Below are positions 1-51,150 of a stretch of 51,150 bases of DNA, one piece after another. The notes below the pieces were generated by a model. That model was not told the origin of the DNA. It did no database searches and saw nothing but the letters and a program-made list of their open reading frames with translations. Positions within the stretch are counted from its first letter, which is position 1. The number at the start of each line of letters is the position of its first letter. Origin of the DNA: Psammoneis japonica (Eukaryota); the NCBI GenBank assembly GCA_008632985.1, contig QPGO01000130.1, forward strand, positions 186,001 to 237,150, in the 5' to 3' direction. The translations under genes and the position numbers were made by a program.

Positions 1-170
1 TCTGCACATGCTGTGTGCACACAAAAGTCATGTTTGTGCATCCACAAACTTGCAGCCATTGAGGTGCAGCAACATGACTTGCATGTCTGTTTGCACATGT
101 GCCATGTGTGCTCACAGATTGCACTCATGTGTCTACAGACTTGAAGCAATCAAGGTGCAGCAACATGACT
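1..170 (+). repeat. Degenerate tandem repeat, period about 91 bp
   Basis: AGGTGCAGCAACATGACT at 62-79 and 153-170. Upstream parts align with CA/TG swaps and TCCAC vs TCTAC. Confidence 0.7.
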
Positions 171-2295
171 GTGTGATGTGTCATTGAGATGCAGCCCAGC
201 CATGGTGGTGATAAAGAATCTCTAATTCCTGGGGTGCATGGGGATGGCCAATTTTGATCCTCAGATTGTTGCTCACACATGCCACATTGTGCACTTTGTC
301 AGGGGAGTGAAGTGTTCCCAAGACATCAAAAAGAGAAGAAATGGGCAAAAACCTCTGTTTTGCATGAGCAATGTGGTGGTGACTCCATGTCCATGCTGTG
401 ACTGGGCCACCAAGAGGTGTGCTGAAACATCTGACACCATGGTCTCCCTTCATTGCAAGCTTGAACAAGCCAGAAAGGTTCTTGAAAGCACACACACCCA
501 AGTGAGTGACAATCACAAGCACCATGGGGTCTGCCTTGGTGGCAGCAGAATTCTTGCAGCATGCAGACTGCAAAGAATGGGCTTGAAGGTTTTCTGGCCC
601 TGACAACCATCTTCTCCTCTACACTGGTGGTGGGGGTGACAGCAGCAAAATTGTGATGGAGCCATGATTGCACATTGGCTCACAGCAAATGGAAAACAAC
701 ATTGGCCACAAGCTTGTCCTTTAACTTGCAAAGTGAGTGGGTGAGAGGAGAAAAGCAAAAAAGGCATTGTGAGAAGAAGATGTTGAGTGCATGAGTGTTT
801 GTCTTTTTCTTCTTGTGTCACAATCTTGGTCCTCTGTTGACACAAGTGGAAGCCAGCTTCACCCCTCAGCTTGCACAGCTGAGTGCAAAATGTGGAGAAA
901 GTGGGCAACTCAAAAACTCTGCCTGCATCACCAGCTGGGGGATCAATTGCAAAAGATTTGAGCAGGGTTTGAGTCAGTGCAGCCAAGCACTGGCTTGCTC
1001 CTGGTGGTGTTCATTTTTGTCATTGTGCAGATGTTTTCTTGTGCCATTCTCCTTTTGTTGCAGTGCAGCACAGAATGAGTGCAAAAGTCACAAAACACCC
1101 TGCCAAGCTGCTGGACATTTTAGCATCTGCCAGGTGCAAGCAGTGCCACACAAGCAGAGTGGCAGGCAGTCAGCACATCTCATGCAAGTTGAGGGAAAAG
1201 TGTTTTAGAAAATGACTTTTGTTTGACTGGGCCAAAGTGGCTTGCAGAGTTGTTGCCAACACAAGCAGTCTCATGCCCCACAGTGCAAAGCTGTGCAGAT
1301 GTGCATCATGCTCAATTTCAACATTTGGGGCTTTGCCACTGGCCCACCCACCCACCCAAAATCAACTGCCCTCCAACTGCATGGCAAAGCTTTGGGCATG
1401 CTTTTCCAATGTGTGAAAACTCAAAATTCATCAATGGCAAAAATGGTGCTCATCTCTGCAATGCTTGCCTCAAAGCCATCCTGCCAACAACCCCCATCCC
1501 ATGACTGACATGCACATCCCATGGTGTTGTGACAAAAAAAACTTCTTCAGTCTGCATTGTGCACTGTCAGGTGACAAATGCAGCTGGTTGTTGCAGGTTG
1601 CATTGTGGAAATTGTGAGACTGGTTTGTCTCCATGAGAAATGGAGTTGAGTGAGCAGGGGTTGTGCAAATTCTTCTGTTGGCTCACATTTTGAATCACTT
1701 CTCTGATCCTGTTTGCACATGAAATCATGACACACACATGCACATGCTGCTTCATGTGTCAACAGCATGGGGGAGAGTTGCACATGCTGTGCTGTTCATC
1801 CTGAACATCAAGAAGAGTTGCATGCTGGATGATGGTGCAAGGACTTGCAAGTCTGTCAGGATGTGCAAGCTGCATGGTTGTTTGCTGTTGTGGTTGTGCA
1901 TTTGGTTCACTTGGCAATGCATTCTTGCAGCTGGGACTGGGAATGATCAACCCCTCAAATCTCATGCTCATTGCTGGTTGTCATGCTGGAGAGCCACTTT
2001 GCATCAACTGTGCACAACAACAGCTTGACTTGACACTCAACAAAAACACTTTTGACAACTTGTGTGTGAATGGTTTTTTTGTTCACTTGGTCTGCTTTGT
2101 TGCACTTGGGCCCACTTGGCAACTCACCCTTGCAGTGTGTGTCACAGTGTGACTTTTGCAATGTGCCCTCTCACAAATGCAGAAGTGCACACAGGAATGA
2201 GCACTGCTTGCACTGTTGCTCTGCTTGCAACTCAACAACAACTGGAGCAGCTTTTTTGTGTCATTTTTTTCAGGTTTCTGTGTGTTGCTTGGCTG

Positions 2296-2571
2296 AGCAA
2301 ACTTTTTGTTGGGTCAAACAAAAGCTGTGGCTTGAGATGGTGGCACCACGCAGCTGGGACACCACAACAGTCAGCTGTGTTGTTGCGTGTGACAACTTCA
2401 AGAATGTGAAAGCCTTCTAAACCAACAGAGCAGAGCAAAATTTTTGTTGGGTCAAACACAAGCTGTGGCTTGAGATGGTGGCACCACGCAGCTGGGACAC
2501 CACAACAGTCAGCTGTGTTGTTGCATGTGACAACATCAAGAATGTGAAAGCCTTCTAAACCAACAGAGCAG
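2296..2571 (+). repeat. Near-perfect 138-bp tandem duplication
   Basis: Two copies of TTTTTGTTGGGTCAAAC...CCTTCTAAACCAACAGAGCAG with only a few differences. Confidence 0.95.
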
Positions 2572-3919
2572 TTGTTGTAAAAAAGCATGGCTGCATCATT
2601 CAGTGGTGAATCCATGTTGAAAACTGGACACAAAGGTTGCATTGAACCACACACTTGCATGCAGCAGTGATGGCACATGAGGGAGAGTTGCACAGGCAGT
2701 GCGCTGCATCATGTCATTGTGGCACAGTGGGTGCCATGGCAGCAACAGTCCATCTGGAGGTCAACATTCTGACTTGCTCACTGCTCCACTCTTGAGCACA
2801 TTGCACTGATGGCAAATGGGGTGGAAAAATGGGGAGCTTGTGACGTGGCACATTTGAGCTCCCAAAATGCCAAATTTCCAGTAAAAACTTGACAAGCAAC
2901 ACCTGTCTTTGCAATTTGCTGACAATTTTGGCCTCAAATTGATGGTTGGAAAACAGATGTGCTTAATTTTTCTTGCAGGAGAGTTTCCACAGGAATTTGT
3001 GCAGAATGAAATCATGCTTGTTTCATGGCTGAAATTCGCCCCTGAGCAGGGGCCTCTGCTCAAACATTTGGCCATGTGAATTGTGCTGAGGGGCAAATTC
3101 TGAAAAAGGAGTTGGGCATGCTTGTGTGTTCTTTTTGTCATGTTAGATAGATTGTCAGCATTTGGTGAACATCAACTTTCGCAATGCCCACATCTGAAAA
3201 TCAGGTTGCTTTTCCAATTGTCTCTTGTTTTGCAAAAGCTGTTTGTGAGGGATGTGGCAACAACAGACACTGCAGTGGCACAAGAAGTCCTGCTGGACTG
3301 CTTTTTAGAGTTCTTCCTTTCCTTCTCATGCTCAGCAACAGTTGATTCTCTCTTTCACTTCTGGCAAACTGCTTGCCTTTTGATTTGCTGTTTTTGGGCT
3401 GGCACTGCTTTTTGTGGCTCTTTTTCTTTGGCGTCATGGTTGTCTCATGAAAGATGAGGGAGAAGTGACTTCAAACAGTGCTCCTCTGTTGTTGGGCACA
3501 TTGGCAGCAGCTTGCAAAGACGATGAAATGGTTTGACAGTGTGCAGAGTTGTCGTGGTGCAGGGGGGTTCTTGGAAATGGACAGCTTGTTGACTTCATTT
3601 TTGGCATGCCAGCAGGAACTTGGTGCGACAATGCTGCGCACGCAATTTTAAGTGGGACAACACTGAAGCGGCAGTTGTCCATCAGCTCATTCAAAAATTT
3701 GCACAATGCCAATGGCACTTTCACGATGATGATGCGGTGGTGGTGTCAGCACTTTCCCACAGCCATGCCACAGCACATCTTTCTTGATGTGACAACATGA
3801 TTAAGGAGAATGGCCAGTTTTGTGCAAACCACAGGAGCTTTGTTCATGCATGAATCACACACGGTTGGCTTGTCAACTTGTGCTTGCAGCCATGTTTCTG
3901 TGGATGTGCAAATGGTGCG

Positions 3920-4530
3920 CGGTGCCTTTGTGCTGCTGACACTTGCAGCGGTTGGAGCCTTTGCATCACTGCCACTTGTGGTGGTTGGGAGCCTTTGCAC
4001 TGCTGCAGAAGGATAGTTGGAGCATTTGTGCTGCTGCAGAAGGACAGCTTGGACTCTTTGCACTGTTTCAGAAATGACAGTTGGAGCCTTGGCACTGTTG
4101 CCACCTGTGGTGGTTGGAGTCTTTGCATTGCTGCCTCTTGTGGTGGTTGGGAGCCTTTACACTGCTGCAGAAGGACAGTTGGAGCCTTTGTGCTGCTGCT
4201 GCAGAAGAACAGTTGGGGCCTTTGTGCCACTTCAGAAAGGACAGTTGAGCATTGACACTGTTGCCACCTGTGGTGGTTGAAGTCTTTGCATTGCTGCCTC
4301 TTGTGGTGGTTGGGAGCCTTTGTGCTGTTGCAGAAGGATGGTCGGAGCCTTCGTGTTGCTGCAGAAGGACATTTAGATCCTTTGCACTGCTTCAGAAAGG
4401 ACGGTTGGAGCCTTTGCACCACTGCCTTGCCAGTGATGAGTGGGAGCCTTTGTGCTGCTGAAAAAGGATGGTCGCAGCCTTTGTGCTGCTTCACAAGGAC
4501 AGTTGGACCATTTGTGCTGCTTCAGAAAAG
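3920..4530 (+). repeat. Degenerate minisatellite (GTTGGAGCCTTTG.../CTGCAGAAGGA units), possibly a decayed ankyrin-like repeat gene
   Basis: Many imperfect copies of (G)TTGG(G)AGCCTTTG(C/T) and GCAGAAGGA. One frame reads AAEGHLDPLHCFRKDGWSL. Confidence 0.7.
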
Positions 4531-5469
4531 ATGGTCAGGCAATGACAGCGCCGCTGCCGGTGGCAACACTTGTCATGAACCAGAAGCTGCAATCAAATGA
4601 CAACCATTGAAAATGATGATGAAAATTGAATGAGTGGGTTTTGCATGCAAGCCAGAATGTTGGCACATTGTCACATGTGGAAGTGATGCTGCAGTCAACA
4701 TTGAATTAGAAGAAACTTCAAATTGCAGCCTGCTGTTGTGCCATCACAGTTTCTCATGTGCTGGTTTGATGGATCTTCAAGATTGCTGCATGGAGCTGCA
4801 AAGAAACAAGCAAGCAGAATCCCACACGGTTTGTGCTGGCATGCCAAAAACTGAAACTTGACAAGCTGTCCATTCCAAGAGACTGAAACATGCTGCACAC
4901 ACAAAATCTGTGTGTCACCCATGTGCTGCAAAACACCTGACAATTGTCACAATGAAAAGCAGCTAATTTCCCATGCAATTTTTCACTCAGCCTCAACAAA
5001 AGTTCAAGAAAAGTGGCACAGTTTGATTGGCATCACGCAGAACCCACGGACTTCTTAGTGCACAAGATTCTGATGACTGGCAGACCAGGAAAAATGCCAA
5101 AATCACATCATGACATCAAGGTTGACAATGGAGTTGCTCGTCTTGTCCATGCTCTTCACAAACAATGTCACAGCTCCCAACAAACATTGCTGCTGTCAAC
5201 ACAGGCATGAGAGGCATTCCCAATCACATCGGAGATGAGTCTGTGCAACATTTGCTTGACCGCCATTGGAGCAGATGTCAGATGAGCTGCAGGGGTTGTG
5301 TTGAAGATGACAAAGGCTTCACCGCACTGAAAGGAAGCAGTGTGATGAAGATGGAAAACAAATGCAAGCTGTTGGTGGCATTTGTGGAGAGGCCTGTAAA
5401 GGCTGGCTTCCAAGCACCAGCACGGCAGAGCAAGGAGCATGCTGTCACCACGAGCTCCATGCAAATCTT

Positions 5470-6700
5470 GGATTGCGAACATGATGGCTGACATCCTCAG
5501 CTTGAATGATGTGAAGAACAAGTGCCATGTGACTTTTGACAACCGAGTGGCGGATGAGTTCCAACTGCTGGACAAGAAGACTGGCAAATGAGCCACAGTG
5601 TTCAAAGTGAATGATGTTGTGCTGCACACCTTTGCACCAAGCCAGAAATTCTTTGACTGTGCAAAAGATCTCCAAGAAAGCAAGTTGCATGTCAGCATGC
5701 TGTCAAAGAAGAGGAAAAAAAGAATGGCAAGCAACAAGAAGCACAGAAGTGCATCAGGAGCTGCAGCTCCAACAGCGGAGCAGAGTTCCACAGGCTGCAC
5801 CAAGAGAGAGAGGCAACAAGCACCAAGCAAGCACTCAGACTGCACTGCACAGCTGGAACACCCCAGAGTGAGGGATTTCAAGCTGTTCCTGTGATCCAAC
5901 CAGGTGAAAAACTTGTCCATTGCATCTGAAAATGCAAACAGAATGGCGCCCATTTGGGGTTCATCAACAGATGTGCCAAAAGGCAAGACCAAGCATGCAC
6001 ATCATCCCCATGAGAGGAATGACAAATGACATCACAGCAGTTCTGCCTGAGACACATGAGAAGCAGAGATGTGGTGCAATCCTCTGCATTGATGCTGTGG
6101 AAGCATGCAGCGTCAAGCTGCTGTTTGCAATTGACAAGATGATCAAGTGTCAATTGAGTGTGAGATTGAAGTCCAAGAAGCACGTTGATGTGTGCAATGG
6201 GCTGGACATGCAGTGTGCTGGACATGGCTCTCCAACAGCACAACATGGCTCTGCTCAAGATTGACTTTGTGGAGTGTGTTCCCAAGTTCAAGGCCATGCT
6301 GGTGGAAGTCATGGACAGTGTGAACTCAGATCTGACATGTGCAAATGCAAATGACCATGTTCCAGAAGTCAAGCAGAGCATGCAGACCACCAAGGAGTGA
6401 ACTCAAGCCACTGCACACCACATGCCGCACAAGATGACACCCAAGTTGATGTGCAAGCATGCAGTGATCAAGAACACTGTCATGCCAAACATGTGCCCCA
6501 AAAAAGAGGGGATTTCTGACACTTGCAGTCCACACAGAACCTTGATTGTGACAAACACTTTCAGCTCAAGATTGGGAAATTTGCACTTTCTCACATTGAG
6601 AATGACCCGATGAAAACCACGGATGCATGTGGCATTGACAGCACATGCCTGCAGCCATGTTTTGATTTGCCCAAGGGCAGACACTGTGCCATGAACTCTT
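5470..6700 (+). mobile_element. Decayed Ty1/copia (diatom CoDi-type) pol fragment: pre-integrase and integrase region
   Basis: Fragments DILSLNDVKNKCHVTFDN, RDFKLFL*SNQVKN, LTCANANDHVPE, MPHKMTPKLM, GISDTCSPH, NLDCDKH, ENDP...IDSTCLQP match diatom copia integrase motifs, with Tyr->Cys/His changes, stops and frameshifts. Confidence 0.75.
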
Positions 6701-7576
6701 CTAATTTGCTTTTCTTCATTCAATTCTTGCAACTAAAACATGGAGCAAATGTGCAGGACAGCAAGGACCATCACTTTTGCAGAGTTCACCAGCTCCGCAT
6801 TCAACCTGTCGTTTGATCCAGAGCCTCTCCTTGACGATCCTCGCGTCTCGCTTTCAAATTCAGTGCATCCCATTCCTGACAAGGCACCAACAACAGAAGC
6901 CAGTCTTCTAGCCTCTGAAGCTGCCAGTGCTTCAGAAGCACATTGGCAGCCAATTGACACATTGGCCCAGTCCTTCTACTTCCATGCCCACCTTGTGGCC
7001 CTTGCAGCTTGTTGCAGCATTTAGTCTGCAGCCAACTCCTGTTAACGCATTTTTCTGTTTTAAGACCAAGCTTTGCAAGTGTCGCAACTACATCCACTCA
7101 AATTTGGCCGGATTGCCTTCCTGCAAAAAAGGCATCGCACACACAGTCGGCAAAGGCCACTTGAGAACTGCGAATCACTTTTTAACTGGTGAAGCCGCGT
7201 TGCTTCTTCCACAGAAAACGAGCCAGCCTTTCTTTGTCGCCCAACATCAGCCTCTCGTGGAAACTGGTATTAACTAAAAAGCCATTATAAAGAATGAAGG
7301 AGAGAGGAGAAGACACTATTACAATAATGCGTAATCTCCCTCTCCAAAACCCTACTGTAGGCCTAGGAATACTCAATATAACATGCAAAGTCCTCTCACG
7401 TTTCTTTGTTTTTTGTTGTTTTGAGCCCTTTTTTCAACTGCAACGGATTCAAAAAAGTGCAATTATTTCTTCAAGAATCACCATCAAATTATGCATGCCC
7501 ACCGAAACCCATGTAAAATACTCAAGATATCATGCATCAGCCACACCGTGAAACACATGCAGTATGCAGGCATGCA

Positions 7577-9184
7577 TCACTCGTCCTCATCCTCACAAAT
7601 ATTTTCGTACCAGTTGAGCTGGAACTCATAGGTTATCACTCCTATCACGTCGTCTCTACCATCTCCATTAACATCAACAGCAAAGACACCATTGGAAGTA
7701 TAATAAGCCGAAGAAACTGGAGGTTCAACATCAATAACGTGCCTGGTAAATTCCTGGTTCCCATTATTCTGAAACCAGTGGATACCATTCAAGTTGTTTG
7801 AAGTGGCAAAGTCTTTAAAGCCGTCTCCATTGAAATCGGCGAAAGCAATGTGATTAATTTGCTGCGTTTGTTCTCCAATCATTTGTCTGGGTTCGAAACC
7901 ACTTCCGTTGTTCTTGTACCAAACTATTCCATTATTAGAATCGTCTGCCACCAAATCAATTTTGCCATCGCCGTCAAGGTCCTCGGCAAAAACTACACGG
8001 TAGGAAGTGTCTTCGTCGATAAGGGTCTTGGTAAAAGACAAATTATCTCCCGAATTGTGATACCACCATAGTTTCGGAGAAATCCTAGTAGTACCGTCAT
8101 CATTCTGATCCAGCTCAAGTGCAACTACCACCACATCTTTGGACCCGCTCCCAAAATCAGCGGCAGCGACAGAGACAGGTATGGCATTCACAAGGCCATT
8201 GTCAACAAAGTGCATGGCAAAGGTCCCACTTCCGTTGTTTTCATACCAAGCAACTTCAGCACCTGTAAGGGCTGAGCAGGCCACGACATCCAAGTCCCCG
8301 TCACCATCAAAGTCAGTAGTCAAAACCCAAACTGGAAATTGTGACTGACGGTTGTCAATACACTGATCCTCTTTAAATTCTTTAGAGGCATCAACATATT
8401 GGTACAACTGAATGCAGCGTTCCCTGTGTAGTGCTGCTAAAACTTCAATGTTGCCATCGCAATAAAAGTCAGCAGCAATTATTGATTGAGACGTCGCTTC
8501 TCCTTGTTCCATAAGGTGTTTTGTCCATACAATTTGTCCATTGTTGACACCTTGTTCATACCAATAGAAGTAGGGGACTCTTCCCTGCACGTGGTAGCGC
8601 TCCGTCGCTAGCACATCAATTAAACCATCGTTGTTTAGGTCCACAGCAAAGGTAGAGAAGCCCTTCATGAAGTCTGGATCAATGACACGCTTTTCAAACT
8701 TCACTTTCTTACAGACGTCGCGAGAGCAACCTTCCGCAGAATTCGGGTCGCCGCTGTATCCCGATTTGCAGGTACACACGCCCGCTGGATCTTCACTGGT
8801 CACACACTCTGTTCCAGGACCGCATGAGTAGTCAATTGTTTCCGTCAAGCAATGACATTGATCATCCGGGGCTGATTCCTCAAAGTCGACAAGGTAGCAT
8901 GGATCCATCCCACCAGCGGCATGAGCGCACACAGCCTCGCAGTTTCCTGCACAGGCACCGTATATCCAGTCTCCGTGACCTGCGTGGGCGGGCAATGAAT
9001 ACTTGTTGACAGATAAAGTCCTAAATATCACTGTTTCAGGACTCATCCCATCTCCTTCATCTGTGCGGTGACAAATGTCAACATTAGTCCCCTTCAACCC
9101 ATGATGATGCTGAAAGGCGTTTGCTGCCCCGGCTGCAGAGGCAAAAGCAAACGCAAGTGTCAAGGCATTCTTTGATACCACCAT
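7577..9184 (-). CDS. Secreted FG-GAP/VCBS-repeat (beta-propeller) protein with an EGF-like module, 535 aa
   Basis: Intact ORF with signal peptide, CGPGTEC...CTCKSGYSG EGF-like segment, and repeated DxNxDGxxD...WYxN motifs (DLNNDGLID, DFDGDGDLD, DLDGDGKID, DFNGDGFKD, DVNGDGRDD). Confidence 0.9.
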   Translation of the reverse strand: MVVSKNALTLAFAFASAAGAANAFQHHHGLKGTNVDICHRTDEGDGMSPETVIFRTLSVNKYSLPAHAGHGDWIYGACAGNCEAVCAHAAGGMDPCYLVDFEESAPDDQCHCLTETIDYSCGPGTECVTSEDPAGVCTCKSGYSGDPNSAEGCSRDVCKKVKFEKRVIDPDFMKGFSTFAVDLNNDGLIDVLATERYHVQGRVPYFYWYEQGVNNGQIVWTKHLMEQGEATSQSIIAADFYCDGNIEVLAALHRERCIQLYQYVDASKEFKEDQCIDNRQSQFPVWVLTTDFDGDGDLDVVACSALTGAEVAWYENNGSGTFAMHFVDNGLVNAIPVSVAAADFGSGSKDVVVVALELDQNDDGTTRISPKLWWYHNSGDNLSFTKTLIDEDTSYRVVFAEDLDGDGKIDLVADDSNNGIVWYKNNGSGFEPRQMIGEQTQQINHIAFADFNGDGFKDFATSNNLNGIHWFQNNGNQEFTRHVIDVEPPVSSAYYTSNGVFAVDVNGDGRDDVIGVITYEFQLNWYENICEDEDE

Positions 9185-9469
9185 GTTTAGTAGCTTCGCT
9201 TGTTGTTATTGATTGCATATTGCATCTGTACTTTTGTTATTCGTGTTCACGTTAAAATTATGCCAGGTGCCGGCGGGATAGACTCTCTCTACTCTCTACT
9301 ACTACTAGCTACTCTAGAGTAGTAGAGAGCGCCACAATCAAACGCGATAGGAGACACAGGCTTCTCGTTTCGTGACACCTTGCGGCGTGCAGCGCAACCA
9401 AGCTCCCACTGCAAGCCATGGTGTTTTTTCTGGGATTGAAGAATTCGATCGTGTTGTACATTTTAAAAA

Positions 9470-11410
9470 AGTATTCAGTTATGTACAGCCTATAAAGAAT
9501 GGAAGGGAACAGCAGCGAGGGAGGCACGGCGCCGTACGGCCGGAACACTCCCAGCTTGGGAGGTCTGTAATTGGTACGGGCACGGAAGCAACTGCAGTGG
9601 CGGTGGAGTAGAACGGGTGAAAACACAAGACGTAGGGCATTTGGTCGATGGGATAGGAGATGAAGGAGCAGGAAGAGAGGAAGCAAATTGGAGGGCGTGC
9701 ATGGAGAGGTGAAGGACCACATTGTAGCTAAAAGCTTGAAGAGCCCATTGGGAGGGAGTGGCAGTGCGACAAGTGCTGCCAAAGCGGTCGGAGGACAGGC
9801 GACACCATGCGAAGTCAGCGAATGGGAGAAGAGCAGATGGAGAGGACAAGGCACAGAGAAAGGCAGAGCAGGAAGCATTGAAGTTCCCCAAAAGTCAGAA
9901 GGAGAGGACCAGGGAGGTTTGGGTTGGGATCGGATGGAGGAAAATGTGGAGCCAAAGAGAAGACGGTGAGCAAAAAATCCAAGACCACCAAGGTGATCAA
10001 CGGTGAAAGGGAGAAGGAAGATGCCATCATTGTTGAACAAAGCAACAATGAGGGATCCATTGGCAGATGAAGTGGAGGGGGCCATGGGACTTCAGTCTCG
10101 TGCTTGTGTGGTGTGCCTCAGTTAGAATGGGGGAAGAGGGGGGGCAGGCAGACCAGGGGGGTGAGAGGGAGCTTGGGGTGCATTGACATCGACCGCAATG
10201 CAGTGGTGGTGGGAAGGAGCTGAAAGCAAAGCAGGGGGAGGGATGGAAATGCCAACACCGGCAGGGTGGAGGAGCGGATGGGTGGAGAGCAGATTCAAAG
10301 GCTCAAGATGAACATCATTGGGAGAATGACAGAGCTGAGCAAGGGGCCCCAAAGTTTGGGCTAGGATGAAGAGGGTGTCACGAAGGCTGTTGGAGAGCTT
10401 GGATTTGTTGGTGCGATGGCAAGAGAAGGTGTGGTTGCCACAGGTGCAAAGGGTGGCATGGCCACAAGGACAGGGTGCATTGACAAGGGAGGAAGGAAGG
10501 ATGGGAAGGCGGAGCTTGCATTTGACGGCAATGACGCAGGCGTCAGAAGGAAGGCGGGAGCTCTGGAAGCGTCGGGAAAAGGAATGAAGAGGGAGGCTGG
10601 CAAGCAGGGACAGCAGCAAAGGCAGAGAAACTTGCACTTTGGAGGGAGCATCAGTGAGGGTGGAAGCAACGACCTGTTGCTGGTGGTCATGGTAAAGTTG
10701 GCGGGCTGGGCCGGGAAGAGCAGCTGACTTAACTGGAGCAGCCAGGGAGGCAGGATAGAGAGGTTGTGCTAAGAGGACAGAGACAGCTGGAAACAGTGCA
10801 GAAGGGGAACAGCAAGAATGCCTGATGGCAGTTTGATGCCATGGGATGCAAAGCAAAATGAGTGGAGGAGAGACATGATGAATGATGGGATGGCAGTGGC
10901 CATTGGATTGCAGAGGCCAAGGCCACCAAGCAATGCCAGAAGGAAGGTCATGTGGTTGGGAAGAGGAGCAGCATGGGAGGCAGCATGGCAGAGAAATCAA
11001 TGAATGATGGTGAAAAGGGAGTCTTGAAAGGAAGAGGTCTCCAAAGGAAGGGATCAGAGGGATTGTCAGGGTCAAAGTTGTGACAGAAGTCAGCACCAAG
11101 AAGGTGGGCAGAGGAAGGAGTGAAGCAGTGTTTGAAAAGTTGACCTTGGGTTTGTTTGTCATGAAGGTGAGTGAGGAGCATGTCAACTTTATGAGAGAGA
11201 GTCAAGGAAATGTCGGAGAGAAAGGAGTTGGCAAAGTCTTAAGAGCCAAGAGGCTGGCAAAGGAAGTGGACACCAGAGATGAGCTTGGAGTTGTGTTTGC
11301 AGGGTTGAGACAGGAGAGAGTGGCACAGAGAGGGTTGGCTCAGGATGGGGAAAGAGCAGGGAAGGGGCAAACACCAGCAATGGAGGTGAGAATCTTGGTT
11401 TTGTCACCTT
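9470..11410 (-). mobile_element. 3' part of a CRE-like (RLE-type) non-LTR retrotransposon, decayed
   Basis: GGLGLxxP RT-thumb motif, then CPCG...G(D)HxxSC...RD...EP...(R)PA(D)V...IAVDV zinc-knuckle/RLE motifs, then LLPFTVDHLGGLG. Frameshifted. Confidence 0.65.
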
Positions 11411-14400
11411 CGTAGAAGTGTTCGTATGCACTTGTGTGTGTGCGGAGTGCATGGGCAGTCACCACAGGCCACAGACTCCAATCTCGAATGCAAACAGTCT
11501 GACATTAAAACCCAATGGTTTGGCCTGGGAAATTTTCATTCCTAATGTGAACAATCCCCCAGGGACCCAACAGCACTGCAGTTGACACAGGGTGGGTTTG
11601 GGGAATTTTAAAAGACTGAGACAACTCAACAGAGCTTGTGACACAAGACAATGATTGTCACAGCATCATCAACAACTTTCAAAGTCATTGAAAAATGACT
11701 GTTGACCATTGCAAAATTGAGTTCACTGAACATCACACACACAGCCGAAAGAATTGACAAATCCGTCTGGTCATCCTCAATCCAAATTTCGCGTGCCACA
11801 CGCACTCACCACTCTGACTCCAAGGACCAACAAACAATGATGCATTGAACCCCAAGTCCTCACCACAGGTTGCAGATTCCAATCTTGAACATGAATGGTC
11901 TGACATTAAAACCTGGTGGTTTGGCCTGGGAATTTTCGTTCCCAATGTGAACACCCCCCCCAGGGACCCGACAGTGCTGCAGTTGATGTGCCATCATGAC
12001 TCACTTGCAAAATTGCTTTAATCTGATTGCTGAACTCTACACTGCTCAAGTGAAGAGAGTGAATGATGGCAGTTGTGCCATCAACTGCGCTTGACATGGA
12101 CCGTTGTTGGCGCAAGTGGTTTGGAGTTTGCAATGGTTGCAGATTCTTGGGTCTTCTGGGTTGGGGTCTGGAATCACAAAGAAATGTTGGTGTTTGATCA
12201 TTTGCAAAGAGATGTTGACACTGAATTGTTGAACTCATTCTCTGATGCATCAGAGAAAGGCATTTGAAGACCATCTGCCAATCAGCATGATCAAGCAAAC
12301 AGGTGCTTGTGCAAGACACATTGCCACAGCTGCTCCCAAACAAATGGAGTGAGCTCTGATTTCATGAGCTTTGCATCCCAACTCATCTTTGCCTGTCACT
12401 GTTGCTGCTGCTTGCATCTAAGACAGGATGATGAAAGAGGATGGAGAGTGCAGTTTTCCATCGGCACAGATGGTGCACGCTGGGGAGTCTGGAGCAGAGC
12501 CTGGATGGGACAGCACATGACAGACCACTGCTGCCCATGTGTGGACTGGACAGAGCAGGTTGTCCCCAGTGCAAAACATTGTGATGGTGTTGCATCTCTC
12601 ATCATTCTTTTGGCATTTGAAGGTGATGAAGATGGTGTCAGCCAAGGCCAAGTCTGGATCTTTGTGCTGAAGCTTGGTGTTGTCCTGGAAGAAGCAGAGA
12701 TTCTTGAGGGTCAGAAGTTTGGTTCATTGGTTGCCTTTGGTCTTGAAGTGCTTGCAAGAGTGCATGATGAAGAACCAAGCTCCGACAGTCAGTTGGCTTG
12801 TGGCAACGTCATCACACATCATTTGGTTTTGGGACAAAGCTTGGAGGAGAGAGGCGGTGATCACTTTCTGCTGCTCCTGTTGTCCGTCTCATTGGTTTTT
12901 GCAGCCTTGACACTGGTGGAGTAAAAGGTGCGAGGTTTGTCCATCCTTGTCCAACCTTGGGTCCTTCCTGTTGCAAGACCTGAAGGTCGATGAGCCATGC
13001 CACATCATCCACGGCAACTCCAATGGTCCCTGCCACCAGTGTGTCAAATCATTCTGCTGAGAAGTGTCCTTCTTGCACAGCTGCTGTGAAGGCTCCAAGA
13101 GTGCAGTGTTGTTGGGTGATGGTGAGTTCGTTCATTGCCAAGAAACTTCTCCCAGCGGGTGAAAGAGCTGCGTCTCACTTCTTGTTGGTTTCTTCCACAC
13201 TTGCTTGTTGATGAGCATCTTTGGCGCCAAGGAGGTCAGCCAAGAAACAATTTCATTGGGCAGTGGCAAGATGCAAAAACTTTGAGGAACCTGCTTGGGT
13301 GCAACATGGCAAAGCAAACAGATGAGTGTGTCATCGGATGAGTTTCCGTCTCCGGACAGACAATCGCTGGTGACATTCTTCTTTCCAGGGAACCACTGGC
13401 TGAAGGAATTAACAGATGCAAATTGACGGGCAATCTCCATTTGCTCTGGGTCAGATTCTTTGTCAAAGTTGGATTTCTGCAGCCAGCTGGAGGCTGTGGC
13501 ACTGTCGCCTTGGGAGAGGACACATGAAAGATGAAAGTGGTGGTGGGTTTGCCTTTGATGGAGTCGATCCAGGGACATGTGACACTGGAAATGAATTCCT
13601 TGGTGTTTGGTGTGAGGCTGTGTGCCAGGTGTTGTGGGAGTTAAAATCGGAAAGCCCACCCAGCTGTGATGTTGCAGCCGCCAATGCCGTGTTCCGATGC
13701 ATCGGATCGACAGATGTGTGTTGGCTTGCGGCAAGTGACGAGGTTTGGGCTGACACCATTTTGAGCTTGTTTGAGGAAATTTGTCCAGAGTCTTGCATCT
13801 TTAATCTCTGATGGTTTTAATTTACACCATCTCCTGTTTTCCAAGTGCATCACAAGTCGATGGAGCCGACTTAGAAAATGGCGAGCGTGTGGGATGATTT
13901 GTCCCACAGATGGTTGAGCCAGCCGACAAATTGCTCGATTTCTTTGAAAAAGCATCCTCCTTTTTTGATGAGAGATTGGAGTTGGTTGGACCAAGCAACA
14001 AGTTCATGTTCTGTCAGAGAGATGCTCATGTGACGGGCGTCCAACAACCAACAGAGCACTGTCTTGAGTTCTTCAAGTCATCCTTTGGTGAAGAGTTTCT
14101 TCAAGCAGGTGAGACCATCTCATGTTGGGTGTTCTTTGGGTGAACTGGTCAGCCAATGGCATGAATCCCTGACAGTGCTGCCACTTCTTCTCGTTTGACA
14201 TTGTTGTTTGGGTCGGGTTTGACTGTGTGGCTGTGTTGTCCATGCAGACATCGACGACGCCATTGTCGTTGGATGGGATCTTGACTGTGAATTCAAGAGC
14301 TGGAGCAAATGGTGAATCATTGCTTTTACAGCAAGGAGAAGGGAGGTGGTCTTGAACTGGGTTTTGCAAAGCAGATGGGGCACCGGACTTGCATTGGAGG

Positions 14401-14700
14401 ATGTCGTTGGACAAATCGCAAGCAGATGTTCGGAGATGTCGCCTCACAAGTTTGGGTTTGGCTTGCCTCCAAAGGTGAGTCGGAGGGCCAGAAGGGCTGG
14501 ATCATCCAAAGTGACAATCATTTGGACTGTGGTGTCACTGTCCAGATGGCCATGATGGCAGGCTGATTTGCAATCAATCTTCTGGATCAGGGCCTGGGTT
14601 TGTGGGTGATGCAAGAAGCGGGCTGACACATGCAATGGATCAGGTGGCAAAGCATGTTTCCACACAACATGCAGGGAGTGAGTTCTTCGGAGATGACTCT
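9730..14700. other. TpA-depleted (hypermutated) repeat domain 2
   Basis: TA nearly absent, CG reduced, TG/CA excess. Covers the LINE and the YR retroelement. Confidence 0.85.
11462..11988 (-). repeat. Pair of about 125-bp direct repeats (11462-11586 and 11861-11988) at the 3' end of the YR element
   Basis: Shared GTCTGACATTAAAACC, TGGTTTGGCCTGGGAA, AATGTGAACA, CCCCCAGGGACCC. Arrangement fits the B1-A2-B2 split direct repeats of Ngaro/PAT elements. Confidence 0.85.
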
Positions 14701-14860
14701 GGAGTTCACTTAAGTCCCTGAACTGAATTTGAAGGATTGTTCATGGGCAAAGAGTTTGGATGGTGCTGCTTCCCCTTGTTCATTTGTTGATCGTGTCTTG
14801 TTCGGCAACTCCCAGTGGACAGACCGCCACTGCGATTCTCGCTCGCAGTAAGTGGCGACA
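11462..14860 (-). mobile_element. Tyrosine-recombinase retrotransposon (Ngaro/DIRS-like), 5'-truncated and decayed: RT, RNase H, YR
   Basis: RT: KIDCKSAC, LRLTFGGKPNP, VDVCMDN (YxDD). RNase H: RSDASEHGIGG, GDSATA, SQWFPGKKNVTSDCLS. YR: ITFKCQKN, LCPV, HSI..GAAVAM, GRWSSNAFL. Confidence 0.85.
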
Positions 14861-14866
14861 CCCAAA

Positions 14867-15199
14867 GTACGACAAATTGCAAAACAATTGCGCGATACAC
14901 GTGCCCGAAGGTCGAATATCGTTGCCCGAAGCAACATTCTTCCTTCGCGCAGATGTCCATTCTACATAGTACATGGTATTGATAATCTTATTGTAGTCGC
15001 ATGAGTCGTTGAAGTAATTTCATCAATGACCTCTGTGGTACTGTGCTACGTGATCTACACAAATCGGACATTCTCGAATAAATGCTGGTATATTTTCTAC
15101 AGTACGGTCTCTACGTGCGCGAAGCTCGAATTTCGTGCCCGAAGCAACAATCACCCTTCGGGCACGTGTATCGCGCAATTGTTCAGCAATTCGTAGTAC
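14867..15199. mobile_element. MITE-like element with about 45-bp terminal inverted repeats
   Basis: 14867-14911 is the reverse complement of 15155-15199, with perfect core AACAATTGCGCGATACACGTGCCCGAAGG. Internal direct repeat TGCCCGAAGCAACA. No clean TSD. Confidence 0.65.
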
Positions 15200-15314
15200 C
15201 AGTAAGTACAGTATGCGTTGCATCTACTGGTAGTTGCATGTTGCATGTTGCATTAATAACATATCACTGTCGTTGATGCCAACGCTGGAAACTGTGAAAC
15301 CACCCTAACATAAA

Positions 15315-16291
15315 ATGCCTCGACCTCCCAATCCAAACAATGCCTCTCGACATGGCTATCAAGGATCATCGTTTCAGCCGAGACGGAGCTTTGCGCTGAC
15401 TATTCCAACGGTCGACCAGGCCACGTTCGAGGCGGTACAGAAATTCATTCGCAAACGGCAGCCGGGATTGGCTCATCGAGCCGCGTGGGATCAGGCACGT
15501 TTCAAGTCAGAACGCATTGCAGATGAAGTGCAAGACCTTCAGGAACGGCTGGTAGAGTTGAACGATGAAAAAGACGAGACGATTCGTGACATTCAAAGCG
15601 CAAAAGACGAGCAACTGGAACGGACGCTCGCAAAGATGGAGAAGAAATTAAGACTGGAACACGAACGGGTACAAAAAGAAAAGGACGAGGAGTTTTCGAG
15701 AGAGATGAAAGCAACAACGGATCGACAACAAAAGCTTAGGAAAGAACAGGAAAACAAACGAGCTCTGAATGATTTGGGCGCGGACGCAGGGCCTCCCACA
15801 AAGCGACCCAAGCTAAACTCGGCATCAGAAAATCAAGACAGCATGGACATCGAGAAAAACTCAGAGGAGAACGAGGTGAGTCATTTCTTATTCATGTTCG
15901 AAGCTCAGAAAACGAATGATGATATGAATCTAACATGAACCTTCTGCTGAATCTCTTCAGAAACAAGAAAGTGCAGCAAAACGAGAAGAACTAAAGGTAG
16001 ATTACCATCTGTCGTGGGGAGTGCGATTCAACTTATTTTCGCGTCAAGACTCGTCTGTTCTAATTTTCTGCGTTGTTATCTTTTGTTTGAATAGAAGGCT
16101 AAAAACGAGTTGGACAATTTGAAAGAAACAAAGAGTCAAATGGTGTGGCTGCTACGTCAGGTGCGTTGGTTTATTGTCGTGTCCTCGATTCATTTCAACC
16201 ATTATTCTGACCGCTTTTGTGTGAATACTGTTCTCAGGTGATTACTGCTGAAAAGAAAAAGAAGGATCGAGTAAAAGAAGAAAGTAAATGA
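15315..16291 (+). CDS. Hypothetical coiled-coil protein, 4 exons (15315-15875, 15961-15996, 16095-16160, 16238-16291)
   Basis: GT-AG introns keep the frame to TGA at 16289-16291. E/K/R-rich coiled coil and a PPTKRPK NLS-like motif. Confidence 0.75.
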
Positions 16292-16439
16292 TAGATATTG
16301 ATTTCGTGCAATGCGACTCTCGTTATTGCTCTATGATTTACGACGCGATCCTTTCCGCACATTACATTCTGTATCGAGTATTTGTCTAACTCTGTCTAAT
16401 TAGCAGCTTATTATTGAAATATAGAGGATACCGTGCGTT

Positions 16440-18084
16440 TTAACTGCGGTAATCAGCATTGACTGCAACGTATTCTTTTGTCAAATCGCTTCCAAGAACA
16501 CAAGCCGTGCCACTTCCAACACCGTCACCAAAGTCCACTCCGATCTCCACAAACTTTTGATGCTGAGGAAATTCACCATGCTCATCTAGCTGAGCATCCT
16601 TCATGTGATTGCTCAATTCTCGTTCCACCGCATCACCCTCCAAGACGAATTTGCCATTTGCAAAAATTTCCCGTCCGCCAAGCGTCAACACAACCTTGTC
16701 GGTCGATTTGCCGACAAAAAACTTTCCCATAAAGGATCCAATCGCTCCGGCGAGACGACCCGTGTTGGGGTCATTACCGGCAACGGCACATTTAAAGAGT
16801 GGCGAATTGCAAATGTGTCGACCGAGACGACGGGCGTCGTGGTCCGAGCCGGGGAAATTGGAAATTTGTACCCTCATGACGTGTGCCGTGCCTTCACCGT
16901 TGCGGACAATGTCGGACGACAGGCCGAGACAAACCTCGTTGAGGGCGGATTGGAATTCCGACAAGTCGACAGTCTCGGATATTTGATTAGAGGCAATAAG
17001 AGCCACAGTGTCGCTAGTAGATTCGTCTCCGTCAATGGACATGGAGTTGAAGGAAGCGTCGACGGCGCTCTTGAGCAATTTTTGTAGTGTTTCTTTTTCG
17101 ACTGTAGCGTCAGTCATGATGTAAGAAAGCATGGTTGCCATATTGGGTTCAATCATTCCTGCACCCTGATAGATGAGTAAAGGGTGGAAGTGATGACTCA
17201 AGCTGTGAGCAAACGACGTGAATCGGGAACAACATCTAGTCGAGCAACACAAAAAAGGTTCAGTTACCTTCGCAATTCCAACAATTCTAGCCCCATTCGA
17301 CAATGTCTTGCTTCGTACTTTAGGAAAGCGATCCGTCGTCATGATGGCACTTGACGCATCCAAGGCACTTTTGGATTGAAGAGCCTCGACCGCCTTGGGA
17401 GCCACGTCGGTGGCAAGCTCCTTGGCTGGCAATCTCCATCCAATCACCCCCGTGCTGGATGGCAAGACGGTTTCGGCTCCACCCTCCAAATCCAAAGCAG
17501 ATGCCACAGCCTCACACACGAGTTCGGCATCGGCCACACCGTCGCCTCCGGGACAAACATTGGAAACCTTGTTGTTAATCACAATGGCATGGAGTGGTCC
17601 GCCCTTGGCGAGACGCGACCTTCCAACCTTGACGGGAGAGCCAGGAAACTGGTTCGAAAACAGAAATCGCAATGGTGAGAAGACAAAGCTTTTCAAAGAC
17701 ATTGAATTATTCACCATGCAACATTTTAATTACCTTGTTGCTTGTAAAGACGGCAGCCCAATTGTCGGTTGCACCCTCGGTCAAGTGAATCACTGTGCAT
17801 GAAATGGGAAGATCACCCATGAGCGGCGCCTCGACCGGTACAAAGGTTCCCTTGGCGGTGCCAGTTGCAAATCCAAGAGGCAATTTAGCCACGGATTCAA
17901 GGTATTCCATGTATGTTTCCTTGGTTTCAAAGTCGGGCAAAACCACGTCGGTATCGCCGCTACGTTCTCTCAATCTTGTTCTCAAAGTAGTAGCTTTTCT
18001 AGTAGCAGTCGTAGAAAAGGCCGACACTTGACAAGTCAAGGCAGCATAAAAGCTCAATCCCATTGTAACACTTGAAAACCTCAT
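16440..18084 (-). CDS. argJ: Ornithine acetyltransferase / glutamate N-acetyltransferase, probably plastid-targeted, 3 exons (18084-17734, 17648-17268, 17165-16440)
   Basis: Spliced AKGAGMIEPNMATML autocleavage motif, plus SSTGVIG, IMTTD, DGDESTSD, RNGEG, GNDPN, NADYRS. N-terminal signal peptide ending VSA-F. Confidence 0.95.
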
Positions 18085-18719
18085 TCTCTGTTGTAAAATC
18101 GAGAGACAATGGCACTGACAACCCCGATAAAACGTGTGTTTTCTGTGTAAAGTGAGAAAAAGATGAGTGGTCAAAGTTTGGTGGCAGATCGAAGTTCGAA
18201 ATTGCAAATCTTTGTGCAACCGAAGTTTGTGGTGCGCGAAGATCACGTTGAAACGCGCTGAATACATACCTACGCACGGTAATACAGTATTGTCGATGAT
18301 GTGTGTACGGACGAGAACCGTAGAAAGCTTGTACCAATTTTTCGTATGTAGCGTTCTACATGCACAGTCATTGTACGGAAGCCTACGGTCGGCCCAGTTG
18401 TTCCCCGAGACACGCCGTGTTTATTCTTGACAGTTGACAGCACTTGAAAGCAATCACAACACACAACAGCAAGGGGTTCAAAGCAAAAGAGAAGATCAGC
18501 TCTGGTTGAAGTGTATCGACATTTTGTACTTAATTTGGGTGTTTAAGATAGTTTTTTGAGAGGCGCTCCTTTTTTTCTTTCGGATTTTCGGGGCTTCATA
18601 TCGACCTTACGCAGAGTGTAGCGTGCTTTTGATTTTCGAGTGACAGCACCAGACGTTTCGTTGAATTGTTGACGGTTTGTTTACGCCATATCACAACTAA
18701 AGAATAATCTCGTTACAAT

Positions 18720-19679
18720 ATGGGTAATCAACAACCGATGAATGGCGCGGGAGGCCCACCTCCAGGCGCAGATGATCCCCGGCTAGGTCAAACCATGGGC
18801 GGAGCTCCACCGGGAGGCTATGCGGCCGGTGGCGGCTTTGCGGCTCCCAAGGGACAACAACCACAACACGGATATTCCTATCAAGGTCCCATTCATAGTA
18901 ATCAAGTTGATCAAAAACCATTAGCACGGTCGTCAAGTGACACGTCCATGACTCTGCTGGATGGGGATAACAGCGCGGCTGCTGCGCAACAACAACAACC
19001 GCTGGACATTGTCAATATGCTCGATGACGACACGGTCCCGACTGTCTTTCGTTGGGAACACGGTGGTCGACAAGTGTACATTACAGGTACCTTTAATGGT
19101 TGGAGTCGACAGATCCCCATGCACCGATCGGGAAACGACTTTACCTACATTCACAATCTCAAACGCGAAAAGCACGCTTTCAAGTTTATTGTGGATGACG
19201 AGTGGCGGTTCGCACCCGACCAGCCCACTGTGACGGACATTGAGGGACGAATCAACAATTTTATTGATGTATCCGATTTCAAGCCGTACACGGGAGATCG
19301 GGATTTCGAAAAGGAAAAGGCGGCGGCCGAGTATGGGTGCTTTAGTCCCGTCGAACAGGGCGACAAGCAAGACGCCGCCGTGTCGTCGGATGGCAAGCCG
19401 GCACCCGATCGGGATGGCGAAGTGTATTCGCACAATATGCCCGATTTGGACGAGTACACCAAGGAGCCACCGCCGTTGCCGCCGCATTTGCGTCATATCA
19501 TTCTCAACAAGCCACCGCAGCTTCAAGACACGGCGGCGCTGCCTGTGCCGCAGCATGTGGCACTCAATCACTTGTACTGTACGGCAATCAGGGACAATAT
19601 GATGGTGCTGGGAATTACACAACGCTACAAGACAAAGTTTGTCACGACTGTTTACTATTCGCCTTGTGACAGTAAATGA
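18720..19679 (+). CDS. AMPK/SNF1 protein kinase regulatory beta subunit, 319 aa
   Basis: MG myristoylation start, CBM48 (PTVFRWEHGGRQVYITGTFNGW...FKFIVDDEW), ASC domain (PPPLPPHL, HVALNHLY, RYKTKFVTTVYY). Confidence 0.95.
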   Translation: MGNQQPMNGAGGPPPGADDPRLGQTMGGAPPGGYAAGGGFAAPKGQQPQHGYSYQGPIHSNQVDQKPLARSSSDTSMTLLDGDNSAAAAQQQQPLDIVNMLDDDTVPTVFRWEHGGRQVYITGTFNGWSRQIPMHRSGNDFTYIHNLKREKHAFKFIVDDEWRFAPDQPTVTDIEGRINNFIDVSDFKPYTGDRDFEKEKAAAEYGCFSPVEQGDKQDAAVSSDGKPAPDRDGEVYSHNMPDLDEYTKEPPPLPPHLRHIILNKPPQLQDTAALPVPQHVALNHLYCTAIRDNMMVLGITQRYKTKFVTTVYYSPCDSK

Positions 19680-20077
19680 GAAAACAACAAGCTTAAACTC
19701 TAGTCAATTCTTTCATGTGCAACTTTGTTGTGTTTCATACTGTAAATTTTTGCTGTAATGCTTCTCGTACGAGTACAGTGCTAGGCTCCCACGGGTGACG
19801 ACGTCTCTTCATCGATTTCATTAAACCGAAGCTCTAGAGGGATGGATGGAGGGCCTGTAGCCTACCTCAGAGTGGTCCAGCTTGGGTTGCTGTTGCTTCA
19901 CGCTGTTGCTACAAAAGACAAACAAGGATAGCGCACCTGAACAGAAGCTCCAGAACAGTTAAATTGAAAGAGCAATCGCCCATGATGCTCCCGAAAGAAC
20001 TAGACAATGATTGGTATGTACCATACTATTTTGGTTTTTGGTTTTCTAGTATAGCTTTATACCATGTCTTACACTCT

Positions 20078-20978
20078 CTATTGCAAGTGCTTGGTAATGG
20101 CTCCTTCAATAGCTTCCGCATTAGCTCCGTTGATAACGTCAACTTTCTCGCCATTTACAAAGTAATGAAAGGAAGGAACCGATCGAACACCCTCTCGTTT
20201 CATGAGCTTCGAAGCTGCGGGAGATGCATCCCCAATTACCTGTGATGGAGAAAGTACGAGGCACAAACAAGGACGTGAGTAAGCAGAAGCTATAGCGAAA
20301 GGAAGGCGAAAGGAAGGCTCTCCACAAGTATCCGCAATCAATATCAACAATCTCCCAAAGATATCAAGCATCCAGGCAAAGTAAGCATGACCACCGTTGG
20401 GATGCATTCGTTCTCTTGAGTCGATGGCCTGATCCTTTCTCACAACTCATTCCCAAATTCAACACCGAAAGGCAAGTCCCTTACCTTGAGAAAGACAGCA
20501 TCAGGATACTTATCGCTAAACTCATCAAATTTTGGGGCGATCACTGTAGAACAAACAATGATGTGTGAGAAAGTACAACCACAACGATGGAAGGAGTCAG
20601 CTCTCTCAACGAGGTGCAAGAGATAGATGGCCCAGCACGCATGACAACAGCGTGCCTTTTGTTCTCCCGTGAGTCGATAACCAGACATTTTCCCACCACT
20701 TCTCCCGACAAACAACCAAACACAAGTATCTCACCTTTGCAGGGGCCACACCAAGTCGTTGAGTAATCAATAACGACAAGCGACGATCCTGCGCTCTTGA
20801 TGGTGCTATCAAACGCAGCCTCGCTGTCAATGTCAACAACCTTCATGGAGAGGGCATTGGAACGACTAAAGGCCCTTTGGTGGGACACGCTCTTTGAACC
20901 CAAAAATGTTGTTGAGAAGGAGCTAGCCATGGACACTGCAAGAGCGCCGACTACGATGCTGAGAAGAATGCGATTCAT
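20078..20978 (-). CDS. Plastid thioredoxin (f-like), 3 exons (20978-20735, 20543-20485, 20239-20078)
   Basis: WCGPC active site, spliced KVIAPKF...FLKVIGD, VRSVPSF cis-Pro loop, signal plus transit peptide. Confidence 0.92.
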
Positions 20979-21508
20979 CTTGATTTGGTTGTCCCTCGAA
21001 TTAGCGAGTTTGTAGGGATAAGTGCTGGTGCAGGCTGAAAAGTTTGAGGTATGATCGATACCACCTTTCTTGCTGTTTCTATATAGTACCGACTCTAGAC
21101 AAGCGGTCGGTCACTACGGGTTTCCTTCGACAACAAAACAATCGAGATGGCACCTTGCCTTCGGCTTCTTCGTGCTTTCGTCGCCATCTTTTCGTGACAC
21201 GTGCGTGTTGGCGGCATTTTCGTGGAATCGTCGTACGAAACAAGCGTAAAGTTAGTCGAATGATTCAATCGCGTGTTGTACTTCAAGATGAGAATCTTGA
21301 ATACGGAGAGTGCAGTAGCGTTCACGTATGTAGGATCCTGTAGAAACACGGTAATTAAATGAATGATTCGACTAAAATGTGGCGCGAAAACTGAGAACAT
21401 CGAAAAATATCTTTTCAACACGACATAACGCAACGATCACAATACTTTCATTTGTTCTGTAGCCCTACAAGCAGTAGTTAGCTCTTGTATCACTTGCGAC
21501 ACTCGGTG

Positions 21509-23385
21509 ATGGATGGCACCACGGAAAACGACAGGGAAGCGCTCCGGGAGGATGTCCAATTGCTCAAGGTTCAACTGGAAAGTCTCGTGGCAAACCATGG
21601 CAGAGAAATCCGATCTCTCAGGGAGCAAGTGACCCGTCTGGCTTCATCGAATGGGGCACTCCGACGGGACATGGAAGCTCTCGAAATGAGGGTTGGTCAC
21701 AACAATGATGCTCTGAATCAAGCTGATTCAGATGATGATTTTGAGTTAGGCTCGATTGATTTCGGGGTCATTGATCTTCCGTCAGCAGCCGGAGATGAAG
21801 AAAACACGAGCAGAGATTCGGATGAAGTCGAGCTCGTCAAGGTTGTGCCGCCGCGACAAAATGCAAGTCAAGAGTCAAACGACCAAGTGGAAGTTATTGA
21901 GATCTCATCAACGGATGGAGATGATCAAGAAAATGTTGATGAAGCTTCAAGCAATGAGGTCAAGGTTGTTGAGGTTGTGCCGCCGTCGCCGCATGGAATC
22001 CGAGCAACGGCACGAGAAGATGCAAACGATCAAGTCGAGGATGTTGAGATCGTGTCGGCAGGTGGAGGCGAGGTTGATGAGCTTTTGCTGCCGCCGCATG
22101 GTGACCGAGAAACGACGAGAAGAGATTCAAACAACGACGTTGAAGCTGTTGAGATTTTGCCAACAGAGTCATTCTGTCGAAAAGTGGAGATCAAGAAAAC
22201 ACCGGTAGAGATTCAGACGAAGTCAGGGATGATGAAGCCATTTCGGTTGCTGACGGTCACAATGCCTCCTCCTTGGACACACCCAGTGATGCGTTTCAGA
22301 GTGTGGCTTCTTTGCCGCCGCATCAGGACCATGGTTCACACAATACCGTACCTTGCGCCAAACGGCACTCGTCATCTGGCGCACCGGCAATTGTGACTCA
22401 TCAGCCTGATGCTCCGACTTCCGAGTCTAGTGCCAGCAACGAGTTGGCGACCCTGAAAGCTACGTTTGTGGGGTCGACTCCACGATTTATAGGCTTGATC
22501 CATGTCTATGATTGGAAGAAAAATAGCTGGAGCCCGATTCTCTCCAATTATCAATCAAGCGATAGCGGAAAAAGGCTCAGAGCACAGCAAGTCCCAAAGG
22601 TGTGGAAAGATAAAGCGTGGTCCTTTCTAAAGGAGCAGTTTAGACACCTGACGGACTATTGCAAGGACAACGGAAATGGAAATGAACTTGGCCTGCTTTT
22701 TTTGGAAAAAGGTACGCAAGTAGTAACTACGATTGAATGTAAGGCTGCGGGTTTTGGTGTTGAGATCAAGCACGTTGCCACCGACGGTGAATTTCGGCGA
22801 AAAGGTTACGGTCGCATTGCCATGGCGCTGATAGTTGATGTTGCGCATCAGCTTCTTTCTCCCCGGTATTTTGATCCGCAGGTCGCCAACAAAGTGGTGG
22901 CCTTTCAGGGTTTCGCCAAAGCTAGCAAATTCTATGAAAAGAGCGGGTTTGTCGTCTTCAAGGGTGACAAGCTGGGTTTGGAAGGCAGCGGTGCGATGAG
23001 TTCCACGATCCGAAACTTCCTAAGAGGGCTAAATAGTTCAAAAGATCAAAAACTTTTGAGGGACGCTCGCAGAAACCTCCTCACCAAACGTTTGTCAGTC
23101 CATCGCACCTTGAAGAGGGAATCGATGGCACAGACGAATGCACCAGGTCCTGAAGTTCAACTGTCGTCACCAGCCAAGACAACACGCAAGCGTAAGCATG
23201 AAGAGCTGAATGAAACTTGGAAGGTGGGTGACTGCGTGATGGCTCCATGGAAAGGGAAAAGGTATGCTGGCTTAGTCGAGAGATTGCCGAGTAAATCGTT
23301 CTTCTTTTATCGCATCAGATGGATCAAGGAGAATAATTACACAGATCTACCTGTTAACGTTGTTCTTCTCCATCACGATGCGTGA
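21509..23385 (+). CDS. Coiled-coil + acidic repeats + GNAT acetyltransferase + Tudor-like protein, with a frame break near 22153-22185
   Basis: GNAT motif A VATDGEFRRKGYG and motif B KFYEKSGF. C-terminal WKVGDCVMAPWKGKRYAG. The acidic repeat GDxENTxRDSDEV continues across the frame change. Confidence 0.65.
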
Positions 23386-23799
23386 GCGGCTGGCTTTTGC
23401 TTAAAGGTTGTCGCTTTGTCGATGGATTTTACGTCGCTGTCCGTATACGCTGCACCGGATGCATTGTACTTTCTCGTGACATACATGAAAGAGAGTGCTT
23501 ACTTCATGAATTGAATGACTATGTTAAAGATCATAGATTTACGAAACTGTTCCTTCCGTGGCTTCCTATTCTAGCCATCATAATCTCCGAGATGCTTTGC
23601 GTACGCTGCATCTAGTAGAACTTCTCGTTTCGACTAGAGAAGGTGTTTTCCCGTCTTGCCCAGCGCACCGCATCAAGCCATTTTGAGCCCGTATCAGGTG
23701 ACACCTTGCCATCCCGTGACAAAAAAAAAAATGGAGTTCCTCAGCTAAGCGTTGTGGTTAACGTGGCAATGGGTTGGCAGGAGTAGCAGATGCTTTTCT

Positions 23800-26700
23800 G
23801 GCATGACTTGATTCTTTAGGTGGCGTTAGCAACGCCTCCCTGTTGCCTACTGTCGATTCACTGACTTGATTACAAAATCGATAGACATTCCCACCATTTC
23901 AAATATTTCATTGATCGTTCGAGTATTCCACTGATGGGGTATCTCGAGGGTGAGTGGCTGGGATGGCTCGTCGACACCGGTTAAGTCGTCTTCAACCGTG
24001 GCAAGCGATTCAGGTCCTCGAACACTTTTTGTTTTCGATGGAACGACAAGCACAAGAATTTGATCAAGAGGGAAAGTCGGACATTGCTGGAACAAGAGCA
24101 GCCTTGCTGACGCAATATTATGGTCTCCACTAAAAGATACTTCGCTTGCCTCAGCAACACCTGCAGGCAGCGATTTCTTTCTCTTCCGTGAAGACCTTCG
24201 CAAGCTACTCGATGCTCCTTCTGACGCCTTGGAAAGCCACGACACCAGCAAGGACACTCCTGCTCCCAATGAGGTGCCCGACTCAAGCTAGATCACATGA
24301 AGACATATGGCAAGTGGGTCATTCTCTGGGACTTCGACTGGGTCGTCAGCGGCCGACTTCGTCTCGCTTGAATCCATACCAGTCTTTTCATTTTCCTTGT
24401 CTTGTCTGTCCTCATCGCTCTCGTTGGACGACACAGGGCATTCGATGCATCTGGGCTCAATTGAAACGTCTTAATTTCCCGTTGGCCAATATTCTGTAAG
24501 ATTTAAGAGACGAAAAATCATAATGGGAACGTGATCTGCATTCCCTTGAATCACCAAATACATCGTCACGTGGTGTCTCTTTAGCAGGGATTTCTCTAAA
24601 TCTTTTGTCCCAAAGCTCGATTTGCCGATGATATCAGTGTCTTCGCCTAGTGCGATCTTGCATAAGTCGACGAGCGACCCACGAAAGCCTGGTATCCATA
24701 ATCCGTTTTTGAAAGAAGTGCAACATGACCCTCGAGTCCGTCAAAGTGGCGAAGCTCATCCGGCGTAGACATCGACCTGCGGAAAATTTTTAATCGGTGT
24801 GAAGCAGATGAATGCAGCACCCAAGATTCCGAAAATTGAAACACAATCGATCATTGTCTGACTCATTCGCTTCAAAAGAGTCAGGCGAAAATAAAAGACT
24901 GCAAATTCTGTCCTTCAGATCCACATTTCGTTTGCCACTTTTTTCGATAGTCACCCTTTTGCCACATTGTTTCAATATCGCTTCGATGAACGAGATACCG
25001 CGGAAACGAATCCTCCAAATCATTCAAAGTTTTCAAATTTTCGTCTCGAACCTAAAAAGTGTGGTCGTTACCCATGACTGCAACCGCGTTAGTGCCCCTT
25101 CCTTGCGATCTTTGTCGCCCTGGCAGTAATCGCACCCACTCAGGGCAGTTACATTAGTTTGCGGTTTCACCCTATGGCAGTACGCTCTCGGAAATATCTG
25201 CGCAATTGCTCGCCACACATTCTACGGGACGTATCATACTCTCTTCTTGTTGTTAACACAGTCGCATTCCCCGTGATCGCCTGTAGAAGTTGGTTGACAG
25301 ACAAAATTGAAAAGAAAGGTCGGAAATGGAGGACGAAAATGAAAGGCCACTTACAATTTATATTTCCGTTCACCTTGCAGTCCATTTCGCTCCCGCGCAA
25401 ACAAAAAGAAACATCCGATAGAAAAGGGAATAGGTCAATGGCATCCAGTCCTTCACAGATGGATTCGATCAAGCCATCATGATCTTCACTCTGCGACCCG
25501 ACAGAAGTCGGATTTTGAGTTCCAGTAAACGATTCCGCCTTCTTGATGATCTCTTTCTTAAAACGTGAGCACGAAATGAAGTGCATAACTTCTTCGAGAT
25601 ACTGCGTCGCCCTCCGCTATTGCGTCGATCATATCATCATTCTGAATAGTTATGGTCTGCAAGGCTTTCGTAAACGAACAAACATCATCAAGAACAATTG
25701 TTCCAACTCTCGCTGATAAGAATGTTAGCACTCCTTACAAAACATGTTGCACTCCGGAGTGATGACACAGTCATTGATGTCCCTCCAAAAGCCTCCTGTT
25801 CTCCCATGTTTCTTGATCGATTGCTTGATCTTTCCTTAGTCTATCTTGCTCGTCCAATAACAACGATACAAATCCGTCATAAACTCCACGGGCAATAGTT
25901 TACCTCGTCGAGTAACCCGAGGATGGAGTCCTTTCTTAGCATGCTCACAAAGAAGACGTCTATGACGCAACATGTGTGAGCTTCCGTCAAATGTCACGCA
26001 AGTCCCATCTATGCACGATAAGAAGCTTCGCAACGTAGATCCGTCGACCCATACGGGCGATCTCTGTTCACCATCAGTTCCCGACAACGTCTTATTCTCC
26101 CTTCCGTCTGATTCCGTCTGGTCCGAGACTTCACTGTGCCAGTTTCGAAACATATCTTTAACAATCCCTTGGCCTCAGTTAAGCTCTCATCGATTCTGCA
26201 CATGCTGAAGGTACCCAACAAACAAGTGGAAGTCAGTACAGCACACCATATCGTTCCGTCCGTTCCAGATACACTGTTTTACAAATACCACCCAGTGTCT
26301 CCGGGCTGTCAACACCATTGTTCGATAGAAGCATACTATCGTTTGCACATTGTGCCAGATACATTGGGTCGACGTAGTACGGGTTGTACGCATTCGAGCT
26401 TCCTTTTGGAGTAGTCTGTCCCTTGTTGCTCGAGGTGTCAGCCTCCGATTTGCCGTCGCCCACACAGCCACAAGAAGAAGGAGGTTGGTAACTACAAGAA
26501 GGGCCGCCGCTCAAAATTTTTACAGCATCATCGTTGAACTCATACCACGTTCCAGTATGCCAGTCCATGGCTTCCGCAACATAGTGACCGCGATGGGCAG
26601 AATTTCCCTGGTGGTTCATCACTGCGCACAACAGATAACTCCGCGAGTTTCTGGTGCAACGATCATTGTCACAAGTTGCCGAGGCTTCGTTTGACCCTCT

Positions 26701-27790
26701 CGCGTTGGTGGGTCGATGCGTAACATGAAGAACTCGTGGAAACAGAACCTTGTCGGATAGCTTTTTCTTGGATAACGTCTTTCGATCAAACACGTAGCGC
26801 GACAGCTGAATGTTGAGCACTGGGGGAAGATCTCAAAAGGTCCCACCACCCGCTGCGCATTCTGCTTCCTCTCACAAGAGTTGCACCAGCACTGGTTATC
26901 TCCCTCCAGCATTTCCGCACACGTGCAGTGGTCAAGACATGCTTGCACTCACTGTCGGCCCCTTTGCCCTTTACAAAGGCCTCCTTTACAGTGGGCATTC
27001 CTTTGACCAATTGAGTTTTCTCTGTCTTGCTTTTTACAATTGGGAGGTTCAGATCCACAAGCTCTCGTGTCGTTCCGAGGATTTCTTACATGTCAAACAC
27101 GTGGTTTCACAGGCAGTGACCCCCTCAAAGATCCGTGGAAGCAATGTCGCCAGGTCGCGATTAGCACCCTTATTTCCATGGGTCTCCCGCGAACTTTGCT
27201 GAAAGGATTCATGCATGCTCTCAAAGAGCAAGCGCGCAAACTCGTTTGGATCCTGCATTTCACCCGTTTCCAATCCCAAGGCTTCCGAGAACTCGGCCGT
27301 GGTGATTGCACTTTCGACTCCATGAGCCATTCTTGCAAACAGCAGTTGCATGGTGGATGTCACATGATGCATTCGCTGGTTTCCGCTGTCAGGCTTTTGC
27401 CACGACAAGAGTCCGTTCAAAAAGTCATTGTTCTGCGCCAAACATTGAATCTGACTGTTGAGACAGCACGTGGATTCTTGATCCCGGGTGGAATAGAAAG
27501 CAACATAGACGACGCGACGGATCGGAATCGCCAGGCTTTGCAGAAGCATTCTTGGGGGTGAGGTTGTCGTGCCACCGCCGCTGCCGCAGTCTCGCCATGC
27601 AATTGTCCACCGAGACAGCGCTGCGCGACTGCAGTGTTGTCTCTGTGAAGCGTTCGCCACACACAATTATCAAGAAAACTTCGAATCTCGGCCTTCTGCG
27701 AGACCTTTTCACGTGTTCCCTTGCTGCCGGTGTGAACGCTTTCAGTCGATCAAATGGGGGACTGCGGTAGAACCTGGCATGAATTTACGT
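23800..27790 (-). pseudogene. Ubiquitin-specific protease (USP48-like, peptidase C19) with multiple frameshifts; ends approximate
   Basis: Cys box TC(C)LNSQIQCL, QDPNEF, LEGDNQ(C)WC, LNIQLSRYVFD, His box HQGNSAHRGHYVA...WYEFND, NAY. Pieces lie in different frames; DUSP/UBL-like region downstream. Confidence 0.8.
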
Positions 27791-28279
27791 ACATACTTCA
27801 CCGTGTTATGAAATTGATGGCACGACGAAAGCACGCTGGAAAGCCACAACTGCTTCTGACAACATTTGACAATTGGAGGAACACTCTGCTAAATGACAGT
27901 TGTGCTGTGACATATCTTACAACGAGTTGTGCTAGTTCGATGTCGGAATGGAAGTTATTCGTTGATTATAGCTCTATAAAGTATCGCTAGATAATTGCCA
28001 GCGATTTGCGCGGCAATTTGGCGAGTGATTTCCCGTGCTTCACCGTGGTGAACTTGGGAATTGTCCAAAACATTTGTTATAACAAATTTCTGAACGAAAG
28101 TTTCTATTTACATCGGATAACATATGTCTAGGACAAGCTCGATAACGTTACTTTCCTTCCAATTAGCATTTGGACGTTCTCCGCCACTTGTCAGTTTCAC
28201 CGTGCTTTCACCACGTGATTTCGATTTACAACACGGCGAAGTACTGTGCGTATAATTCTACGCTGTTTGAGTACCGCAG

Positions 28280-31200
28280 TCCCCCACTTGCCCGATTTCG
28301 AAAAACTGAAAGCGTTTGTCTCATCCTTGTCGCCCACAGCTTCTCCTGCAGCCAAGTTGTCAACATCGATAAATCCAAAATTGTCCAAAATGCAGCACTG
28401 CATGCATCACAAATCCAAACAACCCCATCTCAAACAAGCCATGTGCACTGGCACAAAAATCACGTGGAAATTTCGCGCAGAAAAAATTGTGAAAATTGGG
28501 GTTTGGGCCGATTTTTTTCTCGTGCTTCTGCCGTGCTTCTCTGCTCCACCGACACCTCAAGGAATCGTTTTCCCCTGAAACCATTGACACTTTACATGAT
28601 GACTTTTGGGGCACAAGTGACACGATTCTGTGCGCGAACACTTCAAAACTCCATTTTCAGAAACTCGGCCAACACTTCACCACGGTGCCACCACCGCAAA
28701 CATTTTCCAATGATGGAATTTTGCCAAACAGTGGACATCGTTGTGTTTGTCACAAAAAAGCAAGTGCACAAAGTGTCGGCCGTTGTGACTGAAATCGATT
28801 CCTTGAGGTCGTGGCCCATTTTTCGCAAAGCACGGGAAAAGCGCGACGAGCAAGACATTCCGCGCGAATTTTCTACGTGAGTTTTGTGCCAGAAATGGGC
28901 CCAAACCCTGTTTTTTTGGGGTTCATGCTGCAGCCCCTGCACTGGATCACCATGGAACTGTGGGAAAGTCCAAAAGTGTGGGGCAGCATCAAAATCACGC
29001 AGAAACTGCGATCGCACTTCGCCGCGCTAAAACGAGAAATGTTGAGACGGCTTGAAATGCACCACAGCCATCAATCGTGACGCACTCTTCTTTGACAAGT
29101 CATCACATTGTTGCCAAACCAACGCTCCTCTGTGTGAAAGATGGGTCCAAAGGGTGCTCATCTTGTTCTTTGGAAGACTGCAAAGCTTCCTCTTGATTTG
29201 ATGCTGCCGGTCATCCAAGAAGCAGCAAAAAGGGGTTGTTTGGAACGACAAACTCGAGCAGCGGCAGAGAGCATCGAGGTCGACTCCTCTCCCCCAAGAC
29301 AACGATTGAAGACAGTGCTTGATGCGAATCTGTCAGCACGCGAGCATGCTGGCAACCGCTCATCATTCCTCCCAGAGCATGCTGTCTTTCACGTGGCCAA
29401 GGCTCTGTCTGAGAAACTGTGCGACGTTCACATTGTCTGCAACCATCCGACGAACTGTCATGCCTCCAAGCGTGCCTCTTGCAGACGCCGTGCTGAAGCT
29501 GAAAAGGCCAAGACTCGGCTCTTCATTGCTCAATCTAATTTGCAGAGTCTCCTTGGAGCTGAAAGCGTTGAAAGTCCGGCAGACCATGCGGAGCAAGTGG
29601 ACAAGGCCCAGAAGAAGATCCGCAGCCTAGAAAGCATGCTGGGTCGCGGGTTGACACCGGATTTTCACACAAATCTTGTGAGCATGGTGGAAGAACATGA
29701 TCCACAGGGGAAAGGAGTGGTCTCCATTGTCACTGCACCAATGCAGGTGGACCCGTGTGTTGCAAAATTGGTTGTCAACTTGGGTGCCGATGCAATTGCG
29801 TCGGGTGACTCAGATTTCTCGATGCACGTCGGTCCAAATGGACTGGATGTTGTGATCAAAGACATCTCTGTTTCGAAAATGAAGGATCCCATTGCAGCAT
29901 GTCGGCTTTGCACTGGTCAGCAAAAGATTGCTGAGATTGTCGAGGAGACTCTGAGTGTGAAATTGGGGCACTCGCCATTTGAAAAAGACAAAGATGCCAA
30001 ACGCGATGGCCAAACTCCAGGCCACCCAATGTTCAGTGGGGTTGATGGAAAATTTCACAAAGCTCTGAACCATCCAAAGGAGCTGCCGTCCGGCTCGAGC
30101 AATCAACGACAGAAATCTCACCAAATCCGACTGTTCAAGCGGCGCGAGTGGACTGATCGCATGGGCCTGGGAAGAGCACGTGGCAAAGGAGAGCTCAGGC
30201 ATTGTGACGAGCACCCAACAGAAATGGTGAAAGGAAAGTCAATGAAGTGCAACAAGGAGCATGTGCCCATCAAAGCATTTGAAGCACCAAAGCCAATTGG
30301 GTCTCAGAAGAGCTTTCACTCACCTCCAAGAACTGACTCTGATGGACTGGGGACTGACCGAGAAATGCTCCGCCATGTCATCAATGCAAGTGCTCAAGAA
30401 TCTGTCTTGTCTGTTCAGACGCATCATGCGCTTGTACAAGAAGGATTGCGTGAGAGCAAAAAAACTTCTTCGCAAAAGGAAGCAACAGCCGGTGAGAATG
30501 CTGCAGGTTGATGCCATGACAAACCAAAGATCGGGCTCTTCTCACTCACTCCCAAGGAAGTGAAGCGTCGCATGGGATTTTTGAATTTGAAGCATCTTCT
30601 TGAGCACAGTGCAGTGGTGCATGGCGGCAATTTGGATGAAATGATGAAGACGGCAACCCACACGACTTTTGTTGAAGAGCTCCTCTTCACGTGCGAATTT
30701 TCATTTGGCCGAACAATGGCACGTTGGGAGGACTGGGAGAGGGAGCATGGTGCAGATCACAAGATGTTGGGAAAGGCGCTAAAATGCTGATTGAAGAAGG
30801 AGTTGGAGTGCCGTGAGCAATGGCCAATGCATGCATCATACGACGAGGATGTGAAGTTCCGGAAGCGCCAGTGGGACCGACACTTTAACCCCAAAGATGG
30901 CCACCGACCTGTGGTGCATGATGCGTCCAATGCACACACGGGAGACCCGAGCTCTGGGGATGTGAATCGATCGCTGCACAATGTGTGTTGTGGAATGTGC
31001 TGCGCCAAAGCTGGAATTGCCGCACAGCTCTGCAACTGGATTTTTGGCCTTCCTCTTGTCACAGGCCATTGTGATGATGACCAGCAGATTCGATTCACAA
31101 AGATGCTTGAGCCACAAAAACGTTTTGCTGAGAATGACAATCCTGCAGGAGGAGAGGGCACAATTGTGAAGCACTTCTTGAACACATTTGACAAAGGATG

Positions 31201-31705
31201 CCATCTGCTGTTGGAAGCAAAGCGGGAGGAGCAGCTGTGTTGCCAGCCAGACAGAGTTGACAAGCTTTCAGGTGTCAATGCACTTCGTTCAGCATGTGTT
31301 GCTGTGACAAGATCAGGCAATGAGCGAGCCGTAAAACGATGCAAACTGTCCTGGTTTCTCAGTCGTGGCATGAGAAACCAGCAATGGAGTGTTGATTTAG
31401 TTTGCGACGTCTGGGAGGCATGGACTTTCCGAGTCAACTTCATGTGTGATGCATTTCAGCAAAGGCTCATGGTTGTGTGTCAAAACAACACTCAGATCTG
31501 CACTAATTTTAGACCAGTTGCGTGGCTTTTACATGTTGTGCAGTCGCAGCTGTCGCCTTGGTTTAGTTTTTGCGAAGTCTGGGAGGCGTGGACTTTCCGA
31601 GTCAGCTTTTTGCATGATGCATTTCAACAAAGGCGCACAGTGTGTGACATCAAAATAACACTTAGATCTGTGCAGTGTTAGAACAGCTTAGTGGCTTTTA
31701 GATGG
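28280..31705 (+). mobile_element. Decayed Harbinger/ISL2EU-like DNA transposon with an XPG/Exo1-like nuclease segment, THAP-like/HTH segment and DDE transposase
   Basis: Transposase 30791-31460: VVHDASN, FDKG(C), RSGNERAVKR. Upstream ORF 29141-30511: VLDAN, IVC(D)HP, APMQVDP, AIASGDSDF (5' nuclease-like), then W...C..H. Termini not identified. Confidence 0.65.
31395..31703 (+). repeat. Duplication with about 170-bp offset at the transposase 3' end
   Basis: GTCTGGGAGGC.TGGACTTTCCGAGTCA, GATGCATTTCA.CAAAGG, CAAAA.AACACT.AGATCTG and GTGGCTTTTA each occur twice. Confidence 0.85.
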
Positions 31706-32189
31706 CAGGCCCTCTAGCTAGAGTCGTACTCCGAGTAGATGCTATCGCTCGACGACTAGCAGAGCAGGGCCCCAAAGCGATCGCGATTGTTGGATGGTGG
31801 GTTTTTGACTCCTTCGACCATTCATTTTCTACTTGATTTTCTACGGAGTTTTAGCACCGCCCCACGATTTTGACTTTCCCTCTTGCGCTCTTCCACCCGC
31901 ACGCCGCCGCGCGACCGACAACGGTCGACCAGCGTCACAGGCGATGACGTGTCCACCATGATCGCCCATCGCATCTCGCATCGCACAGGCAGAGCGAGCG
32001 CGAACGAAAAACAAAACCAAATTGAACCACCTCCTGAACTCATTTTCTTCTACCGTTATCTCTTCAAAACTGAAAAGCAACTATTTACACAGTGATTCAG
32101 TCGTTGGAGATTTGACCCAACAAGTGTTTGGAGTGGGGTGCCAAGCTTCACAAACTTTACGACAGCAGCAATACAAGAGCAACAAGAGC

Positions 32190-34251
32190 ATGAGATTCTC
32201 ACAAGCACTGGTCCTCGTGCTGTTATCGCAATCCACCGAGGCGTTTTTACCTGCATCAAGAGTCGGTAACAGTGGCTTCACTCATGGCGGTCCAACAAAG
32301 AGCATCAATCCATCCACTGCTACTACTCATTTGAATGCCATTCCCATTGACACGGCTCGACTCGGCACTTACTTTTTGGAAAAGGTGATTGAAACAGGAG
32401 TTCCCGCGGTTGCCTTTTGTGCGGCAGCTGCCTTTGTCGCGAAAACCTTTTCCAAAAAGGAATCGGAATCGGCCGATCTAGTAAAGAGCAATGCAGTCGG
32501 AGCGCTCTACGATGACTTGTATGGAGACAATGACAACGACAGTCTGGGCAGTGGATTGCTGAGCATGTTGGGACAAGCAGCCAAGAAGAAGAACAAGGGC
32601 ATGAATCTCGGCATTCCTTCGCAAGAATACATTGAAATTACAAATCTCAATTCCAAACTCAACAGCTACCAATACAGCATGACGTCGGCCACACAATCCA
32701 AAGCCAAGGCGGCTGCCAGAATGAGAGCTACCAATTTTGACAAGGCTCTGCAATTGGGCGTTGACTCGTCTCTAACGGAATTGCCTGTATCCACAAAGAC
32801 AAAATTGATGGAGATTGAAAAGGAGTTTTTGAAGCAAGGAGCCGTACTGACAGCTAAGGCACAGCAATATCAAGCCTTGTTGGTCGAGTCGGCGATTGGC
32901 AAGCAAATAAAGCAAACCGGCGCCAAGCTTGACGCTGTGGATGCAGCTCCCGTTGAGACGAAAGACAAGAATGACGACAGCAGTACCAAGGATCAAGTCA
33001 TGAATATCACTAGCACGTTTCAATTGCCATCCATGACCGACGAGACAAGAGGCAAGGCATGGAAAGAACTGGAAACAGCTCAAAAGGCCCTGATGCAGTT
33101 GGAAACGAAGTTTGTCGCAGCCGTTATCCGGGAATTGGGTCCATCGCGCGCCAATGGGATTCGTACAGCGCTCCTTGGAGATGTGGCAGCGCGAGGTACG
33201 GGCGGACTCTTGGCGCAATTAAAAGAGCGTCCACTGTCGTCCATGTTTGGTCATGACGAAGAATCAAGACCCAAGTCGCTCTTTGTCATGAAATTTCCTG
33301 GAGACGTGTCGGCATCGAAAGTGAATGATTTGAGAGAAGAGGTTACGGCAATTGTCCGTAATGCCCAACCGGTGATGAAGCTCTAGTCATTTTGGAATCG
33401 GGTGGTGGAACCGTCACGGGATATGGATTGGCGGCAGGACAGTTGCAGCGATTTAAAGACAATGGCATGAAGCTCACGTGTGCCGTGGAGCAAGTGGCGG
33501 CGTCGGGGGGATACATGATGTGCTGTGTCGCAGACAAGATTGTGGCGTCGCCGTTTGCTGTGCTTGGATCGATTGGAGTCATTTCGGACATTCCCAATGC
33601 ATACGAACGTCTCAAAAAGGAAGGAATGTACGTGGTTGGACAGAATCATTTTTGCATGGTTATTGGTATTGACTCTATGTGTGCTATTGGTACGGATACT
33701 TTTCACTCAACACTTTTCTTTCTCCGCTTGCATTCGACAGTGAATTCCAAACCGTTACTGCTGGAAAGTACAAGCGAACAATTACCCCGACGAAAAAGGT
33801 GACGCAAGAGGATTATAAAAAGTCCAAGCAGGATATAGAAGGAATCTTTCAGTTATTCAAAAAGTACGTTGGCCAGAACCGTCCGTCGTTGGATATTGAA
33901 GATGTTGCGACAGGCGAAACGTGGTTTGGAACGGATGCGCTTGACAGGGGGTTGTGCGATGAAATTAAGACGGCAGACGACGTGCTTACCGACTATGTCG
34001 ATCAGGGATACAATGTTTACCAGGTCGAGTACAAGCCGCCCATGAAGGAACCCGAGGCATTGCTTGGACTTGCGGGAGCACAGTCATCAAGCGGCGGTGG
34101 GCTGGGACGGCGCTTGATCAAGTGGATTGTGCGATCTGTCGCTTCGGAAATTAAGTCTGAATTCAATGACATTGCTACGGAGCAGCAATCGATAAAACGA
34201 AGATACATGATGTTGGACGATACAAACGAGAACATTCGGGCGCAAGACTAG
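32190..34251 (+). CDS. Peptidase S49 (SohB/SppA-like), plastid-targeted; intron 33628-33740 and an apparent 1-bp deletion near 33370
   Basis: TEA-F presequence. Motifs LREEVTAI, LESGGGTVTGYG, VAASGGYMM, PFAVLGSIGV, TAGKYKRT, VATGETWFG. Confidence 0.85.
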
Positions 34252-34874
34252 AATGAACGGACCGAAACTTCTATGCACAGGCGAAATGATTCCGAAACAG
34301 TAACAGCTCTAACGATAATCAAAAACATACGACTATTGAAAAAGATTGCCATACCGCACAGGAAAGGCAGAGTTTATTTAGCAAATGAAGAAAAATCAGG
34401 TGGTGGGGTCGTGGACTACTTGCATGATTGTACAATTTTATGAAAGGTACAGGGAATGGATACGTTGTTGAGCTTCTCGGATGACAGGGAAAAGGGAGCC
34501 TTCGTTGTCGCAGGAAGTTGCTCGCCGTGTTGTCAATGCCTCGATTCAAGACGAAAGCGTTGCTGCCGGACATGAATGGATTCAATGCACCACTGACAGT
34601 TTCTAGAGTCTAGTTTGTTTCTGAAGTCGTACTGGTTCTGGAGAATATGACGGAGCAATTCTTTGGAAGCGAAAAGCCCAAATTATGGAGTGACTTGCTT
34701 TGCAAGGCATTATATTCTATCCTCACATGAAAACCTCCCGAAAGAATGCGCTGCAGCCCGGTATGTCAGTTCTCGAACAGACAACAGCGCGAAGATAGAG
34801 ACAGCGATTGTCGGATTCCTTTAGACACACATGGTACATCACAATGACTTCTCCATTCGATTCTGTTTCTAAAA

Positions 34875-37700
34875 TTATAAAGCTAGACATCTTGCCGCAG
34901 CCCCTTGCCCAAACGCTTTCCTTACGCATTTGGTGTAGGGACCTCCTCGCCAACACCATTCTCTCGCACGTCCTTCCCCCGCAGCTTTCTGGCGTCGCCT
35001 CCGTCGTCGTGGAGGTTTTTTGTGCTTGTTCGTTTGTTCCCCGTTACTGCTTGTTCCTTTGACATCACGCTCGCGTTGTTCCGTGCGATTGGAGCAGTTT
35101 TTCGTCCCGCTTCTACTAGAAGAATCGCCGAGATTTGGTTCTGGTGCGCTTGGCTTCTCTGCATGGTGCACGTCACGCTTTCCCTTTCCGCGACCAGGTC
35201 CCGTCTTCTTCTGAGGCCTTGGTCTCGATTTCGATGCCCCTGGTCCGGGTCCCTTCTTTCGAGAGTTTTGTCTTGATTCAGATGCAATTGGTTCGCTCTT
35301 ACCCCCGGGCCTCTTCGGCCTCGTGTTCTTCTTCTTGACCGTCTTCATGGACGCTTCATTATGCGTGGCTTCGCCGTTACCTTCCATGGGCCAAATCCAC
35401 TCCACGCTCTCTTTCAAGTTAGCACTTTCGTCCTTCTTGTCAAAAAGAACGTGCTCCAATTGATGTTTTGCTTGCCTCCACAGTGTCCGAATTCGTGCTT
35501 GTCCATTCTCGCTGCAAGGCATGGCCAAATCGTGCGGTGTATGAGAATCAAATGTTTCAAAAGGATCTTCAATGCAGAAATTGGAGAGCCTGGCCTTGAG
35601 GTGTGACGGCTTGAGCACACCGTGCATGTGCCCCGCTTTGATAGAGATGGCGTAGAACGTGTCGGGGAAAATAGAGTCATAAAAAGCAAAGAAGCCATAC
35701 AGCAAAACAGACACGGAAATGCTTTGCAACTCTTGTGGCTGAGACCAATTTCCTCCATTTTGAACACGCGCCCAGGAAATATACATAGTGTTGAGATCAT
35801 TGACACAATGGGAGGGATGTCGCTCCGGGCTGTATGTCAGTCCATGTTGCTCCATGAGAACGGGGCATTGAAGATTGGGCACCATGCCCAGACACTGCAA
35901 GTAGAAAACGACAAGGTTCATCCAAGCGTAGGAGCTCAGATAGTTGTCGGCTGCCGAGTTGATCTTGTGGTACTGCGTCCACTTTTTGACTGCCAACATG
36001 AGCTGCTTCACTCGCACGTCCACCAAAGAGTACTCGCGAAGGAGTGAAGAGTTCGCGACGGCGATTTCATTGAGAAAGCAAATGTCAAAACTTTCGATCA
36101 CGAGCAGATTACACACACACACACACGTGTGAGAGAAGAGTAGAAAGTGAACAAGAGTACACAACAGATCATTGAGGACTTACTTGAGAGCTCCGTCTGA
36201 TGAATACGGGTTGTTTGCCAACGTGTCTTTGCCTTTGATGACAGGTACACGTGCCCGAGCCACGGCTTGGATGTCTTGATATCGCTTTTCATTATGAGAT
36301 GAACCCTTGTCAACCCACCGGATCGAATCCGTAACTTTATATACAAGTCGCTTCATGGTCTTCTCAAAGGTTTCTGCTGATATGTCTCCAACGACGAATT
36401 CTCGCTTTGCCAAGTAGGCCTCTGGCAAGTATAACGATAGATCAACGTCGGACGACTCGCCCAGATACAAATCCGACAAGCAACTACCATACACCTTCAA
36501 TTGCGAGCCTCTGAACCTGCGAGAGATAATAGAATCCAATTGGTTCCGTAGAGCATGGACGGCTCGATCGTATGAAGAACCATTTCGTTCCAAGCTCTTT
36601 ATAAACATGTCGTCGCACCAGTTGGCAACATCCTGACAAGTATTCTTCTCCACCAAAAAGTTTGCAATATCACTATCTGTTTGCTCTGGGAGACATGACG
36701 GCAAAAACGTACTCCAATCTGTTTCACCCAACATGACATTGTCGAGAGCGCTCTGTGGATCCTGTAGCCTTCTGAGTATTGTATTCTGCAAAAGGAGATC
36801 CAACTGCTTCTTGACATCTTGGCAAGCTTTGGAGCTTGCGACGTCAAAGGCCGATTCACCAATCAAAAAACACCGGTTTTTTCGCTTTCTCCTGTGGTAG
36901 TTCTCTCCTTGATCCTTTCGAATGTTGACTCCGTGAATGACTAGGCTTCGGTCGTTGCTTTGCTTGTGATACAAAATGGCCGCGACTATGGGTACTAGCG
37001 CGCGAATCGAATTGATGGCTCTGACCAGCACAAGCATCTTATCAGAATCATCGCTTTCTTCTTGAGATGGTGATCCATGTGACGAAATACTAGAAAAGTT
37101 GACGTCTTGGCTCTTGTTGCTTTCGTTTGAAATGTTCGATTTCGATTTCTGCAACAGTCTTGCATGTTGCTGCTTCTCCAATGCCTGGATTTTGTGGTGT
37201 TGGTGACGCAAGTGCCGAGGAACTTTCTTATCCGGCGTTTTCGCCTTTACCAGCGTCATTTTATCAATGACTGCTATTGCTTGTCTCATGGAATCAATCA
37301 TGTTGACAACACGAACATGTCCCGCGTACTCTGGCGGCGTTGACGGTTCATCGTCTGATTCGTCGTGTTTCTTTTCATCGTTGCCTTCAGACGCTTCGTC
37401 ATTCTTTTCTTCGTCGTCGCTTTCGTCCATGGCATCTTCTTCATTCTCAGGTTCCAAATCCATTGAAATGACTTGTTCAGGAGGCTGCAAGGTGCTTAGA
37501 AAGTTCGACACAGGCTCCAACAGTAGCGGTTGGTCCTGAAATGAGGAGGGATCTGTATCTCGAGGAATCAAGTATCCATCGTCGGTCCACCGAAATTTCC
37601 CTAGAAATGTATCAGACGCAACTATTGCCTTATCATGATTCCTCTCATCCACCTCTCCCGGCTCTAGAGACATGGGTGGTGGCGGCGGCGATGAATTCAT
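34875..37700 (-). CDS. Cid1-family terminal uridylyl/poly(A) nucleotidyltransferase, 2 exons (37700-36184, 36090-34875)
   Basis: YGS...SDVDL NTase motif, ARVPVIK, FDICF...NSSLLREY, LSSYAW...FYLQ, IEDPFE...HDLA. GT-AG intron is in frame. Confidence 0.9.
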
Positions 37701-38530
37701 GGTTATACCGGAACTCTCGTGTCTCGTGTGTTCTGAGTTTTTTTTTTGTTGGTTCACACGGCGGGCAATGTTGCAACGGCTAGGGCCCTACCAGCTACCA
37801 GCGATACAGTGCTGCGGTTACAGTAAACGGAATAGTCGTCCGTGCTCTACATGAACAACATGTATGTATCTACATATGTATGTACAGTATGTACGAAGTA
37901 TGCATGTGTTACTGTACCGTTATGGACGTTATGATGTGTTTCATTTTTTGAATCACGTTTTGTCGAAACGCCACCTTTTGCTCAAACATGTCATGTTTGA
38001 GCAAACAGCAAGTTTGAGCAATTGCTCAAACATGCATGCGCCGGTGCTGCAAAACTGCCGTGCAGTGCTGCACAGCGTGACTGCCACTTTCACTGCATGC
38101 AGATGTCAGTGCAAAATGAACACAAAGGAAACAAGAAGAGCTCACAGTCGTCAGAGAAAACAACACAATCGCAGCCATCACACCATGGTGATGCCAATGA
38201 CGATTTCTCAACAACAACACCTTCAAGAAACCCAACAATCTGACAAAAGACATGCCACACAAACTTGCACATGATGATGTTGAAAGCTCCGGTGGGGCAG
38301 GCTCGCTGGGGGGAGCTGTGGCAACAAACAAGGAACAGCGTCATGCGACAACATTGTTTTGTCTTTTGTTTTGATCACAAACATTTTTCAAAGCATGCCT
38401 TGGCATTGACATGCACTGCAATGTTGGCGTTTGTTGCTCCCAGTCAAAGATGCGGCAAACAGATCACCAGCGCAGCCGCTGTCTTTGTGTCATCACAGGC
38501 CATGCATCGTCATGCTGAACAACATGACCG

Positions 38531-38935
38531 AGTGATGAGAGTTCATGTTTCTGATCTGTGGCACAGGTTGGTCATGCACATGATTTTGCTGTTGGTGTTT
38601 GTCAGAGTTTTGGCCCTCTTTCTTTGCTCATGGACCATTGGGTTTGCTGTGCCGATGTCCTTTGGTCCATCATTTTGGTCCACCTTTTTTGGTCATTGTC
38701 CAGTCTGCACTTTTCTTGTGGACCTGGCACCAAAATGGCATCTTTTCTCTCTTTGACTTTTTTGGTTGCTTTTGGAGCCCCCTTCTCCTCTTCTCACTTC
38801 TTGCAAAATTTTGTGTTCTTGAGGACCAGAGTCACTTTGACAGCTCTCTTGCTGTTGAGGCTTTCATGCTGTTTGGACAATCATTGTCACCACACCCCAG
38901 CTTGTGCTGTTGTCTGGCTCATTTCCATGGCTGTG
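38531..38935 (+). repeat. 5' LTR (approximate ends)
   Basis: Aligns along its length with 44854-45256, e.g. CCTGGCACCAAAATGGCATCTTTTCTCTCTTTGACTTTTTTGGT. Confidence 0.9.
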
Positions 38936-41900
38936 AGCTCAAGTGTTGCCATTGCTTTGAGTTGAGTCTTTTGAATCAAAACAAAGTGAAACCTCTGATT
39001 TTGCAAAAATTGGTGATTGTTCAGCAGGATCAGGCAACATCCTGGTTGGGGACGATGACCCCAATCCATTTGGGGATGATGCATCAGATGATTTGAGTGG
39101 TGAGTCTGGTCAAGATTCTCAAGGGTGTTTCTTGGCCTCTTGAGGAGGATCAAGCAATGCTGCTGCGGCAGTTGTTCCTTGAGTTGGTGGCATTGTCAAT
39201 GACATTGCTTGGACCGGTGGTCTGTGAGGAGTTGTTGATCCACACGCTGTGGCATGCAGTCCGCATTGCCAATGTCCAACGTTGTTCCATCATTCAACAA
39301 CAATTGTGCCCCATTGTTGGAAAGGTTTGGAGTTGAAGATCAATGCTGGCAAGGATTGCAAGGTGACTCTCATCAGTTGGACCAACTCTGTTGGCAAACA
39401 CCTTTTCATGAGTGGTGTGCCTGGACTTGGTGCTTCACATCCAGAGGAGAGATCCAAGGACAGGGGCACCTCAAGAGTTGAATCTTGCAATGGATTGTGG
39501 TTTGTTGGACCTGCAAGAAGTTAAAGATCATGTTCAAGACTTGCTCACAATGGGTGACCAATGTGATCATCAGAACTTGCTGTGGTCCACAGAGTTCTTT
39601 CTTGGCTCTGTTGGTGTTGCTCCACATGGTGACATCCAAAAGTGCATCAATGGACCTGCGCATGGGCTCATCATTTGCAAGCTTGTCACTGCTGAGTTGC
39701 ATTTGTCTGCTGCATCAGCTCTCCATGCGGTGGTGGACAAACTCAAGGCTGTGAAACTCAAGGAAGAACCAGGTGAGAACATCAAAAACTGTGCTGCAAA
39801 GGCAGTTGAATTGTGCAGATGTCTGGAAGGTCATCATGAGCTTCCTGAAGATGCTGCTTCAATCCTTTGCAGTGGTCTCATGACATTGACTGTCAAGTCA
39901 TTCTGGATCAATTCATGTCTCTCTTCAATGAAGTTGACATGGATCCAACAAAACATGCTTGTGGCAGCCAATCTTGTTGTGTGTGCAAATGAGTCATGCA
40001 CCAGTTTGGTGGATCGCAAAGAATGGGCACCTTTAAATGCAGGCAAGTCTGGCTCCACTGCATTTCTAAACTGCCCTCCACTGCAGAACAACAACAGTCA
40101 AGGAGGCAACAGTGGACACATGGAAAATGCCAAGGTCATGGTGGACACAGTGGTTGTGGAGATCAAGGCAGATGAGGATGTGGTCAAGGAGGTCATTGTA
40201 ATTCTTGACAATGCTGGAACACTTGCAGTCCCAGAGACCCTCACAGGATTCCTCCAAGACATGGAGAATCTCATGCTTGAGTCTCCAATGGCATGACCAA
40301 GCATTGGTGTGGCAGGTGTGGGTGTTGGGCCACTCATGAAACTGCCAATCATTCAGCTCCAGAGGGAGGCACTGATGCAAATGGTCAGAGTGCCACTGGC
40401 ACTGCTCAAGACTGATCCAAGGGTTGCACCTTGAATGCCAATGAGTGTCATGTCTCTTGGGGCCTTTTGTGCATGGTTCTGGTGCCACTCAAGCTTCCCA
40501 AGAATGTGCTTTGACCTGGAACACATTGAATTGGATTTTTGTGGGTTGTGCTTTGGTGCACAACTTGCCAAACTGGTGGGCCAGTGGATTGTTGGTTTGC
40601 TGTTCACAAAGCACCCCATTCTCTTTAACCAACTGTTCCAGAAGGCTCAACAAACAATGTTTTGTTTGACATTCTGTCATCAATTTTTCCATGTGTTGGT
40701 GATTGCTTTGATGTTTGTTGGGGTTTGTCAAGAAGTGCTGCGGCCAAGATCTTCCAAGAAACGTCATGCGACTGTTCAAGAAATCAAATGTCTGCATGAC
40801 AAAGCACCAGACTTTGATTTTAAACAATGCTGTCCTTGTTGTGATGAGTCAACTCACAAGATCATAAACCAAGATTTGGATCTGCCTGCTTCAAATGTTG
40901 TGTCGTGCATGCTCACATGCCATTTTGTGAATGTTGATTTGTGGGAACAAGTTGATCATCTTCTGATGTCCTTTTCATCCCCTCAAGACAAGCGATTTGA
41001 GATCTCATTTGATTGTGGGGCAAGTGCAACTTCCACTTTTGACAAGGAAGATTTTGCACCTGGAACTTTCAAGCCATTTGACAACACTGAGCCACTTCCT
41101 TCTTCTTCAGATGTCAGATGTCATGTTGATGTTAAAGGTGTGGAAGTTGTTGAGTGGATGGTGTTTGATGATGCCGGATGTGAGTGATGTGTCTGCACTG
41201 AGTGCTTTTGCATTTCAACCTCTCCTGTGAAGTTGTTGAGTGTTGCTCATCATGGGCACAACAAGAATGGCAGCGGCTTGGGCTGCAGGCTCAAAAAGGA
41301 TCATGCATTCTTTCATTGGCATGATGGCAGTGCTGTTGCCATGCCTCATCATGAAACTGACAGGCTTCCCATCACAATTGGAAGGAATCCTTTTTTGGCA
41401 GTGAACCAGAAGAAATGCATCTGTGCATGCATGACAGACAAATTCAACCACAATTTGTCACAGAAGCAAAAGAGACTGTTGCGGTGGCACTTTTGCTTTG
41501 GTCATCTTGGCTTTGATCACATTGAATGGTCAGTCAGGAAAGAGTGCCTTGGACATGCTGCAAGAAATGTCAGCTCTGTCACTGTCAACAATCCCAAGTG
41601 TGCCACTTGTCAACATGGTTGAATGACTCATCATCTGACCAGGACTGTGCAAACTGAGAAGGTTCTCAGTTGGGATCAATCTCTCAAGACTGACATTCTT
41701 CATCCTGGACAAGCAGTTGCTGCAGACCAGCATGTGTCCTCCATTCAAGGTCATCTGTTTGAGTCCCACAGGAAGACCAAAAAGGCAGACAAATGTGGCG
41801 GCAGAACTGTTTTTGTTGACATTGCATCCAGCAAGGTGTCAGTTTATCCTCAGGTCATGTCCAGTGCTTTCAAAACTGTCAAGAGCAAAACAGCTTTCAT

Positions 41901-44468
41901 GAGAGAGGCTGTTTCTGCTGGAGTTTCTATTCAAGCATGTCAATCAGATGATGGCATCTTTGTGAGTGAAAAATTCCTTAAGGAAATTGAGGAAAAAGGT
42001 CAGGGTGGGAAGCTGGCTGGTGTTGGCACACTCCATCAGAATGCTGTTGTCGAGCAAGCAATTTGCACTGTTGCTGAAAGGGCAAGAACTGTGATGTTTC
42101 ACACTGCAGATTGATGGCCAGATGCAGCAGAGTTGGATTTGTGGCCCATGGCCATGAGTCATTCTGTCCACTTGTGGAACTTGACCCCACAATTGGATTT
42201 TGATGGATCATGTCCCAAAGAAGTCTTCACGGAAGTGAAAGTTTCTCACAGTTCAACCCTCACAAATTGGCAGTTTGGGGATGCCTGACCTGTGTGTTGG
42301 ATCCAACATTGCAAGATGGCAAGAAAATTCCATGTTGGAAGGCCCAAAGTTGCAGAGGACAGTTCATGGGTCACTTGTCTGTCCATGCAAGCAATGTTGG
42401 TTTAATCCAAAACCTCAAGAGCAGTTCTACATTGCCTCCATTCCATGTTGTTTGCAACAATTGGTTTGAGATGGTTCACTCGGATGATGAGCGGAGGCCA
42501 CCACGCAATTGGTTGGACCTCCTCACCACTTTGAGATGTTGTGTGGATGCCAATGATGGCTTGGCATTGCCTCCATTGTCAGATGATTGGCTCGCTGCTG
42601 AAGAATTGCACAATCAACCACATGCCAAACAGGAAGAGTCAAGGAGGCAATGACAAGCATGAGTGTTGGTGCAGATAGAACAGAGGGAGAGGATGCCTGG
42701 ATTGCCTGGGGCACCTTCTTCTTCTCAAAGATGATCCAATGCTCCTGGATGGTTGAGTGTTCCATGTTCTGATGATGCTTCACCAGATCTTCCATTGTCT
42801 CCAGATTGCATTTATGATGAAGTCGCTCCTCCAATGTTGAATCTCCTTTGGCTCCAGCTGACATGACAGAGGCTCCAGAGGGAGACTGCAGAGTTCCCAG
42901 ATCTCAAAAAGTGCCTTTGACCACCAATGATGATGACCATTTCCCAGAAGCTCCAGATGCCACAACTCTGATTCAGACATGCTCTGGAAGAATGGCTTGT
43001 TCTCCAGATTGTTGTGGCTGTGAAGGAACAAATGAACATGGTTGTGATGGGCATGCTCTCAAGGCGTGGCTTTTTTCATTTCCAACTTAACTTGTTGGTT
43101 CAAGTCTGGTTGCAGCACAGTGGCATTTGCAAAGATTCACACAATGTTTGCTGACCTCGACAGTGATGGCATCGATGCTGCACATCCACTGTCGGCACAT
43201 TTGTTGGATTCTTTTGCAAGCAAGAAGACTCGCAATCCTGATGCTCCTTCACATCATGAAGCAGTGGCAAGGCCATGTGTGGAAGAGTTCAAGAAAACCA
43301 TGCATTCTGAGATTAATGACTTGATGTGATGCAATTCATTTGCTCCAGTGCTGCTGCATGAGTTGGTGCCATCAAATGCAAATGTTTTGCCTGGTGCTTG
43401 GGCATTTAAGATCAAGAGACACCCTGATGGATGTCTCAAGAAGTTCAAGGCGCGGTTTTGCATGCAAGGGAACCATCAACAAGAAGGGGTTGATTTCTTT
43501 GAGACTCACACTCCAGTGGTCCAGCAGAGCATGGTTTGGTTGCTCGTGAGTCTGTCAAATCTGTGCAGATTGGCATCTTGTCCAGTTCATTGTGTCTTTG
43601 CTTCTGCTCAGGCAGAAGTTGAAGAGGATGTTTGTGTTGAATTACCCAAGCTCTGTGAGATGGAACATGAAGGTGACTGCATTTTAAAGCTCAACAAGAG
43701 CTCACATGGATTGCATCAAGCCACAGCTGCATGGTTCCAGCATCTGTCCAAGGGTCTGGAAGAGGTCAGATTGCACTCCAGCAAGAATGATCCATGTTTG
43801 TTCATTGGCAAAGATGTTGTTTGTTTTGTGTGTGTTGATGATTGTTTGTTCTTTGTAAAGGATCTTACAAAAATCAATTGTGTTGTGAGTGAAGTCAAGG
43901 CCAATGATTGTGAACTTGACATCAAGGACAATGCAAGAATGGTTTTCTTGGCATTGACATTGATGGGGACAATGAGGCTGGGACTGTCCATCTCACTCAA
44001 AAGGGTCTCATCAAAAAGATCATTGCTGCTGTGAACATGGAGGATTGTCATGTCAAGAAGACTCCGGCCAGCTCAGCTCCTTTGGCTGCTGATGCTGACA
44101 GATCCGAGCAAGTCAAATCATGGATCCACGCAAGTTTCATTGGCAGCATGCTCCATTTGGCTTCCAATGCAAGGCCTGATGTCCAACGTGTGGTTCACAG
44201 CTGTGCCAGGTTCAAGCACAATCTCAAGAACAGCCATGAGGAAGTGGTGAAGTGGATTGTTGGGTGTCTTCAAGGCATGAAGGATCTCTCAGGCAATGAG
44301 AGTTCCACCACCCATGAAAGAGCTTGTCAAAGAGGCTTCTTCTTTGATGAGCATCTGAAATGTTGTTCCACTCTGCCAGTTTTGAGGATGACAACAGTGC
44401 TTTGATGTTGGCAACAATGCCAAAGATGACTCCATGCACCAAGAACATCAGGGTCAAGTGTCCCTTTT

Positions 44469-44516
44469 CAAGTCTCATGTTTCAAAACCTGACAAGTCTC
44501 ATGTTTCAAAACCTGA
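44469..44516 (+). repeat. Perfect 24-bp tandem duplication in the copia RNase H region
   Basis: CAAGTCTCATGTTTCAAAACCTGA twice. Confidence 0.95.
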
Positions 44517-44853
44517 CTCTGTGATTTGCACTCAGAAGATTGCCAGTGAAGAGCAGTGGGCTGACACTTTGACAAAGGGTTTGGTGCAAGAGAAGTTTGA
44601 TTGTTTGTGGAAGAAGGTTGTGGGGTGTTGAGATGTGGTGGATTCATTCATGTGCATGTTGATTTGAGTTAAAATGCATGTGTTGCACACAAAAAATGGG
44701 GTGATGGTGATCAGGTGTGATGACTGGGGTTGTTGCATCTCTGCATGTGGTTTCATGTCATTGCATGATGGGTTGTGTTTTGGTGCAAACTTTGTTTTGA
44801 AATCTCAGTGGGACAATCTGACATCTTGAAGTCAACATCTTCTCAAGAGGGAG

Positions 44854-45256
44854 AGCAACAAGAGCTCCAGTTTCTGATCTGTGATGTGGGTTGGTGATGC
44901 ACGCGATTTTGCTGTTTTGGTGTTTGTGAGAGTTTTGGTCCTCTTTCTTTGCTTGTGGACTGTTGAGTTTTATGTGCCAATGTCTTTTGGTCCATCATTT
45001 TGGTCCACTTTTTGGTCATTGTCCAATCTACACTTTTCTCATGTGCCTGGCACCAAAATGGCATCTTTTCTCTCTTTGACTTTTTTGGTCACTTTTAGAG
45101 CTCCCTTCTCCTCTTCTCACTTCTTGTGGATTTTCATGTTCATGAGGACCAGGATCACTTCAACAGCTCTCTTAACATTGAGCAGGCTCACATGCCATTT
45201 AGGCAATTGTTGTCACCCCAGCTCATGCTGTTGTCCGGCTCATTTCCGTGACTGTG
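44854..45256 (+). repeat. 3' LTR (approximate ends)
   Basis: Immediately follows the polypurine tract and aligns with the 5' LTR. Confidence 0.9.
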
Positions 45257-46299
45257 CATGTTTGAGCAATTGCTCAGCTCAAACTCTTGGTTGGACAAAA
45301 AGCCAAGACTGGAACTCTTGGTTGTGACCATCAAATGTTGCTTGGTGTTGTGTTCTTGCTCATGTCCATTGTGATTGTGCACATGCACATGTTTGAGCAG
45401 TTTTCCCACATGGTGCTGCTTGCCTGCCTGCCTGCTGGCCTGCCTGCATCATGGCCGACCGCAAGCAAAAAACAGGTCTGTCCTCTTCCAACCAGTCTGT
45501 CCTCTTGCAAGAGCAAACTTTGTAAACCCACTCTAAGAGTGGCTTCCCATTGTTTCACATGCAAAACCCACCTGCTAAAATGGTCAGAAGGTCAACAGAG
45601 ATCTTTGTGAAAACAGCGGCATAAAAGAGTGTTGCATCATAGCACAATCAGGGGCCAATGATGGAACATCACCATTTTCTGTAAAAAATCCATGGTGTGA
45701 GAATTTACAGAGATTTTTCTGGGATCAGTTTGATCATCAATTGTCACCATTGTTGTGTGCTTTCAATGTTGTCCATTTCAAATTCAAAATTGCATCTCTG
45801 AAAGACCACCCTCTTGCTCACTGCAACCACCACATCAAGCCCTCCACAGTGTTGTGTCCTTGTTGTTCATCATGGCATCAAAGCAACTGCCTCATCTGGC
45901 CCACCACAGTGCATCCTCTTTGATTGTCGCATCAACAAAAGACTCTGATGATCAAAACAAAAGCAGCCTGCACCCATGATCTGGTTGCCTGGCAAGCTCC
46001 TTCAAAAAAAGCTACAATGAAGGTTGTCAAGACTGCAAAAGCAAAACCTGCCACATGGATTCATTCCAGGATTGGCACTCAGCCACAACTTCAAAAAGGA
46101 TGACGTGTGCAATGCACTCAAGAAATAAAAACAGGTGGCTGCCAATGCAAGTGAGTTGCACACCATGCCGGTGCTGCCACATCACAAACTCCTTCACCAG
46201 TCATCACTCCATCAACTTCTGTAAAACATGCCAAGGGAGGCAGACCCAAAAGAGCCACAGCAAAAGCAGCCACATAAAAGCAAGCAAACACCAGTGCAG

Positions 46300-46800
46300 C
46301 ACATGTGCACGCAACTGAAGACCTCCTCAGGAGACATCACGAGTCCTCAAAAAAACTTCCCCTGGGCACTCTAGACCAAATTGTTGCCCAAGCAAAACAA
46401 AAGCATTTTTTGGATGATGAAGTCACACTGTCCAAACACACAACAAACAAACAAACAAACAAACAAGCACTCCAAAATGAGTCAAACCCACAAGGTCTCC
46501 ATTCACAGTGGCTCCACTGAAACCCACACCAGTCAAGCACTTGATGGTGTTGCAGCTGTGTCAAGTCACTGTTGAAACAGAAAGAGTTTCTTGAAGCTGC
46601 CAACTTCCTCATCAAAGGATCCGAGATGGAGAAAGAAGTGGTCAAATGGAGCAGGAAAACTGTGGCTGGGGGAACCATCCAATGAAGACAATCCATTGGT
46701 CAAGCTGGGATCCAAGTGCTGCCAGGGCTTCATGAAATGGACAAGGATGAATTGGCAACAAAACAAAATTAACTTGTACAAAGGTGCCAAAAGGCAGAGG
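46300..46800 (+). mobile_element. Decayed pogo/Tc5-like transposase N-terminal (HTH) fragment
   Basis: KLPLGTLDQIVAQAKQKH, LKQKEFLEAANFLIKG, KLGSKCCQGFMK resemble CENP-B-type HTH regions of diatom pogo-like transposases (recognised by motif only). Confidence 0.45.
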
Positions 46801-47685
46801 ACAGTTTGGTTTTTTACTTGCAGCATGCATGCCTGCCTGCCTGTGACCTGTCTGCCTTGCCTGCCCACCTGAGCCCTGCCCACCTGAGCCCTGCCCCCAG
46901 TGTTCCTGTGCTCTCCACTGGCAGTGGCTCTGGCAGAGCAGCCACCAGAGCAGAGCCAGGGCCCTGCTGTGCAGCATTGCAGGCTGCAGGGCTGGGCCCT
47001 CCAGCTGCTGCCCCCTCCCCCCCCCCAGAGTGCACTTGCCCCCTCCCTGCTGCCTCAGAGGCGGGCCCTGGCATGGCTCCTGTCTCCAGGTTTTCCTGCC
47101 TCAGGAGTGGCTGTGGTTGTTGTGCTGCTGCTGGTGGTGGTTGCTGTGGCAGTTGTGCTAGATGGACGGGCATCGTGCTGGCACTTTGGGCATTTGTGGG
47201 GCACATTGTGTGTTTTTGCCCCTGGCTGCTGAGCGGCTCTTCGATTTCATTGAAAAGGCATCTGTGGCAGAAAATGAAAGGGGTGGGGTTTTCCCATGAA
47301 TGAAGCAGTGGTGGAAGGTGTCCTGTGCCTGGTGATGGCATTTAAACTGTCTCTTGGGCTTGCTGCAAGCTCTTTAGAAGAATGTTTGAAGCAGTCGATG
47401 GGCAATGAGGTATCTCATGTTTGTAACCATTCATTAGGCTTTCAATGAACTCAGGGGCAACGGATTCTTGCTATCAGGAACTACGAATTTCAACGGAAAT
47501 AATAATTTATCATGTTACAACGCTTTACTTTATTCAATAATTTTTTTCATAATATTATCTTCCGTTGGAAATTTCGAATTTTTTTGAAATCATAAGAACG
47601 GGAGAGAGAGAGCAGGTTTTTTTTCTCATCTTCCCTTCTCGCACTTGCTTGTCTTTTATGCGAGGAACGGATGAAAGAGTGCGCA

Positions 47686-48884
47686 ATGAGACTCTTTATA
47701 ACAATTATCGCCGTGGCCGTCCTCTCGTTGACTTCTTTGGCAGAGGCTGGCATTGACACACAAACGCACAAGGGATTACGAAGGAACGAAGAGAACAATC
47801 GCGCCTTTCGCGGATATGGCGGTGCTGCAACAGGTCCACGAGTCTATCAACCTGAGGACACAGAAGAAGCATCTGTGCCAGTAGCCCAGAGATTCACACG
47901 CGTATAGTTGGCGGAACTATCGCGGGTAGGAATGACTATCCTCAGTTCACGCGCATCAATAGAAACGGCTATCGATGGTGTGGAGGCGTTCTTGTCCACC
48001 CGAAGTTTGTCCTCACTGCCTCTCATTGTAACTTTGAGGGTTCAAAACTATCAGTGACCATCAATGCATATTGGGGAGCCGAGGGGGACAATTCGATGGA
48101 TCGACATCGAGTCGATCGCAACATCTTGAAAAAGATCCCTCATGCCGAATGGAATTCGACATCCATGGAAAATGACTTTATGCTGCTGGAAATCGACAAG
48201 CCAGTCGAAAGCATTGTTCCTGTTCAAATCAACAAGTTGTCATTTAGGCCCACAGTCGGCGAAAAAGTTACTGTGGTCGGCCTGGGAAATCTTCAGGAAG
48301 ATGGAATGCAAGACGGAAAGCATCTCCCCGCAATGCTACAGCATGTCAATGTCAACACCATAAACTATACAGACTGTAATGGGAGAAACTCTTACAACGG
48401 AAAAATCAACAAGTCCAATATGTTCTGTGCCGCATCCGTTGAGAAAGATAGTTGCTTTGGGGACAGTGGAGGACCCGCCCTTGATGAGAACGGAGTCTTG
48501 ATGGGACTAGTTTCATTTGGAGTTGGCTGTGCACGCAAGAATTTTCCAGGTGTTTATTCCAAAATTAGTTCTGTTTACAGTTGGATAGAGGAACAGGTAT
48601 GTCCCTCGGATAACAAGCAGTGCCTTGATAGCCTTCCGAAAAACCAGCCGATTGCAACTCCGCAGAATCGCCCACCAGCAGCGTGCAGAAATCTACGTTC
48701 CAATGTCATAATGAAAATTCCTCGTCCAGGATTGGTCAAGTTCAAGTACGTTGTTGCCTCTTGTAGCATGGTGTCTCGCTCTCAACAGCGATACTGCAGA
48801 AAGCGGGACAGGCGCACAAAGAAATTTGTTTGGCAGATTTGCAGACGCTCTTGTCCAAAACAGTCAAAATGCTTCTCTGCCTGA
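47686..48884 (+). CDS. Secreted trypsin-like serine protease (S1) with Cys-rich C-terminal tail; frameshift near 47900
   Basis: Signal peptide, R-IVGG activation site, CGGVLV...LTASHC, NDFMLL, DSCFGDSGGP. Pro-region and catalytic domain are in different frames. Confidence 0.85.
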
Positions 48885-49323
48885 ATTTCCGGCTTCAGGT
48901 ACACAATCAACGTAGGATGGGATTGCAAAAAAGGAAGATGCTAGGCTTTCAAAACTCTAGTTTAGGAGAGAAATGGGGATGCGATAGTGTCGAAAGTTAA
49001 AGTAAGGAAGATATTGGGATACCACTACGACTAGGGAGACACAATCTGATATCACTTTAGAGCCATTAGGCCTTTTGTGGCATTGCTGCTCGCTTGCATC
49101 GTCAAAGAGATCAGACACTGTATCCTCAATCGCAGAGGCCACCGTCTTTTTCTGTTGCTCGTCTCTTTCTTCTCCTCTTCGAGATTCACTGTATTATTTT
49201 CTCCGCTGCATCTTCAATTTCAAAGTAATGTTGAGCCACAAATCTGGTGGGTGCCACCAGGGGTTAATTTTGGTGAATGGAGGAGTCAGACGTCCGTCGT
49301 TCTTGACTAGGAAGGAGTCAAAT

Positions 49324-49570
49324 GTCCGTCGTTCTCGACTTGGATTTCCTTGTTACGGTTTGACCTCCAACCTCTACTCTAGAAGAGCACCGATAAATCA
49401 CATGAAACCTAACCCTAGCATTTTCCACTTTGCAAATCCCCGTTCCGTCGTTATCGACTAGGATTCCTTGGATTACGGCTTTGACCTCTAACCTCCTACC
49501 GTACTCTAGAAGAGCACCGATTAATCACATGAATTCTAACCCTAGTATTTTCCACTTTGTCAGTTCCCGT
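49324..49570 (+). repeat. About 120-bp imperfect tandem duplication (partial third copy at 49291-49312)
   Basis: TCCGTCGTT.TCGACT, TACTCTAGAAGAGCACCGAT.AATCACATGAA and CTAACCCTAG.ATTTTCCACTTTG each occur twice. Confidence 0.9.
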
Positions 49571-49639
49571 CCCAAATGGACCATGGCGGTCGTCAACGTC
49601 GTGACAAAAAGAAAAAATAAAATTGTCACCATCACGATT

Positions 49640-50480
49640 CATAAGACTCAACGTGCAGTTGAGTCTCATGCTCTTTCGCATGCTCCAAATGCACAAAAGC
49701 CCGCTATCCAACCACATTCGCGACACCGTCTGCACTGTCATCGAAACACTGGAACTCCTTTGTGGAATGTGTCTCTCCCGCCAACAAGTCTGTCTCCACC
49801 CAGCTGGTCTCTTAGCTGACCACCCCCTGAACGCCCCGCCGACGTCGGCATTCAACTCACCCCTGGCTCCACCACACCTGATGCTCCATCCACTCACCAC
49901 TTCGTGGCCATCGACGTCACTGCACCACCAGCACCCCCGCCTCCTGCACCTGGTTTGCCTGTCTCTGAAAACAAGGCTCACCTCAGCAGCACACGGGACA
50001 AGCTGGTTGGTCACTCTGCACCATCCGCCCCCAACTCCGACATCATCGACGCCATCAACCAAGCCGGACTCTTCCTTCTCCCTTTCACATTCGACCACCT
50101 TGGTGGCATCGGACATCACTTTCGCACTTTCTTTTTTGGCACCTCTGCCTCAACATCCACCTCCACCCCACCCCTTCCTCCCAAACCACCCTGGACAAGT
50201 CCATCCACCCTTTCCAACTCTCAAGCATCCTTTTCTGCTTCCACCAACTCACTGCTCGCCCCCTCCAACCTCCTCGCCCGATCCAACACGGCCTGGAAAC
50301 TGCTTTCTCCTGACCATTTGGGCTCCTCTTGTCACACCGCTGCACCTCAACTTTGGGTCTCTCAAATTCTCAGCCTCAACTTTGGCTGCGCCCTCTCCCA
50401 CCATCTCTCTTCATGCCAAGACCAACTTGTTCACCATCCCACTCTCACTGACAACTCTTCATCTCGATGTGACTGTTGAT
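49640..50480 (+). mobile_element. Second CRE-like LINE 3' fragment (RLE domain), TA-depleted
   Basis: HKSPLSNHIRD, RPADVGIQL, VAIDVTAP, LLPFTFDHLGGIG. Homologous at protein level to 9470-11410. Confidence 0.65.
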
Positions 50481-50837
50481 GTCTGTTTGTGCCTCGCGAC
50501 ATCTACGACATCCGATTGTCAACATTCGATTTCTATGGCCCCAAATTTTTGCACGTACGGCCCCCAAATTGTTGAAGACATCTCAAACACTCATCGGAAA
50601 ACACTTGTTGAGACGTTCGTCTTCTCACCTTTTCGAAATTCAAAGTAATCACAATCAGTTCATCGTGTTCATCACAAGGCTAGTTGTCAACTTAGTTCTA
50701 ATTAAACCATTGGCTCACACGCTTCCTCTGCGATAAAGTGTTCTTGATCGAACCAGCAACGTTCTCTCCGAACTGACAAGATACGCCGTTTAACAAGAGG
50801 AGCACAAAGACGTGCTCAGGAACTTCAAGACCTCATT

Positions 50838-51150
50838 GTGGCGGACGCTGACGCGCTCGCTAACGCCATCGCACAAGCTGTCCAGGCGGCTGTCCAGCCG
50901 ATTGTGAACAACATGCCTGCACCACCAGCAGCAGCTGCTCCAGGACCTTTCGCCAAGTCACCCAGCGCTGGCCCGTGCAGACGTTTTGGACTACACCAAG
51001 AAAGGTGACGCGCTCGTTTTCGTAGACGCGACCAAGCCGTTGGACACCAGTTCAGTCTCGAATCGCCCAACATCCCAGTTTCCTCGAAGAACTCGCGGTC
51101 CGTTCCAAAACCAATGGTTGGAACGAAGTCCTCACGATTAACATCAACCA
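50838..51150 (+). mobile_element. Probable start of a copia gag, frameshifted, running off the window
   Basis: Ala/Pro-rich lead, then PFAKSP, DVLDYTKKG, ATKPL, LEELAVRSKTNGWNEVLTI, resembling diatom copia gag N-termini. Confidence 0.5.

Follow-up and report, generated by a model that had tools for sequence, protein, structure and literature searches.

A probable TpA-specific hypermutation footprint in mobile DNA of the diatom Psammoneis japonica

In the chlorarachniophyte Bigelowiella natans, hypermutation by A:T-to-G:C transitions at TpA only was found de novo in integrated viral DNA of mutation-accumulation lines (Mettrop et al., bioRxiv 10.64898/2026.01.13.699255). The main text of this preprint also describes clusters depleted of TpA and enriched in CpA and TpG, in which reverse-transcriptase and DDE domains were enriched, proposes an ADAT2-like deaminase as candidate enzyme, and cites ADAR as preferring a 5' U. 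Fungal RIP likewise places dense transitions with sharp edges on both strands of repeats and inactivates elements irreversibly, but it converts C to T mainly at CpA, by which TpA is raised, GC is lowered and stop codons are made. Deaminase-type hypermutation of mobile elements is also carried out by ADAR on repeat RNA and by APOBEC on retroelement cDNA, in strand-coordinated clusters on a single RNA or cDNA strand. To our knowledge, ADAR is confined to animals.

Here, one window of 51,150 nt, the whole stretch of DNA that was analysed, was studied in the diatom P. japonica (contig QPGO01000130.1, positions 186,001 to 237,150). The first-pass annotation knew of no described system of this kind, which is outdated by the same signature in the B. 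natans preprint, while our literature searches found no report of TpA-to-TpG/CpA hypermutation in diatoms.

Composition and edges of the repeat blocks

The observed/expected ratio (o/e) of TpA was 0.05-0.12 in five blocks compared to 0.54 in the intervening genes, and that of TG and CA reached 1.4-2.0 in the blocks (Table 1). The pooled gene regions gave 0.54 for TA, 0.99 for CG, 1.16 for TG and 1.23 for CA. The ratios of AA, AT and TT were about normal, and the depletion was not seen in other A or T contexts. The GC content was unchanged, at 0.46-0.50 in the four larger blocks and 0.56 in block F versus 0.47 in the genes. The earlier description of five TA-poor, TG/CA-rich blocks amid normal genes was thus borne out, and its estimate by eye of about 25 TA in the first 6.8 kb was close to the 27 counted.

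Table 1. Features of the P. japonica window
Feature	Position	Strand	Remarks
Block A	1..6911		TpA- and CpG-depleted repeat block, without recognisable coding remnant
Block B	9760..14767		TpA-depleted; ~12000-14767 (-) is a probable degraded tyrosine-recombinase element
Probable tyrosine-recombinase domain remnant	12178..12663	-	catalytic Tyr reads Cys, TGC at 12249-12247
CMDN box	14235..14246	-	upstream frame of recombinase element; relatives read Y[LM]DD
Block D	28402..31380		TpA-depleted, CpG only mildly so; multi-copy element
XPG-I-like nuclease family, 457-aa open frame	29138..30508	+	Tyr 0.0%
Block E	38050..47274		TpA- and CpG-depleted; TA-free zone begins after 37930
Degraded Copia LTR retrotransposon	38538..45285	+	LTR pair and RVT_2
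Copia LTRs	38538-38965 and 44861-45285	+	82% alike
Copia reverse-transcriptase frame	43048..44031	+	YVDD reads CVDD, TGT at 43831-43833
Block F	49697..50531		short, C-rich, TpA-depleted

Block A contained 27 TA (o/e 0.06) and 52 CG (0.14) between 76 and 6911, with TG at 1.93 and CA at 1.94. Tandem repeats of 162 nt and 138 nt were present in it, and no Pfam match lay above the family cut-off, the three matches obtained being at chance level (E 0.003-0.006). The three pieces of block B showed TA of 0.06-0.12 and CG of 0.29-0.41. Block D retained 10 TA (0.05) and block F 3 TA (0.07), both with CG at 0.70; a 59-nt segment of block F was similar to block B in inverted orientation, and a protein-level search of block F gave no match. 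Block E showed TA of 0.05-0.10 and CG of 0.10-0.18, except at 45051-45121 (TA 0.21) and 45491-45726 (TA 0.36). Recognisable element genes were confined to blocks B, D and E.

The edges of the blocks were sharp within tens of bases. At the left edge of block E, for example, a TA occurred every 4-15 bases as far as 37930, and then none until past 38500. TpA was normal in short intergenic tandem repeats adjoining the blocks. Within the window, the hypermutation was confined to mobile or foreign DNA and the neighbouring genes were spared; no deaminase was found among these genes. A sixth short low-TA stretch at 21617-22311 (CG 1.03, TG 1.32, CA 1.27) was considered as a further hypermutated block and rejected, as it resembles an ordinary acidic coding region.

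Tyrosine loss in unrelated elements

The element in block E is a Copia LTR retrotransposon, with a reverse-transcriptase match (RVT_2, E 4.5e-24, above cut-off), a gag_pre-integrase match (E 9.5e-4, 19.3 bits, below the Pfam cut-off of 28.4) and flanking LTRs. No Tyr was observed in its reverse-transcriptase frame versus 9.3-10.0 expected, and for the copia element 1 was observed versus 25.5 expected. None of the 11 Tyr-majority columns kept Tyr, which was replaced by Cys (TGT) in 6, His (CAY) in 4 and Phe in 1. Tyr made up 3.1% on average in 150 copia relatives, and 30 control relatives carried 5-17 Tyr each where the window has 0. The first column of CVDD was Tyr in 88% of 133 relatives, and the His codon of ETH (CAC at 43507, that is 43048 + 3 x 153, alignment column 154) stood in a column that was Tyr in 61% of 148 relatives.

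On the minus strand of block B, tblastx aligned the stretch between about 12000 and 14767 collinearly with relatives from metagenomes. The catalytic Tyr of the recombinase was invariant in 79 of 79 relatives and is Cys in the window, where the Arg of the HSIR box also reads Cys (TGT); the HSIR and GRWSS..F..Y boxes were conserved in 80 relatives. The Pfam family Phage_integrase (cut-off 27.1 bits) reached 27.0 bits in relative L032 and an E of 0.022 in P0275. Upstream, the relatives have a frame of 875-937 aa with Y[LM]DD- and ADALSR-like boxes; this frame had no match in Pfam or PDB. The first residue of CMDN is encoded by TGC in the window, and was Tyr in 75% of 16 relatives. In total, 13.0 Tyr were expected in this element and 0 observed, and in all 8 Tyr-majority columns Tyr had given way to Cys (5), His (2) or Phe (1). 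The element appears to be a DIRS/Crypton-like tyrosine-recombinase element; an upstream reverse transcriptase with RNase H would mean DIRS, not Crypton.

All 80 environmental (metagenome) loci of the recombinase family had normal TpA (TA o/e 0.39-0.82), so the depletion is not a trait of the family. Given that none of these relatives is depleted, the organisms carrying the family do not generally have the TpA-erasing process.

In block D, the five Tyr common to both relatives of the XPG-I-like frame (P0276 and P0277) read His in four cases and Arg in one. The matches to XPG_I and XPG_I_2 were all below the Pfam cut-offs. The summed contig depth of the block was 230-2470 versus about 55-60 for single-copy genes. 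A DKGC motif was present at 31190, and a search for relatives of the frame bearing it found none, so the transposase DKGY named for it in the first-pass annotation is putative.

When the copia and recombinase elements were pooled, 0 of 19 Tyr-majority columns kept Tyr (11 Cys, 6 His, 2 Phe), and the Tyr of reverse-transcriptase YVDD and the catalytic Tyr of the recombinase were both among those lost. The Cys or His readings singled out in the first-pass annotation (CVDD, ETH, CMDN and DKGC) were all found in the window. These results supported a directional loss, TpA to TpG or CpA, which hits unrelated element families and removes catalytic tyrosines. The substitutions concerned are A:T-to-G:C transitions, and TpA is the only dinucleotide at which they fall.

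Strand use, flanks, timing and CpG decay

The combined deficit of TA and CG was in agreement with the excess of TG and CA, at 560 versus 648 in block A, 136 versus 126 in block D and 738 versus 712 in block E. The TG:CA counts were 869:773 (A), 541:444 (B), 284:275 (D) and 1106:976 (E), and the two products were randomly interleaved in these four blocks as well as inside the copia (runs test, z from -0.83 to +1.33), which argues against editing of RNA or of one cDNA strand. One-strand editing of the ADAR or APOBEC type should have left one product per element in strand runs, and neither was observed.

With the gene regions substituting for the ancestral context, and from small counts (102 residual TA), TpA survival relative to these regions was 0.67 in TTAA, 0.32 in CTAA/TTAG, 0.15 in GTAA/TTAC and at most 0.065 in all other contexts; ATAT occurred 0 times compared with 59. 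A two-strand multiplicative flank model fitted these data (chi2 5.8, 6 df), while uniform survival failed (187.7, 9 df). From the products, a preference for the base before the T is indistinguishable from one for the base after the A. By a rough estimate, the loss per TpA base exceeded the per-base background change by a factor of about 30.

The two copia LTRs differed by 15 CA/TG double differences, 4 TA/TG, 3 CA/CG and 2 CG/TG. Of the 57 differences in the LTR core, 35 were at such TA/CG/TG/CA sites, leaving 22 others over 373 aligned columns. Since the LTRs differ by TG versus CA at 15 sites, the changes postdate insertion.

Variation among other genomic copies was seen in 1035 contigs of run X1 matching the window at a likeness of at least 80%. 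Transitions, about equally frequent in the four directions (A>G 320, G>A 348, C>T 299, T>C 347), predominated over the eight transversion types (43-69 each), and adjacent TG-to-CA swaps occurred among copies. At some positions, for example 43452, all matching contigs differ from the window. Run X1 consists of Logan contigs from one sample, possibly the assembly's own source, so its support is not independent.

5-Methylcytosine decay at CpG, the process of methylated diatom transposons (methylation background in PMC9998398), was evident in the same blocks: TGN or CAN stands in place of CGN codons for Arg, and AGR Arg codons survive. However, 5mC decay accounts for the CpG deficit only, which was 34 in block D compared with a TG and CA excess of 126, so the loss of TpA (deficit 102) must pay for the rest, and 5mC decay alone is ruled out. 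CpG decay runs parallel to, and is independent of, TpA loss, because blocks D and F had TA of 0.05-0.07 while their CG remained at 0.70. Fungal RIP is also ruled out, as TpA was erased rather than raised, CA and TG were in excess, GC stayed at 0.46-0.56 and stop codons cannot arise, which accounts for the name 'reverse RIP' in the first-pass annotation. The earlier statement that neither process is sufficient is therefore upheld.

Proposed mechanism and its alternatives

As a whole, the observations are probably best explained by a diatom host that subjects repeated and mobile DNA to TpA-specific mutation at the DNA level after integration. In such a process, the A of TpA would become G, giving TpG, or the T would become C, giving CpA, by A:T-to-G:C transition, and either strand would be hit about equally, site by site, until about nine tenths of the TpA were gone. 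TpA after A or before T would be lost fastest and TTAA would be nearly immune. New in-frame stops would never arise (only TAA to TGA), so elements would die by missense, and all Tyr codons would become Cys or His, including the YxDD Tyr of reverse transcriptase and the catalytic Tyr of the recombinase. Ordinary 5mC-driven CpG decay would proceed in the same blocks, independently and more slowly.

An alternative without a mutator enzyme is that a repeat-specific base modification at TpA silences the repeats and the mutations are its passive, collateral by-product. The candidate marks are thymine oxidation of the TET/JBP type, yielding a 5-hydroxymethyl- or 5-formyluracil that mispairs with G, or an adenine modification. 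In dinoflagellate DNA, TpA and TpC are the preferred sites of 5-hydroxymethyluracil, and 5-formyluracil promotes T-to-C mutation. A mark of this kind would give the same outcome on either strand of the palindromic TpA without strand runs, as well as sharp domain edges and independence from CpG decay. We nevertheless regard it as improbable, as the loss of about nine tenths of the sites needs a very mutagenic mark, nothing in the window favours one, and literature searches found no TpA modification in diatoms.

Editing before integration, in which an APOBEC3-like deaminase would act on retroelement cDNA or RNA in each round of retrotransposition and copies would arrive already hypermutated, would explain why the edges coincide with inserted DNA. 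In its favour, the two coding remnants of clear class are certain or possible retroelements, the recombinase element through its Y[LM]DD- and ADALSR-like boxes. However, RNA or minus-strand cDNA editing should give one product, whereas TG and CA were about equal and interleaved (6 Cys and 4 His at the copia tyrosines). The TpA-free zone also extends past both copia LTRs, over 37931-38537 on the left and from 45286 to about 47340 on the right, and no remnant of a retroelement was recognised in block A. In B. natans, single-copy DNA already resident in the genome acquires the same signature, according to the preprint (bioRxiv 10.64898/2026.01.13.699255). This reading is very unlikely.

Just as little probability is given to a generic heterochromatin bias, that is, untargeted error-prone repair or replication at TpA whose effects build up over long periods in DNA that is old and unconstrained. 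The blocks are indeed old (LTR background divergence 22/373), unconstrained and CpG-decayed, but they reach the same TpA floor (0.05-0.12) while their CpG spans 0.10 to 0.70, so TpA loss was fast and saturating and not clock-like. Block D moreover keeps a 457-codon open frame, the short intergenic tandem repeats beside the blocks have normal TpA, and the roughly 30-fold excess of loss per TpA base argues in the same direction. A sequencing or assembly artefact from miscalled modified bases or mispolished repeats is hardly credible: the depletion is limited to repeats, where assemblies are weakest, and the run platform is unrecorded, but a miscall would not make two random products from one dinucleotide, LTR-specific outcomes or TTAA sparing by a two-strand multiplicative rule, and the separately built run X1 contigs show the same TG/CA variation, 209 of 1035 being at least 99% like the window.

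For the preferred reading of post-integration, TpA-specific mutation by the host, the closest parallel is B. natans, in which transitions also occur at TpA only, yielding TpG or CpA by strand, in foreign and mobile DNA. The composition, direction, post-insertion timing, both-strand use, flank dependence and independence from CpG loss were shown here; a dedicated system of the same kind may lie behind them, and the guidance by homology or chromatin put forward in the first-pass annotation is hypothetical. The two cases differ in that the process was caught de novo in the rhizarian B. natans and a historical footprint was seen in the window of a stramenopile, and in that the best-studied B. natans targets keep much TpA (Rho 0.45, NCLDV region), whereas the window is near saturation (0.05-0.12). 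The terms trinucleotide, tetranucleotide, context and TTAA are absent from the main text of the preprint, where 'methylation' is used three times, never for CpG decay; flank dependence, TTAA sparing and the link to CpG decay are thus features beyond that text.

The chemistry may tentatively be assigned to an ADAT/TadA-like polynucleotide deaminase, which would convert adenine preceded by T to inosine. A wider and more doubtful proposal is an ancient RIP-like defence common to diatoms (Stramenopila) and chlorarachniophytes (Rhizaria). In it, TpA adenines of integrated mobile or viral DNA would be deaminated on either strand of the resident duplex, at a rate set by the flanking bases (rapid at A-TA-T, blocked at T-TA-A), saturating independently of cytosine methylation and killing elements by missense alone, with all tyrosines erased and no stops made. 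If true, immunity would here be served by a natural DNA adenine 'base editor', the first of its kind.

TpA-poor blocks and their contents

Based on sliding windows and segmentation on TA density, the blocks were delimited and their dinucleotide composition was determined. The observed/expected ratio of TpA was 0.05-0.12 in the five blocks A, B, D, E and F, compared with 0.54 in the gene regions between them, and TG and CA reached 1.4-2.0, compared with 1.16 and 1.23. This confirmed the first-pass annotation, in which TpA-poor, TG/CA-rich blocks had been reported. CpG was 0.99 in the gene regions, 0.10-0.18 in blocks A and E, 0.29-0.41 in block B and 0.70 in blocks D and F. The block edges were sharp; at the left edge of block E, TA stood every few bases until 37930 and was absent until past 38500. 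The deficit of TA plus CG was 560 in block A, 136 in block D and 738 in block E, against an excess of TG plus CA of 648, 126 and 712, respectively. Since the CpG deficit of block D was 34, CpG loss could not supply its excess of 126, and CpG decay alone was rejected as accounting for only part of the composition.

Features of the window (forward-strand positions; X1 and X2 are public sequencing runs of the same sample, seen as Logan contigs)
Feature	Position	Strand	Observation
Gene products			FG-GAP repeat protein, ArgJ, AMPK beta subunit, GNAT acetyltransferase, Cid1-type nucleotidyltransferase, trypsin-like protease
Block A	1-6911		no protein match
Duplication in block A	2292-2571		138 nt, 96% alike
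Tandem array in block A	3921-4535		162-nt unit, about 4 copies, 61-88% alike
Block B	9760-14767
Probable tyrosine-recombinase element, block B	~12000-14767	minus	degraded; collinear with a family in 80 metagenome contigs
Two Pro/Ser/Leu/His-rich frames	9760-11459 (G-rich); 49697-50531 (C-rich)	opposite	TpA-poor; strong strand skew; 59-nt inverted similarity (78%); no family match
Low-TpA stretch within acidic, repetitive open frame 21482-22393	21617-22311		TpA 0.07, CpG 1.03 (normal), TG/CA barely raised; probably ordinary coding bias rather than hypermutation
Stretch directly left of block D	28001-28400		TpA normal; copy number far above genes; summed contig depth at 28079 ~458 (X1), 344 (X2); word attgtccaaaa at 28062 and again 28380; may be a repeat that escaped the TpA-loss process
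Block D	28402-31380
XPG-I-like nuclease family frame, block D			457 codons, open, Tyr-free; family otherwise two hypothetical proteins
Frame called a DKGY transposase in the first-pass annotation	30791-31678		no Pfam or NCBIfam match
Intergenic tandem repeats adjoining blocks D and F	31392-31704 (~168 nt); 49325-49573 (~127 nt)		80-83% alike; TpA normal
Genic stretch with second version	32189-33543		X1 and X2 contigs include a second version, whose depth is 56.6 of 117.7 (roughly half) and which differs at dozens of sites and has two segments replaced; probably a diploid's divergent second haplotype
Palindrome at left edge of block E	37977-38005		29 nt, near-perfect; X1 single-copy contig stops at 37976
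Block E	38050-47274
Copia element, block E	LTRs 38538-38965 and 44861-45285		RVT_2, E 4.5e-24
Block F	49697-50531		no protein match

The DNA of the window was eukaryotic, with few introns and long single frames, and scanning it with Rfam and for tRNAs gave no match. The ArgJ frame was closest to diatom proteins, with a top match of 73% identity and named matches (64-68%) from Amphora, Seminavis, Nitzschia, Epithemia, Cylindrotheca and Pseudo-nitzschia, and a diatom was assumed as host. Given the normal TpA of the tandem repeats beside blocks D and F, small tandem duplications were seemingly not targeted.

Pfam was run on 203 block frames of at least 70 aa and on frames of blocks A and B translated through their stops, each stop being written as X. 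The sole match above cut-off was the copia RVT_2; the copia gag-pre-integrase match was weak and under the cut-off, and a handful of other sub-cut-off matches (E 0.0006-0.009) looked like chance. In the block B element, the downstream frame was probably a tyrosine recombinase: it had the HSIR and GRWSS..F..Y boxes, and in the relative L032 the Pfam Phage_integrase score was 27.0 bits, just short of the cut-off (27.1). The upstream frame carried Y[LM]DD-like and ADALSR-like boxes; it gave no Pfam match in the element family, and the upstream ORF of another relative, L010, gave no PDB sequence match. Judged by sequence, the element may be DIRS-like or Crypton-like. Block D was multi-copy according to X1 contig depth, and no NCBIfam match was found for its frames or for relatives. 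No relative of the XPG-like family was detected among IMG/VR viral contigs; a viral origin thus gained no support, although this negative carries little weight.

Direction and timing of the changes

Tyr codons always contain TA, and therefore the Tyr columns of relatives give the polarity of change. The copia element was aligned with 42-148 relatives per segment, and 0/11 Tyr-majority columns were Tyr in the window, six being Cys (TGT), four His (CAC or CAT) and one Phe; over the aligned columns, 25.5 Tyr were expected and 1 was observed. In the RT region, where 30 control relatives hold 5-17 Tyr, the window had 0, and Cys and His were increased from the expected 5.7 and 6.5 to 17 and 14, respectively. 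The Tyr of YVDD, present in 88% of 133 relatives, was TGT at 43831. In the recombinase element, compared with up to 80 relatives, the eight Tyr-majority columns were five Cys, two His and one Phe (13.0 Tyr expected, 0 observed), and both the catalytic Tyr, found in 79/79 relatives, and the Y of Y[LM]DD (at 14246) were TGC. The five Tyr common to both relatives of the XPG-like frame were replaced by four His and one Arg.

Arg columns were analyzed in the same way. Three of the nine Arg-majority columns of the recombinase domain were kept, every one as AGA, and the six lost columns were TGC, TGT, CAT, CAA, CAA and TGA. In copia, 9 of 23 Arg columns were kept (8 as AGR), and 12 were Cys, His, Gln or Trp. 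The copia and recombinase alignments that gave the direction of the Tyr changes also gave that of CpG decay.

A composition intrinsic to these families was ruled out by the environmental relatives of the recombinase element, in which TpA was normal in 80/80 (observed/expected 0.39-0.82, TG/CA near 1), and by the Tyr content of the copia relatives (mean 3.1%, n=150). Tyr-poor copia relatives did occur, namely P0130 (0.8%) and the RVT_2 protein P0144 (0 Tyr in 381 residues), and the latter, from the public collection, is possibly a further hypermutated copia sequence of some genome assembly.

At insertion, both LTRs of an element have the same sequence, and those of the copia element are now 82% alike. 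Their differences comprised 15 CA/TG double changes, 4 TA/TG, 3 CA/CG and 2 CG/TG; of the 57 differences in the well-aligned core (373 columns), 35 belonged to these classes and 22 did not, and TA surviving in one LTR was mostly within TTA contexts. At a likeness of at least 80%, 1035 X1 contigs were fitted to 28001-48000 (20 kb), where the blocks exceeded the genes several-fold in summed depth. Compared to the window, the contigs showed 320 A>G, 348 G>A, 299 C>T and 347 T>C transitions, 43-69 of each transversion type, and T>C next to G>A at neighbouring positions, counts that provide support rather than independent confirmation, as the assembly and the X1 contigs possibly share one source sample and rare variants are lost from contigs. 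The nearly equal transition directions suggested that other copies are about as mutated as the window copy, each in its own way, whereas with unmutated copies G>A and C>T would have strongly predominated. X2 contigs did not cover the element blocks and were uninformative both ways.

Strand use, flanking bases and coding effect

TG and CA products were similar in number and followed one another in random order within each block (runs test, z -0.83 to +1.33), which indicated that either strand was hit at each TpA, independent of neighbouring sites. RNA editing and one-strand cDNA editing leave one product, in runs, so both were argued against by these equal, interleaved products.

Compared to gene regions, TpA survival was 0.67 for TTAA, 0.32 for CTAA/TTAG, 0.15 for GTAA/TTAC and at most 0.065 for the rest; ATAT occurred 0 times in the blocks versus 59. 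A model in which the strands contribute independently and survival is set by the base 5' of T fitted well (chi2 5.8, 6 df), with per-strand survival of 0.09 for A, 0.18 for G, 0.34 for C and 0.83 for T, figures equally readable as the base 3' of A, the product tetranucleotides being confounded by CpG-derived TG/CA. Uniform TpA survival failed to fit (chi2 187.7, 9 df). This footprint constrains the chemistry, with either strand used, no strand runs and TTAA immune.

Under the genetic code, the change of TA to TG/CA makes an in-frame stop only from TAA. Inactivation would thus proceed by missense, with stops even removed, which fits the long Tyr-free open frame of block D. TpA had fallen to one common low level in blocks that differed at least five-fold in CpG loss, which suggested that TpA loss was fast, saturating and separate from methylation-driven decay.

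Relation to known systems and significance

RIP makes TpA and stops. Its effect is opposite to that in the blocks, which lose TpA without stop creation, and RIP was rejected. The first-pass annotation had read the blocks as TpA to TpG/CpA hypermutation of repeats, which was supported by the polarity, timing and strand evidence; its claim that no such system had been described failed, as the signature is described for Bigelowiella natans in a 2026 preprint (bioRxiv 10.64898/2026.01.13.699255). According to this preprint, 230/231 single-nucleotide mutations in the two integrated viral regions in mutation-accumulation lines were A-to-G or T-to-C, all of these at TpA (210/211 in the NCLDV region and 20/20 in the virophage region), and the mutation rate in viral regions was about 1000 times that of the genome. 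The preprint also reports TpA-depleted, CpA+TpG-enriched genome clusters that are enriched in reverse-transcriptase and DDE domains, and its authors proposed an ADAT2-like DNA adenine deaminase. The window shared this TpA signature but was much more saturated and belongs to another lineage. A term search of the preprint's main text turned up neither flank context nor TTAA nor diatoms. The flank rule is a new finding. A paper on DNA methyltransferases of diatoms (PMC9998398) confirms that diatom transposons are CpG-methylated and describes RID-related DNMT4 genes of no assigned function. In the literature searched, subscription journals apart, no report of TpA depletion or TpA hypermutation in diatoms was found, the B. 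natans preprint being the sole match. The most fitting classification of the window is as another case, far closer to saturation and from a lineage not previously implicated, of a very recently described kind of hypermutation, for which adenine deamination and thymine modification are candidate chemistries.

The known forms of directed mutation that act on mobile DNA, such as fungal RIP and APOBEC, work by cytosine deamination, and an A:T-to-G:C, TpA-specific counterpart has one unreviewed precedent, in one alga. Diatoms include transformable, gene-editable model species, which makes an enzyme hunt practical, and a natural duplex-DNA adenine deaminase, if real, would be of interest to base-editing work. 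In such genomes, TE dating from dinucleotides and the use of CpG observed/expected as a methylation proxy need to be corrected for this process. The process explains dead elements with long open frames, which are misleading for gene callers and TE annotators; Pfam overlooked most element remnants in the blocks. The saturated footprint in a diatom places the process in a second major lineage.

Follow-up and report, generated by a model that had tools for sequence, protein, structure and literature searches.

Four domains of the window (the whole 51,150-nucleotide stretch of Psammoneis japonica DNA analysed here) have lost nearly all of their TA dinucleotides, and the TA sites that survive occupy flanking contexts in proportions that are not due to chance or base composition. 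The explanation that best accounts for the whole, and that we consider probable, is a transition process that acted after insertion on TpA only, followed a rule set by the base next to the A (position +1) and was accompanied by a separate decay of CpG. Such a process would act at the DNA level in transposon-derived or foreign-looking domains; an A changed in the top strand would leave TpG and one changed in the bottom strand CpA, the two strands being struck independently and about equally. How readily the A in 5′-T-A-N changes would depend on N (T ≥ C > G >> A), and A at +2 and +3 would add to the protection. The decay of CpG to TG/CA would join TA loss in three domains and be absent from the fourth.

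Erased domains and the copia element

In the erased domains, the observed/expected ratio (o/e) of TA is 0.03–0.1 and that of TG/CA is doubled, at ~1.9, versus ~0.55 and ~1.2, respectively, in the flanking un-erased genes. GC content is unchanged, being 0.45–0.50 in erased and un-erased domains alike. TA alone is erased; AA, GA and CA are not depleted (whole-window o/e of 1.19, 1.07 and 1.49). The un-erased DNA carries genes (ArgJ, AMPK beta, trypsin and others).

The first domain, M1 (positions 1..6850; like the other three, without an assigned strand), has a TA o/e of 0.03–0.07, a CG o/e of 0–0.27 and a TG/CA o/e of 1.9–2.1. Its 26 TA sites comprise 17 YTAR, 9 mixed (RTAR or YTAY) and no RTAY, and a Pfam scan of two of its ORFs at E ≤ 1 returned no families; no transposable-element protein was recognised. 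It contains a minisatellite (3924..4527, plus strand; ~17 copies of a 31–34 bp unit, with a 163 bp higher order), in which two columns, reading either TG or CA, supply most of the variation between units, and whose identity is 76% as DNA and 91% once recoded as purine/pyrimidine. M2 (9800..14700) retains 25 TA (16 YTAR, 8 mixed and 1 RTAY) and has lost CpG partially. M3 (28400..31400) has a TA o/e of ~0.05–0.07, with 11 TA (6 YTAR, 3 mixed and 2 RTAY), and lacks retroelement features; an open frame of 457 codons on its plus strand (29138..30511) contains 23 His and 10 Cys codons and no Tyr, and the five columns in which both homologues have Tyr are occupied by His (four) and Arg (one). M4 (38100..47300) consists of a copia element, recognised by its protein, and of erased flanks, and keeps 44 TA (21 YTAR, 22 mixed and 1 RTAY). 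No mobile-element protein was recognised among the ORFs scanned in M1, M2 and M3.

CpG was lost in M1, M2 and M4 (CG o/e 0–0.3) and retained in M3 (o/e ~0.7). The loss of CG to TG/CA resembles, at the level of sequence, the 5-methylcytosine decay of methylated transposons; such decay leaves TA loss unexplained, however, and M3 lost TA while keeping CpG. In the copia element, codons for Arg, Asp, Gly and Ala are changed behind C; at conserved columns, Arg has become His (three), Gln (three), Cys (two) and Trp (two), and Asp has become Asn in six cases, all behind C.

The two LTRs of the copia element (5′ LTR, 38538..38935; 3′ LTR, 44861..45256; both on the plus strand) are 84.7% identical over 391 aligned bases, and the identity rises to 94.4% after purine/pyrimidine recoding. 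Of the 60 positions that differ, 35 fall within 22 TA/CG-type dinucleotide differences (13 TG↔CA doublets, 5 CG versus TG/CA and 4 TA versus TG); the others include 14 transitions and 11 transversions. Since the LTRs of one element are identical at integration, the TA/CG-type differences between them arose after insertion, and on both strands. TG and CA follow one another in random order in all four domains (runs-test z from −1.05 to +1.25), with no long same-strand tracts and little TG/CA skew. In the 993 aligned copia codons, Tyr occurs once versus 27.2 times in homologues, Cys 47 versus 18.1 times and His 56 versus 36.3 times; the decayed reverse-transcriptase frame (43330..44034, plus strand; Pfam RVT_2, E = 4.5e-24) likewise has Cys or His in place of Tyr. 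It is from such end states, namely the missing Tyr codons, the LTR differences and the loss of TA without loss of CpG in M3, that we read a change confined to TpA.

The same LTR differences bear on ADAR-like A-to-I editing of retroelement RNA before reverse transcription and integration. The copia element is a retroelement, and the 5′ U preference of ADARs (10.64898/2026.01.13.699255, Discussion) would suit TpA. Editing of this kind is nonetheless extremely improbable, given that the LTRs diverged at TA/CG-type sites after integration, that both strands are affected in an interleaved manner and that M3 was erased too, though it has no retroelement features.

Contexts of the surviving TA sites

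The initial annotation had reported ~25 TA sites between positions 1 and 6800, of which ~16 were YTAR, 6 RTAR, 3 YTAY and none RTAY. A direct count bears this out, with 26 sites split 17/6/3/0 (CTAA 6, TTAG 7, TTAA 4; ATAA 1, ATAG 2, GTAA 3; CTAC 2, TTAC 1), and the copia body (39500–44700) shows the same pattern, as had also been noticed, with 13 YTAR (12 of them TTAA), 4 RTAR, 6 YTAY and no RTAY among 23 TA. The counts were compared with those of the window's own gene-like domains (948 TA, of which 184 are YTAR, 494 mixed and 270 RTAY), with 75 related un-erased copia loci and with the expectation of a first-order Markov model of the erased DNA. Region 1–6800 differs from gene-like DNA with a χ2 of 34.8 (p = 3e-8); the probability of finding no RTAY among 26 sites is 1.6e-4 against that baseline and 3e-3 against the Markov expectation, and that of finding at least 17 YTAR is 4e-7 and 3e-4, respectively. 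Pooled over the four domains, the 106 surviving TA comprise 60 YTAR, 42 mixed and 4 RTAY (χ2 = 82, p = 1e-18 versus gene DNA; χ2 = 104, p = 3e-23 versus the copia loci; χ2 = 38.5, p = 4e-9 versus Markov).

Whether context dependence would outlast correction for base composition and poly-A/T tracts had been set beforehand as a check. It persists, both against the Markov expectation and when sites in runs of three or more T or A are dropped (27/17/4 versus 121/411/270, p = 1e-12). The predicted order of loss, RTAY > RTAR = YTAY > YTAR, also holds, survival relative to gene DNA being 0.016 for RTAY, 0.101 for RTAR, 0.087 for YTAY and 0.361 for YTAR.

The same bias is present outside the window. 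A related copia element in an unrelated public contig (L002) is half erased (TA o/e 0.29, CG o/e 0.22), and its 86 TA split 27/44/15 into YTAR, mixed and RTAY versus 16.5/43.9/25.5 expected (p = 0.004). Contigs from a public run (word depth ~54) match the erased copia element of the window over 921 bases with 4 differences and over 932 bases with 3, and include paralogues separated from one another by TG↔CA doublets. An artefact of sequencing or assembly, in which heavily modified CpG and TpA bases of repeats were miscalled as TG/CA, could produce random TG or CA at palindromic sites through conflicting strand calls; in view of the independent contigs and of paralogues that differ by such doublets, we give it almost no credence.

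TA is palindromic, so that both strands contribute to the loss at xTAy, which can be written as g(y) + g(complement of x), i.e., as the sum of two half-site terms. This additive model fits the survivors on the gene baseline (deviance 5.3, 6 df, p = 0.50) and on the copia baseline (deviance 3.2, p = 0.78), in agreement with the earlier proposal that each strand is affected on its own; additive and multiplicative models of the flanks are indistinguishable on two of three baselines. The fitted loss terms by +1 base are 0.16–0.5 for A, ~1.0–1.1 for G, 1.4–1.7 for C and 2.1–2.5 for T, and the order A < G < C < T is found in at least 99% of 300 bootstraps (P(gG < gC) = 0.997, P(gC < gT) = 0.993) and with four baselines. 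With two such terms, what is left is mostly TTAA, CTAA/TTAG and GTAA/TTAC, with almost no ATAT, GTAC or ATAC/GTAT. The rule that YTAR survives and RTAY is absent thus captured the bias between classes and the order of loss, but a purine/pyrimidine split is too coarse (deviance of the R/Y-only model 37.3, 8 df, p = 1e-5). TAA is the refractory context, and TAG is lost nearly as much as TAC. CTAG, although a YTAR site, is not protected: 4 sites survive of ~43–51 expected, which is no better than for mixed sites.

Among the 211 survivor half-sites, A is enriched at +1 (54% versus 23%), +2 (55% versus 25%) and +3 (40% versus 26%), so A/T-tract structure, as opposed to a trinucleotide rule, may account for part of the protection. 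Taken further, local DNA structure or chromatin could have shielded the survivors altogether, with TA in TTTAAA-like tracts being inaccessible and the YTAR excess a by-product; the share of TTAA in the copia body (12 of 23 TA) would suit this. Yet the bias outlasts removal of the runs, and tract structure cannot explain why G, C and T at +1 differ from one another. We therefore regard shielding as the whole cause as quite unlikely.

The present TA sites might instead be new, having arisen through background substitutions (G>A or C>T) in the abundant TG and CA, so that the bias would mirror where such changes occur. In LTR pairs such as TTGG/TTAG, either state may be the ancestral one. However, the TG+CA precursor pools vary no more than 3.6-fold between contexts (225–815) and are not tracked by TA, of which there are 29 per 398 for TTAA, 0 per 295 for ATAT and 2 per 606 for ATAC/GTAT. 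New TA in susceptible contexts would, moreover, need to be removed again, which amounts to the same context rule, and we consider this origin very improbable.

Direction of the change

The half-site terms leave two readings of which A changes. Either y decides how often the A of TA-y is changed, or, in the mirror case, it is x that decides this for the A of x-TA. Our data support the former over the latter without settling the matter. A mass balance gives the share of lost xTAy that is now xTGy; on the assumption that the ancestral composition was like that of 75 distant copia loci (38–47% protein identity; M1–M3 are not copia), the observed shares (and those predicted by the model) are 0.03 (0.10) for ATAA, −0.19 (0.20) for CTAA, 0.10 (0.14) for GTAA, 0.28 (0.31) for ATAG, 0.60 (0.40) for ATAC and 0.66 (0.60) for CTAC. 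With this copia baseline, the mirror model falls outside the 95% interval in four of the six contexts, the gene baseline being indecisive. The calculation also assumes an even split of CpG products, and shares in the +1 A contexts would rise to 0.35–0.59 if all lost CpG had become CpA; contexts with +1 C and those with +1 A still differ under any common split.

Codons point partly the same way. At conserved copia columns where TA spans two codons, Ile/Met codons gave six T|GT (Val) and three C|AT outcomes, versus one T|GA and nine C|AA for Asn/Lys codons (Fisher p = 0.02), and among LTR pairs with TA kept in one copy five outcomes fit the preferred direction and one does not. The initial annotation had proposed that the A in 5′-TAY is preferentially changed to G; the mass balance and the cross-codon outcomes favour this, but Tyr codons (TAY) conflict with it. 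At 13 conserved Tyr codons, the preferred direction predicts a majority of Cys, whereas 5 Cys and 8 His are found (P(≥8 His) = 0.046), besides one Arg and one Phe. All four such codons whose third base is now C read CAC (His), none TGC. Two Leu (TTA) to Ser (TCA) replacements also run against the rule, as they require T>C in the refractory TTA context. Among the 40 variants listed of 1513 between paralogous contigs, four informative single changes divide equally for and against.

The agent may be an enzyme with trinucleotide specificity, e.g., a DNA adenine deaminase. It need not be an adenine deaminase, since the rule reads just as well for thymine if the opposite strand is considered: a T preceded by [A>G>C>>T] and followed by A (5′-[A>G>C>>T]-T-A) would be modified (e.g., oxidised or glycosylated) or mis-repaired and end as C. 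All counts are symmetric, so A>G on one strand and T>C on the other are inseparable by sequence, and Tyr codons gave His, through T>C on the coding strand, more often than Cys (8 of 13). On the other side, there is no direct evidence of a thymine-modifying system, and the single published case proposes, as described in its main text, adenine deamination (10.64898/2026.01.13.699255). We hold chemistry on thymine to be unlikely, and retain the change of A in TA-y as the preferred reading.

Comparison with known systems

The only precedent found in the literature is that case, described for Bigelowiella natans in a 2026 preprint (Mettrop et al., bioRxiv 10.64898/2026.01.13.699255). According to its main text, 230 of 231 hypermutations in mutation-accumulation lines were A>G or T>C changes, every one at TpA; the mutations arose de novo, in some lines at a rate raised by orders of magnitude, the targets were integrated giant-virus and virophage DNA, and adenine deamination was proposed without proof. 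The likeness extends, as far as that text describes, to a TpA-only change yielding TpG or CpA by strand (seen here from end states) and to long-term TA depletion with TG/CA enrichment in clustered 1-kb windows; foreign or mobile DNA is the target there, as it is here in M4 and may be in M1–M3. The differences are that the host there is a chlorarachniophyte and here a diatom (a stramenopile), that the TA o/e given for the Bigelowiella NCLDV region is 0.45 versus a near-saturated 0.03–0.1 here, and that an LTR retrotransposon is among the targets here and CpG is co-erased in three of the four domains. The words “context”, “trinucleotide”, “flanking” and “CpG” do not occur in the main text of the preprint, which accordingly gives no account of the +1/+2 rule.

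Repeat-induced point mutation (RIP) of ascomycete fungi is similar in that repeated or mobile DNA decays domain by domain, through transitions alone and at particular dinucleotides, while genes are spared. In RIP, C becomes T, chiefly within CpA, so that TpA is created and GC falls, as far as the source describes; here, TpA is depleted and GC is the same in erased and un-erased DNA, and fungal RIP was rejected.

It is possible, at somewhat less than even odds, that diatoms possess a dedicated DNA-level defence in which A>G editing, equal on the two strands, removes TpA from transposons and other invading DNA, that it is the same as or convergent with the Bigelowiella system and so widespread in SAR, and that the footprint shows what a DNA adenine deaminase or thymine modifier yet to be described prefers. 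If so, this would be a GC-neutral “reverse RIP”, and the footprint T-A-[T≥C>G>>A], with avoidance of A at +2, could identify the enzyme; the spared TA-A would point towards the enzyme that carries out this uncommon form of genome defence.

ADAR hyper-editing of dsRNA and retroelements also yields A>G clusters in repeats with a 5′ U preference, and ADARs prefer G on the 3′ side. The changes described here differ in being post-integration, on both strands and interleaved, and their order T ≥ C > G >> A is unlike a 3′ G preference.

A link to the TadA family, as the initial annotation suggested, may be considered by analogy. TadA, ADAT2-ADAT3 and TadA-derived base editors convert A to a G-like base and need T/U at −1 (U33-A34 in tRNA), and a T lies directly 5′ of the changed A here, too, only TA being erased. 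The gene responsible would, on this view, encode a CDA-fold deaminase (HxE...PCxxC); scanned ORFs of the window gave no match to a deaminase family. In eukaryotic ADAT2/3 substrates, A34 is followed by A, G or C, whereas A is the worst +1 base here. TadA edits the motif UACG (PMC13170351); in the erased domains, the loss term of +1 C lies above that of G and below that of T, so that T serves no worse than C, and the +2 G of the motif is confounded by CpG erasure.

Two kinds of DNA and a decayed retrotransposon

GC content is even across the 51,150-base window (0.42–0.55), and segmentation by dinucleotide content separates two kinds of DNA. Gene-like DNA has observed/expected (o/e) ratios of ca. 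0.4–0.65 for TA, 0.7–1.3 for CG and 1.1–1.3 for TG/CA. In four erased domains, M1–M4, TA o/e falls to 0.0–0.2 (mostly 0.03–0.1) and TG/CA rises to 1.5–2.1. In M1 (1–6850), M2 (9800–14700) and M4 (38100–47300) CpG is also nearly gone (o/e 0–0.3, reaching 0.57 at the edge of M2). In M3 (28400–31400) TA o/e is ca. 0.05–0.07 and CpG is retained (ca. 0.7), with 7 TA against 91 CG in 29001–31000. CpG decay is therefore a process separate from TA loss, and CpG loss without TA loss was seen in none of the domains of the window. M3 may be a more recent or an unmethylated target. Among the CpG half-sites that survive in M1, M2 and M4, CGA (109/416) and CGT (88/416) are scarce relative to baseline shares of 0.36 and 0.26, i.e., decay of CpG is faster next to A/T than next to G/C.

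The long open frames of the un-erased DNA are ordinary eukaryotic genes (ArgJ, AMPK beta, GNAT, a Cid1-type nucleotidyltransferase, trypsin and an FG-GAP protein). The ArgJ frame has 5271 relatives, the best of them 73% identical; those with names among the 120 listed are all from diatoms, mainly raphid pennate genera. The source is therefore a diatom, and one whose own proteins are absent at high identity from the database searched. The ORFs of M1, M2 and M3 matched no family by Pfam at E ≤ 1 and none via Atlas, and a search of 5.8 billion proteins returned only two relatives, both unannotated, of the 457-codon M3 frame (29138–30511), which contains 0 Tyr, 23 His and 10 Cys codons.

M4 contains a decayed copia LTR retrotransposon, with an RVT_2 frame at 43330–44034, further polyprotein homology over 39000–44500 and LTRs at 38538–38935 and 44861–45256. 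The two LTRs of one element are identical at integration; this pair now differs at 60 of 391 aligned positions, the differences including 13 TG<->CA doublets, 5 CG versus TG or CA, 4 TA versus TG, 14 other transitions and 11 transversions. Purine/pyrimidine recoding raises LTR identity from 84.7% to 94.4% and that of two other internal duplications from 82–83% to 92–98%; no further long paralogous pairs were found after recoding of the whole window. TG and CA are randomly interleaved in all four domains (runs-test z from −1.05 to +1.25), thus without long single-strand tracts, and the TG/CA skew of the erased domains is small. The erasure is therefore real, occurred after insertion and affects both strands. 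The divergence between LTRs of one element and the lack of single-strand tracts speak against RNA-level editing before integration.

A base-calling artefact behind the erased sequence is unlikely, since contigs from a public run of the same sample reproduce it (921 bases with 4 differences and 932 bases with 3), and transitions make up 1134 (75%) of the 1513 variant places, with TG<->CA doublets between paralogues among them. In these contigs the word depth of the copia region is 190–540, compared with 54 for neighbouring genes.

The decayed reverse transcriptase frame had no homologue at E ≤ 1e-10 among 155 candidates. An exhaustive search retrieved 23,633 homologues at E ≤ 0.001 with a best identity of 49%, too distant to serve as ancestors at the DNA level. 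We compared copia with 150 homologues by tblastn (993 aligned codons). It has 1 Tyr, 47 Cys and 56 His, against homologue averages of 27.2, 18.1 and 36.3. In the 418 well-conserved columns, frequent replacements of the type expected from TA decay were Tyr->Cys (5), Tyr->His (4), Ile->Val (5) and Thr->Ala (2), the last two types always behind T. Among the frequent replacements of the CpG-decay type, Asp->Asn (6) and Val->Ile (5) always lie behind C; the others are Arg->His/Gln/Cys/Trp (10), Thr->Met (3) and Ala->Val (3).

The stop codons TAA and TAG are ca. 3.5 and 8 times rarer in erased than in gene DNA (2.4 and 1.0 per kb in 1–6850, 9800–14700 and 38100–47300, against 8.3 and 7.9), and TGA rises to 26 per kb. 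Loss of these stops leaves long meaningless open frames, and many of the long frames in M1, M2 and M4 are by-products and not genes. TpA erasure thus accounts for both the long false frames and the tyrosine-free proteins, and a search for diatom transposons by similarity will fail if it does not take the decay into account.

Two further observations concern M1 and M2. A minisatellite within M1 (3924–4527; unit of 31–34 bp, ca. 17 units, 163-bp higher order) has units whose main difference is TG versus CA at two fixed columns; these columns were left out of the evidence because their ancestral states are ambiguous and the units are not independent. In M2, the region 10001–11000 has a strong strand asymmetry (GC skew 0.45, AT skew 0.30, GC 0.55) and is overlapped by a 359-codon minus-strand frame of no known family.

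Flanks of the surviving TA sites

The initial annotation held that among TA sites surviving in 1–6800 YTAR is kept and RTAY is absent, and that the body of copia shows the same. A direct count agrees with its figures: 1–6800 contains 26 TA, namely, 17 YTAR (TTAG 7, CTAA 6, TTAA 4), 6 RTAR, 3 YTAY and 0 RTAY, and the copia body (39500–44700) contains 23, namely, 13 YTAR (12 of them TTAA), 4 RTAR, 6 YTAY and 0 RTAY. When M1–M4 are pooled (23,953 bases, 106 TA), there are 60 YTAR, 22 RTAR, 20 YTAY and 4 RTAY, compared with 184, 240, 254 and 270 among the 948 TA of 26,504 bases of gene-like DNA (chi2 = 82, p = 1e-18; for 1–6800 alone, chi2 = 34.8, p = 3e-8). The bias is also present when 75 related copia loci that are not erased serve as the reference (chi2 = 104, p = 3e-23). 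It also remains after correction for composition by a first-order Markov model built on the erased DNA (expected 32.7 YTAR, 52.4 RTAR plus YTAY and 20.9 RTAY; p = 4e-9) and after removal of sites in runs of three or more T or A (27/17/4 for the same three classes against 121/411/270; p = 1e-12). Density-normalised survival was 0.016 for RTAY, 0.087 for YTAY, 0.101 for RTAR and 0.361 for YTAR, which is the loss order that had been predicted (RTAY > RTAR = YTAY > YTAR). The outcome that would have contradicted the initial annotation, a lack of NTAN dependence once base composition and poly-A/T tracts are corrected for, was thus not observed, and the context bias of the surviving TA is confirmed as highly non-random.

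The 16 NTAN contexts are heterogeneous within the purine/pyrimidine classes. TTAA is the best survivor (29, with 42–50 expected from un-erased baselines), followed by CTAA/TTAG (27 of 74–115) and GTAA/TTAC (19 of 112–125). CTAG, though a YTAR site, survives poorly (4 of 43–51), and ATAT (0 of 53–109), ATAC/GTAT (2 of 119–151) and GTAC (2 of 62–71) are nearly extinct. We described the loss of xTAy as the sum g(y) + g(complement of x), with one term for the A of each strand, set by the nucleotide immediately 3′ of it. This additive model fits well when gene DNA is the baseline (deviance 5.3, 6 df, p = 0.50); the estimates of g are 0.16 for A, 0.99 for G, 1.68 for C and 2.34 for T. The data reject both a uniform loss rate (deviance 126, 9 df) and a model with purine and pyrimidine classes only (deviance 37.3, 8 df, p = 1e-5). 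Bootstrapping recovered the order A < G < C < T in 99% or more of 300 replicates, and Markov and mononucleotide baselines yielded it as well. The 75-locus copia baseline gave the same order (g = 0.28, 1.12, 1.66 and 2.52 for A, G, C and T; deviance 3.2). For the latter, 80 of 433 confirmed metagenome loci were fetched, and five with TA o/e below 0.5 (L002, L015, L055, L063 and L065) were dropped; the other 75 of the 80 have an ordinary TA o/e of 0.50–0.79. On two of three baselines, the data did not distinguish between adding and multiplying the effects of the two flanks.

The preference for A extends beyond the adjacent base. Among the survivor half-sites of all four domains (n = 211), the share of A is 54% at +1 (against 23%), 55% at +2 (against 25%) and 40% at +3 (against 26%), with no enrichment at +4. 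The +2 signal after a +1 C comes partly from CpG/TpA decay of the flank itself; such decay cannot account for A at +2 after a +1 G (31 of 48 against 13.5 expected). Of the flank rule first proposed, the dependence on each strand’s own flank stands and the division into Y and R does not: the bases favouring loss after TA are those other than A, in the order T ≥ C > G, and the influence reaches +2. TAGA and TAAA are typical surviving sequences.

Direction of the change and comparison with known systems

The proposed mechanism, here called the A-directed model, was that the A of 5′-TAy is changed to G, on either strand, depending on y. A mirror model, in which the A of xTA changes depending on x, gives equal loss per site, so survivor counts cannot decide between the two; their products differ. 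We compared the shares of TA, TG, CA and CG in each asymmetric context between erased DNA and the 75 un-erased copia loci, with lost CpG split evenly. The fraction of lost sites now present as xTGy was 0.03 for ATAA (95% interval −0.19 to 0.24; 0.10 predicted by the A-directed model), −0.19 for CTAA (−0.56 to 0.18; 0.20), 0.10 for GTAA (−0.10 to 0.27; 0.14), 0.28 for ATAG (0.05 to 0.50; 0.31), 0.60 for ATAC (0.39 to 0.78; 0.40) and 0.66 for CTAC (0.47 to 0.83; 0.60). Under the mirror model each of these predictions is replaced by its complement to 1. Contexts with +1 C and with +1 A remain distinct whatever common split of CpG is taken, and the fractions of all three +1 A contexts are under 0.5 provided that at least one quarter of lost CpG went to TpG. 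This copia-locus baseline replaced a k-mer mass balance against gene DNA, in which losses and gains were unbalanced and the +1 A odds ratios were 0.92–1.08.

Codon boundaries in copia point the same way. At conserved Ile/Met columns (n = 18), six are T-GT (Val; the hyphen marks the codon boundary) and three are C-AT; at conserved Asn/Lys columns (n = 23), one is T-GA, nine are C-AA and one retains T-AA (Fisher p = 0.02; background third-position usage is T 0.42 and C 0.15). Accordingly, TAT would be resolved via its A and TAA via its T. Among pairs in which TA is kept in one copy, five outcomes fit the A-directed model and one is contrary.

Tyrosine codons count against it. Conserved TAY codons became 5 Cys and 4 His in copia and 4 His, 1 Arg and 0 Cys in the M3 frame; 8 His among 13 outcomes has P = 0.046 under the A-directed model, and where the codon is now CAC, conserved TAY gave His in 4 of 4 cases. 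Variants between paralogous contigs are neutral (among the 40 of 1513 shown, four informative single changes split 2:2), and the cross-codon comparison in M3, which rests on two homologues at 40–48% identity, is uninformative on direction. Overall, the A-directed model is roughly twice as well supported as its mirror. The firm parts are that TAT is the most and TAA the least susceptible context; how TAC, which resembles the TadA motif, behaves is least certain.

Diatoms are a major, ecologically dominant algal group. Fungal RIP (C>T) and, in animals, APOBEC and ADAR are known cases of hypermutation aimed at mobile DNA. As described in the texts available, the chemistry of RIP runs the other way: C becomes T at CpA, which creates TpA, whereas the diatom process destroys TpA. 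The base that follows A34 in ADAT2/3 substrates is A, G or C, and the preference of ADARs at +1 is for G, both unlike the T ≥ C > G >> A order found here. The closest parallel comes from mutation-accumulation lines of Bigelowiella natans, in which, according to the main text of a preprint, two integrated viral regions received 231 of the 302 nuclear mutations and 230 of these 231 were A>G or T>C, all 230 on TpA; the genome has 124 clusters of TA-poor, TG/CA-rich windows, and an ADAT2 homologue is the proposed agent (Mettrop et al., bioRxiv 10.64898/2026.01.13.699255). That main text does not contain the words “context”, “trinucleotide”, “flanking” or “CpG”, and its supplementary mutation table may contain data against which the flank rule could be checked. 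A full-text literature search returned no report of TpA depletion or hypermutation of diatom transposons; its diatom match for “TpA” (PMC4504042) is, by its available text, unrelated. As far as these sources go, a TpA-only A:T>G:C process has been reported only in this one 2026 preprint, for one alga and with no flanking rule.

We conclude that the window records an erasure of mobile or putatively mobile DNA in a diatom that is specific to TpA, neutral for GC content and close to saturation, and that its kind is otherwise known from that single preprint. TadA, the basis of the enzymatic suggestion in the initial annotation, edits UACG according to the available text of PMC13170351. Judged by sequence, the footprint is compatible with a deaminase needing T at −1 and does not single out TadA; a thymine-directed chemistry, which would follow the same rule on the complementary strand, fits no less well. 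The motif is quantitative (a +1 order of T ≥ C > G >> A that applies to each strand and adds up over the two, shows no strand clustering and does not depend on CpG decay), makes the question of the responsible enzyme directly testable and offers a concrete handle for finding it. A natural DNA-acting, TA-specific A>G editor, if that is what it is, would be of interest to base editing.

Partly erased loci

L002, a copia locus on an unrelated public contig, is a second case. Over most of its 4.2 kb (1–4221), TA o/e is 0.29, CG 0.22 and TG/CA 1.5, and the 86 TA left comprise 27 YTAR, 44 RTAR plus YTAY and 15 RTAY, against 16.5, 43.9 and 25.5 expected (p = 0.004). L002 thus carries the same bias at an earlier, half-erased stage.

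At the end of the window, 49548–51150 is a high-copy repeat, judging by a word depth of 515–2233 against 54 in neighbouring genes, and includes a 347-codon frame that matches no Pfam family. It is partly TA-poor (13 TA in 50001–51000, o/e 0.23) and retains CpG (0.81), and may be a young family with erasure in progress.

Follow-up and report, generated by a model that had tools for sequence, protein, structure and literature searches.

TA dinucleotides lost while CG is largely retained in a putative dead DNA transposon copy of the diatom Psammoneis japonica

Can a transposon copy lose its TA dinucleotides by a process separate from the decay of methylated CpG? The question is raised by a block within 51,150 nucleotides of contig QPGO01000130.1 (positions 186,001 to 237,150), the whole stretch analysed here and called the window below. 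A preliminary description had reported about 8 TA in 2.4 kb with CG still frequent, and a dinucleotide count bears this out: 29040-31480 (2,441 bases) holds exactly 8 TA (o/e 0.05) and 98 CG (o/e 0.64), with CA at o/e 1.47 and TG at 1.66, and the CG-rich strings quoted earlier lie at 29336, 29999, and 30139. Host windows of 2,441 bases (n=276) have 65 to 120 TA (median 84) and 93 to 163 CG (median 143), and even with the lowest host-like expectation, 49 TA, the Poisson probability of 8 or fewer in this block is 5e-13. The TA-poor, CG-retaining zone extends beyond the block first described, from 28273 to 31503, with 12 TA (o/e 0.06), 139 CG (o/e 0.69), and a GC content of 0.498 compared to 0.475 in flanking host DNA. 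In the full table of 16 dinucleotides, TA falls from 0.54 in host to 0.06 in the zone and CG from 1.00 to 0.69, while CA rises from 1.21 to 1.44 and TG from 1.14 to 1.65; the remaining 12 are no more than 0.15 from host o/e. Among stop triplets of the zone, 147 are TGA, 9 TAA, and 7 TAG. We estimate that about 90% of the expected TA but only about 30 to 40% of CG are gone from the element (about 80 TA and 40 to 60 CG missing), CG being partly eroded at o/e 0.64-0.69 against 1.0 in host, and that the zone contains roughly 80 to 100 converted TA sites. CpG decay accounts for part of this anomaly, not the whole, since the Tyr-to-His and Tyr-to-Cys replacements described below cannot be obtained from CpG.

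Judged from alignments with homologues, the block represents a large DNA transposon of the diatom nuclear genome, in a copy that is dead and has lost an internal part. The first part of its reading frame (29141-30508, plus strand) starts with an ATG at 29141 and encodes 456 residues, including 23 His and 10 Cys and, as already noticed, no Tyr. This part is 47% identical to residues 1-334 of the homologue P0002, has a conserved D-S-D motif near residue 225, and is predicted to form a FEN1/XPG-like 5'-nuclease domain. In Pfam, the XPG_I match of P0002 is weak (E 2.5e-4; 21.8 bits, below the cut-off of 24.9). The predicted model of the homologous N terminus of locus L001 (pLDDT 69, pTM 0.66) has 34 structure matches at E<=1e-3, although with TM of only 0.28-0.43; the best 32 of the 34 are FEN1, EXO1, GEN1, or Rad2, and XPG appears at 1.3e-3. 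The copy lacks about 740 residues of P0002 (335-1075), and alignments place the junction of this internal deletion at approximately 30065-30080 (plus strand). Two TGA codons interrupt the frame on the plus strand, one (X458, 30509-30511) within a poorly conserved linker and the other (X551, 30788-30790) aligned with Arg in P0002 and P0003, where it would be the change expected from CGA to TGA, of CpG type. The same frame continues on the plus strand into a C-terminal transposase-like domain (30512-31480) that is 44% identical to P0003, carries the motifs VVHDASN, GHCDDDQQ, and SGNERAV, and has His or Cys for conserved Tyr. A Pfam search gave no match for P0001, the protein of the copy, or for P0003. 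Of the 27 homologues scanned, 19 matched DDE_Tnp_4 (PF13359) at E<=0.01, and 13 exceeded the cut-off of 24.8 bits; by these profile matches, the C-terminal domain of the family is probably of PIF/Harbinger type. No convincing terminal pair was found to bracket the element, the best being 14 nt at 29053 and 31445, with no target duplication, and its terminal repeats may have been erased by hypermutation. The zone also includes a foldback element with nested inverted arms (28448-28915; inverted repeats I1, I3, I6, and I7). In run X1, the summed contig depth is 3700-4500 for the foldback element, a very high copy number, and 160-320 for the multi-copy transposon body, against about 60-130 in host parts.

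The intactness of the frame, from which a low age had been deduced, is real, with 2 in-frame stops in 781 codons compared to 12-39 in the other five frames. TA-free DNA has almost only TGA stops, however, and its long ORFs therefore overstate youth.

Comparison with the homologues supports a mutational origin of the TA deficit, by conversion to CA or TG, over native composition; ancestral states are taken here from homologues 35-68% identical rather than from the consensus of the element's own family, and for one window. At 15 columns that are all Tyr in the aligned homologues, the copy has His at 8, Cys at 5, Arg and Phe at 1 each, and Tyr at none, while it retains Phe at 14 of 15 conserved columns, Trp at 6 of 7, His at 8 of 9, and Cys at 8 of 8. 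In an alignment of 54 homologues, the copy has Tyr at none of the 6 columns of conserved Tyr but the expected residue at 130 of 144 other conserved columns; the six lost columns lie inside the catalytic domain, each with Tyr in 73-98% of 25 to 46 homologues. At the nucleotide level, 50 within-codon TA of loci L001 and L002 correspond in the copy to 20 TG, 12 CA, and a single TA, and a wider set of 85 homologue TA sites corresponds to 28 TG, 22 CA, and 2 TA. Of 53 within-codon CG of the same two loci, 18 are kept, within the 29-69% retention of other dinucleotides. The 31 conserved Arg columns contain 20 CGN, 4 AGR, and 5 CpG-type changes (3 CAA, 1 TGT, 1 TGA), so that 20 of 25 conserved CGN codons are preserved. 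The refuting case named earlier, active copies natively free of TA and Tyr, is thus not borne out: homologues have Tyr where the copy has His or Cys, the family median of Tyr content is 3.65% against 0.12% in the copy, and related metagenome loci have a TA o/e of 0.58.

The pattern is not confined to this copy. Among 113 homologues covering at least 3 of the 6 Tyr columns, P0125 is the sole other one without Tyr, and the database proteins P0125, P0180, and P0292 (the last from an ENA assembly) are likewise Tyr-poor and rich in His and Cys. P0125, from a different subfamily and 57% identical, has His or Cys together with the copy at 9 sites and makes the same choice of the two at 8 of them, which would be unexpected if outcomes were independent and random (p about 0.02-0.03 by our own estimate). 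Surviving TA in blocks 1-6900 and 37931-47400 more often have A as 3' neighbour (54% against 22% in host) and less often T (9% against 26%), a hint of a context preference that is too weak to explain the outcomes common to P0125 and the copy. Processive single-strand patches were also considered: the Tyr-derived outcomes, HHHHHHHHCCCC, form 2 runs (permutation p 0.0035), but at the 50 wider L001/L002 sites outcomes are well mixed, and patches are therefore not claimed.

Three comparisons show that TA is converted in place, in each copy independently of the others. The Copia element in one of the comparison blocks without both TA and CG has an RVT_2 match at 43330-44034 and, from repeat alignments, a 5' LTR at 38538-38935 and a 3' LTR at 44861-45256, both on the plus strand. 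Over 391 aligned bases, the two LTRs have 13 CA/TG double differences and 25 non-target ones; since LTRs are identical at insertion and diverge afterwards, these changes occurred in resident DNA. The 3' end of the transposon frame is itself duplicated on the plus strand, and its Tyr-equivalent codon is TGT (Cys) in tail copy a (31392-31535) and CAT (His) in tail copy b (31558-31704), whose non-coding part retains several TA. The third comparison is with contigs of run X1, whose library type is unrecorded, and draws on 40 listed differences out of 569. Among these 40, X1 contigs have TA for CA or TG of the window at 28990, 28996, 29000, 29332, 29524, and 29825, the last restoring Tyr at His230, and the opposite outcome, with both letters differing, at 29394-5, 29848-9, 30264-5, 30321-2, and 30379-80. 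As far as the listed differences go, they suggest that copies of the family differ mostly at former TA sites and that these differences are not shared. A lone X1 contig differs from the window at several listed places, so that X1 gives no base-by-base confirmation of this copy.

Three other readings were considered. An active lineage could have evolved TA avoidance, for example to escape a TA-directed host factor, and passed it on to the copy, as the well-preserved frame (2 stops in 781 codons) and the Tyr-free P0125, with its 8 of 9 outcomes in common, would allow. We regard such inheritance as very unlikely, since six Tyr conserved in most homologues are all replaced in a catalytic domain, closely related X1 contigs retain TA or have the opposite outcome, and the TA deficit extends to non-coding parts and to the unrelated foldback element; moreover, the LTRs diverged after insertion, and the copy contains two stops and is about 740 residues short. 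An assembly or base-calling artefact, in which real TA (and CG) carry base modifications that long reads render as G or T, is equally improbable in our judgement. Modified bases do give systematic miscalls in the direction of TA to CA or TG in nanopore data, and at some listed places a lone X1 contig has TA in place of the CA or TG of the window. However, such an artefact predicts changes towards TA alone, whereas between X1 and the window, over the whole stretch, A>G (95) and T>C (87) differences match C>T (103) and G>A (97) in frequency, and at five listed element sites X1 has CA for TG or the reverse. At a palindromic site, we reason, miscalls on the two strands should also leave a mixture that includes CG and TA, not almost none of them, and the matching pattern in P0125, P0180, and P0292, together with intact host ORFs in the window, argues in the same direction. 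A general AT-to-GC pressure in repeat chromatin without dinucleotide specificity, such as GC-biased gene conversion, would fit the raised GC of the zone but seems barely credible: AT, AA, and TT are unchanged (o/e 0.91, 1.30, and 1.26 against 0.93, 1.17, and 1.19), GC is host-like in the repeat blocks without both TA and CG, and by our arithmetic the GC gain is what about 100 TA conversions leave once about 40 CG losses are subtracted.

The loss of TA in the element is uncoupled from the loss of CpG, as had been proposed, and the other repeat blocks support this. All five TA-poor blocks of the window have TA o/e of 0.05-0.10, while their CG o/e is 0.13, 0.15, 0.31-0.32, 0.64, and 0.69, with the values of 0.13-0.15 in 1-6900 and 37931-47400; CG in the element (0.64-0.69) is therefore far from as low as in the blocks at 0.13-0.32. 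The plot of TA against CG o/e suggested earlier thus has TA at its floor in every block and CG varying, for five blocks of one window. The second block named in the preliminary description, 49640-50480, does have the same pattern (3 TA, o/e 0.07; 33 CG, o/e 0.64). This unclassified repeat has a distant relative at 9309-11201, on the minus strand (37% amino acid identity over 198), and the frames of 49820-50479 and 9309-10091 had no Pfam match. Among 170 windows of 300 bases, 26 are low in TA with mid or normal CG, and one borderline window has normal TA and low CG. With TA gone while CG is largely intact, the TA process is no side effect of CpG methylation. That it is also the faster of the two holds on one assumption: the rate ratio is 4.7-7.0 if both processes began together. 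The suggestion that blocks lacking both dinucleotides are older finds no support in rough non-target divergence, which is similar: 25 of 391 LTR bases against at most 14 of 144 conserved non-Tyr residues changed in the copy, a figure that also takes in differences between subfamilies. CpG methylation that differs between element classes explains the contrast in CG retention equally well as age.

Such a difference is also at the heart of the remaining alternative, in which one system would hit both TA and CG as self-complementary pyrimidine-purine steps, CG of the copy surviving through absent or late CpG methylation, so that blocks differ by methylation state or element class and not by age. 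In its favour, TA and CG each end as CA or TG, their floors in the oldest-looking blocks are similar (TA 0.05-0.07, CG 0.13-0.15), the non-target divergences just given are alike, and the blocks without both include a Copia retroelement, while the copy is a DNA transposon. However, the chemistries are opposite, TA to CA or TG needing A:T to G:C and CG to CA or TG needing G:C to A:T; the loss of TA is complete although the CG count (98) is within the host range; and no block has the reverse order of loss. On balance, we consider a single system unlikely.

We favour instead the reading that, after the copy split from its relatives, nearly every 5'-TA-3' would have been altered in place by one transition, T to C giving CA or A to G giving TG, either of which amounts to A-to-G on one strand, while CpG of the copy decayed just modestly. 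Because TA loss is complete with CG only modestly decayed, the agent would be separate from 5-methyl-CpG deamination and, in the copy, about 5 to 7 times faster, and it would bring TA in all repeat blocks of the window down to a common floor (o/e 0.05-0.10) as CG loss ranges from slight to near-complete. As a whole, this account of a dead, deleted DNA transposon copy with TA-specific conversion in place, separate from CpG decay, is in our view quite probable. The comparisons above demonstrate the conversion, its specificity, its independent action in place across copies, and its uncoupling from CG, and we infer that the process is directed at silenced repeats. As to chemistry, enzymatic deamination of adenine after T is our leading, though tentative, guess, and a mutagenic base modification at TpA, on A or T, a somewhat more doubtful one. 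The fullest form of the proposal, a dedicated diatom mutator that acts in place on silenced transposons and turns the A of 5'-TA-3' into G on either strand, via adenine deamination or mutagenic TpA modification, independently of and faster than CpG methylation decay, has in our estimate a little less than an even chance of being right.

Repetition alone is insufficient for conversion, since a 550-base, multi-copy, TA-rich element with terminal inverted repeats that adjoins the zone (27746-28295) is unconverted (TA o/e 0.71). On the other side, the non-coding tail at 31504-31860 retains 18 TA (o/e 0.75), though it is partly a duplicate of the element's 3' end. Elsewhere in the window, host ORFs are intact, and an ArgJ gene (16440-17729) has its best matches in diatom proteins, 65-68% to raphid pennates and 73% to another protein. 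Rfam gave 0 matches in the window, and a protein-atlas search gave no usable match for the neighbouring gene.

To our knowledge, cytosine is the base on which every well-described mutator of resident transposon DNA acts (RIP, 5mC decay, APOBEC-type enzymes), and removal of TpA via A:T to G:C would imply a different enzyme or base modification in diatom heterochromatin. If a dedicated TA mutator exists, it would be a genome-defence chemistry without described counterpart, a mirror image of fungal RIP in which Tyr codons and TAA and TAG stops are erased rather than created; an adenine-directed DNA deaminase, if behind the conversion, would be of interest to base-editing research. In practice, converted repeats with almost only TGA stops will lead gene finders to call long false ORFs, database entries from diatoms and marine metagenomes for "proteins" that lack Tyr and are rich in His and Cys, such as P0125, P0180, and P0292, may be relics of this kind, and repeat dating from overall divergence would be badly biased.

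A search of the openly accessible literature turned up no account of TA-to-CA/TG conversion in the repeats of diatoms or of other organisms, and the accessible parts of PMC2806351, PMC9998398, and bioRxiv 10.1101/2025.10.24.684338 contain nothing on it. DNMT4 is reported in 8 pennate and 23 centric species of 60 diatom species, with no mutation of this kind mentioned in the accessible part of that source (PMC9998398). The transposon itself resembles PIF/Harbinger elements in the DDE_Tnp_4 match of 19 of 27 homologues, but the proteins of its family are far larger (up to 1977 aa), with an N-terminal FEN1/XPG-like domain and in some a Ulp1 protease domain, and the copy has no Pfam match, terminal inverted repeats and a 3-base target duplication not having been found.

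A-to-I editing by ADAR, ADAT, or TadA, hyperedited retroelements included, is like the TA process in changing A to G with a 5' T (U) neighbour: the invariant U33 precedes the A34 on which ADAT and TadA act, and in fungal mRNA editing there is a strong preference for U at -1. These enzymes act on RNA, however, and leave genomic marks only via reverse transcription, whereas here a DNA transposon is affected, and the Copia LTR pair of one insertion has 13 CA/TG doubles; we know of no natural DNA adenine deaminase that attacks transposons. The 5mC decay of CpG has in common with the TA process a self-complementary target and TG or CA as product, and it is seen in blocks 1-6900 and 37931-47400 and has begun in the copy (5 of 31 Arg columns), but it cannot remove TA, of which about 90% are gone here with the CG count within the host range. 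RIP in Neurospora and other ascomycetes is likewise a dinucleotide-specific transition hypermutation of transposon copies in place in DNA and on both strands, independent in each copy and ruinous to reading frames and conserved residues. RIP depends on a methyltransferase of RID/DNMT4 type and on a premeiotic stage. RIP acts on duplicated sequence; here the element body is multi-copy, yet the multi-copy element at 27746-28295 is unconverted. Ascomycete RIP changes C to T, mostly at CpA, and thereby makes TpA and lowers GC, whereas the process described here runs in the opposite direction, destroying TpA via A:T to G:C, with CA and TG rising and GC slightly up.

Comparing the TA-poor DNA-transposon copy at 29040-31480 with 276 sampled host windows of the same length (2441 bases), we found 8 TA and 98 CG against host ranges of 65-120 and 93-163, which puts TA about tenfold under any host value and CG at the low end of its range. 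The TA-poor zone exceeds the coordinates first reported, spanning 28273-31503, and only TA, CG, CA, and TG deviate from host DNA there, the other 12 dinucleotides lying within 0.15. The 456-aa frame starting at 29141 contains no Tyr, bearing out the preliminary description of an ORF with few TA, retained CG, and no Tyr. This frame extends to 31681 across two TGA codons, and its 847-residue read-through (P0001, X at both stops) has one Tyr and 8.6% His plus Cys.

A Pfam search gave no match for P0001. Among database homologues, P0002 (1377 aa) shares 47% identity with it, covering both ends, and P0003 (478 aa) shares 44% across its C-terminal half. An exhaustive search with P0003 as query gave 646 clusters at E<=1e-3; DDE_Tnp_4 matches occur in 19 of 27 scanned relatives (13 exceed the cut-off) and a Ulp1 protease domain in 2 of the 27, and THAP matches are weak. 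For the N-terminal domain of P0002 the XPG_I match falls below threshold, and for a model (pLDDT 69) of the corresponding terminus from metagenome locus L001, the structure matches listed at E<=1e-3 (32 of 34) are all FEN1, EXO1, GEN1, or Rad2, followed by XPG at 1.3e-3, with TM-scores to the nuclease structures only modest (0.28-0.43). Since the copy also lacks some 740 P0002 residues, the block is probably a large PIF/Harbinger-type DNA transposon copy, internally deleted, with an additional 5'-nuclease-like domain. Its frame contains 2 stops, compared with 12-39 in each of the remaining five, and aligns with P0002 and P0003 without a frameshift, indicating that the copy was a sound gene shortly before conversion. 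The claim of a largely intact frame holds, but ORF length taken by itself flatters converted blocks because TA-free DNA nearly lacks TAA and TAG (147 TGA, 9 TAA, and 7 TAG in the zone).

Three lines of evidence, from proteins, DNA, and other copies, say that the TA loss in this copy is mutational. At 15 columns that are all Tyr in aligned homologues, the copy lacks Tyr entirely and instead carries 8 His, 5 Cys, 1 Arg, and 1 Phe; single transitions in TAY produce His and Cys. In the same alignment it keeps Phe at 14/15, Trp at 6/7, His at 8/9, and Cys at 8/8. Stricter columns from 54 homologues retain Tyr at 0/6 and all other residues at 130/144. The family median (150 proteins) is 3.65% Tyr and 4.7% His plus Cys, and L001 and a second metagenome locus, L002, have a TA o/e of 0.58; their 50 within-codon TA correspond to TG 20 times, CA 12 times, and TA once in the element copy. 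Contigs from the public sequencing run X1 with at least 85% likeness to the element show predominantly transitions against the window (A>G 95, C>T 103, G>A 97, T>C 87, and 97 transversions in an 8-kb stretch). Among the 40 of 569 differences listed, they restore TA at 6 element sites, one changing His230 to Tyr, and give 5 double differences in which window TG is contig CA or the converse, indicating that ancestral TA was resolved oppositely in different copies after their separation. At the Tyr-equivalent codon of the duplicated 3' tail, one copy reads TGT and the other CAT. LTRs of one element are identical upon insertion, and the LTR pair of the Copia element in 37931-47400 (38538-38935 and 44861-45256) has 13 CA/TG doubles in 391 bases.

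Native TA avoidance by the transposon lineage is contradicted, both by the replacement of Tyr within the catalytic domain and by sequence differences among copies, and general AT-to-GC pressure is contradicted by AT, AA, and TT at host values. If base calling had produced the TA-poor sequence, independent data would differ only towards TA. However, CA/TG doubles occur in X1, A>G and T>C are equal in number there, and the database proteins P0125, P0180, and P0292 are likewise Tyr-poor and His+Cys-rich; although the window's own allele is unseen at several listed X1 sites and the X1 library type is unrecorded, the evidence speaks against an artefact. P0125, with only 57% identity to the element copy, presents a pattern unexpected for independent random outcomes: all 12 Tyr-equivalent columns compared against 30512-31480 lack Tyr (His or Cys 11, Phe 1), and of 9 sites where the two can be compared, 8 agree in the choice of His or Cys. 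Over shorter stretches, P0180 and P0292 have the same Tyr-poor pattern.

Ordinary genes occupy the host-like stretches (TA o/e 0.49-0.64, CG o/e 0.76-1.05), including FG-GAP, ArgJ, AMPK beta, GNAT, ubiquitin hydrolase, S49-like, poly(A)/TUTase-like, and trypsin-like protease genes. The ArgJ frame (16440-17729) best matches diatom proteins, with 65-68% identity to raphid pennates including Amphora, Seminavis, Nitzschia, and Epithemia, and 73% to the top-scoring unnamed protein. In intergenic blocks TA is almost gone, CG is depleted to differing extent, and CA and TG are elevated, with TA and CG o/e of 0.05 and 0.13 at 1-6900, 0.10 and 0.31 at 9730-11200, 0.08 and 0.32 at 11200-14710, 0.06 and 0.69 at 28273-31503, 0.07 and 0.15 at 37931-47400, and 0.07 and 0.64 at 49640-50480, the last having been correctly likened to the element copy. 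The unclassified repeat at 9309-11201 (minus) and 49605-50648 (plus) has oppositely oriented copies (37% aa identity over 198 aa, common motif FLLPFT.DHLGG), both TA-free, with CG o/e of 0.31 and 0.64. Stops in all six frames of blocks 1-6900 and 37931-47400 are almost only TGA (546 TGA, 52 TAA, and 16 TAG in the latter), hence long spurious ORFs on both strands; three Copia ORFs (778 aa in total) have no Tyr. The first block contains tandem repeats at 2292-2571 and 3921-4535, with units of 138 bases at 96% identity and about 162 bases at 76-88%. One host ORF (21482-22396), encoding an acidic protein of low complexity, has few TA by native composition (6 TA, o/e 0.11) and a normal CG content, so composition alone can yield short TA-poor stretches.

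TA loss in the element copy is uncoupled from CpG loss and, as proposed, not its by-product. The copy retains 18 of 53 within-codon CG of L001/L002, inside the 29-69% seen for other dinucleotides at equal evolutionary distance, versus 1 of 50 TA. CGN persists at 20 of 31 conserved Arg columns, and changes of the CpG type occur at 5, including the in-frame TGA at 30788. Against baselines of 0.45-0.58 for TA and 0.91-1.05 for CG, survival is about 0.09-0.11 and 0.61-0.70, giving a TA:CG loss-rate ratio of 4.7-7.0; the claim of faster TA conversion stands only if both clocks started together. Across the window TA lies at one floor in all blocks and CG varies fivefold, and only 1 of 170 300-base windows, a borderline one, combines low CG with normal TA. 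The predicted order, with TA saturating first, is seen in five blocks of one window. Non-target divergence gives no support to a greater age of blocks lacking both dinucleotides: over 391 bases, the two Copia LTRs differ by 11 transversions and 14 non-target transitions, similar in size to the upper bound for the element copy, in which 14 of 144 conserved residues other than Tyr have changed. Alternatively, elements differing in CpG methylation would explain the CG differences between blocks.

A multi-copy element of about 550 bases at 27746-28295 (summed X1 depth 590-1330), with 24-nt terminal inverted repeats (88% complementary), is TA-rich (TA o/e 0.71, CG 1.34) and looks like a young miniature transposon untouched by the TA process. 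Upstream of the transposon copy, a separate foldback element (28448-28915) with four nested inverted-repeat pairs has 2 TA and by far the highest X1 depth (3700-4500); the non-coding tail past 31504 retains TA. In the ubiquitin-hydrolase gene, the 5' half (27049-27666, minus) has 5 TA (o/e 0.15) and 1% Tyr, and the 3' half (26233-26832) appears ordinary. A 511-base X1 contig at single-haplotype depth has 11 letter differences in this region, among them CA/TG doubles at 27464-5 and 27725-6. The pattern could reflect an allelic difference, a paralogue, or spread of the process into the gene.

Together, the data show single TA transitions on either strand, in resident DNA, limited to certain sharp-edged repeat blocks. 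In blocks 1-6900 and 37931-47400, the 3' neighbour of surviving TA is A at 54% of sites (22% in host) and T at 9% (26% in host), which suggests that TAA/TTA is a poor substrate. No description of such a process was found in the openly accessible full-text literature searched, including passages of diatom papers. The agent would recognize the self-complementary TpA step within silenced chromatin. A mutagenic modification on A or T of TpA is our next guess after the leading one, adenine deamination following T. ADAT and TadA-type enzymes have the same 5' neighbour preference as the TA change, but they act on RNA, whereas the substrate here is resident DNA.

Follow-up and report, generated by a model that had tools for sequence, protein, structure and literature searches.

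Introduction

Repeat-induced point mutation (RIP) of ascomycetes is triggered by homology, takes place before meiosis and depends on RID. It consists of C-to-T changes in repeats (PMC9998398; 10.64898/2026.01.13.699255). A different spectrum has been described in the rhizarian alga Bigelowiella natans, where integrated NCLDV and virophage DNA is hypermutated at TpA (Mettrop et al., 2026 preprint, bioRxiv 10.64898/2026.01.13.699255). As described in that preprint, the changes leave TpG and CpA on both strands, are heritable, follow integration and are local to foreign or mobile DNA. The same A>G/T>C spectrum at TpA has arisen de novo in B. natans lines, with the rate per generation raised about 1000-fold in a subset of them, and an ADAT2-type deaminase is proposed there, not demonstrated (10.64898/2026.01.13.699255).

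Starting from one element in a 51,150-nt stretch of the Psammoneis japonica genome (the window), we find that in this pennate diatom mobile DNA undergoes mutation where it sits in the chromosome, A changing to G after a 5′ T; we give this descriptive reading a probability of about 0.93. The process, already known from one unrelated alga, B. natans, is here extended to diatom transposons, so that a mutational defence seen once, in Bigelowiella viral inserts, would now be found in the transposons of a distant lineage. As in B. natans, the A>G/T>C changes are confined to TpA, fall on both strands, occur in the chromosome after integration and are local to mobile DNA. The two systems differ in host (a rhizarian there, a stramenopile here) and in target, which is viral inserts there and LTR retrotransposons and other repeats in the diatom. 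In addition, TA loss in the diatom is near saturation (observed/expected ratio, O/E, about 0.05 vs. 0.45 in the NCLDV region of B. natans) and is accompanied by a slower CG decay, while two features measured here, a bias for TAY over TAR and an apparently spared initial part of the 5′ LTR, are not reported in the cited parts of the preprint. It should be noted that the B. natans rate comes from mutation-accumulation lines, whereas the diatom figures are relative rates within elements (about 90-fold). The process shares with RIP its restriction to repeats, dinucleotide specificity, transposon-ruining transitions and sharp borders, but RIP makes TA from CA and TG, whereas the diatom process removes TA. 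C5-methyltransferase genes, of whatever class, are present in the diatom genome. Our literature search, mostly of sources other than subscription journals, found no diatom report of TpA loss.

Results and Discussion

A decayed copia element in the window

The element is, as read from its sequence, a decayed Ty1/copia LTR retrotransposon (Table 1): RVT_2 lies downstream of integrase-region similarity, and direct LTRs, a polypurine tract and a 5-bp target-site duplication (TSD) are present. An earlier note on this DNA gave its span as 38531..45256; the start is correct, but the end runs through the TSD, the 3′ LTR stopping at 45249. The frame at 41188-41619 gives a weak GAG-pre-integrase match (PF13976, E 0.00095) that misses the profile's cut-off, and the reverse transcriptase region has CVDD in place of the YVDD of its homologues. 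Canonical copia LTRs have TG...CA termini, which are usual and not obligatory. The window element and two other families here end instead in AG...GT/CT: the termini are AG...AT and AG...GT in the window element, while 10 of 13 young elements combine AGTC...AGT/ACT with a perfect 5-bp TSD. In one other copy of the family the primer-binding-site motif reads GGTTATGAGCTCAAG; a search for the primer tRNA with a single exact pattern gave no match, and no tRNA genes were found within the window.

Further LTR copies of this family lie at five other loci of the genome. None of the seven LTR copies has escaped decay, and those outside the window, five in number, have flanks in common pairwise and probably represent one or two insertions. 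Polarisation within the family is therefore weak.

Table 1. Features of the copia element and of the repeat that surrounds it (positions in the window).
Feature	Position	Strand	Evidence or remark
TA- and CG-poor block	37931..47340	.	sharp on the left (37930), next to a gene with normal TA; ends near 47340 on the right
Dispersed TA-free repeat, left part; palindromic end motifs; copia insertion target	37947..38525	.	62 genome matches
Left TSD, GACCG	38526..38530	+	CG/TG difference from right copy
5′ LTR, 398 bp, AG...AT ends, 0 TA, 1 CG	38531..38928	+	LTR alignment
Probable primer-binding site, GGCTGTGAGCTCAAG	38929..38943	+	adjoins 5′ LTR; conserved after other 5′ LTR copies
Broken pol, resembling protease/integrase part of copia polyproteins	40981..42833	+	tblastn with homologues P0001/P0003
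Broken copia-type reverse transcriptase	43240..44285	+	PF07727 RVT_2, E 4.5e-24; homologues
Polypurine tract, AAGAGGGAG	44845..44853	+	directly 5′ of 3′ LTR
3′ LTR, 396 bp, AG...GT ends, 5 TA, 4 CG	44854..45249	+	LTR alignment
Right TSD, GACTG	45250..45254	+	pairs with GACCG on left
Dispersed repeat, right part	45255..45420	.	right flank also matched by 7 of 14 other copies

Differences between the two LTRs

The two LTRs align over 391 ungapped columns with 63 mismatches (52 transitions and 11 transversions) and 12 gap columns. Transitions are concentrated in pyrimidine-purine steps, with 39 in 156 such columns vs. 13 in 235 others (Fisher p 4e-8); the remaining 24 of the 63 mismatches are found elsewhere. 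Among steps that are pyrimidine-purine in both LTRs, fifteen are swaps between TG and CA (nine in one direction, six in the other), and the other differences are TA/TG (4), CG/CA (3) and CG/TG (2), with no TA/CA. When an equal number of changes is scattered at random, 1.3-1.4 TG/CA swaps are expected, with a maximum of 7 in 5000 trials, and 22 ± 3 transitions, at most 36, fall in pyrimidine-purine steps. The enrichment at TA, CG, TG and CA steps that the earlier note had claimed thus holds for the window pair, and it holds for 13 young pairs as well (see below). The motif pairs quoted in its support were all found, at their positions or at most one base off. As to the identical tracts of over 40 bp said to be free of target sites, there is a single one, of 44 bp (38723-38766), and it contains four TG and three CA; the next longest are 24 and 23 bp.

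The pair had also been taken as direct evidence for TA-to-TG change, a reading that is not supported: with only four TA/TG sites, and no TA/CA site, the window pair alone cannot polarise TA vs. TG. At one of the four, 38773, the six other LTR copies all read TG, and the TA could be newly made. Likewise, the 15 swaps could originate from TA or from CG.

TA is lost rather than gained

The claimed direction, TA to TG and also to CA, is nevertheless borne out, on evidence from Tyr codons, from relatives rich in TA and from the younger pairs. Over its 6719 bp, the window element has 28 TA where 489 are expected (O/E about 0.05-0.06), a 17-fold depletion of the dinucleotide that the C>T changes of RIP enrich, and 42 CG where 349 are expected. 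None of 14 conserved Tyr codons is kept; they now encode Cys (7), His (3), Phe (3) and Trp (1). Other conserved residues are largely retained: Trp 8/10, Cys 7/9, His 10/12 and Asp 22/32. Compared with the TA-rich copy L025, its relative L023 keeps 20 of 168 TA (70 are CA and 68 TG) and 124 of 162 CG; in the comparison of L026 with L043, 2 of 144 TA are kept (69 CA, 68 TG, 5 CG) and 93 of 159 CG. None of 80 metagenome relatives, at TA O/E 0.27-0.78, approaches the depletion of the window element, although intact copies were favoured by one of the two patterns searched, which demanded Tyr/Trp in the reverse transcriptase motif. An Atlas search with the TA-poor frame at 29138-30508 gave best leads that are all below 0.8.

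That TA is instead the derived state, made by RIP-like CA-to-TA and TG-to-TA changes in intrinsically TA-poor elements, is hardly credible. A newly arisen TA is possible at site 38773, and the DNMT4 of diatoms is related to fungal RID (PMC9998398), but TA O/E falls to 0.06 rather than rising, Tyr codons are lost, the metagenome relatives are far richer in TA, and some single young LTRs keep all 16 family TA sites, one of them being the sister of an LTR that keeps 2. As a general account, it is refuted by the young pairs, the TA-rich relatives and the Tyr codons.

Changes arise after insertion, on both strands

Young elements were chosen for their long open frames, and LTR pairs were taken from 13 of the 14 such loci; L059 was dropped because its LTR is clipped at the stretch edge. 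The 13 pairs have 129 mismatches in 3495 columns, tallied as TA/TG 43, TA/CA 41, TG/CA 13 sites, TA/CG 1, CG/TG 7, CG/CA 3 and other 7. Change per target base is 0.169 at TA, 0.014 at CG and 0.0019 elsewhere, i.e. TA changes at about 12 times the rate of CG and about 90 times that of other sites. TA is thus lost before CG. Deamination of 5mC in DNMT5-methylated diatom transposons (PMC9998398) would account for CG-to-TG/CA changes on both strands, but it cannot remove TA.

Both derived states occur in both LTRs of the young pairs: 13 CA and 11 TG in 5′ LTRs, 34 CA and 26 TG in 3′ LTRs. The strand symmetry that had been claimed holds insofar as both strands are hit (TA/TG 43 vs. TA/CA 41 in the young pairs; 68 vs. 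70 in L023), but not as exact equality, since raw counts are TG 549 vs. CA 451 (p 0.002) and the strand factor after context correction is 0.85 (p 0.019). The TSD copies, which are host DNA, differ at CG/TG in the window element and at TA/CA in L066. Together with the two-way TG/CA swaps and the TA-free host repeat, these data uphold the proposal that the mutations arose in the chromosome after insertion.

Editing within the element's life cycle, be it A-to-I on RNA or on cDNA in reverse transcription, would draw on the excess of derived changes in young 3′ LTRs over 5′ LTRs (60 vs. 24). Under the standard reverse-transcription scheme, however, RNA editing predicts TG alone on the sense strand and cDNA-stage editing would predict opposite single states per LTR, contrary to the mixture of both states in both LTRs, and neither reaches the TSDs or the surrounding non-LTR repeat. 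The one-strand signature and intact host TSD of APOBEC/ADAR-type editing are not seen. Editing of this kind is very improbable and largely refuted.

Mutation in the chromosome is also patchy: sister LTRs, necessarily of the same age, diverge far beyond binomial noise. In 5′ LTRs the first 200 bp or so are apparently spared, with a cut chosen post hoc. Contigs of two DNA runs from one sample differ mostly by transitions (282 of 348 places in X1), in a comparison in which alleles and paralogues are indistinguishable and the run is possibly the assembly's own source. Among the sequencing runs listed for this DNA, none is of RNA.

Sequence context

A>G changes were counted by 5′ base, with copy-by-site cells taken as independent and 196 sites without any TA-keeping copy left out. 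They occur at 1000 of 4328 TA, 37 of 8379 AA, 47 of 9998 CA and 26 of 11938 GA. The 3′ base matters as well: TAY is changed at 688/2052 (0.34) and TAR at 312/2276 (0.14), with similar rates on both strands, and a competing-risk fit gives effects of 2.7 for C, 3.0 for T and 1.0 for G relative to A (1). In keeping with this bias, 16 of the 28 TA surviving in the window element are YTAR and none is RTAY, whereas among 634 TA of gene-rich DNA the two classes number 113 and 198. A>G changes outside TA, though rare, likewise favour a 3′ pyrimidine (78/13324 vs. 32/16991, p 1e-8), and this shared bias suggests a single A-reading catalyst.

These contexts bear on error-prone patch repair, in which 5mC deamination would give T:G mismatches, and mismatch repair with polymerase eta would then cause A>G at WA, in the style of somatic hypermutation. 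TA loss and CG loss do coincide in the same blocks, the genome holds five Y-family polymerase loci, diatom transposable elements carry DNMT5-dependent methylation (PMC9998398), and polymerase eta hits WA, with TA a hotspot on both strands (PMC7884765). But a WA preference predicts AA well above CA and GA, whereas AA is about equal to CA and both are about 50-fold below TA. Nor is TA loss coupled locally to CG, TA within 5 bp of a CG being no hotter (factor 0.86). Short strand-coordinated patches are also absent: a raw clustering signal (z 2.9) vanished below 100 bp after context control (z 0.4, 0.2, 0.8), with only a slight surplus left at distances above 100 bp (z 2.8). We consider patch repair quite improbable.

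Restriction to repeats

TA loss in the window is sharply bounded. TA O/E per 1 kb is 0.00-0.15 within the block of Table 1, compared with 0.3-0.6 in most gene-rich kb, and there is no TA between 37931 and the 5′ LTR. The non-LTR repeat that hosts the copia element, MITE-like by inference from its sequence, shows the same TA loss as the element. Spreading into flanks was looked for around the 13 young elements and rejected: in 200-bp bins up to 1 kb away, TA O/E is 0.46-0.35, with no dip beside the LTR.

Candidate chemistry

The pattern would be produced by a host activity changing A to G where the 5′ base is T, a plus-strand target then reading TA to TG and a minus-strand target TA to CA. We lean slightly towards adenine deamination by a putative TadA/ADAT-type enzyme: an enzyme of the TadA/ADAT2 fold would deaminate DNA adenine to hypoxanthine, with G fixed at replication. 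It would be recruited to silenced repeat chromatin and make many scattered single hits rather than long processive tracts. The CG-to-TG/CA decay would be separate, about 10 times slower, and presumably due to the usual deamination of 5mC in methylated repeats. As Tyr codons are lost and the elements decay, the outcome would amount to a genome defence. More tentatively, we offer the idea of a defence common to diatoms and chlorarachniophytes, a "reverse RIP". A DNA adenine deaminase of the TadA/ADAT fold, preferring TAY, would be steered to transposon chromatin and set in some 200 bp into the 5′ LTR, near the expected transcription start, much as mutation by AID in antibody genes begins near the transcription start. 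From there it would remove TA on both strands until the element is inactivated.

TadA/ADAT2 and TadA-derived base editors resemble the diatom process in making A-to-G changes with a preferred 5′ T and 3′ pyrimidine. The native site of TadA is UACG (10.1101/2020.12.24.424366), and an engineered variant prefers YAY over YAR (PMC12528748), whereas ADAR prefers UAG (PMC10661471) and TAG, a context of the type it favours, is cold in the diatom repeats. They differ in that natural TadA edits tRNA and the cited variant edits YA, whereas CA is nearly untouched in the diatom; CA>CG occurs about 50 times less often than TA>TG, which counts against TadA, whose variants edit CA well. The absence of strand-coordinated runs below 100 bp argues against a single-strand DNA deaminase, which is expected to leave them, and the presence of endonuclease V in the genome also counts against A-deaminase chemistry. 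The genome encodes a TadA-like protein (L069) and an ADAT2-like one (L072), which look like ordinary tRNA editors; genes of this sort are expected for tRNA editing. Deaminase searches of the genome (PF00383, PF02137 and PF14437, with 9, 4 and 5 matches, and a Pfam scan) returned housekeeping-like genes only, with no expanded family and no fusion to a chromatin reader. In favour of deamination, a genome search for an AAG/MPG glycosylase gave no match, which does not prove absence.

The same sequence outcome would follow from a miscoding modified base at TpA (methylated adenine, or an oxidised thymine, e.g. 5-formyluracil) or from Vsr/TDG-like repair that, in silenced chromatin, always turns T:G mismatches at TpA into C:G. 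5-Formyluracil miscodes, and Vsr repair provides the analogy for the second route. Such T-centred chemistry agrees better than a single-strand deaminase with the strict TA specificity and the missing short strand-coordinated runs, and in L071 a deaminase is joined to a 2OG-Fe(II) dioxygenase, with thymine dioxygenase among the top solved relatives of the latter. On closer view, the deaminase half of L071 most resembles guanine deaminases and the fusion seems to be a metabolic one, while a TET/JBP search of the genome had no match, again without proving absence, and rates about 90-fold in excess are unlikely to stem from replication errors alone; we regard T-centred chemistry as rather unlikely. 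The fingerprint of TAY over TAR with CA nearly untouched provides a screen for candidate enzymes. If a natural DNA adenine deaminase exists, nature would have its own version of the engineered adenine base editors, at work on the chromosomes of a eukaryote, and such an enzyme would be of interest to base editing.

Consequences for annotation and LTR dating

Within repeats, frames poor in TA and free of Tyr will also throw off gene prediction and searches by homology. Diatom LTR ages are derived from sister-LTR or consensus divergence at a constant rate (PMC5485032; 10.1101/2025.10.24.684338). Since sister LTRs of the same age differ beyond binomial noise, such ages are not clock-like, and in genomes with a TA-erasing process they would come out too high, by a factor of about 10 in young elements and of about 2 in old ones. 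The inflation that the earlier note anticipated is 1.7-2.1-fold in the saturated window pair and about 10-fold (range 5-25) in the young pairs.

LTRs of the window element

The window element is a decayed Ty1/copia retrotransposon (see table) with an RVT_2 match (E 4.5e-24) and a weak GAG-pre-integrase match. A host gene nearby has its closest named relatives among proteins of Nitzschia, Bacillariaceae, Pseudo-nitzschia and Seminavis, which makes the host a pennate diatom. Its LTR pair had been put forward in the earlier note as direct evidence for TA-to-TG change, and all the motif pairs quoted there are present. With corrected ends, 63 of 391 columns differ (52 transitions, 11 transversions); 39 of the transitions fall in 156 pyrimidine-purine columns vs. 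13 in the other 235 (p 4e-8). Where both LTRs have a pyrimidine-purine step, there are 15 TG/CA swaps, i.e. TG in one LTR and CA in its sister (9+6 by direction), 4 TA/TG, 3 CG/CA and 2 CG/TG differences. Random scattering of the changes yields ~1.4 swaps (maximum 7 in 5000 trials). A swap is accounted for by a palindromic TA or CG that changed on opposite strands in the two LTRs, but which of the two was the source cannot be read from the swaps themselves.

Window features
Feature	Window position	Remarks
Ty1/copia element	38531-45249	
LTRs	38531-38928 and 44854-45249	
Polypurine tract	44845-44853	
Target-site duplication (TSD), 5 bp		GACCG/GACTG, flanking the element
Alignable to intact homologues	40981-44285	
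Surrounding dispersed repeat	37947-38525 and 45255-45420	non-coding; without TA here
Further TA-poor blocks	1-7000, 10001-15000, 29001-31000	
Short element at TA-poor block edge	14867-15199	45-bp inverted repeats
Short element at TA-poor block edge	28448-28892	35-bp inverted repeats

The pair is old and saturated, with 0 TA in the 5′ LTR and 5 in the 3′ LTR, and its four TA/TG sites give no direction, contrary to what had been claimed. Among seven LTR copies, TA, TG and CA are all seen at two of the four; at 38773 all six other copies read TG, and the TA may have newly arisen. In 77 columns of these copies, TA occurs in 8, CG in 11 and both in none. The five copies outside the window share flanks pairwise and probably represent just one or two insertions. 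As for the identical tracts of over 40 bp said to lack target sites, there is just one, with TG and CA steps inside it.

On contigs C7, C68 and C131, copies of this family have pairwise common flanks (L003/L005 and L004/L006) and differ at only 17-26 of ~400 columns; such pairs would be later duplications or haplotypes that might provide a second time layer. Three copia families of the genome (the window element's and those of L053-L066) have AG...GT or AG...CT termini, not TG...CA, with 5-bp TSDs, and in all three GG directly follows the 5′ LTR.

Direction of change

At 14 sites where Tyr is conserved in 12 homologues, the window element has no Tyr, but 7 Cys (TGY), 3 His (CAY), 3 Phe and 1 Trp, while other residues are mostly retained (Trp 8/10, Cys 7/9, His 10/12, Asp 22/32). 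It has 28 TA vs. 489 expected and 42 CG vs. 349 expected. Across 30 genomic RT loci, some of them overlapping, TA O/E ranges from 0.77 to 0.02; seven combine TA O/E ≤0.10 with CG >0.5, and none shows the reverse. Relative to the TA-rich copy L025, its relative L023 retains 20 of 168 TA (70 are CA and 68 TG) and 124 of 162 CG; relative to the TA-rich L026, L043 retains 2 of 144 TA and 93 of 159 CG. The bias is absent when L025 and L026 are compared mutually (TA 91/158, CG 101/153). A RIP-like gain of TA, which would run the other way, is thus exceedingly improbable.

Among 80 metagenome relatives, from a search that favoured intact copies, TA O/E is 0.27-0.78. One related copia, on contig JAAUXZ010084910.1, has TA O/E 0.27 and CG 0.23, and YTAR outnumbers RTAY among its surviving TA (33 vs. 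17), which hints at what may be the same process in another organism.

Young LTR pairs

Fourteen young elements were fetched for their long RT frames and 13 were used; these form two families (8+5 copies) with 94-97% within-family identity, and each copy has lost 25-68% of the family TA sites. The proposed concentration of LTR differences at TA, CG, TG and CA is borne out here: 129 of 3495 columns differ, namely TA/TG 43, TA/CA 41, TG/CA 13, TA/CG 1, CG/TG 7, CG/CA 3 and other 7. Per target base, A in TA has changed at a rate of 0.169, C in CG at 0.014 and the remaining bases at 0.0019; the 13 swap sites were scored as TA, since that is what the family LTR columns have at these positions.

Derived states comprise 13 CA and 11 TG in 5′ LTRs and 34 CA and 26 TG in 3′ LTRs, so that both products occur in both LTRs. 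TSDs are perfect in 10 of 13 elements; L066 differs at TA/CA (ATAAG/GCAAG), and two gave no resolved TSD. Both the TSDs and the non-LTR repeat around the element belong to the host side. The changed TSDs, the TA-free host repeat and the presence of both states in both LTRs therefore place the change in the chromosome after insertion, as had been proposed; editing at the reverse-transcription stage is very improbable.

The host repeat has palindromic end motifs, TTTGCTCAAACATG...TTTGAGCAA, and occurs at no fewer than 30 places in the genome (91.4 Mb in 597 contigs); its left flank has 62 matches, and in 7 of 14 copies the similarity extends to the right flank. It may be a non-autonomous DNA transposon.

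Over the first 200 columns of the alignment, TA was lost from 24 of 117 site-copies in 5′ LTRs vs. 62 of 117 in 3′ LTRs (p 4e-7 by Fisher test; p 0.037 by per-element Wilcoxon test), a cut set after the column table was seen, with five elements driving most of the effect. Downstream, the losses are 45/81 and 44/81. The old window pair runs opposite, its few surviving TA lying in the 3′ LTR. As a lead, the sparing might reflect shielding of a probable promoter part, or targeting that tracks transcription.

LTR dating

The suspicion that LTR-based dates are inflated proved correct. In young pairs, K2P is 0.038 over all columns vs. 0.0038 outside these steps (5-25-fold, given only 7 other changes). 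For the window pair the two values are 0.189 and 0.110, the second becoming 0.089 with a corrected transversion denominator (1.7-2.1-fold), and two other old pairs of its family show 1.6-2.6-fold inflation. Sister LTRs are unevenly affected (chi-square 74.4, 13 df; TA retained 16 vs. 2 in L055 and 10 vs. 0 in L065), and the error is therefore not a constant factor. Diatom LTRs have been dated by divergence at a constant rate (PMC5485032; 10.1101/2025.10.24.684338); in the available parts of these sources, 'dinucleotide' appears in neither and 'TpA' is absent from the latter.

Sequence context and mechanism

A changes to G at TpA on both strands, after insertion, faster than CG decays, and in a manner confined to repeats with a sharp edge: the last TA lies at 37930, and the repeat starts near 37947. 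The young elements show 688 changes in 2052 TAY opportunities vs. 312 in 2276 TAR. By 3′ base (A, C, G, T), rates are 0.12, 0.33, 0.13 and 0.31 on the plus strand and 0.16, 0.36, 0.13 and 0.36 on the minus strand. The raw excess of TG over CA (549 vs. 451, p 0.002) arises because TAY is commoner on the coding strand; once context is controlled, a strand factor of 0.85 (p 0.019) is left, i.e. symmetry is good to ~15%. Fitted as competing risks, the 3′ base has relative effects of 2.7 (C), 3.0 (T) and 1.0 (G) against A, and the 5′ and +2 positions have weaker ones. It should be noted that cells were taken as independent, that 196 sites without any TA-retaining copy were left out, and that the counts cover elements chosen for long frames. 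Under the 3′-pyrimidine rule surviving TA are expected in YTAR, and of the 28 left in the window element, 16 are YTAR and 0 RTAY (gene-rich DNA: 113 and 198 of 634). Changes show no strand coordination within 100 bp (z 0.4, 0.2, 0.8; z 2.8 beyond), nor is there an excess of TA change near CG in the young elements.

CG decay would be 5mC deamination, a reading drawn from the DNMT5-dependent methylation described for diatom TEs (PMC9998398, in part) and the C5-methyltransferase genes of this genome. For TA, we favour deamination of the adenine of TpA by a TadA/ADAT2-fold enzyme (probability roughly 0.55). According to the accessible parts of the sources, TadA's native site is UACG (10.1101/2020.12.24.424366), an engineered variant prefers YAY>YAR (PMC12528748), and the ADAR context is UAG (PMC10661471), which is cold here. 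The genome carries a TadA-like gene (L069; E 1e-30 to E. coli TadA), an ADAT2-like gene (L072) and endonuclease V. An AAG/MPG glycosylase takes hypoxanthine out of DNA, and that family has no match in the genome. Against deamination, no special or expanded deaminase occurs among the genome's deaminase matches, CA is nearly unchanged and processive runs are missing; T-centred or repair-bias chemistry is a less probable alternative. A-to-G change outside TA is ~50-fold rarer (AA 37/8379, CA 47/9998, GA 26/11938), and a 3′ pyrimidine is favoured there too (78/13324 vs. 32/16991). Polymerase eta patches are unlikely, as the enzyme's WA motif (PMC7884765, in part) does not match this pattern.

Some other genes of the genome deserve mention. 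L071:313-1785 (-) fuses a guanine-deaminase-like domain to a DIOX_N/2OG-Fe(II) dioxygenase, with thymine dioxygenase among the latter's top solved relatives, and probably serves nucleobase salvage. A C5 methyltransferase, L088 (C34), has a chromodomain-coding frame upstream, as in some diatom DNMT4 proteins. Three further C5 DNA methyltransferase genes (L085-L087; C301, C297) lie in TA-poor DNA (16-23 TA per 3.5 kb) and may belong to integrated foreign or viral DNA that is subject to this process as well.

Comparison with Bigelowiella natans

In B. natans, the available part of Mettrop et al. (bioRxiv 10.64898/2026.01.13.699255) describes de novo A-to-G/T-to-C change at TpA in integrated viral DNA, ~1000-fold over background, and TpA-poor transposon-like genes, and proposes ADAT2. 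The diatom process works alike and shares its testable features. Our literature search returned no diatom report of such TpA loss. New here are the lineage, the transposon targets, near saturation, the coupled CG decay and the measured context.

Other TA-poor blocks

In the third of the further TA-poor blocks (see table), TA O/E is 0.05-0.07 and CG is still 0.7; its two frames (457 and 296 aa) have no Pfam match, and an Atlas lead points to XPG-type nucleases with a score of only 0.76. The short element with 35-bp inverted repeats has a very high summed contig depth.
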